A stretch of DNA of 64,000 bases from Octopus bimaculoides (lineage: Eukaryota): NCBI RefSeq assembly GCF_001194135.2, contig NC_068984.1, forward strand, positions 82,157,949-82,221,948, given 5' to 3'. The notes beneath the pieces were generated by a model that did not search any database, was not told where the DNA came from, and saw nothing but the letters and a program-made list of their open reading frames with translations. Below, piece after piece: positions 1 through 64,000 of the stretch. Positions within the stretch are counted from its first letter, which is position 1; every line of letters begins with the position of its first letter. Both the position numbers and the translations under genes were made by a program.

Positions 1-439
1 GGGACATTTGGTTGCTATTTCTATTAAGTCGAACAAATAAGACTGTTAAAAAATCGATCGAGTTGGGGGTTTAATTTCATCGATCACTCTCTTATCCCAT
101 GTCTTTTCTTTTTCCAATTTAAAAAGTACATAGCAAATAAGAACAAACACATTTGAATGTCACTCTGATCTCTTATCTGAAAAAAGAAAAAAAAACTTAC
201 GGAGATGTACTTGCATAGCAAGTGACCTGATCTGAGATCGTGTGCTGGAACGAAAACAATTGCAGCGTGGAAGGTGTTTATAAGCCATTTAAAATAACAC
301 ACAAAATCCGTTAGATTCACTTCAACATTTAAATTTAATTTGTCAAAATATTTTCGTCGCTTTGAGACCGCGACCTGTTCACTGACAAAGTTCTGTGCTG
401 CATCTGAGAAAGTAACAGTTAGTTCATGATATATACGTA

Positions 440-640
440 CGTGTGTATGTATGTATGTATGTATGTGTGTATGTATGTATGTATGTATGTATGTATGTAT
501 GTATGTGCGTGTACATGTGTGCGCGTATGCATCTGTGTACATGTGTATGCATGTGTGCATGCCTATACGCATGTATGTATATATGTATATATGTATGTAT
601 GTGCGTATGCACGTATGTACTTATGGATGTACTTATGTTT
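440..640. repeat. (ATGT)n compound microsatellite
   Basis: Read directly; explains the YVCM/HTYI ORFs. Similar tracts at 5620-5710, 8755-8840, 9470-9730, 16800-16900 and 35255-35360. Confidence 0.95.
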
Positions 641-1002
641 ATGTACTGATATGTGCGTCAGTTCAAGTTGTATACATGACTGTTACTTTCTATAGTTATT
701 GCAGTCAGATGGTTCTCATCTTTTATCCATATCAACAAAGCTCCCAATACGGAATAAGTTCATGTGCCATGAGATTTCTCATTATATTTGAAGCTTTCTT
801 GTTGTTTTTTCTTAAATTAACGACAGATCTGATGACAATAAATCGCAAATAACTCAAGATGGATTTGAGAATGGAGGCAGAATTTACGTCCTCAGAAATA
901 ACGAAACAAATTGAAGATTTTTAATTCTATGCTCAAAATCTTACAGGGTACACTGTATACTGTATATATGATGTGACATATTTATGAACCTGTATTTTTT
1001 AA

Positions 1003-1248
1003 CCCTTTTGCATTTGAACCAGCTTTATCTGGTTCAAATATTCTACCTGTTTTATGTTCAAACCGGTCAGATCCGGCCTTTCACACCTAACCTGCAATGC
1101 CATTCTAAAAATAAACAACCACATCGTCAAAATACGGAAGCTATTTGAAAGCAAAACAAAAATCTATTTGCAAACAAAATCTCGACGCCATTGAAAACAA
1201 TGAATATATAAGCTTTATATTTGACAGAGTAATCTAAATGCTAAAAAG
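1003..1248. mobile_element. piggyBac-like non-autonomous element
   Basis: TTAA|CCCTTTTGCATT ... AATGCTAAAAAG|TTAG; the same family occurs at 43641-43782 (shared ttgacagagtaatct segment, opposite orientation). Confidence 0.6.
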
Positions 1249-1649
1249 TTAGGAAGTACAGTAAAAACTGGTTTCAAAAAGCAGTCATACTTTAATCACT
1301 TGCTTAACAGTGATCCGATTGCATTATCTTTGCTGTCGAACAGTGATTAACGATAAATTGTGACTAAAAACAACCTTCATTTCCGTAGATTGTGAACTCT
1401 TAGCTTATGACTAAATACACTCCTGCCACTGAGACTTTGACAACCCGGCAGTGAAAAAGAACAAGTGCACAGAAGGTGCATACTAAAGTTTAGTATATTC
1501 CTGTGAAGCACCCTAAACAATGAGAGTATGCAGTAGAGATACTGGAATGCAGTTAGGGGTAAACAAGTGCGCAGTACTAATTATATAGAGAGGCCGGACG
1601 GTAAAACTCTGAATGCATACAATTACCACAAGACAACGTCATTAAATCG

Positions 1650-2570
1650 CTGTGGTATAACAAGGGTGGAAATATCTAGGGGTATTGCAAGATGATAGGA
1701 TAATGGAAGGAGAAATGAGAGAGAAAGTCACTAAAGAGTACAAGAGGAGAATTAGGAGGGTGTTCGAAACAAGATTAAATAGAGGGAACATCATTAAAGC
1801 CATAAATACATGGGCTTATGCCCGTATTGAGATACTCTGTTCCCTTTCTGAAATGGACAAAGGTCGAGTTACAGAAGTTGGATAGAGGAACTAGAAAGCT
1901 GCTCATAATGTACAAACGCACTCCACTCTAAAAGAAATACCGACACTCAAAAACAAACCCTTAGAATAAATCTGATAATGTTCGACAAAACTCAGTCAGA
2001 CAGCAAATATAGAATCTGCAGGAAAGGAGACGAGAGTATAAATCACCTTTTGAGTGAGTGTAGTGTACTCGTACAAAAGGAGTAGAAGCATAGACATGAC
2101 TGTGAGTAGGCAAAAGAGTGCATTGGGATGTAAGCCGAGTGTATGGTTTCAAAATGACAAAAAAAGTAATACGAACACGAACTAGAGACTGATAGAATAT
2201 GAGAATTACGGGATCTTGTGAGATTTTCCCATAAAGACTGACAATATTATTGAAGCAAGAAGACTAGATATGATTATAGAGGTCACAATAAACAAATAGT
2301 GTAAGATCAAGGATTTTTAAATTCTTTATACCAAAGGAACTGAAAAAAATTTAGAAATATCAGGATCTAGCCAGAGAGCTGAGGAGACTGAAAGACCAAG
2401 ACAACACTTATTCCTATAATAATTGATGCACTAGGCACAACACCCAAAATACTACCTAAAAGACTGAAAGAGATTGGAATTGGAACTCGCATTGTCGACC
2501 AGCAGAAAAGTACCATCCTATATTTTGCAAGAATCCTAAGAAAGATTCTTGAGATTCGAGGAAAATTGTT
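1650..2570 (+). mobile_element. Decayed R4/Dong-like (restriction-like endonuclease) non-LTR retrotransposon fragment
   Basis: EYKRRIRRVFETRLNRGNIIKAINTWA (post-RT region) and a downstream C-terminal segment ...LIPIIIDALGTTPKILPKRLKEIGI...ARILRKILE; stops and frameshifts. Confidence 0.75.
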
Positions 2571-3195
2571 GACGCCAAACATCACGATAAAATATTTGCT
2601 AACTAAATTAGCATACATTAACATAATAACAAATACAACAACAATAACCATAATTCTTTCTTATTTTGGCGCCCCTTTCCCATCCGTTCTCTTCTCCCTA
2701 CAGGTGCCAGTATAGAATAAGCCCACTCAATCGGACCACCCTCGCCACATTCACCTTTCTTCAACAAATTTACAGGTGGGGGGAACACCTCCCTCTCAAC
2801 CCCCGCTTTCTTTTCAAATAGAAATTTAGGAAGTCAATGATAGCTTGGACGAAGAGAGAAGTGTCTGTCTTCAGAAAATAAAAGAAATAATACATTATTA
2901 AAAGAAGTGATTTTTCAAACAACCGTATCATTACATAAACAAGAGATAATGAAAATTAAAGTATAGAAAAACAGTAACAACGAATTACGGCGAACACAAA
3001 GCTTAAATTGTTACAACACCGTCTTTCCGAACGCTGATGGCCCGGAACCGCTTATAATCCGCACTAATTTACGAGTACGTCTTTCAAATTCAGATGGCCG
3101 CCTGATCACTTGGCTGGTACCTTGTATCATTTATACTACTGTACAGATACCTGTATTTCATCTAGTTATTTAGATAAATTTAATATTTGTTTAAA

Positions 3196-3283
3196 TTAGA
3201 GTGTGACCGTCTCCGGTTCGGAAGAATCAGTAATCTGGAATGGCTTTGGCATTAAAGGTTCCGGAAAATCGATGTTGTACATT
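3196..3283 (+). repeat. 88-bp direct repeat, copy 1
   Basis: Identical to 5406-5493. Confidence 0.95.
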
Positions 3284-5405
3284 AATAATAAAAGTAGGTA
3301 TGTAGTTTGTGCATGTACTTGTAACAGTCAGTTACAAATCAGTGAAAACAGCTTTCAGTACTCGGTGAAACAGTTTCGATCTTTGATGATACTGTAATTA
3401 TCAAGGAATTCGACTTGGCCATGAATGACTTGTTTTGGTATTTCGGAGCTGAATTTGAAATGTAATTCCATGTTCTCGATACACTTTTAGTTGTTAAATA
3501 AATGAATGAAGCAGATATTTGTCTATCAACCGTAATTTTTTCAGGGCTATTCCATTTATTTGTTTATTTTTATATTAAAATTTTGGCCGCCAAATACGAA
3601 TCAAGGTCAGAATCGTGTACCTACCATCGTGGTAAATTTTTACCAACTCATCCCCACGCTTTTCAAATTTACCGAATTCGTCTCTTCAATGATTCATGTC
3701 CCAAATCATTGACCACAAGTATTGGTAACTAGAGATAAAATAAAGACAGAAATTATTTCTTATTTTAGTTCAATGAGAGGTAAGGAGGGAATTGATAGAC
3801 GCAGAAACGGGACGCAAAAGGTAGTTTTAAACCCCAATTCAAACATGAAGTGTAATGAACATGTGGTCAAATTCGTCCATCATGTATGTCCAAAGACCAA
3901 AAGAAATTGAAAAAAAAACCGTTGCGAAATATTGCACATTACTCCCAGATCTGTCTGTCGCTGTAGGGAATTAAAATAATGCTCACAGGGATAACAACAT
4001 TTTGTTTTGTTTTATTCAAATAGTGATTTTTCCACCATTTGGGGCACTGAGTAAGAGATTTAGGGAACTGGATCTCTAACAGCATATAACTGGTACGTAT
4101 CTTATCTTCCAGAAGTATTTGAATTGAAAATGTTATGCAAGGAAAGTAAATACTGTTCTTTGTGTATTTCAATATTTGTGTAGTACCTGTCAAAAATGAC
4201 GGTGTTTATATATTTGAGTATGAAATAAATAAAGCAAACGAAATTTTTGGTATCAAAATATTTAACATATACTCAGACAAAAACAGCAACGGTAGTGTGT
4301 ATGCGTGTACACACAACTGATGCCTTCTCCCATCAAATCTCCCATATGTGCTCGATTTAAATGATTTTTTTTTTAATAACGAAAGATTGCTTCTTCGCAT
4401 ACAATAACTATAAGACAAGTGACTGGAACACAAGGTGAAATTCAGATAATTGGAAATTTGATAAATTGGGTGGAGGTGGGGAGGGGTCAGTTGTCTCGTC
4501 GGTCAGCATCTTTTAATTCTGTTTCCCTTCCTCTTTCGTTCTGTACTACATCTCATCATTCAACTGACCTTACTAAAATGTACCCCTGACAAAAAAAAGT
4601 GACATATAAGTTCGCCTTCTATATAGAGAAATTTATTTAATTATTGGAACCGCTTAGTAAGAACTTCGGACTAAATATCTTCTACATTTTGAGTTTAAAT
4701 CCTCCTTGGAGGTCAACTATAAACTGTTCATGCCCGGGAGGTCAATAAAGTAAGTGCCAAGCGTATAGTAGATCAGAAATCTCTTGTAACGTTAGATCCC
4801 CAACACAACAACTATGTGGTTCCACGCCAATGTAATAAATTGCTATAAATTTTTAAATAATCAAAAATTGAGTTCGACATAACAGCAGAACACCGAATAT
4901 ATGCCACCAATGTATGAAAATATAGAAGGTATTGGTAAACGTTTGTGAGCAGCTGATGAAGCTGTCTGAGAAAAACTCAAGAAAAAGGAGGAAAAGCAGT
5001 TGCTGGTTACCATTCTGTCGAAGAAAGAAAAGCCGGTTGAAACTTCTCTAATTGCTTTTGGCAAAATTGATATATTGAGAAATAATGCGGAAATTCTATG
5101 AGACCGTTCTTTTTGCCAAAGTCACAGGTGATAACTGGGGTATTATTCAAAGAGTACATCTTAGAGGATCTCATTTGGTAACACATGCTTGTATGTCTAC
5201 GCACAATTAAACAGAAGTATAGAAGAGTGATTATGACAACTTCTCTTTCTGGTTTATATGGGAAATTTTGGTGAAGCAAATTACGGCACAGCAAAGTTTG
5301 GATTTCTTAATTTAAATAATACTTTAGACACCGAAGGTAGGAGATATACAATAGCATCGCTTGCTACTTCAAGACTAATACAAAATATAATGCCACCTTG
5401 TTGAC

Positions 5406-5493
5406 TTAGAGTGTGACCGTCTCCGGTTCGGAAGAATCAGTAATCTGGAATGGCTTTGGCATTAAAGGTTCCGGAAAATCGATGTTGTACATT
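5406..5493 (+). repeat. 88-bp direct repeat, copy 2, followed by a TTTGGTCTC-atc-GAGACCAAA hairpin
   Basis: Identical to 3196-3283. Confidence 0.95.
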
Positions 5494-7130
5494 TGGTCTC
5501 ATCGAGACCAAAATATGCGTAATATAAAATGGTAAAAATATATAAATAAAATGTGAAAATCAGACTGTTAGAATTTGATTAACATATTTATTTAATTTAT
5601 CTATACTCAATTAAACAAACTATACACACACATATACATACATACATGCATACATACATGCATACATACATGCATACAAATGCGTATGTATGTGTGTGTG
5701 TGTGTGTGTACATATTTCTTTGTGTTTGTTCCTCCACGGCTTGACAACTGGTGTTTTGTTTACGTTTCTGTAACTTAGCGGTTCGCAAAAGAGAACAGTA
5801 CAATAGGTACCAGACTTAGAATAAGAACTGGGGTCGATTTGTTCGACGAACCGTACTGATTGAAAGATATAAAAGAGGCGAAATATGACGCTTTCGGGTC
5901 CTGGAAGGATGTACCATCTTAAAATTCAAGGGACCCTTTTTTAGCTCTGCGGGCTCCAGACCGATATACTGATTGAACCCAACTCTTTAGAGGCCCTGTC
6001 TAGAGTGGCTATTGACAGCAGAATATTCTCAATACCCTCCGCAAAATCGAAAGTGCATGTGCTCCAGTATGATCCAATATGGCCTGACGGTAATAAAGAT
6101 GTATACACAAGATCACGATTTTGTGTGGGATGTTGAGATGGATTGGTCAATTAAATCAATCCTAATACTTGACTAGTACTTATTTTTATCGACCCCCCCC
6201 CCCATGTATAGGAAAGGCAAAACTGAGCTCGGCGTGATTTGAGCTCTAATACACCACATAAGTCATGCAGACATCTATTACTTCTGCCCGATATGATTTT
6301 TATTATAGATGATTTCTGATATAGAGATTAAGGCCATTTACTTTGAAAGAGAGCACAGCAGATTAAACTGGCCCCAGTGCTTGAATGATAATTATTTTAA
6401 TGACTTCGGAGAGATTAAAAACGCAAAGTCACCCCTACCCCGACGGGATTTAAACTGAAATTTTAAAAGGGCATTACAGAACGCTGCAAACCATTTTAAA
6501 TTAGACTTTAATGTTCTCATATTCAACTCTATTTTTTACTATTCATTCTGTATTTTCACTTTGGTTAATTCCAACAGTTTGGCAATGTCTATGTATCCTT
6601 GTGAAAACGACAAAAAGATGATTGTCTCGGGAGGTTAAAATATGACAAGTGAAGACCGAGTGAAACTAAACACCGTGAGACATTTAGTTCACCAGTTTAA
6701 ATACAGTTTCTTTTTCTTTAATGAAATAACTGTGCAACTGTTGCTGAAGTTGTTGATGGTGTTTAGCCACAAATCTATTATTAAAAACATTCTAGAAACC
6801 AGAATTCCATCTTTTTCTTTTCATTTTTACTTGTGTGGCATAGAGTTGCGACATTATTCAGTGTATTCTTCCTTTTTAGTAAGATTTGAGAGAAATTTAC
6901 TTTCTGTTTCTAGTAGGTCGAGCGACCATACAGAACAGTGTTTCTTAATCATTTTTTTTCTCTGTATTCCCTGCTCCCTTCACCAATTCATCATCCCGAT
7001 GCCCCCACACCCACACACAAATGAAAATATAATTTATTACATAACATTCAACAGCTCTATATTAATTTCGCATTAATATTCTTAAAATGAACACGGAAGA
7101 AAATATGACAAAATTAGTGCAGATAAATAG

Positions 7131-7771
7131 CCCTTTCTAATATAGGCACATGGTCTGAAATTTGGTGGGAGGGGGTAACATTGACTCCAGCGCTGAGATG
7201 GTACTTGTTTTTATCGACTTCAGAAGGATGAAGGGTAAAGTCAACCTCGAAGAATTTGAACCCAGAACGTAAACCTGGAAGAAATACTGCCAAACATTTT
7301 GCCCGGCGTGCTAAAGATTCTGCTAGCTCATTGCCTTAATAATATTAATAATGGTTTCAAATGTTGGCAAAGGGCCAGAAACTTCAAGGCAAGAGGTTAG
7401 TCTATTACATCGATCCCAGTGCTCAACTGGTACTCATTTCATCAACCCAGACAGAAGGAAAGGCAAAGTCAACCTCGACGGAATTTAAATGCCGCTAAGC
7501 ATTTTGCTCTGTAGGATAACGTTTCAGCCAGATCTGGAAATAGAGGTAACTCGAATGTGGAGCCTAAAAACAAGAACAGTTCCTAGCATAGTAGTCGCAT
7601 TAGGTATGATTAAAAAAAAAACATTCAGACAAATACATCACAAAAACACCAGGACTTACAAGTATGGATAAGAGCATCACAACAAACCACAACACATACC
7701 CAAGGCACAAAGAGCGCAGCTCTGTAGTGCAGTGAAAGCACTTGATAAAAATAAGACTACTGAATAATAAT

Positions 7772-7837
<66 letters not shown>

Positions 7838-8009
7838 CCTTTCTATTATAAGCATATGGCCTGAAATTTGGGGGAGGGGGAGGGTCGATTACATCGACCC
7901 CTGTCCTCAACTGGTACTCGGCGGAATTTGAACTCAGAACGTAACGTCGGGCGAAAAACTGCTAAGCATTTCATCCAGCTGACTAACAATTCTGCCAGCT
8001 CGCCGCCTT
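7131..8009 (-). mobile_element. Cluster of SINE family A copies (~7131-7338, ~7350-7520, 7838-8009)
   Basis: Repeated gaatttgaactcagaacgtaa and aaagtcaacctcg motifs; the (AAT)n run at 7762-7837 is the tail of the third copy. Confidence 0.8.
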
Positions 8010-8013
8010 AATT

Positions 8014-8014
8014 T

Positions 8015-8092
<78 letters not shown>
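8014..8092. repeat. (TAG)n microsatellite
   Basis: Read directly; source of the poly-Thr ORF. Confidence 0.95.
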
Positions 8093-8099
8093 CTGCTAA

Positions 8100-8620
8100 A
8101 CACGATGTTGTTGCTAAAACAATTTGCAATGCCATCCGCAAAAAGGACTGTCCAGAAATAAACTTAGAAAATCCCTCTGTTATGGAATACATTCATAAAC
8201 ACCAAATCAAGGAATACTGATGGAGTATTCCCATCAAAACTTCTGTCAAATGTAAACATAACAGGCCAGATATTGTTGTTTGGGACAGAAGGGCAAAGGT
8301 ATGTACCGTCATAGAGGTCAGCGGTCCTGCACATATAAGTATCTCTTTGAAAATCAAAGAAAAAATGGATATCTATGGACAACTACTTCGAAACCTCCAG
8401 CTGCTATATCCAGGCTATGAATTCATATTCAATAATAATTGGAGCATTAGGTTTTGTTAGTAAATACTTAAAGGAGTATCTGGATAAACTGCGATTTTGA
8501 GAAAGAGAAATCGACCGGCTTGTTTGTATACTACAAGTGCAATCTGTGAGTGGAACAGTAAAAATATGCAAGACTCTTCTCAAGTTCCAAATGTGAATTT
8601 GTATGTTAACTACAACCCAA
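8100..8620 (+). mobile_element. 3' fragment of an RLE-type non-LTR retrotransposon (R4/Dong/CRE-like endonuclease)
   Basis: Plus frame WSIPIKTSVKCKHNRPDIVVWDRRAKVCTVIEVSGP...KEKMDIYGQL carries the RPD..D..E..K signature. Confidence 0.75.
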
Positions 8621-8624
8621 AGAT

Positions 8625-9084
8625 GGAGCCTTGTATCTTTGTTGGAAACTGGCTCCCTCCTCGGTGGAAGATTTATAATAATTAAAACATAGAAGAGACA
8701 TATATGTATAAACATCCATCCATTATTACATACATGAATACATACACACACTCACACATACATACATACATACATACATACATACATACATACATACATA
8801 CATACATACATACATACATACATACATACATACATACATGCACGCAAGNNNNNNNNNNNNGGAGCCTTGTATCTTTGTTGGAAACTGGCTCCCTCCTCGG
8901 TGGAAGATTTATAATAATTAAAACATAGAAGAGACATATATGTATAAACATCCATCCATTATTACATACATGAATACATACACACACTCACACATACATA
9001 CATACATACATACATACATACATACATACATACATACATACATACATACATACATACATACATACATACATACATGCACGCAAG
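8625..9084. other. 224-bp duplication on either side of a 12-N gap (likely scaffolding overlap)
   Basis: 8625-8848 = 8861-9084; N at 8849-8860. Confidence 0.85.
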
Positions 9085-9990
9085 GCCTGTTAAATCGAGC
9101 AAAGATACTCAAGTTAATACAGGAAGCAGATGAAAAGAAAAGGCCGTGAACTCTCAAAGTTTATCTTTAATGATCAATAAAATATTCTGCCAAGGAAGTA
9201 AAATACACGGAAACTAAAGTAACTACATTCATATTTAACTGTAGCGCGAGTATTGTGAGAAATTCGTCAATCTCGTATTTATCAGTTATAAAATTCGCAC
9301 ACACATACACAGATGCACATGCACACACACATACAGACATTTGTACATCTCTTCTTTCTGTCGTCTTCTTTTTCTCCGTCTCATTCTCTTATTTTCTTCT
9401 CGCGCACACCCACATTTTGCCTATCTTTCTCCTCCCCACTCTCTCTCTAACGTGCATGCACACACACAAACACACATACGTGTGTGTGTTTATAAATGGA
9501 TATATACATATGTATATTTGTATGTATGTATGTATATATTTATACATATATACCACACACACACACACACACATATATATATCACAGTGTCACACCCACA
9601 CACATACATATACACGCGTAGACAGCCATATGGAGGGTAAGATTTCTTGGTATATTAGATTTCACTGATACACATGTATGTATGTATGTATGTATGTATG
9701 TATGTATATATGTATGTATGTATGTATGTATCTTACTGTCACTAAAACCCCTCGTCTAGAGAACTGAATTTCCCTCGCCTAAGCGTGGGAAACGTTAAAC
9801 TAATACTGAATTTCTTCAAGGGAGTAGTTCTTAAGTGTGTATGTGTGTGGGTGTGTGTGCGTGCGTGCGTGCGTGTGTGTGTGTGTGTGTGTGCGTATGT
9901 GTTTGTTTATGTGTTTGTGTGAGAGTATGTAATATATATATATATACATGCATACATACATATTTACTGGCAATATGACCATCCCCAAGT

Positions 9991-10033
<43 letters not shown>

Positions 10034-10359
10034 NNNNNNNNNNNNNNNNNNNNNNNNNNNNNNNNNNNNNNNNNNNNNNNNNNNNNNNNNNNNNNNNNNN
10101 NNNNNNNNNNNNNNNNNNNNNNNNNNNNNNNNNNNNNNNNNNNNNNNNNNNNNNNNNNNNNNNNNNNNNNNNNNNNNNNNNNNNNNNNNNNNNNNNNNNN
10201 NNNNNNNNNNNNNNNNNNNNNNNNNNNNNNNNNNNNNNNNNNNNNNNNNNNNNNNNNNNNNNNNNNNNNNNNNNNNNNNNNNNNNNNNNNNNNNNNNNNN
10301 NNNNNNNNNNNNNNNNNNNNNNNNNNNNNNNNNNNNNNNNNNNNNNNNNNNNNNNNNNN
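10034..10359. other. Assembly gap
   Basis: N run between a (TA)n tract and a SINE. Confidence 0.99.
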
Positions 10360-10554
10360 TATTGCCCACAAGGGGCTAAACATAGAAGAGACAAACAAGG
10401 ACAAAGGAATTAAGTCGATTACATCGACCTCAGTGCCTAACTGGTACTTTATTTATCGATCCCGTAAGGAATTTGAACTCAGAACGTAACGGCAGACGAA
10501 ATACCGCTAAACATTTCGCCCGGCGCGCTAACGTTTCTGCCAGCTCGCCACCTT
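10360..10554 (-). mobile_element. SINE family A copy with internal deletion
   Basis: Same head, B box and tail as 13254-13490; abuts an N gap. Confidence 0.85.
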
Positions 10555-10832
10555 ATATATATCAGCTAATCATGCTACTTCAGGTTGATGACTGAGAAAC
10601 ATGTCCCTGAATGCAGGTTAGGTTGGGTGGAGGTGCTTGTCTCTCTCTTGTAAACATAAGGACACAGAAAATGTGTCAAGGACGACAGGAAGCGGTCCAA
10701 CTTCCTAGGGCTAAATAGCAGTAGTATGATTCCCTTATTGGGATTGTCACGTTAAGTTGACAATATACAACTACTTTATCGTAACACTGCTGCTTAAGTC
10801 CCTCTGTGGGATTTAGAAATGGATCATTTCTA

Positions 10833-11138
10833 ATATATGTATAAATAATACAGAATGGGACAAGGACGCAAAACATCCAGACAGTTTAGGTGATACAAGA
10901 AAGGGACAAAAATCCAGATAGACGATACAAGGAAACAAGGACAGGTCATTCGGAGTTTTCTTACCTCAGTCGAGATCCAGATTGGATAATATGGATCTCG
11001 ACTGAAGAAAGAAAACTCCGAATGACCTGTCCTTGTTTCCTTGTATCGTCTATCTGGCTGTTTTGTCCCATTTTTGTATCACCTAACTGCCTGGATGTGT
11101 TGCGGCCTTGTCCCATTCTGTATTATTTATACATATAT
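10833..11138. repeat. Foldback palindrome (~147-bp arms, 12-nt loop), probably a MITE in a TA run
   Basis: 10833-10979 is the reverse complement of 10992-11138 with few mismatches; flanked by TATA tracts. Confidence 0.92.
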
Positions 11139-11186
11139 ATATAGCGGCGTACGTATACTTTGTCTCAAATATGTAAGTATACATTT

Positions 11187-12120
11187 CTAATTCATATATA
11201 CCCACCGCCCGGAACAGGTCTGGTCTATGTGGGCCACCTTGCTCAAAACCTCTGACCAGTTCTTTTCTATTTGGAGATCTGGACCAATCCAGATTCCTAG
11301 CAATTTAACCGGGCCCTCTGTCCAGCGTCCTACGACGCTATTCGAAGGCATCGACTTGCCCCTCCAGGTGCTGAGTTGCAAGCCGACTGATTTTTCCCGG
11401 TTAATTTTTGCTCCTGCCACCGTCTCGTAAACCTTGATGATTTCACCTACTTGCTGCAAGTGTTCCATCTTGGTCACGATGATGGTGATGTCGTTCGCGT
11501 ACGCTGTAACAGATCATCCTGGATTCGTCGGGATGCCATTCAGCTTTCTCAGCAATGGCTCGAGGGTCATTACGTACAAAAGCGGGGAGAGTGGACACCC
11601 TTGGCGAACCGACCGTTTGATGCGGAACGGCTTCGAAAGAAAACCGTTCACCCGAACGATCGAGTCGATGTCATCGTACAACTGTATGATCCACCTGAGA
11701 AAACCGAGACCCAGCCCGAATTGCGCGAGAACTGTCACCAGGTAACGATGGTCTACTCTATCAAAAGCTTTAGCTTGGTCTAAATGGACCAGTGCCCCAC
11801 CTTTGCCAGTTCTATTACCATACCCCTCTACGATGTAACGTATTAGATGAAGATTGTCCTGGATGGTTCTACCGGGGACCGCACAAGTTTGTGCTTCCCC
11901 GATCAGGCCACCCGCGACCCGCGTCAATCTTTTCGCTAACACCTTGGCCAAAATCTTCACCTCTGCGTTCAGTAGGGTGATGGGCCTGAAATTATCTACA
12001 TTATCCCCCTTATCCGGGTCCTTCCTGACCAGCGTCACCACTCCCCGGCGCACAGATCTGGGAATCCTGCCATTCTGCTGCCAGTTCAAGTAGACGCTGG
12101 TCATTACGTGACCGAACAAG
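11187..12120 (-). mobile_element. L1/Tx1-clade LINE reverse transcriptase fragment (pseudogenised)
   Basis: NFRPITLLNAEVKILAK, LDQAKAFDRVDH, VRQGCPLSPLLY; the catalytic motif reads YAND instead of YADD; frameshift near 11514. Confidence 0.9.
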
Positions 12121-12821
12121 CCTTACCACCTCCGCAGTCAGCAAAAAGGAGAAATTACGAATGCCAGGGACGTGGTTCAAGTTGACTTTTATACCCATAA
12201 CCTCCACGAGATGTACGTGCATTTCGGTTTTCATGACAATTGTTTGCGACTCCTACTCATAGCATTCAACGCAGTTGCGTTTTGGCGTCTCGTTTCAAGG
12301 AAAGTTGAAAGGTTATCTGCAGTTTGGGTTTCACTTACATCCCCGAAATAAATTTTCAGAATTTACCATATAAAGATGACATTTGAAAAAATCGTGTTTC
12401 TTTAGCGGTTTAGTGTATTTTGAACAATAACGGAGCCAGTATACTATATTGAGGCAAACTGTTTAGTAATTTTTGTGTTGCTCTTCAGTATCGCCAAAAA
12501 GCGTTTTTCCCCATTAAAATACCAACAAGCTGACTGAATTCCAAGTCATTCGCTGAATTGAATATCTTCCTTAAAAAGCAGTGATTAACCATTTTGTAAG
12601 CTGCAACGGGATCAACAAAAATCTATATTTCTGTATATATTGAATAAGATTAAGCTGTGATTCATGGTTAACTTTTCAGTGTTCTTTAATGAAGTACAGT
12701 TCAGTAGTTGTTTCGATTCTGTTAAGAATAGATCGCTCAAAAAACTTTTGGCCACAGGAGTTAAAATCGATCGGAATTGCATTACTTGTGATGGATTTTT
12801 CTCTACTTTGCGTTTTGTTAG

Positions 12822-13155
12822 NNNNNNNNNNNNNNNNNNNNNNNNNNNNNNNNNNNNNNNNNNNNNNNNNNNNNNNNNNNNNNNNNNNNNNNNNNNNNNN
12901 NNNNNNNNNNNNNNNNNNNNNNNNNNNNNNNNNNNNNNNNNNNNNNNNNNNNNNNNNNNNNNNNNNNNNNNNNNNNNNNNNNNNNNNNNNNNNNNNNNNN
13001 NNNNNNNNNNNNNNNNNNNNNNNNNNNNNNNNNNNNNNNNNNNNNNNNNNNNNNNNNNNNNNNNNNNNNNNNNNNNNNNNNNNNNNNNNNNNNNNNNNNN
13101 NNNNNNNNNNNNNNNNNNNNNNNNNNNNNNNNNNNNNNNNNNNNNNNNNNNNNNN
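12822..13155. other. Assembly gap
   Basis: N run ending inside a SINE. Confidence 0.99.
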
Positions 13156-13253
13156 CGAAAGGATGAAGGGCAAAGTCGACCTCGGCGAAGTTTGAACTCA
13201 GAACGTAAAGACAGACGAAATACCGCTAAGCTTTTCACTCGGCGTGGTAACGT

Positions 13254-13490
13254 TTCTTATTTCTTTATTGCCCACAAAGGGCTAAACATAGAGGGGGCAA
13301 ACAAGGACAGACAAAGGGATTAAGTCGAATACATCGACCCCAGTGCGTAACTGGTACTTAATTTATCGACCCCGAAAGGATGAAAGGCAAAGTCGACCTC
13401 GGCGGAATTTGAACTCAGAACGTAACGGCAGACGAAATACTGCTAAGCATTTCGCCCGGCGTGCTAAGGTTTCTGCCAGCTCGCCGCCTT
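13254..13490 (-). mobile_element. tRNA-derived SINE family A (octopus OK-like), near-intact copy; a partial copy abuts at 13156-13256
   Basis: Minus-strand head aaggcggcgagctggcagaa (A box), gagttcaaattcc (B box), core gtcgactttgcctttcatcctttcggggtcgat; family name from recall. Confidence 0.85.
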
Positions 13491-14128
13491 TCTTCCGTGA
13501 AGATATTGTCAAAACTTGTTGCTTCTCTCTTACTATTTTTTTAATTTTTGATACCTATTTTGTGTTTTATGTAAAACTTCTAAAAAGACAATTCGACTTG
13601 TTATCTGTTTCCTTCAGATAGACATTTTTGTTACTTGGTTCTTCACTCTTTATTGTGACAATCTGGTTTGCAGTGATGTTTCCCCCGGCATTTCATCTGT
13701 AGCATCATCCTTGCTATTGAACAGGCGTCAGGATTTCTGTTTCTGCTCATACTAAGGATTCTATTGAAGTTTTCCAAGCTTGTTATTGCTGAACTGAAAG
13801 ATTTGCCAGCATTAAATAATATTATCTGGGGGAAAAATCAATTTCATATGTATTTTTTCATGTAATTCGCAGTTTAAGAGTCCAGGAGTGTATTCGTTTT
13901 GGATATTTAGACCCCGGATATGTTGCGTTTCCTTTCTTGGCAAACCCACAGAGCAAATTGTTTTTAGCTTTCCGCTTTATGTTCATCTGTGGGTGGTATT
14001 GTTCCAGAATTGTTTAAACATTTCCCAATTTGTCTTCTTGGAATTGAATCGGCGTCAGAAAGTAATCCCAACGCGAGTGATAATCAACATTACTCTAACA
14101 CATACGTAGCACTACTATCTATCTAGAA

Positions 14129-14426
14129 CAGGGATTTTCAAACTTTTTGACTTGCGGACCCCTTTATATTTCAGGCTTTACCTTAGGGGCCCCCTAATAA
14201 ACACTTACGAAATTTATACATAAATATTTCCTTAAAATAACAAATATTTTTACATTTATTTATTTAACAGTATTTAACAAATAGGTTTATTGTCAATTAA
14301 AAGATTTCGATTAAAAAACATATATAAAATCAAATTGTCCATAAAAAGTATTTGCTGTCCACGGACCCCCTGTCTTGTCCTTGCGGACCCTCCTGTGGTC
14401 CGCGGACCACAGTTTGAAAACCCCTG
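14129..14426. mobile_element. hAT (Charlie-like) MITE, 298 bp
   Basis: TIRs CAGGGATTTTCAAAC / CAGGGGTTTTCAAAC; perfect 8-bp TSD ATCTAGAA (14121-28, 14427-34), matching the NTCTAGAN Charlie target preference. Confidence 0.92.
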
Positions 14427-14822
14427 ATCTAGAACATTGGTTCACAGGAGTCTTTCTCTGCTTATGTGTTTCCAGCAAGTACTGACCTTCAACAACAGTT
14501 TAAACAGAACATCAACGGCATGAAGCTCACCTGACACAACGGGCCGGCAAAAGTCATGGGCAATGTTCCTCCCTCCAAACTCAATAAGTAAAACAATTTT
14601 TTTTTAAGATTAAGCTGAGATGATTATTAAACTGTTGTCTTTTCAAAACTGATCAACAACGGTAAATCCATTGGATATTAATATTGTTTACACATAGGAA
14701 TTTTATATTTTCGGGATAAAGGGAAATTAGCAATTGTCATGTTTATACCTCTATCACGTTTATTCCCCACACTCCCATAATCGAAAACCCAGTGTCACAA
14801 TAACGCAGGTGGCTCTTCAGAC

Positions 14823-15139
14823 CAGTGGTTCTCAACCCGGGTGCATATAAGATTTTTGGAGGTACACAAAAAACAAAAAAAAGTAAATTGGAGATCCACA
14901 ATAGTATTTTTTTTTAAATTTGCTTTAGATGTATGTATTGGTATGTATTGCAAGAAACAGCTTGGTTTCTTTTTCTAATGTTCAACCGACACAAGTTAAT
15001 GTGTGTAAAACAAAATAGGAATTTTAAAAGAAGTTGCTATAAAACTAGTTATTAAACATCGAAGGCTATGGGAGTCCACCAGAATAAAATAGTAATGAAA
15101 GGGGTCCGTAGATAAAAAAAAAATGGTTGAGTACCTCTG
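14823..15139. mobile_element. hAT MITE, 317 bp
   Basis: TIRs CAGTGGTTCTCAACC / CAGAGGTACTCAACC; 8-bp TSD CTTCAGAC / CTTTAGAC (one mismatch). Confidence 0.85.
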
Positions 15140-16047
15140 CTTTAGACAGTTAATAAACATAAGGTAGATAACTCTATGTCCGAACTTTCCTAAAACGACA
15201 GTTTGTATGCAATCACTAGCAGCTATGTTGGCAAATAGAACTATTTAGATCTAAAATATATTATAGAACATTATTTATAATGGATAAACTTCAGAAGTGT
15301 TTTAGTAATGGGTATCTGCAAACTTATTTCCATTCAGATTAACTTACAGGGAACACTTGGAGCCAACAAAGGAACCTACACGATCGTTTCAACAAAATTT
15401 ATCTCAGACCAAACCCTGCTATCTATTAAAAATAGCTATAAAGGAAACATTGGTTATGTAGGCATAGAATAGTTAATCTCCCCGAGTTAACTTAGCGCGA
15501 TGCAGTATCGATTATAATAGTCTATACGTCGCCAAACCCGTAGAATTCTGTTTTTATTCTAAAACAAACATTCGCAAATAGAAACTTAATAAATTTATCC
15601 AAAACTCTTCTAAAATATTGATTACACATACAAATACCAACTAGGTCAGCTCTTATCGATTATACCTATGATCAAAGCATTCAAGTCGTAACCATCCTGT
15701 CATTGTATGTCAGGAACTACCTTGACCAATGTCTCTCTATCTCACGCGCGTTCAGCCATTGAGAAAGTATGAGATTTAGTATAAAAAAGTTCTTTATTAC
15801 TGTGGTATAGGGAATGGTGATGTCTGTGTATGTGCGCGCGTACGTGTCTGTGTGTGTAGTGTGTGTTAATATTAAGAAAAATTATCACTATGAGAGATGA
15901 GTGTACGGTAATCGAAAGACAGCGAAAATGTGCATATGAATTTATGTAATGGGAAAATTTGAGAAAGAGGAAGTGTGTATTAAAGAAACAGAAAGAGGGA
16001 TATATGTGTGTGTATGAGTTTAAGCTAAAAAGAAAATTCATGTAAAT

Positions 16048-16456
16048 GCGTAGGAGTGGCTGTGTGGTAAGTAGCTTGCTTACCAACCACATGGTCCCGG
16101 GTTCAGTCCCACTGCGTAGCATCTTGGGCAAGTGCCTTCTACTATAGCCTCGGGCCGACCAATGCCTTGTGAGTGGATTTGGTAGACGGAAACTGAAAGA
16201 AGCCTGTCGTATATATGTATATATATATATGTATGTGTGTATGTGTTTGTATGTCTGTGTTTGTCCCCCCAACATCGCTTGACAACAGATGCTGGTGTGT
16301 TTATGTCCCCGTAACATAGCGGTTCGGCAAAAGAGACCGAAAGAATAAGTACTAGGCTTCCAAAGAATAAGTCCTGGGGTCGATTTGCTCGACTAAAGGC
16401 GGTGCTCCAGCATGGCCACAGTACAAAGGACTGAAACAAGTAAAAGAGTAAAAGAG
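16048..16456 (+). mobile_element. tRNA-derived CORE-type SINE family B (octopus OR-like)
   Basis: tggctgtgtggtaag (A box), gggttcagtccc (B box), CORE-like atcttgggcaagtgccttctactatagcctc, internal TA/TG microsatellite, (AAAGAGT)n tail. Partial copies near 5700-5850, 37095-37160, 46710-46760 and 62690-62790. Confidence 0.8.
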
Positions 16457-17251
16457 GTTCCTATTTGACATAGAAATTTTGTAAATTAATTGAAGGGAGA
16501 TAATCGTGTCTAATTATCTGAATTTGGCATCAACATATTTTACACAGCAACGGTTATCGTACGTATGTATGTTATCAATCAGTTTCATTTCTGTATTTCT
16601 TGTCCATAGAGAAAGAGCCGGACTCTAACATAGATTCAAGGCTCCTTCATTGGAACTTTTATCAACATCATCTAGGTATTTGTGCATATGTGTGTGTGTG
16701 CAGTATTTGGTGTTAGTGTATGCGCAGATTTGTATGTTTGTTTTATGGATGCGTTTTTATGTCTAGATGCATGCATATGTATTTATGTGCTAAATTTTTG
16801 GAAAGTTTTACATATGTATGTAAGTATGTATGTATGTATGTTTTATGTATGTATATGTGTGTGTATGTATGTATGCATGTATGTATGTATATGTGAATGC
16901 GTGCGTATATCGAACTTGTTGGAAAGGGGTAAAAGCGGGAACAGAATGTAAAGAAAGACATGAATGAAAGCCAAAAAGTGTATGCACAGCACATGGAAAA
17001 AAACACAAAAAGACATAAATGGACAGTAAAAAGTGTGTGTGTGTTGCCAGAGTATGAGCATTAACTACTAAATGAAAACTAAAACTTCGTATAGCGATCT
17101 AAGGGGAACAATTACGTTACTATTACCAGTATATGTATATAAGTTCACATGTCGGCATCTCTACAGAAGTGTGACCCACTGATTTTGTTTCTCTATGATA
17201 TTCTTTAAAGTGCATGTTTTTTTATGAACTTTTCTAGAGAGGTGTACATAA

Positions 17252-18129
17252 CGATTATTGCGGTATACATTACGAGTATCGCTTTAAAATTTTCAAAAAA
17301 AAATAATAATAACCATAATCTGCATCACGGCAAACGCACCTCTTGAATTTCTTTTAAGAAATATGCATTTAATAAAGTCTTTGTGGAAGTAAAAATGTCA
17401 CTCAAAAAACATTTTCCCCATTTTTTTTGTAACCATACGATCGTAGTCTACACCATCTGAAATACCGCTGGAAAATTTCATTAAAACATATGCATTTTAA
17501 AGAAAGTTATGAAGAAACGAAGTTAGTGGGACACACCAGTCTTTGTATATGTAGTTATGCAGTTAGCATTATAAATCTAAAAGGAAATAATTATACGTTG
17601 ATAAAAAGACATTAGCTCAAAAACTAATATGATTTTAATAATTTAGATGCTTACAGATACAACTAAATGATACATTTTTCTNNNNNNNNNNNNNNNNNNC
17701 GATTATTGCGGTATACATTACGAGTATCGCTTTAAAATTTTCAAAAAAAAATAATAATAACCATAATCTGCATCACGGCAAACGCACCTCTTGAATTTCT
17801 TTTAAGAAATATGCATTTAATAAAGTCTTTGTGGAAGTAAAAATGTCACTCAAAAAACATTTTCCCCATTTTTTTTGTAACCATACGATCGTAGTCTACA
17901 CCATCTGAAATACCGCTGGAAAATTTCATTAAAACATATGCATTTTAAAGAAAGTTATGAAGAAACGAAGTTAGTGGGACACACCAGTCTTTGTATATGT
18001 AGTTATGCAGTTAGCATTATAAATCTAAAAGGAAATAATTATACGTTGATAAAAAGACATTAGCTCAAAAACTAATATGATTTTAATAATTTAGATGCTT
18101 ACAGATACAACTAAATGATACATTTTTCT
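17252..18129. other. 430-bp duplication on either side of an 18-N gap (likely scaffolding overlap)
   Basis: 17252-17681 = 17700-18129; N at 17682-17699. Confidence 0.85.
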
Positions 18130-18761
18130 TTTTATTAAACCACTTCAGTGAAGTATAGACTCCATGGATACTTGTGTCCAACCTTGTGCAGTTATTTAGT
18201 GATTAGTGAAACCCATGGGAATTCCACAGGTTTTGCTAGTTAAAACTGAGAACTGTAGTCGTCTGTTGTTATTGTGATGAAGCAGACAACAGGGAATGAC
18301 AAGCAATATATATATAGAGAGAGAGAGAGGGGGAGGGGGAGAGAGAGAGAGAACAGGAGAGAAAGAAACTATGATCATAAATTGAGGTGCTAACAGGGAA
18401 AGATAGGAAGAAAAAGGAACACTGATGGATTGATAGACTAAATATGTTAACACACACACACATATATATATATGCAAACATACATACATTAAGAACTGTT
18501 ATAGTTGTGGTGATGATGTTGCTAGGTGCAAACTAGGATGTTAATTAATAGAGATGATGGTGATTATAAGTAGTAATGAGTTGACAGCCAAAAAAGAAAA
18601 AAAAAAGTCATTTGATATAATACATGAGCCTTAGTACAAATAATTGTCATTGAGCTATGTGTGTTGCTGCCACCTCTTCTATCATGATTACCAACAACAG
18701 GCAACAAACATCAACATCATTTGTCATCATCTATTTTCCCTATTCCCCTCATGTTTTCCCT

Positions 18762-18796
<35 letters not shown>

Positions 18797-19639
18797 GTAC
18801 ACGCACACACACACACACACAGTGGAGTAGAGAGAAAGAGGCAGATAGTTATAGATATCTTTCCACCTTTGCTTCTTCCACTACTACTGTAACTAACAAT
18901 TATTATTTTAATTCTGAGTTACTTTTCTTAGCATGACACAAAAGGCAGGCAGGTAGGTAAGTAGGTAGGGACATACAGTGGTATTAATATATAGATTTTC
19001 TCAACATTACTTCTATAAGTACAGCAAAGTCTGTTTTGTTGAGTTCTTATATGGATGTATTCTGGCCTTATCAGACCAAAACCTATCCAGGGTTATCTCC
19101 TGTACTTTTTATCTTTTCCTCACCACATAATTATTTCTAATTAGATCTTTGATGCTCACTATGTTAAACATGTTAACATTAAAATATTTTTTTCATATGT
19201 ATGGCATCTCTGAGTAATAAATCTCAGAGTAATCTCTGAACTAACAGAATTTTCATCAAACATTTTCCAGTTATGATCATCACAACCTTTTTCTCAGGCA
19301 TAGTGTATTTAAGTCTGCATCGTTTGATGTGCCATTCCATTTAAGGAATTTTATGATGCATTTTTGAGGAAGATTTAGTTACTATTTCTAGCAGACCAAG
19401 TAACCATGTAGAACTCTATCATTTGGCTTAAGATATATATTGATTTCTAACATTAATAGAACATATACAGAAGATTGAAATGACTTTTGTGTACACCTCA
19501 TACTTGTTTTATTGAAAGAAAAAAGAGAACAGACTCCAGAGAGTTTTGAACTCGAAACTTATAGGAATGAAATAAAAATATTGTAGAGCTCTCTTTCTGC
19601 CAATTCACTGCTCTGAGACTTGGTAATATTAATTTCTTA

Positions 19640-20085
19640 TATAGGCATGGGACAGGAATTTGGGGTTGAGAAACAGTCAATTGTATCAACACCTCTCTAT
19701 ATCTGGTACTTATTTTATTGATCCCAGGAAGATAAAAGGAAAAGTTGACCTCACCGAGATTTGAACTCACTGTATAGATATGCAACTAAATGCTACAGAG
19801 CATTTTGCTCACCATCCTATTGATACTACCAATCTTCTTCCTTGATACTTGGTAATACCAAATGCCTATAGCAAAAATTGTTTCTAACACAGGTACAAGA
19901 TTTAAAATTTTGGAGGAGGGTGTTAATAGATTCCATCGACTCCAGTACTTTCTGCTACTTTAATTTATTGACCCAACAGGATGAAAGGTAAAGTAGACCT
20001 CAATAGAATTTGAACTTAGAATGTAAAGAACCAGAAGAAACATTTTATCTGATGTTTTATTAATTCTGTCAATCCATCACCCTTA
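19640..20085 (-). mobile_element. Two decayed SINE family A copies
   Basis: aaagttgacctcaccgagatttgaactc and aaagtagacctcaatagaatttgaacttagaatg. Confidence 0.7.
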
Positions 20086-20349
20086 TCCTTTTGTTATAAT
20101 ATTGGTACCTTATGTGGATAACTTTTACCACTCCAGCAGAACAAATACATAAGTTTAAGTTATCATGAATTATGAAAGAATATCCAATACCAATCTGCAG
20201 AAAACATGAATAAAAGATACATCTAAATAATTTAGCTAAGCTACAGACCAGTAATTTTCAACTTTTTACAATACCCAACACACACACACACACAAGATAC
20301 TAATGGTGTGAGGACACACCATCCTCAACACCAAGAATGCTGTTTGCTT

Positions 20350-20670
20350 TTTCATCATCCTCATCATTTAACGTCTGCTTTCCATGCTGGCAAGCCAGAA
20401 GGCTCCAATCTGATCTGGCAAAGTTTCTACAGCTGGATGCCCTTCCTCATGCCAACCACTCCGAGAGTATAGTGGGTGCTTTTACGTGTCACTGGCATGA
20501 GGGCCATGCTCAAATGGTGCTTTTTACGTGCCACTTGCACAGGAGCCAATCTGATGGTACTGGCAATGACCACACTCGAATGGTGTTTTTTATGTGCCAC
20601 CAGCACAGGAGCCAGTCAGGTGACACTGGCAACAACCATGCTCGAATGGTGCTTTTTACATACCACTGGC
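20350..20670 (-). mobile_element. RTE-3'UTR-type repeat with (GAT)n tail (SINE or truncated LINE)
   Basis: Reverse complement of the 45380-45600 LINE tail; further copies at ~22020-22270, ~23010-23100, 34403-34555 and ~46630-46700. Confidence 0.75.
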
Positions 20671-21562
20671 ATGGGATTTTTTTTATCATGACAAAATTAA
20701 AGTGGTTGTCTTAGAGGACACTGTTACATATTAAAAATGTTCCCGGATATCCTTTCAGCCAGTCACAAATGTTAAAATATAAAACAATTGACAATAGAAA
20801 ATTCTACATTATTCCAAATTCCTCTTTATGCAATGAATATAATAATTTAATTTGATGTAAGATGCGTAAATATATTTAGATTCATTTTGACAAATTTCAG
20901 AGTTAGAATGTTCTAAAGGAAGTTAGAGCACAAAGATCAGGAAATTGCAACAATTTCCATTCCATTGGAATGACTCACCAACTGTAATGTAGCTGAGTCA
21001 CATGGCTGTTTTTGCTGTTGTAGCTTAGCTCCAAACTAGCTCTTATTGAGCAGACTATAAGTATTCTACCGATAACCATTTTATCTTTTATTCAAATACA
21101 CTTATACAAAAGACTACATTTTTCAATAAATAACTCCCTTTTTTAAGATAACAGAGTATGAGTTGAGAGAGATTTGGTTGCTATACAGCAGAATTTGAAC
21201 TCTGTGAAACATTTTCGTCAATGCTCAAACAATTCTGACAATCAATTACCTATCATTAAGTGTTTCTCTCCTGCAACAAAGCTCTCTTAGTATTCTCACT
21301 GTATCTACACCCATTTCAAACTATATACTTGTTTATCATGTAATTGAGAAGTTTCTGAAGAAAATTCAAAAATAATAATTGTGACCTTCCTAAGATACAA
21401 CAAAATCTATTTCAACACATAAGTTCACACCAAGAATCATGCAAACCAAATGCAAAAATTAAATAAATGAAAATAAAACTTCTCCAAAAGACAATTAAAA
21501 AATAAAATTGCAATAATTTTATTAAGACAATGGAAACTGACGTAAATTTTTTTTAAAACAAA

Positions 21563-21606
21563 TCAACTAACATAGCTTTTTGGAGCAATAATCAAACTGT
21601 CAGCAT
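21563..21606 (-). CDS. CULT gene final coding exon
   Basis: Acceptor tttttattgcag; 44 nt encoding (Y)ADSLIIAPKSYVS-TGA. An AATAAA lies at 21523-21518 on the minus strand; others occur further downstream. Confidence 0.88.
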
Positions 21607-24600
21607 CTGCAATAAAAACAGAAAATAATTAATAGTGTTTATGTCAGTCAGACATGTTACATTTCCTTCTCTCAGTAAATAGATTTACAAAGGGAAATTA
21701 AGAGTGAAAGCATTTTATTTAAAGAGGAATTTCTATACAGAAATATAAGCAAATGCTCCACTTGATATGTAATGTCAGTATATATGCACCACAAAGTGAA
21801 AATGTATTGAGATGAAATTGGACAAAGAGAGAAGACAGCACTGGTATGATAGAATGTGTGTGAGTGAGGACAGCTGAACAAAGAAATACTGATCACTAAA
21901 TATGGATGGAACTTTTGAAGGAGGGAGATCCAGGGAAGATGTAGGATGAAGTAGTGAAAACATACCTCAAGATATTGAGTCATGTGGAGGAGATGACAAA
22001 AGACTGAGGTGATTGGCAATTTGCTGTGCTCACTGATGACATGTAAAAAGCACCCTTGCTTGTGAAATGTAATGGGGTACCCATGCTAGTGACACATAAA
22101 AGACAAGCAATACATACACTAAGTAGGGTGGTTGGCATTAGGAAGGGCATCCAGCTGTAGAAACCAAGCCAGAATAGATGACTGGACCCTAGTGCAGCTC
22201 TCCAGCCTACCAGCTCAGGTCAAACTATCTAATTCATGCCAGTATGAAAAACAGACATTAAATGATAAGAAAACCTACTTATCTCAACAAACACTCTTCT
22301 GACTATGGCACTATTCTCTCAGCTATTGTAACTATATGAAAGTGGAACAGCACTATTTCATCCTCTTTCACACTATCAGTTATCCTTCTCCTTGGAACCT
22401 TTTGTCACCCATCCTGCATTCTCAACATCATCCCTTACCACTTTATTTTCCCCTGAACACCCTCTTATATCTGCCATCAATCCCTCCATCCCTGTTTATC
22501 AATCGCTATTTCCACCCATGTGTACCTCTGGTTTCAGTCTCTGTAATTGTAACTTTCATCCCCCACACTCTACATCATACAACTATTTCTCATTTATCTA
22601 TTGTGTTATTATACTGTTGCACTCCGACCCCAGCCTTTATTTCTATTGCCACTTATCACTTCCTATTTTCCTCCCAACTGTGATTGACTAATGACCACCT
22701 GTGTTCGCTTTTATCTCCATCTCTAACCATCTGTCATTCTCCTTTCACACTCTTGGAAACTTACCCACCCTTTTCTGATAGTCTGCTTCTATTCACTCTT
22801 CAATTCATTTTCTTGTACCTTGAAGGTAATGCTTTGACACCTCATCACCATCTTTTCTCTCTTTCTAGCTGGAGCAGCCATATATCTCCTCTACTGCAAG
22901 ACACCTGTTCCTACCCCTTTATCCCTATTTAGCCTCTCAACATCTTGCATAAAGCCACCTTCCTCAATACGACACTCCCACACAGTTGAGGGGCCTTGTC
23001 TTTCAAGTTACTTGGTGACCTCAATAGTGCTGGTGCCATAAAAAAAAGCACTCAGTATACTTTGTAAAGTGGTTAACATTAGGTAGAAGATTCAGCCACA
23101 GAAATCATTAAGCAAACCTACAATCAAAGGCATTCCAGCTGTGATCAACCCATCCTTTTAGGAATATGCAAGACTACATATTCAATATTCCATTTCCTTA
23201 TTTAAGATGGTTAGGTATGTTTTGAGGGTGATGTAGCTGCATGTCAAATAACCATGCAGAGACCCTCATAAGCTTGGTTTTCTTCATTGTAAAAACCATA
23301 GATAAACCATGGATATTAACACTGGATGTACAAAATATTTCTTTCTTTGAGTTGTAGAGATACAAGCATGACATGATGTGTCTTGGATGTTAAACCTGAC
23401 AGAACTTATCCCTTTCCAGGTCTGAGACAGCTGATTTCTTACAGAGAGAAAGAAATAGAGAAAAATCAACCCCAATACTGGACTGGTACTTTATTTATTA
23501 ACCCTGAAAGTTGATTTTTTGTATTTTTGTGGAGTGAGAGAACAGATAGCTGAAACAAATATTGTGAGTTATTGTTACCCTAATACAGAGTTTTATAATT
23601 AATGAAAATTTAAAATGCATTTTTAAAAATAATATATTTTATATATTTGTAAATGATGTAGAAAATTTAAAACAAAGTGATATATGAAAATATGAAATAA
23701 AGAACGTCATATGTAAACAAACTTAAGTCTGTTTTTGAAGCGCTGAAATGTATTGTAGTATAAGTAGAAAGATAGATTTTTCAGCCAGGTTGCTGACAGA
23801 TTTTTCTGCTCTGTAAGGGATATTATCCCATGTATACTGTTCTATCAGTATTTATGTGTTGAAAAATATATCTTTCTACTTGTACTATGAAATAAAGAGT
23901 ATTAGTTATATATCTTGGAAAGATACAATTGGTGAAAAACTACTAATAATTGTGACAAGAGTTGGTTTATTTGATTGACTTTAATATTTAATAGACGAAA
24001 TATTGGTTTCAAATTTTGGCACAAAGCCAGCAAGTTCAGGGGTTGGGGTATGTCAATTGCTTCAACCCCAGTGCTCAACTGATACTTATTTTATCGACCC
24101 TAAAAGGATGAAAGCCAAAGTTGACCTTGGTTGGAATTTGAACTCAGAACATAAAGACAGACGAAATGCTGGTAAGCATTTTGGCAGGCATACTAACAAT
24201 TCTGCCATCTCGCCATGTTTAATAGATGAAATATTGAAAGCTTTACTCACATTCCTGATGTACTAAATGACTAAGGATTAATCCATAGAATGACTTTTTC
24301 TCTCCTGTGTGATAATCTGAATCAAATGATTCAAAAAACCTGAAAACACAAGAAACAATATCAAGTGAGTAAATGAGTTAACAAGAGAAGCCTTTACATG
24401 GTGGCTTGACATGCTAGAAATTGCAGCCAACTCTCCCTTAAATCACACTCAACAATCTTAAATAAGTAAAGGATATGCTAGATAATATAGTACTAGAGCC
24501 AGATCAAGCAAAACTATTTGTTTTAAATTATATATCTGTGTTGACCTGGGCCAAACAACAATCAAGTGAATCTAATAATAATTCTGCTTGTTCCTCTGTT

Positions 24601-27600
24601 ACTTAGCCCGTCTGTAACTTTTTCACATGATTAGTTGAAGGAAAAAGCAAAGAGCTAGAGAAAAAGAGAGAGAAAAAGAGGGTAAGGCGAAAAGTGAGAG
24701 AAGAAGAGAGGGAAACAGAAAGCAACTAAATAATTAACTTGTAATAAAGGACCGTACGAACCAAAGGAGATGGCGACGAACAGGAGAAGGCTCCTTTTAA
24801 CGCATCGCACGGTCGAACACAAACATATTAATATGACATATGAAGGGCTTGCAATGAGATGATGCGAGCGAGTGCCAGCAAAGGAAAAGCAGTGTGACAG
24901 ACAACCGTTAGATATATATATAAAGAGAAGGTTTATTAGCATAGTGAACAGTCTGGCTGTGTGTGCGTGCATGTGGCAATATAAACAATACAATACATAA
25001 GACAGGCCTTCGTGTACAATAGTGTGTATACATAAAAGTATGTGTGTGTGTGAGTGAGAAATACAGAGCATAGAATAAGTGTCTGTAACAATGACTATAA
25101 GAGTCCTAAACACAGAGATAGAGAAATACCAGTTCATAGAAGAGTTACATATGGGATTGAATGTCTGTACAAGAAGTCGTGGCCGAAGAGCAGAGCTGTG
25201 GTGTCACATGTTGCGCGTGAAGTTGAGCGTCGATGCTGGAGAACGGTTGCTTGGTACAGAACATTCTCGCAGGTTGTTCTGGCTGTTAACTTCGTGGTGG
25301 AAACAATCCACTCAAACAGTGTTGAGATGAAACCGCGTTTGCTGTTGTTGGTGTGTACTCTGGTGGTGGTGTTGGCGACGGAACTGTAGTAGACAGTACA
25401 TTGGTGGTGATGACGTCGTCGCTGGAAACTGGCTGGAGCTGTGTTCTGTGTGTGTGGTCAGCGACTAGACCTGTGAGAGGTCTGGAGTCGAAACAAACTG
25501 ACGTGGTTCAAACAGGGCTATTTATAGATGAAAAAGGGCTCACCGGAAAAGCAGAAAAACTCTCTCTCATGCGACCTTATTAGAAGGCCACGATTGGACA
25601 GTATGCACCCTGGCGTAAAACAGAACTGGTGACAATTGCCACGCAAATAAGAACCAATCAGGGTGGTGGACACAAGGGGTCCAAGCGGCCGAAAGCTAGG
25701 TGTTAGCCGCTACGTTATCATTTGTAATTAAATACCGGAGAGAGAGGTTTCACTACAAACTAATTAAGTAAAGAAGCAAGCAACTAATTACTTAATTAAT
25801 TAATAAAACAATGATTTAGTTGATTGCTAATTAGTTAATTAGTTGCTTGCTAGATTAATTAATTAGTTAATTATTTGTTTGCTTACTTAATTAATTAATT
25901 AGTCACTTGCTTACTTAATTAGTTAATTGCTTGCTTGCTTAATTAGTTGCTTCCTTACTTAACTAATTAGTTAATGAATAATTTCCTTGCTTAATTCATT
26001 AGTATCTTGCTTGCTTAATTAAGTTGTAAATTAATAAGTTGCTTGCTTAATTAATTGGTTAATTAATAAGTTGCTTAATTGCTTAATCAATTAGTTAATT
26101 AACTGCTGGCTTAATAAGTTAATTAATTAGTTGCTTGTTTGATTAATTAGTTAATTTGTTGCTTGCTTAATAAATAAGTTAATTAGTTGCTTGCTTAATT
26201 AATTAGTTAATTGGTTGCTTGCTTAATTAGTTAATGAATTAGTTGTTTGCTTAATTAGTTAATGGATTAGTTGTTTGCTTAATTAGTTTATGAATTAGTT
26301 GCTTGCTTTTTTATATAAATAAATAATTTCTAATGACTTCACTCTGTTGTGAAGGCATTGATATGGTTATGAACTGCATTAATATTACCATTCTGAGAGA
26401 GCCAAGAAAATATCAAAGGTACTACCAATCCTACCAATCAGTCTCTGATTAACTATATGAAAGAAGTTTCTTTCCAATTTCTTGTGTTTCAGGCAACATT
26501 TCTTTTACATTCAAGAAGAAAACACTAAGACCTTCAAATGATCAAAAGAAGATTCAATAAGCTAGATGAATCTTGTATAGTAAAGAAGAGAATTATAAAA
26601 TTTAACATGAATGCATTTTTTTTTTCTGCAAAACCCCAGATTTTTCACACTAGCACAATGTGGTCTCTTCCAATCTCTTAGATACCATACTTCATTGGTC
26701 AACACGAAGTATGTAAGCTCTGCGATATGTCTTGCCCAGTGGAACTTGCGCTTTCAATACTCAATGGCAATAGTTGTAATAAATACCACAAGGCTTTCTA
26801 TGCAATGCCCTAACAATTCTACCAGTTTGTCACTTTTAATGGGGAAGGGGGGAGGTTTTGAGATCCATTCACTAATCTCAATCATTTGTTTTATTGGTTC
26901 TAATTTAAATGGATTCCATTCATTTCTAATGATTCATGATAGACACCACATAATTATGGTGTGGAATGTTTGTGGTACTGATTAAATAGGAATAGCTATG
27001 AGGAAGAGGTGGGCAGTACTGTTGATTTCATTCAACAGTAAATTTGAGCAGCACTACAAATTCCTGTGTAGTGGGTGAGATATTTTGAACACAATCTTAG
27101 CTATTTAAAAATCTCATTCCATGGATAGTAGCACTAATTTATTACTGATTTTGCTCATGAAAGAGCACTGGAGGCTAAGAAACCAGTTATTTGGCTTCTT
27201 AGCTCTTTATAATCAGAACTATGAAGAAAGGTATTCCAACTGTGACCATCTCATTTTTTTCTCAGGAACAGTATCTCTAGGATTATCTTATCCTTTATCT
27301 CCTCCTTTTTAAGTTGGTAAGGTGTGATGTGAGAAAGATTTCACTATTATTTCTTGCAGATTGAGGATCATACAGAAGTTCCAGTAAAAAAACATTATCT
27401 TGTCTGGTAGTAGGGAGTTGCATATCCCAAAGACATTTATATATTGCAACATGGACTGAATAACAGAGAATTAATTACTCTTGACATGACTACAGTGCTG
27501 GTGACAAGAAATACATTGCTAACCCTTTGTCTGGAAGACTAACAGCTGAATGACTTTGCCAGTTGTAGTTCATATCATTTTTAATAAATCCATTTAAAGG

Positions 27601-30600
27601 TTGTTTGTTTTTCACGTGCCACTGGCACATGTGCCGGTAAAGCGATGCTAGATTGTGAAAAATGGATTAGATAAGGTTACTGTGATTGATGACTAGTTTT
27701 ATCTGTTGTGGAATAACGTTTTGTGAGAATGTTATACTTTCATTAATCAATGATAGAGGGATAGTACCTATGGTCTTTGTTGGCCCTCCTCTTAAACTAA
27801 TGATATTAATGCTGTTTATAAATTTCTGTAGAGTGATAACTTTAGTAAAATGAATCAGTACAAAGAAAATTTCAGAGAATGGTAATTTTTAGGAAGAATT
27901 GGCAAAATATAAGCAGGGAGGATACTGAGTAAGGTGATGAGAAAAGAAGAGAGAAGTGCATTTGAGTGGAGATATGCAGATTTCTAGTTAAGGGATGCAG
28001 AAGCTGTGATAGTAGAAGAAACAAAGAGAAAACAGTACATCTGTAGTAGTTGTAATATATCTGAGTGATGATAAAGGTTTAGAAACAGACAAGCCTCAGG
28101 TAAAAGAACTGGACAGAGTATAATCTAAAATATGAAATAGCCTGACCAAAGAGAGATTTGTATGACGAGTATGTACATTGTAGCAGTAGAGGGAAAGTCT
28201 AGAAGAACAGAAGATGTAACTCGTTAGTGGAAGCAATTAACAATAGCAGAGTAAATAAGGTGGCAGTCTTTCTTCTACTTGCATCCCAACTTTTGATCCT
28301 AAGCTGTGCCTTGGATAAGATACTAAACATGCACTTACTTTATTTACCTGGCAACAAAAAAAGGCAAAAATAGAGAATGAGAAGAGCAGGGGAATGTGTG
28401 TGGCATACTGTGGAATGGAAATTGATTATGGAGAGGGTGGAATATGTATGTTTTTCTATAGTGCCATGATTAAATCTTTTCACCTGTAAAATAAATGAGT
28501 GGAGGCAGAAAGAATGAATGACGTATAAAGAGCTAAGAAAGAATTTTTAAAACTCGTATTGTCGTTGTTGTTGATAATGCTTAGCCCCATATTTTTAGCC
28601 CTGATTGAGCAGGCTTATGATCAAAAGCGTTTCAACTATGACAATCCCATTTTTTTGTATATCTAGAATTCCATGTTGCAATGTCTCCTTTCATTTTCAA
28701 AACTGTAGGGTGTAATTTGAGGAAGAGTTAGGTGTTGTTTCTTGCATGTTGAGCGACCAGAAAGAGGACTTATTAGTTCATTGCTGTTATTAACTTATAA
28801 ATAGTTGAGAACTAAAATACTCATTATCAATGAATATTTTGCTTTAACAATCATAACTAAGGGTGTGTGGCAGAAAAATCTTCTGCTAATGGTAAAATTC
28901 ATTGCATTCTTAATGCTTTAACTGTCAGTGAAGACTTCTGATAACCATCAAATATCCATAAGAAATGAAGAGAAATGTTGAACTCACCATCCCATATGTA
29001 CCCCACAGGTTGGACAGATTACAATTGACCAACTAAAGCCAGGAAACCAGGTGTCTTCTTTATGTGGCTGTTAGAATAGAATGATATTGGATAGGTTATT
29101 TTCAAAGTTTCAGTTTAAAAAGAGAGAACAATTGGGAGAGAGACAAAATACTAAAACACATGCATGACCATAGACATACACACACAAACACAGATCCACT
29201 GACAATCACACATACAGCTACATAGATGCAAATATATCAGTCACAGGCATACATATACACAGTGGTACAATCACACATACAAACATGTATGTATGGATAC
29301 ACACACACACACAAATGCACATCTACATATCTGTACTCAAATATATTAGTGTGGGGAAACATAACTAGAAGGTTGATAAAATGTTTTCCGGCAAACATTA
29401 TATTGCCAATTATGGATGTAAAGAACGTTTTTAAAAACATCTAAAAAATACATTACTGTACTTAGTTACTCAGTAACACCATGTGCATGAGAAACAATAG
29501 CTTGTGTTCACATACTTGATGTTCACTACATTAGCAATGACAAGACTATTGTTTTCATGTAGATAGCATATCTGACTAATTAATTTATTTTTCTTTTGGT
29601 AATGGATCTTATTAGATACGCTAATTTTTCATGTCTATAATTGAAACATGTTTCTTTTACATCTACTTAGCAATTCTCTCAGCACTATTTTGGCAAATAG
29701 TGTGAAATCTATGTGAAGACTGAAAAGGTCTAATAAGACTAAGACCTGTCTGTCTTTTATTGTCTACTATACTAACCAAAACCATTAAAATAATAGTCAC
29801 TGAGTTAATACTGACTTTTCATCACCATTGTAAGTATTGGATCATCACATAAATAATGCGGTTTTTTTCAATTGCATGAACTAAAAGTCAGAGAGGGACG
29901 GAATAAACTACCTGCATCAACTTGCTATAAAAGCAGGTAGTAATTTTACCTTGACTTATTCTTAGTGCAAGTTTTGAGGAGTGCAGTTTGATTTTAACAG
30001 TTATTTTTTTTAAACTATAATGGAAGTGAAAAAGGAGCATATTCGACATATTTTGTAATATGAGTTCAATAAAGGCAACAATGCAATGGAAAGTGCGAGG
30101 AATATTAATGCAGTATATAGGGATTGGACATTAAGCATAAGTCAGTGTCAACGGTGGTTCCAGAAGTTCCAAGCTGGGAACTACAGCCTAGAAGACAAGC
30201 CTCATCTTGGAAGATCTGTAGAGCTCAACGATTATGTCCTACAAACCCTAATGGAACAAACTCCCATTGTAACTGTTGAGGAACTAGTAGAGAAGCTTGG
30301 ATTTGGTCATTCAACCAGTCATTCAAGTCAGTGCAAGAAGAAAAACGACCATCATTGGTTTCTAGACAAAAGGTGTTCTTTCATCAGGATAGTGCTCGGT
30401 CACATACAATGAAGATGATATTCCAAAGGCTGGAGCAGTTTAAATGGAAAACAATGCCTCGCCCACCATATTCGCTGAACATTGCCCCATCTGATTATGA
30501 TTTATTCCGCAGTCTTCAAAATCATTTGGAAGGAAAAAATATGGATTCTGTAGATGAGGTCAGAAGAGTACTGGGGAAGTATTTTTCATCATAGACAAGT

Positions 30601-33600
30601 GAATTTTGGAAGAGGGGCCTTGCAAGTTTACCAGATAGATGGAAGAGCATTGTAGAAAATGGAGGAGAGTATAATTTAGATTAAAAAAGAACTTTGTTTA
30701 TCAAAATTTTGAAAAATAAAAGAAGTATAAAAAAATCTGTATTATTTATGGGATGACCCAATATTTCTAATTGTATTATTGAAACTCAGTCACTGAATCT
30801 GTTAATACTAACTTAACTGTAAATGATACTGCTGATTCAAAATATTCAACATCAGAGACTAAAATTTTATCTGTTAAATCTCCACTTGATTTAATTGTAA
30901 ATAAATATTATATTGAATATATGGCAGAGTAGATTCATTAAGCTGAGTCATCCTTCTTGTCATCACAATGATTATTATTGTGGTCATGGTTGTTGTTGTT
31001 TCAACTAGGGTCTGCCTTTTCCCACTAGACCTAAGATCAAAAACATTCCAGTTATGGCTGTTTAGCTTCATTATACCATTGACCCCATAGGTTGAAAGAA
31101 ATTGCTTCTTTTTGATATCGTCAACACTTCACACAAGAGTTTTGCGTTGTATTAGCCAGGCATTGGCTTCTTCCAAGTTAAGGTTCAAACATTGTCCAGT
31201 GTTCATCCTCATCCCCAACTGTTATATAAGACTTTCAGAAAAACTTTAAAGAGACTTATTAAGGTAGATTATATAGGTTTCAAATCAAGAGGATTTGTGT
31301 CATATAGTTTATAGACAGTTCTGTGCTTGTTTACAGGTAACACCTTCCTTCGTTAGCTGCATGTCAGTCCCTTCTCCTTCTGGATCTCTGTGCATAACCA
31401 CAAGACTTAATTGGGAGTTTGATATTCATTGGATAACATTAAGAATGCATAACTCAAATTTAATACGTGGCACAACATTAATATGACAAATAATAAAGAA
31501 CAATTTACAGATACAAATCAGTAATTTAAGGCAATCATCACAGTGGTCACATTGTCTTTTTCTTTCCTACCCCATGCAGTATAATGTACTCAAGATTACA
31601 ATCTTCAATGATGTTCCTTTTTTAAGAAAGTAGCAAGAGATTTGGCTGTTATTTCTAACAGATTGAGGGACTATGTAGCAGCTTCCTTTCAACTCTACTT
31701 TCAGTATCAACTCTCCTCCCATTGGTAAATGTTCCATTGTTATTCTTAAACTTGCTTTAAAATAATAACCACAACACATACACACACAGAAGCAGCAGCT
31801 TTACAGACCTTAGATGGTATGGTTACATTCTGAAACTGCCTTATTCTCAATATTAGCCATATAGAAATTTGCATGTATAGGTCAGAAGAGAGAACTCAAA
31901 GCTCCTCTGTTCTTGTAAGTATAAAGATTGCCTGTGAGCAATGAAAGGTAACAACAGTCATGTAAGCCAACAGTAGATTTCTTAGTATGTTTCTTGGCAT
32001 ACATACAACATCACTAAACAATTACGCACAATCAACCAATAAAGTACATCAAAAAGACATAACCTATGTTTTACAATTTTTAGAAACTTTACTAAAAACT
32101 GATAAAGTTGGCAACATTTCCACTATGGTTATAAAAAGATTCGTTATCAATGTCCTAATAAAAGAGATAATAAAATTATATAACATAATGTGCACAAACA
32201 TCAAGCAATAGAAACACCTAATATGCTAATGTAACCATATCAGCTGTACCGCGTGTGCATGTGTGTGTGTCATGTGTACTCTAGTTTTAGTAGAAAGAGC
32301 ATTCATATCCCATAGGCAATATTGACATTTTTCTGATTTATATATTTAATATATGTAATACCATATTTTGATACTCCATTGACCTCAGATCTCTGCAAGT
32401 AGGTTACTGGTATATATAATCTTAGCTACTTAGGTTAGCCTTCAAATCTGAATGGTCACAGTTGTGAAGTCACTCTGTTGTAGTGGTTAGCACAGTTATT
32501 CAGTTTATAGAAGAGTGACATGAATCTCATAGGTGATGTTACAACTTTTCTCTAACTTATATATATTTGTGTGTGTGTGTGTGTGTGTGTTCTTGTGCAT
32601 ACAGGTATATTATATATATATGCATGTGTATCATATATATACAGGCATACCTCACCCTACATCGTTAATTGGTTCCAGGAGACACAACTTAGGTAAAAAA
32701 AAGACATAAGTTGTCTCTAGTCTAGGCTAGGCCAAATTTACTTGTCTCTAGGCTAAATCGATAATAACCATTCCCATTCTGTACCTTATTTATGAATGCA
32801 TTTTCAATAATACATGGTTAATAAAAATCTATTTTAAGCTTACAAACAAATAATTTTTATTTTTTAATACAGTAAAAAAGAAAGTAATCTAAATTTATGA
32901 ATACAATTTGGTGATGTTTACCATTCATCACAGACACTTTATTTATGAATGTGGTTTACAATAAGGCATGGTAAAAAAGCTTAAAAAACAAATTTTTATT
33001 ATTTTGAAATAGTAAAAAAAACTAAATTATTTAAAATTTACCAATACATACATAAAATTTGGTGGTTTACATCGTGGATGTAGATGGCTGTGGATCATCA
33101 ACATCAACAGCTGATTCTGGCTGTTCTTGTTCAATGCGCTTAAAAAACTGGTTGAGAGTTCTTGAAACTGTCATTTTCTCTTTCTCAAGGATTACATTAT
33201 AAGGAGCAAAAACTTTGTGACAAGCCCCCATAATCTTGGAAAAGCGTTGAGCATTTGAATCCATATCCTCGAACATAGAAAGATTTTTTTTGATATATGC
33301 AAATGCTTGCTGCATTTTCTTAATAGTAAAGTGACATGGCTCATGTTTGACTTCCTCTTTTTCTTTATTTTGCTGCTCGTGAAGCTCTATCAAATCCTCA
33401 TTCATCAGGAGCTGTTTATCTTTTTCAAATAAATCTGTGAAATACCCCTCCTCCAAATCCTTTTCCAGTTCTTTGCTTTTAGTCACCAACGTTTTGTTGA
33501 TGGCAACATCATCAAATCCCTTAAAATCATTCACAAATTGCAGGCATCGCTTCTTCCATACACCATTCATAGCCATGCCGCTGCTATGTTCTGTACAGCC

Positions 33601-34524
33601 TTGTAGGTATTGTATCTCTTCCAAAAGTCATGAAGTGTGATGGACTCATCAAGATCAGTTGCAGCTATTGCTTGCCGCAGTGTATGCTTCATATAATAAT
33701 ACTTGAAGATAGCAATTATTCCCTGATCCAGTGGCTGCAGAAGAGCCATGGGGTTTTGGAGAGAAGTATACAACAGTAACATTGCTGTCAAAATCTACGA
33801 TGTTTTGCAGATGGCCAGGAGCATTATCTAAGATAAGTAAAACCTTAAAAGGAATCCCCTTCTTCTTACAGTACTTCTCTGCTGCTGGGTTAAAATGATA
33901 GAAGATCTAACCTTCAAAAATAACAACAGTAACCCATGCTTTTGAATTAGCCATCCATATAACAGGGAGAGATGCCTTGGGTATGTTCTTCAGGGCACGG
34001 GGGTTGTATACATGATACACAGTCTATGGCTTTAACTTAAAATCTCTTGTACAATTACCTCCCAACATAATGGTCACACATTCTTTTGAGACCTAGTAGC
34101 CTGGAATAGTTTTCTCCTCCTTGGAAATTTTTTCCAATACAATCCAATTTTGTCTACATTGAAAATCTGTTCAGGAAGAAACCCATTTTCTTCAATGATT
34201 TTTTTTTTTAATGTATTAGGAAATTCCACTGCTGCTTGTTCATCAGCTGAGGCACTTTCACCTTGCTTCTTAATGGAGTGATAACTTCTTTGCTCCTTAA
34301 ATCTCATGAACCATCCTTGACTTGCCTTGAACTCTACATCTTTCTCATCTGGATATTTTTTCTTCAGGTCCTCAAACAAAGACAACACTATCTTTTGAAT
34401 TAGGAAGGGCGTCCAGCTGTAGAAACTCTGCCAGATCAGATTGGAGCCTGGTGTAGCCATCTGGTTTGCCAGTCCTCAGTCAAAATCGTCCAACCCATGC
34501 TAGCATGGAAAGCGGACATTAAAC

Positions 34525-34555
<31 letters not shown>

Positions 34556-35256
34556 CATTGTACAGTAACAAGATTTTATGTGCTTTTAATAGTTTTCTAG
34601 TGATTTTATGATTCCAATATTTGTGGTGGACAGATGTAATGTCGAATAAAATGACTTGATTTTATTTTTATTTTTCCATGTTATTTTTGAAAACTGACGT
34701 ATAATCAAGAACAACTTAAATCGAAACAACTTAAGCCGAAGTATGCCTGTAATACTGTATGTATATCAGTTTTTAATATAGGTGCACTGTATCACAGTAT
34801 GTGGTAAGAGGCAACTACAAAGGACGGTTGGCATCAGAAAGGGTACCTTATCATAAAACACTATCTCAAAAAGTCCCATCTAGCCCATATCAAAATGGAA
34901 AAGAGGATGTAAAAGCAATGGTGATGATGGTGATAATTTTATATATAAGTGGGTGCTTCCACATGTCTCATGAGATGCAATCTGCACTAAGAAACTTCCT
35001 CTCTAAGATGCAGTGCTGGGCAAGGTATTTTTTTTTATTTTTTAATTGATGACCAGCAGTTAGCTACCTGTGCAACTCTCCTCTCTATACACTAAATTGT
35101 TGTCCAAGAGAAAAGCAAGGGCAAATACAGCTTGGCACAAGTATTGATGCAGGCTGCCGTCAGAATGTAAAGAGCTAGAATAAATATAGCGGGCTATTCT
35201 ATCCAATTCTCAAACAATTCTACCAATTTACTGCATAATACATATATTCTTTTATA

Positions 35257-35289
<33 letters not shown>

Positions 35290-35308
35290 TTATGTATGTA
35301 TGTATGTA

Positions 35309-35365
<57 letters not shown>

Positions 35366-38300
35366 TTTTGAATATATGTGTGAATGTGTATAGAATAATA
35401 TATCAGTTGAATAAAGTTAAAACATGGTCTGGTTTTTATGTTTTTTATTATGGTATATTATGGTATTTTAACATTAAAAAAATATTTTGTAATGCTCATA
35501 AAGTCAAATTAGCGCTTTCATACATAGTGTAATCATCAAATTTCAAATGTATATATATATACATACACTAGTAGAATAAAATGTGAATTAGTTTAAGTTT
35601 TTTTTTATTATAACATCATAAATTATGTAATCTTTATGCTTGCTTTACTAGCAAATACGAGTATGTTATGAGGTAATCATTATATAGGCATTGAAACACC
35701 AGATCTTCAGAAGAAAATAGTTATTCATTATTATTTAACATCATCAATTGATTGGGAGACAGACCAGCATCCTATCCAGGAGGGGAACCTATACACCAAT
35801 GAAACCGGGAAACCAGCCCTTATGAGTCAGGCATGGCTCAAGAAGGAACAAACAACAACAACAATTGATTGACAGTGCTAGGTAGAACTGTTTACAAACA
35901 TAAGAGAACAATCATTTTATAACTGTTAAGAATAAGAAAGTTATTTATTTTATCAGTAAAATAAAGAGAGAAAGAAAGAAAAGGAATACTGTAGTCATGA
36001 TGTTCAAGGAAGAAGGGAAGGTCAACTCCCTAAGATGTCATAGATCAAAGGAAATTCTAAGTTAACAATGATAAATGGTTTAGATGGCATTAGTGATGAC
36101 AGCAGTTAGGAACTTGGATATTGAAAAGCAGGCAAAAGTACCTACATATTCAAGCTCACACAAACTGATATACATAGATATACAGCTGTTCCTCGCAACT
36201 TTTTATGTCCTCTCTCATATAGCACAAATCATCATCACACCCAGTGTAGGCAAAGCAAAATCTATAAATATGTTCAATAGAATATTATAGCAAAGAAACA
36301 AAATTGTTAACACACTGGTAATTTAATACACATGCACATTAGATACTGCCATCACTGCATCTATAAAACAAGAAGAAATTTATAAGGGATACTGATATTT
36401 AAAAAGACTTGAAGTGTTAATATTTGAGGCACAAATTTTATAACTAAAAATACTTAAATTCAAAGTACAGAGCTGACATCCAGCTTATCCTCATGGGAGA
36501 GTGGAGAATACACTCCTAACATGATAACTACTACATGCAACATAAAATGAAAAATATGGAAGCAAAAAAAGTAAGTTAATAATAATTGATGAAAAAAATA
36601 TCTATCTAATCCTTTTAGCATTCAGAGTACCTAAATCAAATAATTATAAAAATGCTTTTGTTCAAACAAGTCATATTTTAAATCAAACCTTTAGTACTGT
36701 GAGTGCTGAAGTATTAGAAGAGAAATTTTTGGAGTAGCAAAGTAAAACTTACCTTATCAGCTTTTAAAACTTCTGCTTTTGAAAATGTTATCACTTCAAA
36801 GTATTTTCCTTAACAGAAAAGTCATAAAAGAGAATGAAAAAAAAAAAAGGTAACATGTAAAAAAACCAATTGCTTAAATTGTTAAAAAACCTAAAATGGC
36901 AGAAATTGTTTAAATAGTTCCATAACTTCTACATATTTTGTGTAAAAACAGTACAGAGTACAAGTTCTAAAATTATTCTTATTGTTTATATGATCATTCC
37001 CTGTTTAGTCAAATGTTGTTGTTTTTTATCCAGCCTCATACCCATTATGATTGAATTGAAGAGTTAAAGAATTTCCTACCATGCCAATTCAGGTTTTTTT
37101 CTTTCTTTTAGTTGGCTGTGTGGTGAAGAAGCTCGCTTTGCAACCATGTGGCTTTGGGTTCAGGTCAACATAATTGTTTCGTTAATCCAGTAACAACAAT
37201 ACAAAGTATGTAGCCCTTAAAATGGTTTTTGTGCATTTATTGAGAATACCGAACTGTCTTACACAGGATCTTGTTTTTAGGAATTCCCAATAAATTATGA
37301 ATACCCAAACTGTGAAGTCAGTTATGTAATAACATGAAATTAATTACCCAATAGTTACCTGGCTGGAGAGAGAGATCCGGAATGAAGACAGAGACAAGTG
37401 CGCTACTGCAAAACAAATACATGGTTACCCAACCTGAGGTAAGTGCAGGAGGAGAGAGAGAGAGTGGGAGACAACAGGATAGAGATGGTGGCAAAATGCC
37501 AGGCATACTCATAAGGAACAGGGACCAGAATATAAATGGGATGATTGAATAAAGGAACAGAGAGATATAGATGGTGGAAAAAAGACAATATGAATGCCTT
37601 TAATCATAGGTTTGCATGATCATAACTTTCTTTTTGTTAATGACTTAGAGGAAGAACAATGGCTACAGCCCCTTTTAGGGTCCCAAAGACTGGTGGCAAA
37701 AAAGGAACTTATCTTAAGACTAGAAACCTAGCTCAAATGTTTACAACAGAGTAGACTGTTGGAGATACACAAGAACTAGGTGGAGGCATTAAACTGAACA
37801 AGATAAAATCTACCATCCAACAGGAATGGCCCTCTTTAACAGGTTCTCACAGCTTCTATCTATTAAATTTTACTCACAAGGTATTGAGTCAACTCGAGGC
37901 TATCTGAATACCTTATCCAACTGACTATTAAATGACCTACAATGTTCAAAATAAAATTTACAAATGCATCTCTCATTGTAAAATCTCACCAGTGCAAACA
38001 TAATGGATGCAGAGTGTCCAACTGAAATAATCTTAAGGGACCATAGTTAATTCGATACTGACCTGCTATTGCAGCTGATATAATTGATTTGTGTTTTTAC
38101 TACTGTTGATATTATTGCATTTTCAAATTTCCCAAACCACATTACTTATCTTCTCAGACAACAGAAGCCATCACTATTAATCTTTGCAATACTGCTGGTA
38201 ATGTAAAGGTTACATCTTTCTACTAGAATTGAACATTTTCAGCAAAATAAAACTGGATGGAAAATGATGAAAATTGATCTTTATTTTAAATACCGAACCA

Positions 38301-39266
38301 GCAAGAATTAGAAGTCAATGGGCTTGCAATTTAGATATTGATTTAAGATATTAGAATTGGTAGAGCATCTGATGAAATATTTTGTAATATTTAATCATTC
38401 CTCTTTACATTCTTAGTTCAAATGTTCAGATTTTGCCAAGGTCAACTATGCCTTTCATCTTGGCATGGTCAACAAGAAAATTGCAGCAAAGCTGCATGAT
38501 CGTAGTGTCAGACGTGGCATGTAGGCCATCATATAACTTGTTTTATTTTCTTTACCATTTTATTTTGACATGCATATGGTGTTTTTGTTCTCTTCCATTT
38601 TACGAATTCAGTGTGCACATGTGCATTGCATGCTCATACTTCTTTTTCCAGTTCCTACAACAACTGTTTATAGATCACAACCATCACATAAACGTGCGTT
38701 CGTGAGGAAAGCTTCGCACTCCAATAGTTGTGAAATAAATAAAGTACTAGTCAAGCACTGAGGTTGAGATGTAATTCACTCTACATACAACATTTGTGGC
38801 CTTGTGCTTATGTTAGAATACAATATTTTATCAAAGTGATGTGATAGTAAAATATGCATCAAGCAACAATAATACAAGAACAGCTCTATAACTATATAGT
38901 CACTTAATTCAGGATCAGACCAACTGAAAAGTTGGATACATTGGTTCACAGTGATGAAAAACTCATTACTGGAGAGTGATGTTTCTGACTGAAAGAGAGA
39001 GGGGGGGATGAGACAGTAAATATAATAAAAAATAAGAGCAGATAGAAAAGAGACGCTAGTAAAGAATAAGAGTGAAGGATGACAAGGTTGTATGTGTTGG
39101 AAAGCGTTTAAAGGGAGGATATAATTGAGAAAGTCTATTTGAAAAATGGTGAATGAAAGGGATAAATAATCACGAGATAGGGGAGATAACTACGAAACTG
39201 ACAATTTGAGAGCTGAAATGCAAGGTGACAAATTTGAAAAGCGAAGGAGAACTTGGGAGTCAGAAG

Positions 39267-39323
<57 letters not shown>

Positions 39324-42300
39324 TACATAAAAGATTGCCAAACTGCAAAATTACCATTGTTATATAATCACCATTTTAAGCATATCTCTGACTTAAACAT
39401 AAGGATAAATGAATATGCTCCCATGAGATAAGTCTGTGAGACCTTTTCATTTTATTTCTAATGTTAGTACAGTAATCACTCGCCATATGGTTCACCTATC
39501 ATACCCTCAGTACATTGCTGATTTTTCTGGCTAATATATGTAAATTTATATTGTGGACTCCTCAATATATCGCAGGTTTCTGCGGCCGATAGGTATTTAT
39601 ATTGTTTAGATTTTAATTATATCTGGGATAAAATAAGTATTTTCACCCTAAAAATTAATAAATAAATATTACAGTACTGCACTGTATAGCACATTAATTA
39701 AAATATATTAAAAGAAAATATGTCGTGTGCTGTAGATGAGTAAACAGAGAATTGCACATACTATATGGAAAATGAAACCTGGGAGGCGAGTGTGTGGTGT
39801 TGTCTTGTATTTATGTATAAAATTGTAAATTTATTTCAAGCCCTACAATGTCACCAAAACGCTCTACACATTCTCAGGCTTCTGGCAGTGAACCCAAGTG
39901 CCAGAAGAAGATGCTTACTATAGCAGAGAAGGTGAGACTCCTCAACATACTTAAGGAAAGGAGAAGGCATGCGGATGTAGGCCACTATTATGGCATCTAC
40001 CATTCGCTACATCAAGAAGAACGAAAAATATAAGGGCGACAGCAAAAGTGACTTTTAACAAGACAATGAAAAGGGTGGTAACTTCCCTGCAATAAGGCCA
40101 TCGTAAGGATGGCGTCTGCATTAGCCTTTTGTATCAGTGACTGCAGGAAGAACATTGCACTGGTTACCAACACCCTCCATGAGAAAGCCAGGCAGCTGTA
40201 AGGCAAGTTTATGGATGGCTGTGACGATGAGCCAGACAACCTTGAACCAGGACCATCTATGGCATCTCCCACCAAACCAACCAAATTTAATGACAGTAAG
40301 GGTTGGTTTGATAAATTTCAAAGGAGGTTTAACCTTAAGAGTGTGTCCCTGCATGGAAAAGCTGCCTCTGCTGACAAACCCGCCACTGAAGAGTACATGA
40401 ACAAGACATTCTAGACCATCAGTGAAGAAGGGGGATATTCACATGAACAAGTCTCAATATGGATGAGACTGGCCTCTTTTGGAAACATGCTATTGCGGAC
40501 TTTCATTATGAAGGAGGAGGCCAGAGGCCCTGGATTTAAGGTGTACAAAGATCAAGTTACAATTATGTATGGTGATGCTGCAGACTTCATGCTAAAGCCA
40601 GGGCTTATTTATATAAGTCCAAAAACCCAAGGGCCCTCAAAAACAAAAATAAGAACCTGCTGCCAGTGCACTGGATGCACAACCAGAAGGCATGGATAAT
40701 TAAACCACTGACATCGGATTGGTTTCACCAGTGCTTCATCCCTGAAATCAAGGTTTATCACACCAAAAAAGAACTGGAATTCAAAGCGCTTCTTCTAATG
40801 GACAATGCTGGAGGTTACATGCTTGACCTGTTGTATGAGGGCATACAAATTGAATCATCGCCGAACACCACATTGCTGATCCAGCATGAAGCAAGGCGTT
40901 ATTCATGCTTTTAAGGCGCTCTATACACGAAACTCCCTGCAACACTTGGTTGAGGCTATGGACTCAGATGATAACTTCTTGCTGAAGGAGTACTGGTGTG
41001 GGTAAACCATTGCAATGTGTCTCCAAAATATTCAGAAGGCCATAAAGGAGATGAAGAATGAAACTTTGCATGTCAGCTAGAAGAAATTGTGGTCAGAAGT
41101 GGTCCATGACTATAAAGGATTCTCTCCAGACGAAATCCACCACCCTGCAGTAGATAAGGCAGTGAAGCTGACAAAATTGCTAGGAGATGGCCCCACTGAT
41201 ATGACTACCGAGAATGTTAATAACTTGATTGAAGCCTTCTCCGATCTGTTAATGGATGAAGATCTGACAGAGATGATGAAGTCAACAAGAAGAACAAGAG
41301 GATCGAGGGGAAGAAGAAGTCGGCCTATCACTAGAATGCCTCTCAGCTCTAGCAAAAATAGCAAAAGAACTTCAGAGAAGGGCAGAAGATTGGGACCCCC
41401 AGATGATTCATGCGTTGCAATTCAGAAATGCAATTGATGGAGCCATGAAAGTTTATAAAACCTCCTTACACAGAAGAAAAGACAGTGCTAACAACTGCCC
41501 ATCACTATGTTCCTCACCTGCAAAAAAGAGAAGACACAGGCACTCCTAAGAGTGTGGGAAGAATTTATAAAAGCTTAAATACATCATATGATCAATAAGT
41601 ATCCAGACTGTTGCTATAGTAATAAAGCTAAAGCACGGAGGGTGAAGACACTTGGCACAGATTGACCCTGAACTCTGCTGTGCATGCGCACTAATTTTTA
41701 ATGGTCTAGCTCACTTTTGTTGTTTACAGCAGTGCTTGGAAGGAAGGTGTGTAGCATGTAATCGTTGCACTGGTACTGTCTTTTCTTCTGTATAAGGTTT
41801 TTATAAACTTCCATGGCTTAGTGCACATGCACAGCAGAGTTCAAGGTCAATCTGTGCCAAGCAGCTTCACTCTGCATACTTTAGCTTCATTACTATGGCA
41901 ACAGTCTGAATACTTATTGATCAGACCTTGTATACAGAGTGCGAGGGGTATTTGACGACATTTCGTTTTTAGTTCATTACACCTTCAGATTATTTAATGT
42001 AATCATTTTTTTTCCCCAGATAACCCTTTCAACATATCATGCTAATTCAAAAAATGAAAAGACATCCAGTCATAGTTGCTATACATGCAAACCACAGTGA
42101 TGTTGAAATTAGCATCTTTCTAAATGTTGGAAGATCATTTGTACACAAAGTTCGGTTGGAATTGGAGGCATGTGATGGTAATGTTTCACCTGCATCAAAG
42201 AGAAAAAAAAATTCACAACACTCAGACACTAAAAGGACACCAGAATTTATACACGTTCAAAACATAATCGATGAAAACCCCAGAAGATCAATGAGGTCCA

Positions 42301-45300
42301 TTGCTAAAGAACTTCAGGTCTCAGACTGGACTATCAGAACTGTGGTACACTGTGACATTTGATTACGAGTCCTATGTAATGAGGAAAGGCTAATTTGTGT
42401 CTGGAAAGACACAGGAAAACCATCTCATCCATTCAAAATGTTTACTTAACAAAGTGAAAAATCCTCATGTACAAGGCATGTTTTAGTTTTTCTGACGAAA
42501 ATAACTTTGACCAGGATCAATAGTCTAACAGGTGATGTCCAAAATGAATAAGGACCATATAGTGCCAGCATGCCAACGGTTTTGGTCCCGTTTTGAAGCA
42601 GTCATCGAAGCCGAAGGCAGTTTCATAGAATAATTTGCTTAAAAATCATTATCAAGACTAATTACACAAATGTTTATTCAAATACGTATTTATTTATGCT
42701 GAAATATAGTTATTTTATTGTATACCAAAACTGTCTTCAAATACCCCTCGCACCCTGTATAAAAATAATAAAATAAATATATATAAATTATAAAAGTAAT
42801 AAAAAAAATATACAATACAATACTGTTTCTACTTTTCAGATTTTCACCTATCGTGGGTTTTTTTTAAACATAGCACCTGCAATAGTTGAGGGATTATTGC
42901 TTGACCAAGGCATGAACGTTACACCTGATAACTCCTTTCATAAATTATGGGGTAAATATGCTAAATTAAAAGCAACTGATATCATTATTCTTTCGTAATG
43001 TATCAATTTTAATTTCTTGTTAAATTGCATAGGGTTTCTGGTGTTGTGGAGCCCCAATTCAGCCCTAATGAAACACACTTATAGTAAAAGACATTCCATC
43101 TGTGACCATTGTGCCTTTCGCTTATATACATAATGTATCTAGGATTATATTATGAAATACTGCTGTTGCTACTGCTCCACCCACCACCACCACCATCATC
43201 TGTATGTCTGTTATTTTTTCCATGCTGATATGAGTTGGACAAAGAGTTTCTCTAATGTGAGTTGTAAAGAAGGAGTCTAGACTGACATGCAGCCTGTGGA
43301 GTTTATACCTCAACTGAACATTCTATTAGAGAGAGAGAGAGAGAGAGAGAGAGAGTGTGTGTGTGTGTGTGTGCCGGGGAGTAGATGATCTTAGCTAACA
43401 AGCAATGGAATTGGAGGTGATCTGATATGGATTAGCTTCAAGGTTATTTTTATATATAGGAAGGACGAGGGGTGGGGGTGTCCTTTTATTTAAGATGGTA
43501 GGTTTAATTTGAAGGAAATTTAGCTGCTTCTTTTAGCAAGCTGAATGACCATGTAGCAGTTTCTTCATTGTCTAAGATAGGATGAGAGATTTAATTCAAG
43601 TTACTGCTTAATCCCAGGTCAGCCTCTGATGTATGTATAACCCTTTAGCATTCAGATTACTCTGTCAAATGTAATGCTTATATATTCACATTGTTTCGAA
43701 TTAATGATGATTATTTATCTATAGAATGACATTGTAGGGTAGGTATGAGAGGCAAGAACTAGCTAGTTTAACTGCTAAAGGGTTAAAGGTATTGCAGTCA
43801 AGACAATCCAGTTGATTTTTTTTTTCCTCCAGAACTTCATTATCCAATGTGACTTAAAATTTTTAAGACATAGTAGGATTTGAGGGATATTTGTCTGCTA
43901 TTCATAGCATGATGAGTGACCATGGAGGTTCCTTTAGAGTAAATCAAATTGGTTACGCTTAGAAATTTAAGCACTGTTAAGATTATAATTTTCTAAGCTA
44001 TTCAGATTACCTCAATTATAATCAAATCATTCTCGCCTAATGTGTCCCTCCTTATTTAAAACATCATTCCACATCATTTGGAGTGTATATTTACAAAATA
44101 TCATCATTGGCTGCTTCTCTTGTCCTGAAGTTTCAATTTCATCCTAACTGAGTAGTTCTTCCATTTACAATATATATATATATATTAGAGGTAGGTGAAT
44201 GGCTTGTAAAAGTAGTGCAGGTCAGGTACAGAGGTACTGTTAGTAAACGTAAGAGTTAGTCATGAGTACATTGACAAATTTAGTACACAGGTAGATGTTC
44301 ACCAAGGCTTGGTCCTCAGCCCCCTCCTATTCATCATTGTCCTCCAGGCTATAACAGAAATTTAGGACTGGTAATCCATGGGAACTACTATATGCTGATG
44401 ATCTTGCCCTCATAGTAGAATCTGTAACAGAATTAGAAAATACATACCAGGTGTGGAAGCAAAACCTGGAATTGAAAGGTCTTAAAGTTAAGTTAGCAAA
44501 GACCAACATTCTAGTAAGCAAGAAATCAAACAGGACCCTACCCATTTCAGATAAATGACCCCACTCAATATGTAGGAAGGGTGTAGACAAAAATTCCATT
44601 TGGTGTACCCAGTACAAACTATGGACATACAAGAGGTGCAGTGAAATAGTAGGAAGGTTAACAGAGAAAGTAGTGTTTCTAAGTGGAAGATGTACAGGAG
44701 CCATAAAGACTACAGATATCTGGGAAACTGATTTCCTCAAATATCCTGGAGGCTCTCTGGAAATAGTAGATAATTTTTGCTACTTAGGTGACCTATTTAG
44801 CAGTGGAGGAGGATGTACCAAAAGTGTGTAGTTGTTAGAATAAGAATAGGATGGAAAAAGTTCAGAGAGCTTTTACTTCCATTGGCAATGAAAGGTTTCT
44901 CTTTCCAAGTGAAAGGAATATTGTATGATGTATGTATGCAAACTGCAATGCTACATGGTAGAGAGATGTGGGCCCTGAACGCAGAGGTCATGCAAAGACG
45001 AGAGAGGAATGAAGCTGGTATTATCTGTTGGATGTGCAATGTCAGTGTGCATGTGTGATAGAGCACTAGTGTATAGAAAGAAAAATTAGGCCTAAGAGGG
45101 ATTAGGTGCAATATGCACAAGAGAAGACTGAGCTGGCTTGGTCATGTGATGCATCTGGATGAGAGCAGTTGCATAAAGAAATGCTGATCACTTAAAGTGG
45201 AGGGAGGTTGTGAAAGAGGAAGACCCAGGAAGACATAGAATGAAGTGCTGAAAGCTAATGTCAAAAAAACTGAGCCAAAACAAGGAAATGACAAAAGACT

Positions 45301-48300
45301 GGAATATGTGGTGCATTGCTGTACTCAAGAAGATCTGCCTACCACAACAGAATTGATATCTTAAACCAAGGTGTTACATAAAAAGCACTGGTGCTGATGC
45401 CATGAGAAAAGCACTGGTGATGGTGTCATGTAAAAAGAACCCAGTACACTCTGTAAAGTGGTTGGCATTAGGAAGGGCATCCAGTTGTAGAAACCATGCC
45501 AAATAGACTATGGAACCTGGAGTGGCTCCTGGCCTTGATAGCTTCTGTCAAGCTGCCTAACCCATGCCAGCAGGGAAAACTGACACCAAATGATGATGAT
45601 TGATTATACTTACATATGTACATACATAAGTGCATATATACATAACTTAAAGAATGTCACAGTGCTGAAATATGTAGATGACGTCAAGCTGTACCTTGAG
45701 ATAAACAGGACAGATCCTGAACACGTTAGATCTTTCCCGCAATCAGAACTGGACACAATGCAACAATGGATCACAGACTGACAACTCAAGCTGACTGTGG
45801 ACAAGTGTATCACCATGCATTTGGGGAGGAAAAACCCAGCATCCACATACTCTCTCCACAACACTAATATCAAGAAGTCTTCTTGTGAATGTGACCTGGT
45901 CATTAGTCAGCAGCAATTTGCACTGGACAAAGCACATCTCTAAAATTGTCAAGAAAGCTGAGGATGTCTTGGCATCATTCAGCAAGACTTTTGTCAGCCG
46001 CTCTCCAGCTATCTATTTAAGGCTATATATGGCTATGGTGCAGCCACACTTGGAATTTGCATCACCTTTCTTGCTCATGACATTGACCTCCTGGAAACTG
46101 TTCAGAGACATGCAACCAAATGAATACCTTCCATCAGGCATCTAACATATTCTGAACGCCTAGCTTCCCTAGGCATAGATACATTGAAGCTCCAGCATCT
46201 GGCAACTGACTTGGTAAACACCCACAAAATTATTAACCATCATGCCAACAACCACCTTGAGCACATTTTTGAGCTCCATGTGTCTAACACACATGGGAAT
46301 GCCAATAAAGTCAGAAAACAGCAAAGCACCCATGGCTTCCGGAAACATTTTTTCACACTCAGAGTTGCTGAAGCATGGAACAAACTACCTGCATCAGTTG
46401 TTAGCTGCTGAGACATTGTATGTTCTAAAACCTCCATGCTTCCTGAAATTTACCAACACTACATCTGATATCCTCACCTCCATATGCATGCACACATGTA
46501 TATCATGACTCATACACTGTTCACTTTCCTGACATAATTCTACATCCTATACATGCACCTTTGATGAGTTGTAGTGCACCTGAGCACTGTACACAATAAT
46601 TTCATTATTATTATACACACACATATATGTTATCATCATCATCTAATGCCCATTTTTCCATGCTTGCATGGGTCAGACAGAATTCAACAGCCAGATGCCC
46701 TCACCTGTGACCACATGGTTGAGAAAGAAGCTTCTTAACCACATAGCCATACCTGTTCCTATATATATATATACATACACAAACACATACACTATATTTT
46801 GATTGGTTTTGTCTTTGATTTCATCAAGTTTTATTTATCTCCTGTATATATACATGGTGCAAAACTTGATTCAAACTAGGAGTCTTTATTTATAAACAAA
46901 AGATTATGATATTTACATTTGAAGGCTACTTGCTACAGCTTTGAATAAGAAATTTGATGACTATCTGAGACTAAACCAATGGAAACAAGTATTGCTATAA
47001 ATATTCTACCTATACACTTTAAAGATGGGGTTTAATTGTCCACAAAACTGTAATCTTCTTAACAATAATTCACCTCAGGTATTTAGATGTTTAATGATAT
47101 ACAGATGTTTGGCAGAATCTCTTAATTATTACTATTATCATTATAATTATTACATAAATCATATCTTTATACAAAGACAAAATTTAAATGTTTATGTATA
47201 TAATATTGATCTGAAAATTTGCAGACTGTAATTACACATGAAAATTTTCTCCATTTAACCCTGTCTATTCTGATAAAGTTTACTGTGGCCAAATTATTGA
47301 AGTACAGGGAAGTTGTGGAAGAGGTTGACCCAGGAAGACATCAAATGAAGTACTGGAAGTTGATCTCAAAACGCTGAGCCTTACTTACGTTTAGGTTGCC
47401 ACACAGTTTCTTTCAATCTGTCTCTCAAGATATACTTTAGATAGGCCTTTAGTGGGTCTTTTAATGTACCCAAAGACTTTTATGGATGAGTGGTTAGGGT
47501 GTTGAGTTCATGGTCACAAAGTTATAGCTTCCTGGACCGGACAGTGTATTTTGTCCTTGAGAAAGGCACTTCATTTCATATTGCTTCAGATTTCACAGCT
47601 GTGAATGACTGCCAGCTAGGTTCTAGTGCAGCCCTCTCTCCTTCCAGCTGTTGTAAGGGTCAAAGTTGGGAGGGCTGAAAGAGTGTATGTTTGTTCACAA
47701 CTACATAGGCATCAAAAACAATTAGCAAAAGCATGTAACAAGCAATGAAATTATGCTAGTTGTAAATCGCTGTCCCTATTTCTGTGTAGCCTTGCATGCT
47801 TGCAGTTTCCTGTAAGTGAACCAACTTAGAAGAGATGTAGCTCTGATAGCCAAAGTAAAGACACTTTGTCTTGCAGCCGAAGTCACTTCATACTTTAAAT
47901 AGTAATACAGCTGGTGTCATAAGACAATACCACTCAACACAGTACCCATGGGTAAGCTCAATGCAGCACTCATTTCAATGTTTCCCCTGGACTTTTGTGC
48001 ATGCATTAGACCAGACTTTTGATCAAGTTTCTTGATGTGCTAATTCCCTTTTCACTTTCCCTTTACACTTTATATGGTGCCGCTGTCTGTCAGAAAGTAA
48101 AGGTGAAAAAGTTTCTCAGCAGAATCTTGATGGCAGGTAGGACACCCACCTTGTGTTAAACCTTGGGAGACTGCCTTATCAGCTGGCACATAATTCTGTC
48201 TTCACCTACTTTATGGCTAGTGGCCCAATAATCACAAGATTTTAAGAAGAGACCCACTTATAGCAACTAATATACAGCTGGGTTTCTTATAAAAATAGAA

Positions 48301-51300
48301 GTAGTGGTTAGAAACAATTCATGAATCAGGAATCTGGGCTTTCCAAAGTACTATCATCTCTGCATATATCAAATTGTCCAGCGACTGCTTAATTGAGGCC
48401 ACTGCCACCCACCACATTTGTATATAATGCAATGCTATGATACTTAATGTTAACAAACTGATTAGAATTCCATTAGTTTTATGCTATCTATCCTTAGCAG
48501 CAAATGTGTTTCACCTCTAACCCATCTGAGACACTTAAACAGGTTGCTGAACTCATCCTTTTAATCATGTCACTTCATATCACATATGCAATCAGCCCTT
48601 ATAAATCCAGACCACAAATGGATTCACATACAGCTACACTGTAACAGTGCAGATAAAGAATACAGCCTTCAATAACTTGAGAAATTCCCCCACTTCTACC
48701 AACATTGTTCTTTTTCTGACTACCAGTACTCCTACATGTCACATGCCAAAGTGAGGGACCCTTATGTGTTTTACTTGACCTGCTAGAAATAATTACTAAA
48801 TCTCCTGCAAATCACATCCTACCACATTATAAGAGACAGGTGACGTAGTCATGCATACACTATGCTTTAAACAGAAACAGAATGATTATGATTGGAATGC
48901 CCTTGATCATAGCTCTTCTCACTAAGGGCTGACTTATGGCTAAACTAACATCTAAAAAGCAAGCAATACCTTCTTGCAATGTACAGCTAGCAAGCTCTGT
49001 TTCCTCAGTTAAAAATGCACTGTAAGTAGTACTTCTTGGGGAGAAAGCTTCCACACATTCAACAAAATACTTCCATAATTTCCACCTCACCATCACATAC
49101 ACATAGACACAATAAATAAAAACTCTTACAATCATTGAACTATGTGGTCCTGAGTTTCCTACACAGAAAAAAAATGAGATGGTCATGGCTGGAATACTTT
49201 TGATCATAGATTTGCTCAATCAGAGCTGAGCAAGGATTTCGCAACAATAGCAATCCCTTCAGAACAACAAAGTCACCAGTCTAGCAATATTTCTCAAGTA
49301 TACTCCTGAGTTAGCAGCTATCCTTACTAAAATCTTCATTCTTTTTCTACAGGGATATATCTTGATCTTTGGAAGCATACTACTGATGAAAAGCAACTTC
49401 TGTAACTTGCTATCAACCAGTCATACTCACTTTCTGCATCTCAAGTGTATCATGGAATAAAATGTTTTTGGTTTATTTTCCATTTTATTAAATTAAGATT
49501 GGTTAAATAAAACAATAAGTAAAAGTAATACCTAAAAGGGCTTGTCAGTCTGCCTCATGGTCCCAGCGAACAAAATGGAAAAAGACATTCCTCAGAGAAT
49601 GGTGGATAGCCATTGCTGCCTCAAAAGCAGTGAGCAGGGATGTGGTCTGGGGGCTGAGGATGCTGGAGGTCTCCACTGCTACAGGCTTGACCACAAATCT
49701 GTCAGAGAGCAGCTAGAATTTGTGGCATCTGGGGTGGTCTTTGAGTTTGCTGCCCCCTTTCCTCACAAAAAATATAAACTATAAATAAAGTGCAACTCAA
49801 AAAAATGCCACCCCACCCCCTTTCAGTGTTCTAGCAGTTCTCCAAAAAAAAAATTGTTGCATCTGACATCAAAGCTATTGTTCATGTCTAGTATAAGAAT
49901 GTTCAAGCTAAGCCATCCACTTATGGGCTTTATTTGCCTCTCGACTCTTGGATTAGAAGCTTTCAGACAAATTGCACCATCACAGTGCATACTGTCAGGA
50001 CTCTGTCTGGTTCACACTATCAACTCTAGTGTGTCTGAAAGTTTGATTATGTCCCCCATTATTCTTACTGTACATTATTAACCTGCTTGTAGTTATCTCT
50101 AATAATGCTCACTGCTATAAAGAGAATACAAGTCTTCACAGTCATTGTTTCATGCTAAAGAAAGAATTTTATTCCTCATCCACTCCAGATGAAGGTACAT
50201 AGCGCAGTGGTTGAGCTCATGATTATCAAGTCATGGCTTTGATTCTCAGATCATATTTCTCAACTCCAATCAGCTGAAAATTAATATCACCAACAGCATG
50301 GGACAGGTTGGGGTTAACCTTGCCATGGACTAGCATCCTATTCAGTGAGGAGTCTTATACAACCAGTCACTGAGGTGAGAATTGGGATAAGCTTCAACCT
50401 AATGGACTTGTAGCCTCAAGACAGAAAAAGGAGGATCCTCTCTAAACTTGGACAACATGAATCTAAGACCATGAAATACCATACAAAAGATTTCTAATTC
50501 TCAAAACAGATAGCAGGCCTGATAAAAGTAAATCTATTGATCATAATCACAAGCACATCATTCAACAAGAATTGTCAAGTGACCACTATCATCATCAGAG
50601 AGACCCGTAACTCTGTTTTTTGTGGGGTACTGAAAAACTAGTTTTCATATAATTCTTGGGATGATTGAACCAGAGTGGTTTCCAGGTCTCCGAGCTATGA
50701 ACAGAACGTAGTGCTACTGACAATGCATGAACTTTTCAGCTGGTTATCTGCTAACTTATCCACTCAGCTATCTGTAGTCTCCCAATCAGTGTTATAGCAG
50801 TGGCAACTCTTAGTGCTAAAGCCAAACTATGAAAGATTATATTAAAATCTTATTTGTTATATGCTGTAATTTACATATCTTTCGTTAGAGTCCACATTTT
50901 CTAACATAAAAAATCAGGTTTTCTATCAGCAGCAACTTTGTTTCATGATATTTTTAGAAATTAAAATCTATAAATTTTAACTTTTTTTTTTTATAGGAGT
51001 AACATTATCAGAACATTAAAATAATCTATAGACTACTGACTGAGAAGTCATTCTTTCTAAATAAGGCTATCAGAAACATATTTCAACAAATGATTGATAT
51101 GAGCATCAGATTGATTTGTGTAAAGTCTGTAATAAGGTACAACAATATCATTTTAGTCATTTGTTATCTCAACTAATCTGTGATTGTCCCCCTCTTACAT
51201 AACATTTAACTAAAAGAATTGTTACCTTCAGGATTTTGGAAGAGCTGAACAATTGTTTTATCTTTGCTTTGAATTGTATCATTTCTCTGTCGAAGGGCTA

Positions 51301-53420
51301 AGCTACTTGGTATATGAACCAGATCATCAATGCAAGCTACTTCATGACCACATTGGCGACATATCAGATGTGAAGCTACAAGAAGAAAAAAAAACAAAAA
51401 TAGTTTTAAAATTCTTTTGAAACTATTTTATGCAGATTTTTTTTTGATATGATACAGATATAATAAATATTTGTAGAATCCAATGTACCATTTAAGTGAA
51501 GATATTACAGGAGAAAGCATTATTCAGACATATACTTTGGATGATCAAATTTTACCTGATATGAAAGAGAACCTGCTTGAGGTAAATAGCTAAATTCATT
51601 TAAAATTTCACGAAATTTTTCTATTTAATTTTTCGTTTTGATGACCAATTGTAAAGTCAAGAGCAATGAAGACAGTAACAACATAAAACACTGGATTAAG
51701 TCCTTTTTTTGTTTTATTCCCTGAATGAAGTTCAATAGTATAAGTATCACAAATATTTTTTTTTAATTTTTATTTATTTATTTATTTATTTAATAAAATA
51801 AACTGTTCTGCAAAAATTGATTTTGGGTCAAAGCAAGAAACCAGTATTAACTAACATAGGAATCTCTATGCAGTCAATCAGGTTGCTAGAAATAGCAGCC
51901 AAATCTTCCTCCAATTACACCTTTGCTATCTTAAGAAACAAAGGATAAATAGGATATTATAGTCCTAGGGAAATTATGTCTGAAGGAAAGACAGTATGGT
52001 TATGGTTACAACACTTTACTGAGAGGTCTGCTTAACTGGGGATGTCTTGGCACTATCAGTAACAAAAATAACATAAAAAAAACACAAAAATAAACCTGCA
52101 GTGGTGAGTACTATAGAAGAGGAAATCCCTTGGTGTGTCACATTGGAAACAATTTTAATTCCTGGTTATGTAATTTGGCTCCACTTTACACATCCCACTT
52201 CTATCTAATCTAAAAGTAATGCATATAGTGCCTTTGTCTACTGAAAAGAAACTCATATTGACAATAAAGTTGGATGAGAAAAATTGTTAACCCTCAAAAT
52301 TGACCATATTTTAAAATTTTCCCTGGAGATGAGGTTAAAATCAGTCTTAACCCTAGTTACTTTAATACCTTATTTTTTTACATTAGTAGCTTTATTTTGA
52401 TGTCTGAAGGAGGAAACAAAAATAAGAGGAAAAGACACCTGGAATGTGATAAGTTTCATGTATAACTTCCTTAAGGTTTTAAATCCAATGCTATATCAAC
52501 CAGTGCTTTATCATATCAGCAAAGAGAGGGGGCGAGAGGGAAAGAGAGGGGAAAAGATAGAGAAAAAAGTGGAGAGATTATAGTATATACCTTTTGATGA
52601 AAACTTAATTAAAATATGACTTCAATACTTATAATGCTAAATATTTATGCTTTCACTTACCCCTCAAATTTGAGTGTAAACGATACTATTAGATTCAAGG
52701 TAATATTAAGTTAAGATTTTTGTCCCTTAATTTGTATTGATTGAGTTACATGTTGCTCCCTAATACTCAGTTCAGCATCACTACTGAGTTTTCATGTGAA
52801 CTATTAGAATTAACAGCTAATATATTTACCCAGTAAACTAATTCTCTTCAGTCTAGTACTCATAGACTTTTTAGATAGATGTTTCGAAGTTTAATGTCTG
52901 ACTGATCACAGTAGTCATTCACCAATGTCATGTTCCATTAACAGACACAATTTTGGCAAACAGAATTTCATAGTTGTCAAAACAATTCTTTTACAGATTA
53001 AAGATTTTTGTATCAATACTCCTATTATTTCTTAATTAGATGTCAATATATAATAGGACTGCGTCTACAAGGAAATTAGCATTGAAATTCTCAATTCAAA
53101 GTCTGTCAGAATTGACACAAGGAATAAGATGGGTGATCAGTTGTTTCAAATTCTTAGATTATGAGCAAGAATTAAGATGTTTGATAATAGGTATATTTGA
53201 AGTATATATAAAAAAAATGCAAAAAGTAAAAATAATTCTTGATAAAATCAACAAATTACACAATGTGTATTAAATACATTCACAATTCAAAATGTTCATC
53301 GAAAATACTCAAATATATATAATAAACATGTAAACATATAAACACATACATATGCACACATACATACATATATAAACATATACACACATACATATATACA
53401 CACTTATACATAGAAAAAAG

Positions 53421-53464
<44 letters not shown>

Positions 53465-53857
53465 ATATATGTATGTATACAATAATGCCAGATTAAGGCC
53501 AACCTATGCCCCAAGCACAGCCCAACAGTATAGTTCCCCCACGACCCTTCAATTTTCAGAAGGGTGCTGAATGTGAAATAATGGATTAATAATTCAGTTT
53601 TCTCCAACGCAAGACCTCCCCACTATAACTATATTAAAAATAGCTGTTAGCTATGTAAGCAAATTATTTATTCGTAACTAGGACAGCAGGAAAAAGATAT
53701 AATAAAAATTTGCAGCGTTTTATTCATTAAGAAAAATTTATAATTGTGGTCAATTAGGCACTGGGGAAAATAACTGGTGTCCCTTTCTATTTGCGCCCTT
53801 TGCACATGCATTTTTTCCTTTTTCCTTAATGTTTATTCGGCCCCAACGATGAAGTGC

Positions 53858-53918
<61 letters not shown>

Positions 53919-54834
53919 TAGTTGATGAAGTGCATGTATATATATATATGCCTAGTTGATGAAGTGCATATATATATATATATATACCTAGTTCTGTAAA
54001 TCATGCATGTTATATATATATATATATATAACACGAAAGATTTACAGAACTAGGTCTTCTTCCTTTATACTTTAGAATTCATATGACAAAATTCTAAATT
54101 GAAGACAACAGGACTAGTCTTGTGGGAGTTATTTTAATAAAAGATTATATCCACTTTATGTACATTGAGTACTTCGGGTTAGATTGTATCTTCTCGTTTT
54201 CTTTGTTTTTAAGTGCGAACATATATATATATGTATACACACACAACATATGTATGTGAAAGTAACTGCTACGAAAGAATTAAAAAAACGAAACAAGAAT
54301 AAAAAAAAACTGAATAAATTAAAGCCGGTGAGAAGCCGATTTATATATATAAACACGAATACGGAAATAGTAAAAGGGAAGAGCTACTCTTAAAAATATA
54401 TAATGTCCCGACAGTAATGGAAAACTTAGATTACTGGAAGAGTTGAGCGAAACAAAAAATATATGAAGGTTCATTCGAAATTTGTTGAAATTACTAAATA
54501 GATTTGTGCTCAAAGAATTTATTATTTTTTTTCGTAAGTAGTTTAAAGAAGAAATGTTGTTCGTTCTTAATGCTTACATGAGGTACTTAACAGGCGTACG
54601 TCAAAAGATGCATATTTTATTGATTGTTAGAGTAATTATGAATACTTTCTTGAAAAAAAAAAAAACTTCGTTAAGTATAAGTAAGTATAATTGTTAGTGT
54701 GTACAATAAAGATAAACACCTTCAGCCAATATTAGACGGCGAGCATTAAAATTTGTTACAAAAACAACCATAAAAAGACTTATATTATACATAGTACACG
54801 TTTACAAAAACGACGTGCATCACTGAAATCACCA

Positions 54835-54868
<34 letters not shown>

Positions 54869-55152
54869 GACATATGAGGTATAGAATTTTGGAAATAGGT
54901 TCAAGAAATTATTCTAAATATGTAGTATCATGTCTGATAGTGTTAAACACGGGGCAGCCGCTTAGGAAAGTTCCAAAACTGTCAAACGAGGAACTGGCTA
55001 GAGGTTTTTTTTTATTTACCTTGCAAACCATCTGATAACACACTAATAAAGCTGGAAACAAGATACAAAATTGACAGGGAATAGGCGAACGCCACGGGTG
55101 AATGTGCCGAAGTTTCTATAGAAAAATCAGGACTTCCTAATAGCACCACCAT
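21563..55152 (-). CDS. Six-exon gene for a stand-alone CULT-domain (cereblon C-terminal/thalidomide-binding-like) protein with an N-terminal signal peptide or anchor, 183 aa
   Basis: Exons 55152-55020, 51375-51226, 36808-36753, 29067-28988, 24339-24251 and 21606-21563 splice in frame (133+150+56+80+89+44=552 nt) through GT..AG introns. Product: MVVLLGSPDFSIETSAHSPVAFAYSLSILYLVSSFISVLSDGLQASHLICRQCGHEVACIDDLVHIPSSLALRQRNDTIQSKDKTIVQLFQNPEGKYFEVITFSKAEVLKADKPHKEDTWFPGFSWSIVICPTCGVHMGWFFESFDSDYHTGEKKSFYGLILSHLVHQEYADSLIIAPKSYVS*. CULT motifs present: CxxC, NPxG, TWFPGFxW, CxxCGxHxGW, FYGL. No LON domain, so not canonical CRBN. Confidence 0.92.
24003..24216 (-). mobile_element. SINE family A copy ~35 bp from the donor of CULT exon 5
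   Basis: ttatcgaccctaaaaggatgaaagccaaagttgacc...gaatttgaactcagaac...ctgccatctcgcc. Confidence 0.8.
24251..24339 (-). CDS. CULT gene coding exon 5
   Basis: Acceptor ttgtgttttcag; 89 nt encoding (W)FFESFDSDYHTGEKKSFYGLILSHLVHQE; donor GAAT|GTGAGT; phase 2-1. Confidence 0.9.
25495..25660 (-). promoter_or_regulatory. Core-promoter-like layout (CCAAT, TATA, Inr) nested in CULT intron 4
   Basis: Minus strand: CCAAT 25597-25593, CTATAAATAG 25527-25518, TCAGTT initiator with A at 25499 about 27 nt downstream; a further CCAAT on plus at 25654-25658; CpG-rich surroundings. Activity is inferred only. Confidence 0.5.
25757..26306. repeat. Degenerate AT-rich tandem array (units like TTAATTAGTTGCTTGC)
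   Basis: Many variants of ttaattagtt(aatt)gcttgc; the first ~50 bp are in the inverted orientation. Confidence 0.9.
28988..29067 (-). CDS. CULT gene coding exon 4 (WFPG..W..CxxC..HMGW)
   Basis: Acceptor ctattctaacag; 80 nt encoding PHKEDTWFPGFSWSIVICPTCGVHMG(W); donor ATG|GTGAGT; phase 0-2. Confidence 0.93.
29837..30761 (+). mobile_element. Internally deleted mariner element (925 bp)
   Basis: ~30-bp TIRs (ttggatcatcacataaataatgcgg / ttgggtcatcccataaataatacag) with TA on both sides; HTH region (SISQCQRWFQKFQAG..SLEDKPHLGR) joined almost directly to FFHQDSAR..H and PPYSLNIAPSDY, so the first catalytic Asp region is missing. Confidence 0.92.
32642..34749 (-). mobile_element. Tigger/pogo DNA transposon (decayed) interrupted by an RTE-tail repeat
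   Basis: TIRs CAGGCATACCTC / CAGGCATACTTC with TA duplications; fragments FKASQGWFMRFK, EQIFNVDKIGLYWK, LQPLDQGIIA on the minus strand; (GAT)n-tailed insert at ~34403-34555. Confidence 0.9.
36753..36808 (-). CDS. CULT gene coding exon 3
   Basis: Acceptor ttttctgttaag; 56 nt encoding (G)KYFEVITFSKAEVLKADK; donor AAG|GTAAGT; phase 1-0. Confidence 0.9.
41582..41930. mobile_element. Mariner-type MITE with ~106-bp inverted arms, TA TSD
   Basis: tgatcaataagtatccagactg...gcactaa mirrored by ttagtgc...cagtctgaatacttattgatca; TA at 41580-81 and 41931-32; no ORF. Confidence 0.85.
41935..42757 (+). mobile_element. Internally deleted Tc1/mariner-superfamily element (possibly DD37D/maT-like), 823 bp
   Basis: 26-bp TIRs cagagtgcgaggggtatttgacgaca / cagggtgcgaggggtatttgaagaca with TA flanks; N-terminal HTH ORF (IIDENPRRSMRSIAKELQVSDWTIR) then a large deletion. 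Subfamily is a guess. Confidence 0.85.
43490..43940 (+). repeat. Dispersed repeat family C (..gggagatttggctgctatttctagcaggtcgagcgaccac..), two copies here
   Basis: The same motif recurs near 1-40, 6880-6930, 21160, 23200, 24415, 28720, 31640, 48780, 51880 and 62460 in both orientations; class not identified. Confidence 0.65.
43641..43782. mobile_element. piggyBac-like MITE, 142 bp
   Basis: ATAA|CCCTTTAGCA ... TGCTAAAGGG|TTAA; perfect 10-bp TIR. Confidence 0.65.
44185..45600 (+). mobile_element. RTE-clade LINE 3' half with 3' UTR and (GAT)n tail
   Basis: HQG.VLSPLLFII, ELLYADDLAL, VDNFCYLGD, RIRIGWKKFRELL; multiple stops; ends in ...cccatgccagcagggaaaactgacaccaaatgatgatgat. Confidence 0.88.
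45655..46612 (+). mobile_element. CR1/L2-like LINE 3' fragment
   Basis: LKYVDDVKLY, KCITMHLG, HISKIVKKA, LYMAMVQPHLEFAS, KHFFTLRVAEAWNKLP; short ATT-rich tail. Confidence 0.85.
48700..49460 (+). mobile_element. Highly decayed CR1/L2/Jockey-type LINE fragment
   Basis: Remnant TPELAAILTKIF...TGIYLDLWK...PVILTFCI resembles the RT N-terminal ELAPIL..LF...GIFPD.WK...RPISLT motif; boundaries approximate. Confidence 0.5.
51226..51375 (-). CDS. CULT gene coding exon 2 (first CxxC, NPEG)
   Basis: Acceptor ttttcttcttgtag; 150 nt encoding (A)SHLICRQCGHEVA...RNDT...LFQNPE; donor GAAG|GTAACA; phase 1-1. Confidence 0.93.
53826..54055. repeat. Three units of gatgaagtgcat-(TA)n-cctagtt followed by a 17-bp perfect inverted repeat around a (TA)n run
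   Basis: acctagttctgtaaatc (53986-54002) / gatttacagaactaggt (54039-54055). Confidence 0.9.
55020..55152 (-). CDS. CULT gene coding exon 1 (hydrophobic N-terminal segment)
   Basis: ATG in gcaagATGG context at 55152; encodes MVVLLG...VAFAYSLSILYLVSSFISVLSDGLQ; donor CAAG|GTAAAT at 55020/55019, phase 1, matching exon 2. An in-frame upstream ATG at 55215 is an alternative start. Confidence 0.8.
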
Positions 55153-57864
55153 CTTGCCATATGCTATTTTCCCTGGAATGTTTATGAGTAACTGGCACTC
55201 TCCGATTCGTTTCACTTCTCGACCACCATATATATTTTGTTTTCACAGAGGAAATAGGCTTCTTGTAGGATGTATGCTTTTACGGTGCTTTTCAGGCACC
55301 TTAAGCTTACTCACCGATCACACATGCGTACTCTTTAATTACTCCATCCATTCACAAACACTCACTCACTCTCTCTGTGTTTTGATGAACGCGTTTCGCT
55401 TTAAAGATAAATTACATTTTCTATCTTTTTGGCATAATATTTAAAGTAGGAGGGCTGCCTTCTAGTTTTCTTCTTTGACACGTGAATACTTCGTAATTCC
55501 TCTCCCATTCTTACCCCGTACCGGACACTCTCCCTTGCATTATGTTACTCACACCACAACTATTTTAACTTCTCGGTTAGAATTATAAGCAGAATGAAGT
55601 TGATTTCTCTATCTCCCTCCATACATCATATTCCGGGGCAGAGAGAGAGAGTGTTGTGTGGAGAGTTATCAGTAAATATCTGTACACTCGACTGTAATAA
55701 ACAAGCTGGCTGTTCCAGTAATTGTCCCAGATAATGCTACTGTTATTGCTGAAGGTCACTTTCCCAATCTAAACAATAATAATAATAATTTAATTATTTG
55801 AGACTCATATATTTTTTATAAGAGTTAATAAATTATGATACTAACTCAATCGTTTTACGATATGAATATTTTTTGCCGAACTTCATGAGTTACGCAATTT
55901 CCAATAAAACCGGCAACCTGTATGCAAGCGTATTTACCATACACATCATTAATCGAAAACAAATATTTTTATCTTTTATTTTCATGCAGAGTAAGTTGAT
56001 ATAAATTGATTTGCTGAATTTAGATAGGAATTTGGCATGTAAATATATGTTGTAAGCATTTTTGCGCTTTCTAAAATACTGCTTGGAGCATCAGAAAGCC
56101 GAGTTGGAAAAAAAGTGTCAGGGAGTAAGTAAAGACGATAGATCCACCAAAAACATAGCAATTAGTCAACAGCTACAGTTTGTTTACTGAGCAAGAGATA
56201 TAGAAAAAAAGCCGGTTGAATTTACTGATTAATTCAGACTATTATTTAATACAAAACCTTTGATTTACATTAACTGAAACCCCAAAATATGAGTTAATTA
56301 AAGCAAAAAATAAGAGTTTGTCGAATTGATATTTAAAATATTTTGAAAGCGACTGGAGTAAAAATATGTTATATTTATGCTTGCATCACCAAGTCCACCG
56401 GATGATAACTTTGGCAATAACATAGCAGTCGTAAAGACTGTTGAGGCGTCATTTCTAGCCCTCAATTGCACTGACCCCATATTTTACCAATGAGAAACAA
56501 GATAATGTTTATTGATGTTCAATGATTTATGCATGGTTAAAAGATCCCAACAAAACAACAAATCATACGTTGTAACTCACCGATAAACAAAAATAGTAAA
56601 TAGAAATGTAACGCAACCCCATTTACTCAGATATAATGCTCGGAGAATTGGAAAATATTCAGAATTGACAGTAAGTTCAATAACAATCGATGAATATACA
56701 CAATTTTTTTTTTCAAGCTTATTTTAATTGCTCCACATTTTAACGAGGACTTAACCAGTTCGACTTGGAATATATTTTTTCATTCACACTGGATATTCAA
56801 TAAATCGTACGTCTTGTAATCATTAAGCTTTGAGATTATTTATCTGGTATATACATTTCTAAATACGGTACTGTTCTCTTTTACACTGCTGACATTGAGT
56901 TTGTTATTGTACACCTATCAACGCAACAGTGCCGTTATTATTAAAACAAACATTTAATTTTAAGTTTTTACACACATCGCTTCGCTAAATATATTTCATA
57001 TATATCGGATCCTAACTTGTAGCTTAAAAAAAAACAACTAATTTTATTTTGATGATTATTATCATTTATTATTTTTATAATAACAGTATTTCTTGCTAAG
57101 GGTATTGTTTTGATCCTATTTTTAATTCGGGTGTTACAAACTGCAATTGTTTGTTCCTCCCTAAATCACTAGAAATCCGTAAGTTCTCTTTGCCGGTTAT
57201 TTCTCTATACCTACAACCAACACCAACAACAATAATACAAAGTTGGTACTATTTCTAAACACCGGGATTGTCATTAATAAATCACACTTGTTAACTGTCG
57301 ATGTATACGTGTGTGTGTGTGTTCTAGTGACAAGCAGCTCTTATTTGGCCACCATCGACATCTAGGTCAACCTACAACACCACCTCTAATATTAAATCAC
57401 TCATTTATTTTTATCTTTCTGTCTCAATTTACAAATCGTTCAGCCTTTAGTTCAGACATTAGTTTCTCTCACAGAGTTCATCTATCTATCATTTTCTTCA
57501 TGGTATTTAGTCTGATTTGGATTCGGTTTGTTTTGGATATTTTCACAACAAACACCGTTCCTTGATCGCCGACCAAGGTAGCGATTTTCCTCCATTACAG
57601 AAAAATCTTTACTGTATACAAACATAGCCCGGTACAATATTGCCGTAAGTTACAATTACAGTTCAATATTGACTACTAACTCCCATGAAAAAAGAAAAGA
57701 GGTCCCCCCCTCCCCGGTAATTTTATAGGGGCACAAATAAACAGACAAAACCTTTACAAATAAAGTAAACGTGTATATATATATGTAAACAGAGCGATAT
57801 ATATATATATAGTAATATACGTGTAGCCGTATATATGTGATGAGATGCCGGCTTGGTGACCCCG

Positions 57865-57980
57865 ATAGCGACCAATGACGTCAGTGTTGACTGAGAAACT
57901 GACCAATAACAATGCAAGGAGTGCACTCATCAACGAATCGTTTAGCAGTATTTTGAGCACGTGGCTTTGTTGGGGTAAGT
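57865..57980 (+). promoter_or_regulatory. Putative promoter and non-coding first exon of the ZNF704-like gene
   Basis: CCAAT at 57872-57876 overlapping a perfect CRE TGACGTCA at 57876-57883; second CCAAT at 57903-57907; consensus donor GG|GTAAGT at 57974/57975 that could splice to the acceptor at 59176. Confidence 0.55.
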
Positions 57981-59312
57981 GGAGCTCCACCCACCACTCT
58001 TAGAACCAAAACAAACCGGTGAACCTTCAACTACAGGGAGAAAACCTAACATGTTTATAATTGTCTAAGACTACTGGACCACCGCAAGAAAAAAAAAATC
58101 TAACTCAAAACAGATTCTGGATTTAACCTTCAAGCAAATAATTTATATTGTTGGTGGGGTATTTGTTGTTGCTATTGATGTTGACTTTTTCTTAATCGTT
58201 CTGCTGCTTACGGTCACTGCTGGCCATCGTACTTTCGTCATTGCTATCAAAAGCCTTCTTAAAAATGACATTTGTCTTTATGCTTTGGTCTTAATTCAAA
58301 TTGTTTTTATTATTACCACTACTTCCACTCTTAAAAATTATGTCGATATACATTCATGAAAGTAGGTACTAATTTTCACATAATTAATTCTTTACATTTT
58401 GTTGTGTTTGTTTATATCAGTATTGATTGATTGATCGATTGAGAGTGAACTCCACCTCGGAATACGTGACACACACAACTTTGCCAAACCAAACTATACG
58501 AGTATTGTTTTGCTGATTCGAAACATCAAATTGCTTATTTTACCTAATTAATATTGGCAATCCGAAACATCATTTTTTTTTCTCTCTGTATCCTGACACC
58601 ATTCTCCAACTACTACTAAAATCTGTTATTTAGTTCCCGGTTTTCTTTCTTATTTCTTTTTGCTATTGCTCTCGCGTCATATTGCTTCTCCCAATGACAA
58701 CAACACGTCACGAGCTGGAGAAGACATGAAACTGTCTACTTAAAAGCCGACAATTACACAATTCTATAAATAGGGGCATCAAAAAGAGGACTGTATACGC
58801 TCACCGCTCCTCTCTTTCTCCACTGCTTTTTCTCCAACTAAATAGGCTTACAAATGTAGTTGATAAACTAAACTTAGGCTTTCTCTACCTGAAGCCTATG
58901 CACAGGAGCAAATAGGCCCAAAATAACATACAGAAGTATTTCCCCGTTATAAACAACCGGCAGGTTCTTTCACTTGCTAATCTTTTTTTTTTCCGGTACT
59001 AAAATGAAATCAACACGTTTATGGCAGTTGATTCAATAAACATCAAAATTAAAAGAATCTCTTAATATATTTTTAACTCAAGGAGTATGCTACAAACTTA
59101 AGAAAAGTTTATCTGTCAAATCAAGAAACTGTTGTTCCTTTGAAATTGATCTCTGTATTCTATTTTTGTTGTGCAGATATGAGTTCCCTCTGTAAATTTT
59201 TTTGCTAAATTGCTTTCCACAATACTTGTTTTGAAAAATTGCTCATTCTTATATAAATACGACTATCGAAATTGTTTAAAGTAAAAATAGAAAAAAATAC
59301 AGAATATAAATC

Positions 59313-59917
59313 ATGTTTGGAAACAGACGTTTGGCGAAACGGTCGATTGTCGGCACCAAAATTAGTGCTGCTTGTCAAGATGGCCGGTTCTACACTGGGG
59401 TCATTCAGGCCGTTCGCTCGTCGCCTGATGTGGGAGAAGTAAATGACACCACTAGAATGAACTCCGACTACAATAACATCAACAACCAACCAACTGCAAA
59501 CCGGTCGTCAGTGACACTCGGCACGTCGCCGGCTTCTTCATACTGTGTCAAATTCGAAAACGGACTTATTCAGGAAGTGGACTCGAAGAACATAATCGGA
59601 CCTGGCTTCCAAGCCATGTCCTCCGTACATTTACTTGAAGGACAAAAAGTATATGTGACTCTAAATGGAAGAGAAGTAACTGGACTTGTACAGAAACACG
59701 AACAACTCAATAACGAAGTGACAATTTGGGTGAGAGCAGCCAACAGTAACGACGTGTTGGAAATATCCAAGAAATTGGACGACGTCCGCTTGTTGGAGAG
59801 CAGGAAATCTGCTCGACTTGTTGACCAAGATCAGGACTATTCAAAACTGGCAGATTTCCAACCTGAAATCAAGAAAAGAGCCGTTTCTCTTAATATAGAA
59901 GTTCCATTAAAACACTC
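59313..59917 (+). CDS. ZNF704: First coding exon of a ZNF704/ZNF395/SLC2A4RG (Glut4EF)-like zinc-finger protein; gene continues past the window
   Basis: 202-aa ORF beginning MFGNRRLAKRSIVGTKISAACQDGRFYTGVIQAV, the N-terminal motif I recall from invertebrate ZNF704/395 (DUF4772-type) proteins. Acceptor ttttgttgtgcag at 59176, donor CTC|GTAAGT at 59917/59918 (phase 2). Symbol is a family-level recall, not confirmed orthology; the zinc finger is not in this window. Confidence 0.8.
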
Positions 59918-61539
59918 GTAAGTTTTATCTTTCTCTTTACATCGTTTCATATTGCTTGCCCTGTTGCTATTATTAGTTTGACTGTGAGGACGGAGGAGTG
60001 GGAGAATCGGTAGTGTCGAACAAAATTCCTTACGGTATTTCGTAGTGTCCCTTTAAATTTCCAGTTCAAATGCTGCCCAGATCGCTCTAGCTTTTCCTTT
60101 TTCTATACGTCTTATGCAATTCATAGCCTTTTGCTTATATTAAAAATCAATATCTATTTGATCATAAATAATAATTATGTTCGGTCCCTCAGGACTGACT
60201 TTTCCGGTTCATTTGTGACATTCCTGGTAATGCCTTAAATTTCAGTGTTATAACTGCAGTCAGGTCTCATGACACACACAAAGATATGTAGTTAACTGAA
60301 TAACCCACTAATTATATCTAATAATTGTGTGTGTATACAAACACACACACAGATATGTATATGACTGGACATAAAACAGTTATGTACAGTGAATAATTGT
60401 ATTTTGTATCTATAATACTTGCTGCGTGTTATGCATAAAAAATGTATATTGTGTTTGTTTATACAAACGTCTCCACCGCATTTCGTACACACACATACGC
60501 GCGCGCGCAATTATGTGTTTATGTATTTAATAAAATCAATAGAAACCAACTTGTCAAAGCAACTGCGGTACTCTAACGGAGAACTATTAAATGACAGTTT
60601 GATTTGCCAATATCTTCCTTCTGAATTGTCATTTGAGAAGGTTCATACTTTCATTACTGCTCTCCTTATTTATTGAAATAGCTTTGACAACCTATATTTA
60701 TCGACAGAACAGTATTATTGTATGCGGCAATAACGTATTAGCTAAGTGTCCATGACCCGGTTTCGATTCCTATTTGGAACTGATTCACTTCACTTGTATC
60801 GTTAATGCTCGTGGAGATGTTACTGGCATCTTAACTTACTACGTTCCTTTTCTTTAAAAATATTCAAGATTCCATGTTTTGTGCATACAAAATTGATATT
60901 TTGCTTTTTTCTTTTTTTTTTTTCGTTTATTGGTGTTTTTATGTAAATATGTGCGCGAAGTCAGCAGGCTTGTATATATTTCATACTGTAATTTATGATT
61001 TTATTTTCATTTGAACGTATACATCTATCTTACCATTTCAAAACACACACACGCACACACACTCTCTCTCTCTCCAACAAATTCCCATTAAATTATGCGG
61101 TGAAAAAGAGGACATTCTTGTATTGACAAATAAGTTTATCCTTTATATGTATACTGAGGACTACTGTTAATTCACCAGGATCCCGGGAGGCGATAATTTC
61201 TGCAGCCTTTATAAAGGCACACGAGCGATGGGATTGCAGTGGCAACACACACTTCCTAACAAGGTTTTATGGAAAGAAGATCTTCTTTAAATGATTTTTC
61301 CTTTTAGTTTAAGTCGTCGTTAAAACATTGCGAGTGGACTCCACTGAAGCCTAACCAATAGTAGACTTTTAGCATCAACTAACGCAAAATTTCAAAGAGC
61401 AGCGCAAGTTATTTCTTGTGGAGTTCATTGACTTTACAAAATGCTTTTGACAGTCACTGTCGCATACTCGTGCAACGTTCCTTAAAAGTTTCTACGCATC
61501 TTCAGAAGTCCTTCATGTTATTTAAATGTAAGCATTAGT

Positions 61540-61990
61540 GATCTCATGGATCCAGGTCGATGGTCTTTGCAATTTGTTATTTGGGTTAAGCAAGGTTACA
61601 TTCTGGCTCCCAGCCTGTTTGATATAGTTCTCTGCACCTCATTTCGCGTGTTGCTCCACATCTGTAGCGGGGGAAGAATATTTTACTCTCTCTTATCTCC
61701 GCTCACGAAATTTGACTGCAGTATAAGTGATGCAATCCAAGGAAAAACTTTAAGCATTGTTAAACGTTTTTCCTTTTTTTCTTCACTCCGCCTTTACAAA
61801 GCTTGTATAAACCCTTCATTTCAGATTGGAATGTATGTACCTTACCTAATATCTTAACGCAACAAATACCGTAATTGTTGTCAACAGTTCTTAACTTTGG
61901 ACAACTATCATTGAAGCAGTACTTCTGAATGCAGAGCTCCATGTATGCATACAAAGCAAGTTAGCTACTACCTTCATTCAAAGAATAATT
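61540..61990 (+). mobile_element. Decayed RTE-like LINE RT fragment in the ZNF704-like intron
   Basis: VKQGYILAPSLFDI matches the RTE GVKQGCVLAPTLF motif; downstream RLYKACI; boundaries approximate. Confidence 0.5.
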
Positions 61991-64000
61991 AAAACCTGTT
62001 CATCAGAGCAAGTTTATTGTGGGCTTTGTTTTTCGTTGAAATATCCTGTATGATGTTGGGGCCTTATATTTATATCGTAATCTGGAACACTAGCTTAATA
62101 TATTCCACTTTCTCATCGCGACCGAACTTCTTGTTTTGCAGTTGTTAAAGATTTGTGAACTTTTACTCAGTACTCGTTGTCCATCTGACTTGGGGTGAAA
62201 CTAATGAGAGGCTGCAACTAGAGTGAAACGTCAATCTGTTAGAAACAATATGAAATATGGTACCCTTATTCGAGTTTAAGACCGTCAATTTTATTTTTCG
62301 GTCAAGACTGAATAGCCTGCATGAGTTGTTACTTTTTAGCCGTATGTCAAACCTTGGTTGAGTAGACCTATGATAAAAAGCATTCCAGCCATGATCATTT
62401 GCTTTCTTTTTTCTTTTAGGTAGGAGCTAATATAAGACTAGTCTATTTAATGTGTATTATCTAAAGGAGATTTGGCTGCTAGTTATATCAGGTCGAGCAA
62501 TCGCGGAGAGACTCGCTCATCGGCTCGATATAAATAAGAGAAATTGCAGTAGGAGGGGAAGAAGAAACGATTTCAACCGGGACTTGAATCTAAGTTGTGG
62601 ACTCAATTTGCCAAAAATTAATCACCATGTTATGTTGTCCTCTCTTTCTCCCACAAACATTCTCTCTTGGTTTGGTAGGATACATACACACACACAGAGG
62701 CTTCTTTCAGTTTTCACCTATGAAGTCCCTAACAACGATTTGGCCGGCCGGAGAGTATAGTAAAAGACACATGCCCAAGATGCCACCCATAAGAGAGGGG
62801 GGGGGGAGATAAAAAGCCTATTCGTGTCATTAGAAAATTGTATGCTTCCTTCCGGCCCAAACTCAACCAGATTGTTATCAGGATAATCACCATTTGAGAT
62901 TGTATGATATAGAGGTAACGTAATGAGCCATGGTGAGGTACGCAACAGACCCTTGTGCCGTTTACTTTCTCATAATCCACGAAGGAAAAGCCCAGTGATT
63001 GCTACTCTACATATTCAGCTACTGCGCCTCATTATTAATATATATTTAGCTCTACCTGTAAACATTCAACCTTGATAAATTAGTGTTTGTTTACAAAGTG
63101 ATGTGTTTGTGTGAGAAAGTGTCCTACTTCAGCGGCTGCCGGCAAGTTATCGGCGAATAATGTTCGCAATTCCGTATCGATTCACTGTCAAAACACACTT
63201 TCACTGTCAAAACTTTTTGCTTAATGTCTTTAGGAAAGATATGAATGAAACACCTCTTTATAAAGGTATCACATTAGATTTTATGCTTCATAGTTTAAAA
63301 ATAAAATATGTCTATATGAAAAAGAGAGAAAGAGGGGGTAAAGCAGAGAGTTGTTATTGTTTAACTCCATGTTAAACTTTATTACGTAGACTTCTGATCA
63401 AAGACATTTCAGTCATGAGCTTTCCGTCTTTTAACGGATATATACAGGGCTACATTATCAAGTGGGTCCTTCCTCTTCTTTTAAGAAAATGGTACGTTTT
63501 GGGTTGAGAGAGGTTTAGTTCTTATTTCTAGCGAACCGAGTGACTGTAGAGGTTTACTTGTGTGTTTGTAAAGAAACGTGATTGCATTAGCGCTTGTTGC
63601 TTTGATTGTTTTTTGGGGCGTTAAAGAGGCTTTCAAATGACAGTCTAACTGTCAGTGATTCTTAATAGTTTTTCAATTTATGTAACCGGGTAGGTAATAG
63701 GAGAAAATAAAAAAAAATACAGCCATTCGGCGAGGTTTGAACACAGAACAGTGAAATTAAGTTAGATCAGTTGGTGGAAGTGATCGATATCTCTCACTTA
63801 TAGATTCATATTCGGACAGGAAAAATAGTTTTCCACTTTCAAAAGGTAAAGGAGGGCTTACAAGGAATTAGCAGACGGTATTTTAAGAATGTGACACAAA
63901 AGTGTTCAAACCTGAACTTCAGTGATGGAAGTGTTAATAGCGAGAATTCATGAAAGGCAAGACTATAGGTTTTTGTTGAGAAAGACAAGTAATTTGATCC

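What the first reader, a model, noticed from the sequence alone, without database searches (positions are those of the whole stretch)
21563..55152. Secretory-pathway cereblon-like (CULT) protein with an intact thalidomide/cyclic-imide cage, spread over 33.6 kb
Seen in sequence: six small exons, four of them not represented as such in the ORF track, splice into a 183-aa protein with a hydrophobic stretch (residues ~20-40), an N-glycosylation sequon (RNDT), both CxxC zinc pairs, and residues aligning to human CRBN N351/P352 (QNPE), W380 and W386 (TWFPGFSW), W400 and F402 (GWFF). The H378 position is Asp. There is no LON/DDB1-binding region. Established: CRBN's cage binds thalidomide, uridine and C-terminal cyclic-imide degrons, and a secreted animal CULT subfamily has been noted without a known function. 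Inference: this protein cannot be a CRL4 substrate receptor and may sense or scavenge imide-damaged proteins or nucleosides in the ER lumen or extracellular space.
Basis: partly seen in the sequence, partly recalled or inferred. Interest (0 to 1): 0.75.

Follow-up and report, generated by a model that had tools for sequence, protein, structure and literature searches.

The report
Octopus secreted-type cereblon-like (CULT) gene
This is a real, conserved six-exon octopus gene for a small cereblon-like ligand-binding protein that has a secretory-type N-terminus and no ubiquitin-ligase part; the protein is already in public databases and its family was described in 2015, so it is an ordinary member of a family whose function is still unknown.

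Summary
Six minus-strand exons (55152-55020, 51375-51226, 36808-36753, 29067-28988, 24339-24251, 21606-21563) join through canonical AG/GT sites into a 552-nt CDS of 183 aa. The protein has both CxxC pairs, the NDT sequon, QNPE, TWFPGFSW and GWFF.

It is identical to XP_014788483.1 / UniProt A0A0L8FMN4 ("CULT domain-containing protein", Octopus bimaculoides). The Argonauta hians orthologue has the same six exons and phases. Ka/Ks is 0.11 overall and 0.06 in the CULT part, and only the exons are conserved in DNA.

Sequence and predicted fold (pLDDT 87, TM 0.85) match the thalidomide-binding CULT domain of cereblon and bacterial MsCI4. No LON domain was found, and a divergent neighbouring gene starts 4.2 kb upstream.

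The protein belongs to the "secreted eukaryotic CULT" group of Lupas et al. 2015: about 150-210 aa, cnidarians to teleosts. In 60 members the four Cys, W126 and W140 and the N-x-S/T sequon are invariant, W120 is kept in 59; the H378 position varies.

Secretion, glycosylation and ligand are inferred, not shown. The octopus N-terminus is an atypical signal and may be an uncleaved anchor. The imide- or nucleoside-sensing idea is plausible but untested. This is already known as a sequence and a family, and interest is low to moderate.

The parts
55020..55152 (-). Exon 1 (133 nt). The ATG is at 55152 in a strong Kozak context (A at -3, G at +4). It encodes residues 1-44 plus the first base of codon 45. 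The hydrophobic segment (residues 20-40) is at 55095-55033. The donor is CAAG|gtaaat.
   Evidence: AF2 predicts a helix at residues 19-40. DNA is conserved with Argonauta at 76% over 55152-55006, and about 80 nt of upstream sequence is also conserved. An in-frame stop lies 31 codons upstream.
51226..51375 (-). Exon 2 (150 nt), residues 45-94. It holds the first zinc pair CRQC (51361-51350), the invariant RQRNDT hairpin motif with the N-x-T sequon (51292-51275), and QNPE (N92/P93 = CRBN N351/P352).
   Evidence: The Argonauta exon has the same length and is 79% identical in DNA.
36753..36808 (-). Exon 3 (56 nt), residues 95-113, GKYFEVITFSKAEVLKADK. This corresponds to beta-strands after the NPxG turn (CRBN GYVHETLTVYKACNLNLIG).
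   Evidence: It was the only candidate among 877 phase-compatible AG...GT intervals that resembled CRBN. The Argonauta exon is also 56 nt and 79% identical. F98, E99 and T102 are nearly invariant in the family.
28988..29067 (-). Exon 4 (80 nt), residues 114-140 (the first two bases of W140). It holds EDTWFPGFSW (W120 = W380, W126 = W386, D118 = H378) at 29058-29029, and the second zinc pair CPTC at 29016-29005.
   Evidence: tblastn with human CRBN gave E = 1e-8. The Argonauta exon is 80 nt.
24251..24339 (-). Exon 5 (89 nt). It completes W140 (= W400) and encodes F142 (= F402) and FFESFDSDYHTGEKKSFYGLILSHLVHQE.
   Evidence: It is the only AG|GTTYTTY site in the interval. The Argonauta exon is 89 nt and 82.5% identical.
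21563..21606 (-). Exon 6 (44 nt). It encodes the C-terminal tail (Y)ADSLIIAPKSYVS plus TGA (stop ends at 21563). The tail motif YADSL..PK.Y.S is specific to this subfamily.
   Evidence: The tail is conserved from cnidarians to teleosts: A171 52/60, L174 50/60, P178 55/60, K179 50/60. The Argonauta exon is 44 nt.

Best explanation
The locus is the Octopus bimaculoides orthologue of the animal 'secreted CULT' family, a paralogue of cereblon and not cereblon itself. It is already catalogued as XP_014788483.1 / A0A0L8FMN4.

Shown:
- It is a six-exon gene under strong purifying selection.
- It encodes a 183-aa protein made of an N-terminal hydrophobic helix followed by one complete CULT (beta-tent) domain.
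- The domain carries four invariant zinc-site cysteines and the aromatic cage W120/W126/W140/F142, which in cereblon and MsCI4 binds glutarimide, succinimide, uracil-type rings and C-terminal cyclic imides.
- There is no LON or DDB1-binding region.

Inferred:
- The hydrophobic segment inserts the protein co-translationally into the ER with the CULT domain on the luminal or extracellular side. It is then either cleaved off as a signal peptide or, in octopods, retained as a type II anchor.
- N76 in the invariant RQRNDT hairpin is N-glycosylated.
- The cage binds a small, widespread cyclic imide-, lactam- or uracil-like group, either free or at a protein C-terminus.
- The protein therefore acts as a stand-alone binding module (receptor, carrier or scavenger) with no link to ubiquitination.

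My confidence is about 0.95 for identity and architecture, about 0.7 for luminal or extracellular topology, and about 0.4-0.5 for an imide- or uracil-class ligand.
For: Gene model:
- Canonical junctions give 552 nt and 183 aa.
- Argonauta hians has the same six exons and phases.
- Ka/Ks is 0.11 overall, 0.06 for residues 46-183 and 0.45 for the N-terminus.
- Between the two genera, collinear DNA conservation is confined to the six exons, apart from one 99-bp block in intron 1 and a short repeat.

CULT identity:
- phmmer against PDB finds only cereblon and MsCI4, at E = 6.5e-12 to 1e-9.
- The family profile scores cereblon at 9e-18, against YPEL5 at 0.23.
- The AF2 model has pLDDT 87.3, with the CULT core mostly above 90.
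- The Foldseek top hits are MsCI4 and the CRBN thalidomide-binding domain, TM 0.79-0.86.

Family:
- 222 relatives were found and the best 120 listed. They are about 105-220 aa apart from one 318-aa model, run from cnidarians to teleosts, and include the si:ch211-51h9.7 orthologues.
- In the exhaustive search, most of the best 150 representatives are 95-260 aa.
- This matches group II of Lupas et al. 2015: CULT only, an N-terminal secretion signal, and a sand-fly homologue that the paper reports in saliva (PMC4287342).

Conservation in 60 members:
- C50, C53, C131, C134, N76, Q88, N92, W126, W140 and F157 are invariant.
- W120 is present in 59/60.
- Position 142 is F in 50 and Y in 10.
- The sequon N-x-S/T is kept in 60/60, including four T-to-S swaps.

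Topology: in 54/60 members the N-flank is more positive than the C-flank of the hydrophobic segment, and in 50/60 the C-flank is net negative.

No LON:
- tblastn with human CRBN hits only exon 4.
- A divergent DUF4772 gene starts at 59313.
Against: - No experiment or transcript data was available here, and no signal-peptide predictor.
- The O. bimaculoides n-region (residues 1-19) has no Lys or Arg and a net charge of -2. The uncharged span is about 27 residues, long for a cleaved signal peptide.
- A Cys4 zinc site is unusual in the oxidising secretory pathway.
- The position matching CRBN H378, which hydrogen-bonds the glutarimide, is Asp here. It varies across the family: F 19, H 16, D 15.
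- The inserted beta-hairpin is about 14-16 residues longer than in CRBN or MsCI4 and carries its own invariant motif, so ligand specificity may differ.
- No paper in the searchable library reports a ligand or function for this subfamily.
Confidence: 0.85

Rival explanations
1. The N-terminal segment is an uncleaved signal anchor. The octopod protein would then be a type II membrane protein with its CULT domain tethered in the ER or Golgi lumen or on the cell surface, not a soluble secreted protein.
For: The uncharged hydrophobic span is about 27 residues in Octopus and 28 in Argonauta, against a family median of 19. AF2 predicts a 22-residue helix at 19-40. The n-region before the hydrophobic core is long.
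Against: Plausible -3/-1 cleavage sites follow the hydrophobic core, at VLS|D and LQA|S (read directly from the sequence). Many relatives have short, classical signal peptides, for example Ptychodera, Pocillopora and Porites. Lupas et al. describe the group as secreted and cite a salivary homologue.
Confidence: 0.3
2. The CULT domain faces the cytosol. The hydrophobic segment would insert N-out/C-in (a type III anchor) or not insert at all, giving a membrane-tethered or free cytosolic zinc protein.
For: In O. bimaculoides the N-flank has net charge -2 and the C-flank 0, which is the reverse of the positive-inside pattern. Cys4 zinc sites are typical of the cytosol (general knowledge).
Against: 54 of 60 relatives, including the Argonauta orthologue (+2 versus 0), show the opposite and canonical charge bias. 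The N-x-S/T sequon is kept in 60/60 members, with T-to-S swaps that preserve it, which is hard to explain without luminal exposure.
Confidence: 0.07
3. It is the true octopus cereblon orthologue with a mis-called 5' end, and LON-domain exons lie further upstream.
For: NCBI's automatic name is 'protein cereblon isoform X1'.
Against: The window has no LON similarity. An in-frame stop lies 31 codons upstream of the ATG. A divergently transcribed DUF4772 gene starts 4.2 kb upstream. Nearly all listed relatives are short (about 105-220 aa) and start with a hydrophobic segment. Bit scores to family members are 130-324, against 42-49 to cereblon chains. I did not check whether a separate canonical CRBN exists in Octopus.
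Confidence: 0.02
4. The cage binds something other than a cyclic imide or uracil. The long invariant hairpin (RQRNDT...QLF) and the subfamily-specific C-terminal tail would then define a different, conserved extracellular ligand or protein partner.
For: R75, N76, D77, T78, Q88, L89 and F90 are invariant or nearly so and are absent from CRBN and MsCI4. The hairpin is about 14-16 residues longer. CRBN H357 is replaced by Phe in 59/60 members, and the H378 position is variable. Lupas et al. also considered other cage ligands, such as methyl-ammonium groups and amino-acid side chains.
Against: The three Trp, the F/Y at the pocket floor and the N-P turn are all retained. Bacterial MsCI4 has Phe at the H378 position and still binds thalidomide and uridine (PDB titles; alignment).
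Confidence: 0.35
5. It is a pseudogene or a chance assembly of short ORFs.
For: The exons are tiny (44-150 nt) and are scattered over 33.6 kb of transposon-rich sequence.
Against: Ka/Ks in the CULT part is 0.06, with saturated synonymous divergence (Ks about 1.5). The exon structure is identical in Argonauta. Collinear DNA conservation is otherwise confined to the exons. The model has high confidence.
Confidence: 0.01

Closest known systems
Secreted eukaryotic CULT proteins (group II of Lupas, Zhu & Korycinski 2015, PMC4287342), for example the zebrafish si:ch211-51h9.7 orthologue group
   Same: The architecture is the same: an N-terminal hydrophobic or signal segment plus a single CULT domain, about 150-210 aa. 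The family is restricted to animals. Identity to members from cnidarians to teleosts is 41-77%. The cysteines and tryptophans are invariant, and the RQRNDT hairpin and the YADSL..PK.Y.S tail are shared.
   Different: Nothing differs in kind. The octopod N-terminus is longer, lacks positive charge in Octopus and has an unusually long uncharged span. The gene is stretched to 33.6 kb by transposon-filled introns.
Cereblon (CRBN), substrate receptor of CRL4
   Same: The C-terminal CULT/thalidomide-binding domain is shared. It includes the two CxxC zinc pairs, the NPxG turn, W380/W386/W400/F402 and E377. The predicted fold matches with TM about 0.85 to isolated CRBN thalidomide-binding-domain chains.
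   Different: There is no LON domain or DDB1-binding helical bundle. It has an N-terminal hydrophobic segment instead. H378 is Asp, H353 is Glu and H357 is Phe. The 'sensor' hairpin is about 14 residues longer and carries a glycosylation sequon. The C-terminal tail is different. Identity in the CULT region is only about 25-30%.
MsCI4 / MGR_0879, the single-domain bacterial CULT protein of Magnetospirillum gryphiswaldense
   Same: It is a stand-alone CULT domain without ligase-docking parts and is the best PDB sequence and fold match (E = 6.5e-12; TM 0.85; about 30% identity). Its H378-equivalent is also not His (it is Phe), yet it binds thalidomide, uridine and glutarimides (PDB entries listed).
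   Different: It is bacterial and, as far as I recall, cytosolic with no signal segment; I did not check this here. It lacks the sequon, the long hairpin and the conserved C-terminal tail.
Yippee / Mis18 (Pfam PF03226)
   Same: They share the beta-tent fold with two CxxC pairs. It is the only Pfam family to give a hit.
   Different: The hit is below Pfam's gathering score, 22 against 26.6 bits. With the family profile, YPEL5 scores E = 0.23 against 9e-18 for cereblon. To my knowledge yippee proteins lack the tri-Trp cage; I did not check this here.

Membership tests
CULT domain (PROSITE/UniProt 'CULT'; Lupas 2015) | Significant sequence similarity to the thalidomide-binding domains of cereblon and MsCI4 | tested here: met
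   With the single sequence, phmmer against PDB gives E = 6.5e-12 (MsCI4) and 1e-11 (chicken CRBN), and all 46 significant hits are cereblon. The family profile gives 9.4e-18.
CULT domain (PROSITE/UniProt 'CULT'; Lupas 2015) | Two CxxC motifs forming the zinc site at the apex of the beta-tent | tested here: met
   C50/C53 and C131/C134 are present and invariant in 60/60 relatives. Zinc binding itself was not testable.
CULT domain (PROSITE/UniProt 'CULT'; Lupas 2015) | Three conserved tryptophans forming the aromatic cage | tested here: met
   W120, W126 and W140 align to CRBN W380, W386 and W400. They are present in 59/60, 60/60 and 60/60 family members.
CULT domain (PROSITE/UniProt 'CULT'; Lupas 2015) | Beta-tent fold | tested here: met
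   The AF2 model has pLDDT 87.3. The Foldseek top 50 are all MsCI4 or CRBN, with target TM 0.79-0.86 against isolated domains.
CULT domain (PROSITE/UniProt 'CULT'; Lupas 2015) | Binding of thalidomide, uridine or cyclic imides in the cage | not testable with these tools
   This needs recombinant protein and binding assays.
Secreted eukaryotic CULT subfamily (Lupas 2015, group II) | The protein consists of the CULT domain only, with no LON domain | tested here: met
   The protein is 183 aa. There is no LON similarity anywhere in the window. The upstream neighbour gene starts at 59313 on the other strand.
Secreted eukaryotic CULT subfamily (Lupas 2015, group II) | N-terminal secretion signal sequence | tested here: inconclusive
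   A hydrophobic segment at 20-40 is present, and the family shows the positive-inside pattern in 54/60 members. However, the Octopus n-region is uncharged or acidic and the span is long. No SignalP or DeepTMHMM was available.
Secreted eukaryotic CULT subfamily (Lupas 2015, group II) | The closest relatives are the short animal CULT proteins, not cereblon | tested here: met
   The best hits are almost all about 105-220 aa animal proteins at 41-77% identity and 130-324 bits, including the teleost si:ch211-51h9.7 orthologues. Cereblon chains score 42-49 bits.
Secreted eukaryotic CULT subfamily (Lupas 2015, group II) | Actual secretion or luminal location | not testable with these tools
   There is only indirect support: the sequon N76-x-S/T is kept in 60/60 members.
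Cereblon proper (CRL4 substrate receptor) | N-terminal LON-like domain and DDB1-binding helical bundle preceding the CULT domain | tested here: not met
   Only 45 residues precede the CULT domain, and they form a hydrophobic helix.
Yippee/Mis18 (PF03226) | Score at or above Pfam's gathering threshold | tested here: not met
   The score is 22.0 bits against a cutoff of 26.6. YPEL5 scores E = 0.23 with the family profile.

The most novel reading that the evidence does not exclude
The secreted CULT family, including this octopus protein, could be a luminal or extracellular reader of spontaneously formed C-terminal cyclic imides (aspartimide or glutarimide) or of uridine-like metabolites. That would be a ubiquitin-independent, outside-the-cytosol counterpart of cereblon's damage-degron recognition. 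In octopods it might work as a membrane-tethered (type II) receptor. The invariant glycosylated RQRNDT hairpin would then provide a second, family-specific recognition surface.
Probability: 0.2. Interest if true: 0.65.

Novelty: already known. Interest (0 to 1): 0.25.

Why it matters
For this window it matters little. The gene model, its CULT annotation and the existence of a secreted animal CULT subfamily are all already public (XP_014788483.1 / A0A0L8FMN4; PMC4287342).

The wider point is that the subfamily still has no reported ligand or function. It runs from cnidarians to fishes, is reported by Lupas et al. not to occur beyond fishes, and is under strong purifying selection. I found no functional study in the searchable literature.

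Since 2022, cereblon's cage has been recognised as a reader of C-terminal cyclic imides. A cage-intact paralogue located outside the cytosol is therefore a direct way to ask whether such damage marks, or uridine-like metabolites, are also read in the secretory pathway or extracellular space.

The family-level observations made here give concrete mutational targets for that question:
- the 60/60 sequon
- the invariant long hairpin
- the conserved C-terminal tail
- the variable H378 position

Tried and rejected
Exons 3 and 5 had to be found by a phase-aware AG/GT enumeration and a motif search.
- The Pfam scan gave only a sub-threshold Yippee-Mis18 hit plus noise from zinc-ribbon families. This Pfam copy returned no CULT-specific family.
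I did not repeat it with masked stops. The LON test therefore rests on tblastn, the in-frame stop, the neighbouring gene and the family architecture.
- I looked in Hostomska et al. 2009 (PMC2714351) for the sand-fly salivary CULT homologue cited by Lupas but could not tell which protein it is. That evidence is cited second-hand.
- Literature searches for the zebrafish gene symbol, for 'CULT domain' with 'signal peptide', and for 'CULT domain' alone found no functional study of the secreted subfamily.
- tRNA and Rfam scans of the window found nothing.
- ORFs at 39.8, 42.0 and 44.8-46.4 kb that looked transposon-like gave no Pfam hit.
- The top hit of the exhaustive search, P0126 (1737 aa, 22 matched stretches), is a cereblon-like model with an artefactual tandem repeat, not a multi-CULT protein.
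- I considered and rejected the pseudogene reading, the truncated-CRBN reading and membership of the yippee family; see the rival explanations and membership tests.

Full report
**Source and setting.** The window is eukaryotic: about 35% GC, rich in microsatellites, with four assembly gaps. An exact-protein look-up places it on Octopus bimaculoides chromosome CM046604.1 (GCA_001194135.2), at about 82.17-82.22 Mb.

**Checking the observation.** A motif scan of all six frames found RNDT and QNPE at 51.2 kb and TWFPGFSW at 29.0 kb, all on the minus strand. I then rebuilt the gene.
- Exon 1 runs from the ATG at 55152 to a CAAG|gtaaat donor at 55020.
- Exon 2 is 51375-51226.
- Exon 4 is 29067-28988.
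- Exon 6 is 21606-21563 and ends in TGA.
- Exon 5, at 24339-24251, is the only AG|GTTYTTY site in its interval.
- Exon 3, at 36808-36753 (GKYFEVITFSKAEVLKADK), was found by listing all 877 phase-compatible AG...GT intervals between exons 2 and 4. It ranked among the five best by splice-signal score and was the only one resembling cereblon's GYVHETLTVYKACNLNLIG.

The six exons add up to 552 nt and 183 aa, with canonical splice signals at every junction. The hydrophobic stretch at 20-40, both CxxC pairs, the sequon and the cage motifs are all present. The HMMER alignment to chicken cereblon confirms the residue equivalences to N351/P352, H378 (Asp here), W380, W386, W400 and F402.

**Independent support for the model.** The 183-aa sequence is identical to XP_014788483.1. 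NCBI names it "protein cereblon isoform X1" and UniProt (A0A0L8FMN4) calls it "CULT domain-containing protein". The gene range on record is 33,590 bp, the same as 21563-55152.

I mapped the Argonauta hians orthologue (77% identical) onto its own locus with an exact spliced aligner. It has six exons of 136, 150, 56, 80, 89 and 44 nt, with the same phases and quite different intron lengths.

Nei-Gojobori Ka/Ks between the two coding sequences is 0.11 overall. It is 0.06 for residues 46-183, where synonymous sites are saturated, and 0.45 for the N-terminal 45 residues, as expected for a targeting segment.

In a blastn comparison of the whole gene with the Argonauta locus, the collinear matches are the six exons at 76-82.5% identity, one 99-bp block in intron 1, and a short repeat matched twice. 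About 80 nt upstream of the ATG is also conserved. The gene is real and constrained. The pseudogene and chance-ORF readings are excluded.

**What the protein is.**
- Pfam gives only a sub-threshold Yippee-Mis18 hit, 22 against 26.6 bits.
- Against PDB sequences, every significant hit is cereblon or its bacterial homologue MsCI4, at E = 6.5e-12 to about 1e-9.
- A 60-sequence family profile raises this to 9e-18, while YPEL5 stays at E = 0.23.
- An AlphaFold2 model built on that alignment has mean pLDDT 87.3, with the CULT core mostly above 90. It predicts a helix at residues 19-40 followed by the beta-tent strands.
- The best 50 Foldseek matches in the PDB are all MsCI4 or CRBN thalidomide-binding domains. 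TM scores normalised to the target are 0.79-0.86 for isolated domains, at 24-31% identity.

**No ligase part.** Only 45 residues precede the first CxxC. An in-frame stop lies 31 codons upstream of the ATG. A divergently transcribed gene, whose first exon (59313-59921, plus strand) is a DUF4772 domain (E = 4e-26), starts 4.2 kb upstream. I did not check whether Octopus also has a canonical LON-containing cereblon elsewhere.

**Family.** A profile search returned 222 relatives, of which the best 120 were listed. Apart from one 318-aa gene model they are 104-220 aa. They come from these animal groups:
- cnidarians
- molluscs
- annelids
- nemerteans
- brachiopods
- chelicerates
- echinoderms
- hemichordates
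- amphioxus
- many teleosts, named after the zebrafish gene si:ch211-51h9.7

The exhaustive representative search found 180 clusters at E <= 1e-10, and most of the best 150 are 95-260 aa. This matches group II of Lupas, Zhu and Korycinski 2015. [quoted passage not shown] I could not identify that sand-fly protein in the cited paper.

**Conservation in 60 full-length members**.
- C50, C53, C131, C134, N76, Q88, N92, W126, W140 and F157 are invariant.
- W120 is present in 59/60 and P93 in 59/60.
- Position 142 is Phe in 50 and Tyr in 10.
- The H378-equivalent varies (F 19, H 16, D 15, Y 4, M 3, E 1). MsCI4 has Phe at this position and still binds thalidomide and uridine.
- The RNDT "sequon" is part of a nearly invariant hairpin motif, A-x-R-Q-R-N-D-T.
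- The N-x-S/T pattern is kept in 60/60 members, including four Thr-to-Ser changes. This is the strongest indirect evidence I found for luminal exposure and glycosylation.
- The inserted beta-hairpin between the first CxxC and NPxG is about 14-16 residues longer than in CRBN or MsCI4.
- A C-terminal tail, YADSL..PK.Y.S, is conserved across phyla. It also validates the tiny exon 6.

**Targeting segment.** Members with a complete N-terminus have a hydrophobic segment before the CULT domain. In 54 of 60 the N-flank is more positive than the C-flank, and in 50 of 60 the C-flank is net negative. This is the pattern for N-in/C-out insertion, which would put the CULT domain in the lumen or outside the cell.

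O. bimaculoides is one of only two exceptions. Its N-flank is -2 and its C-flank 0, and residues 1-19 contain no Lys or Arg. Its uncharged span of about 27 residues is long for a cleaved signal peptide, although -3/-1-compatible sites (VLS|D, LQA|S) follow the core. Argonauta has the canonical bias (+2 against 0).

I therefore rate luminal or extracellular topology as likely (about 0.7) and leave open whether the segment is cleaved or retained as a type II anchor. No signal-peptide predictor was available.

**Mechanism.** What is shown is a stand-alone CULT module with an intact aromatic cage and no docking site for DDB1. From that I infer that it is a binding protein and not a ligase adaptor.

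The long invariant hairpin, the Phe at the H357 position and the variable H378 position leave real room for a different or extended specificity. That is listed as a rival at about 0.35. Whether the four cysteines hold zinc or form disulfides in an oxidising compartment is also open.

**Comparison with what is known, and novelty.** The protein is a member of the CULT domain family and of its secreted animal subgroup. It is not cereblon proper, because the LON/DDB1 feature was tested and not met. It is not a yippee/Mis18 protein. Sequence, annotation and family are all already public, so the finding is "already known".

It is reasonable, but it is untested and not specific to this locus. The literature searches found no functional study of the subfamily, so the family remains an open and experimentally tractable question. 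That is the reason for a non-zero interest score.

**Why the gene spans 33.6 kb.** The introns are 3.6, 14.4, 7.7, 4.6 and 2.6 kb. Introns 2 and 3 carry decayed transposons:
- a Mos1-type HTH_48 fragment at 30086-30412
- pogo/Tigger DDE_1 fragments at 33567-33791 (minus strand) and 40666-40914 (plus strand)
- an HTH_Tnp_Tc5 fragment at 40211-40414

Noticed in passing
window 59313-59921 (+), continuing beyond 64000: This is the first coding exon of a divergently transcribed neighbour gene. The ORF is 202 aa and matches Pfam DUF4772 (E = 4e-26). The full 598-aa product on record also hits ZNF704_C. The 4.2-kb interval to the CULT gene's ATG may be a shared bidirectional promoter region.
   Followed up: partly
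window ~44421 downwards (minus strand), inside intron 2: A cryptic acceptor, ttacag|AT, opens the reading DSTMRARSSAYSSSHGLPVLNF..., which is the C-terminal tail of the O. sinensis 'isoform X4' model (P0004, 135 aa). That isoform splices exon 2 to this exon and ends before the Trp cage, so it is probably non-functional or splicing noise. The acceptor is intact in O. bimaculoides.
   Followed up: partly
window 30086-30412 (+), 33567-33791 (-), 40211-40414 (+), 40666-40914 (+); also 11514-12119 (-): These are decayed transposon fragments inside introns 2 and 3: Mos1 HTH_48, two pogo/Tigger DDE_1 copies and an HTH_Tnp_Tc5. A reverse-transcriptase (RVT_1) fragment lies downstream of the gene. They account for the gene's 33.6-kb span.
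   Followed up: partly
window 54766-54864, intron 1: This 99-bp block is 74% identical to the corresponding position in Argonauta intron 1 (L002 3338-3426). It is the only collinear non-exonic conservation in the gene. It lies next to a (TA)n microsatellite and has no open reading frame. It may be a regulatory element or just a low-complexity match.
   Followed up: partly
window 55160-55137 (minus strand): An out-of-frame upstream ATG lies 8 nt before the main start and opens a 7-codon uORF (MARWWCY*) that overlaps the main ATG. It is absent in Argonauta.
   Followed up: no
window 8849-8860, 10034-10359, 12822-13155, 17682-17699: These are runs of N (assembly gaps) flanked by TA/CA microsatellites, all outside the gene.
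   Followed up: yes
exon 1, window 55152-55096 (residues 1-19): The Octopus n-region has no Lys or Arg and a net charge of -2. This makes O. bimaculoides one of only 2 of 60 family members that break the positive-inside pattern. Argonauta and cuttlefish keep positive charges.
   Followed up: partly
database proteins P0126, P0151, P0132 (not in the window): P0126 (1737 aa) and P0151 (1022 aa) are cereblon-like models with artefactual tandem repeats of part of the CULT domain. P0132 (476 aa) seems to carry two CULT domains in tandem after a coiled-coil-like region.
   Followed up: no
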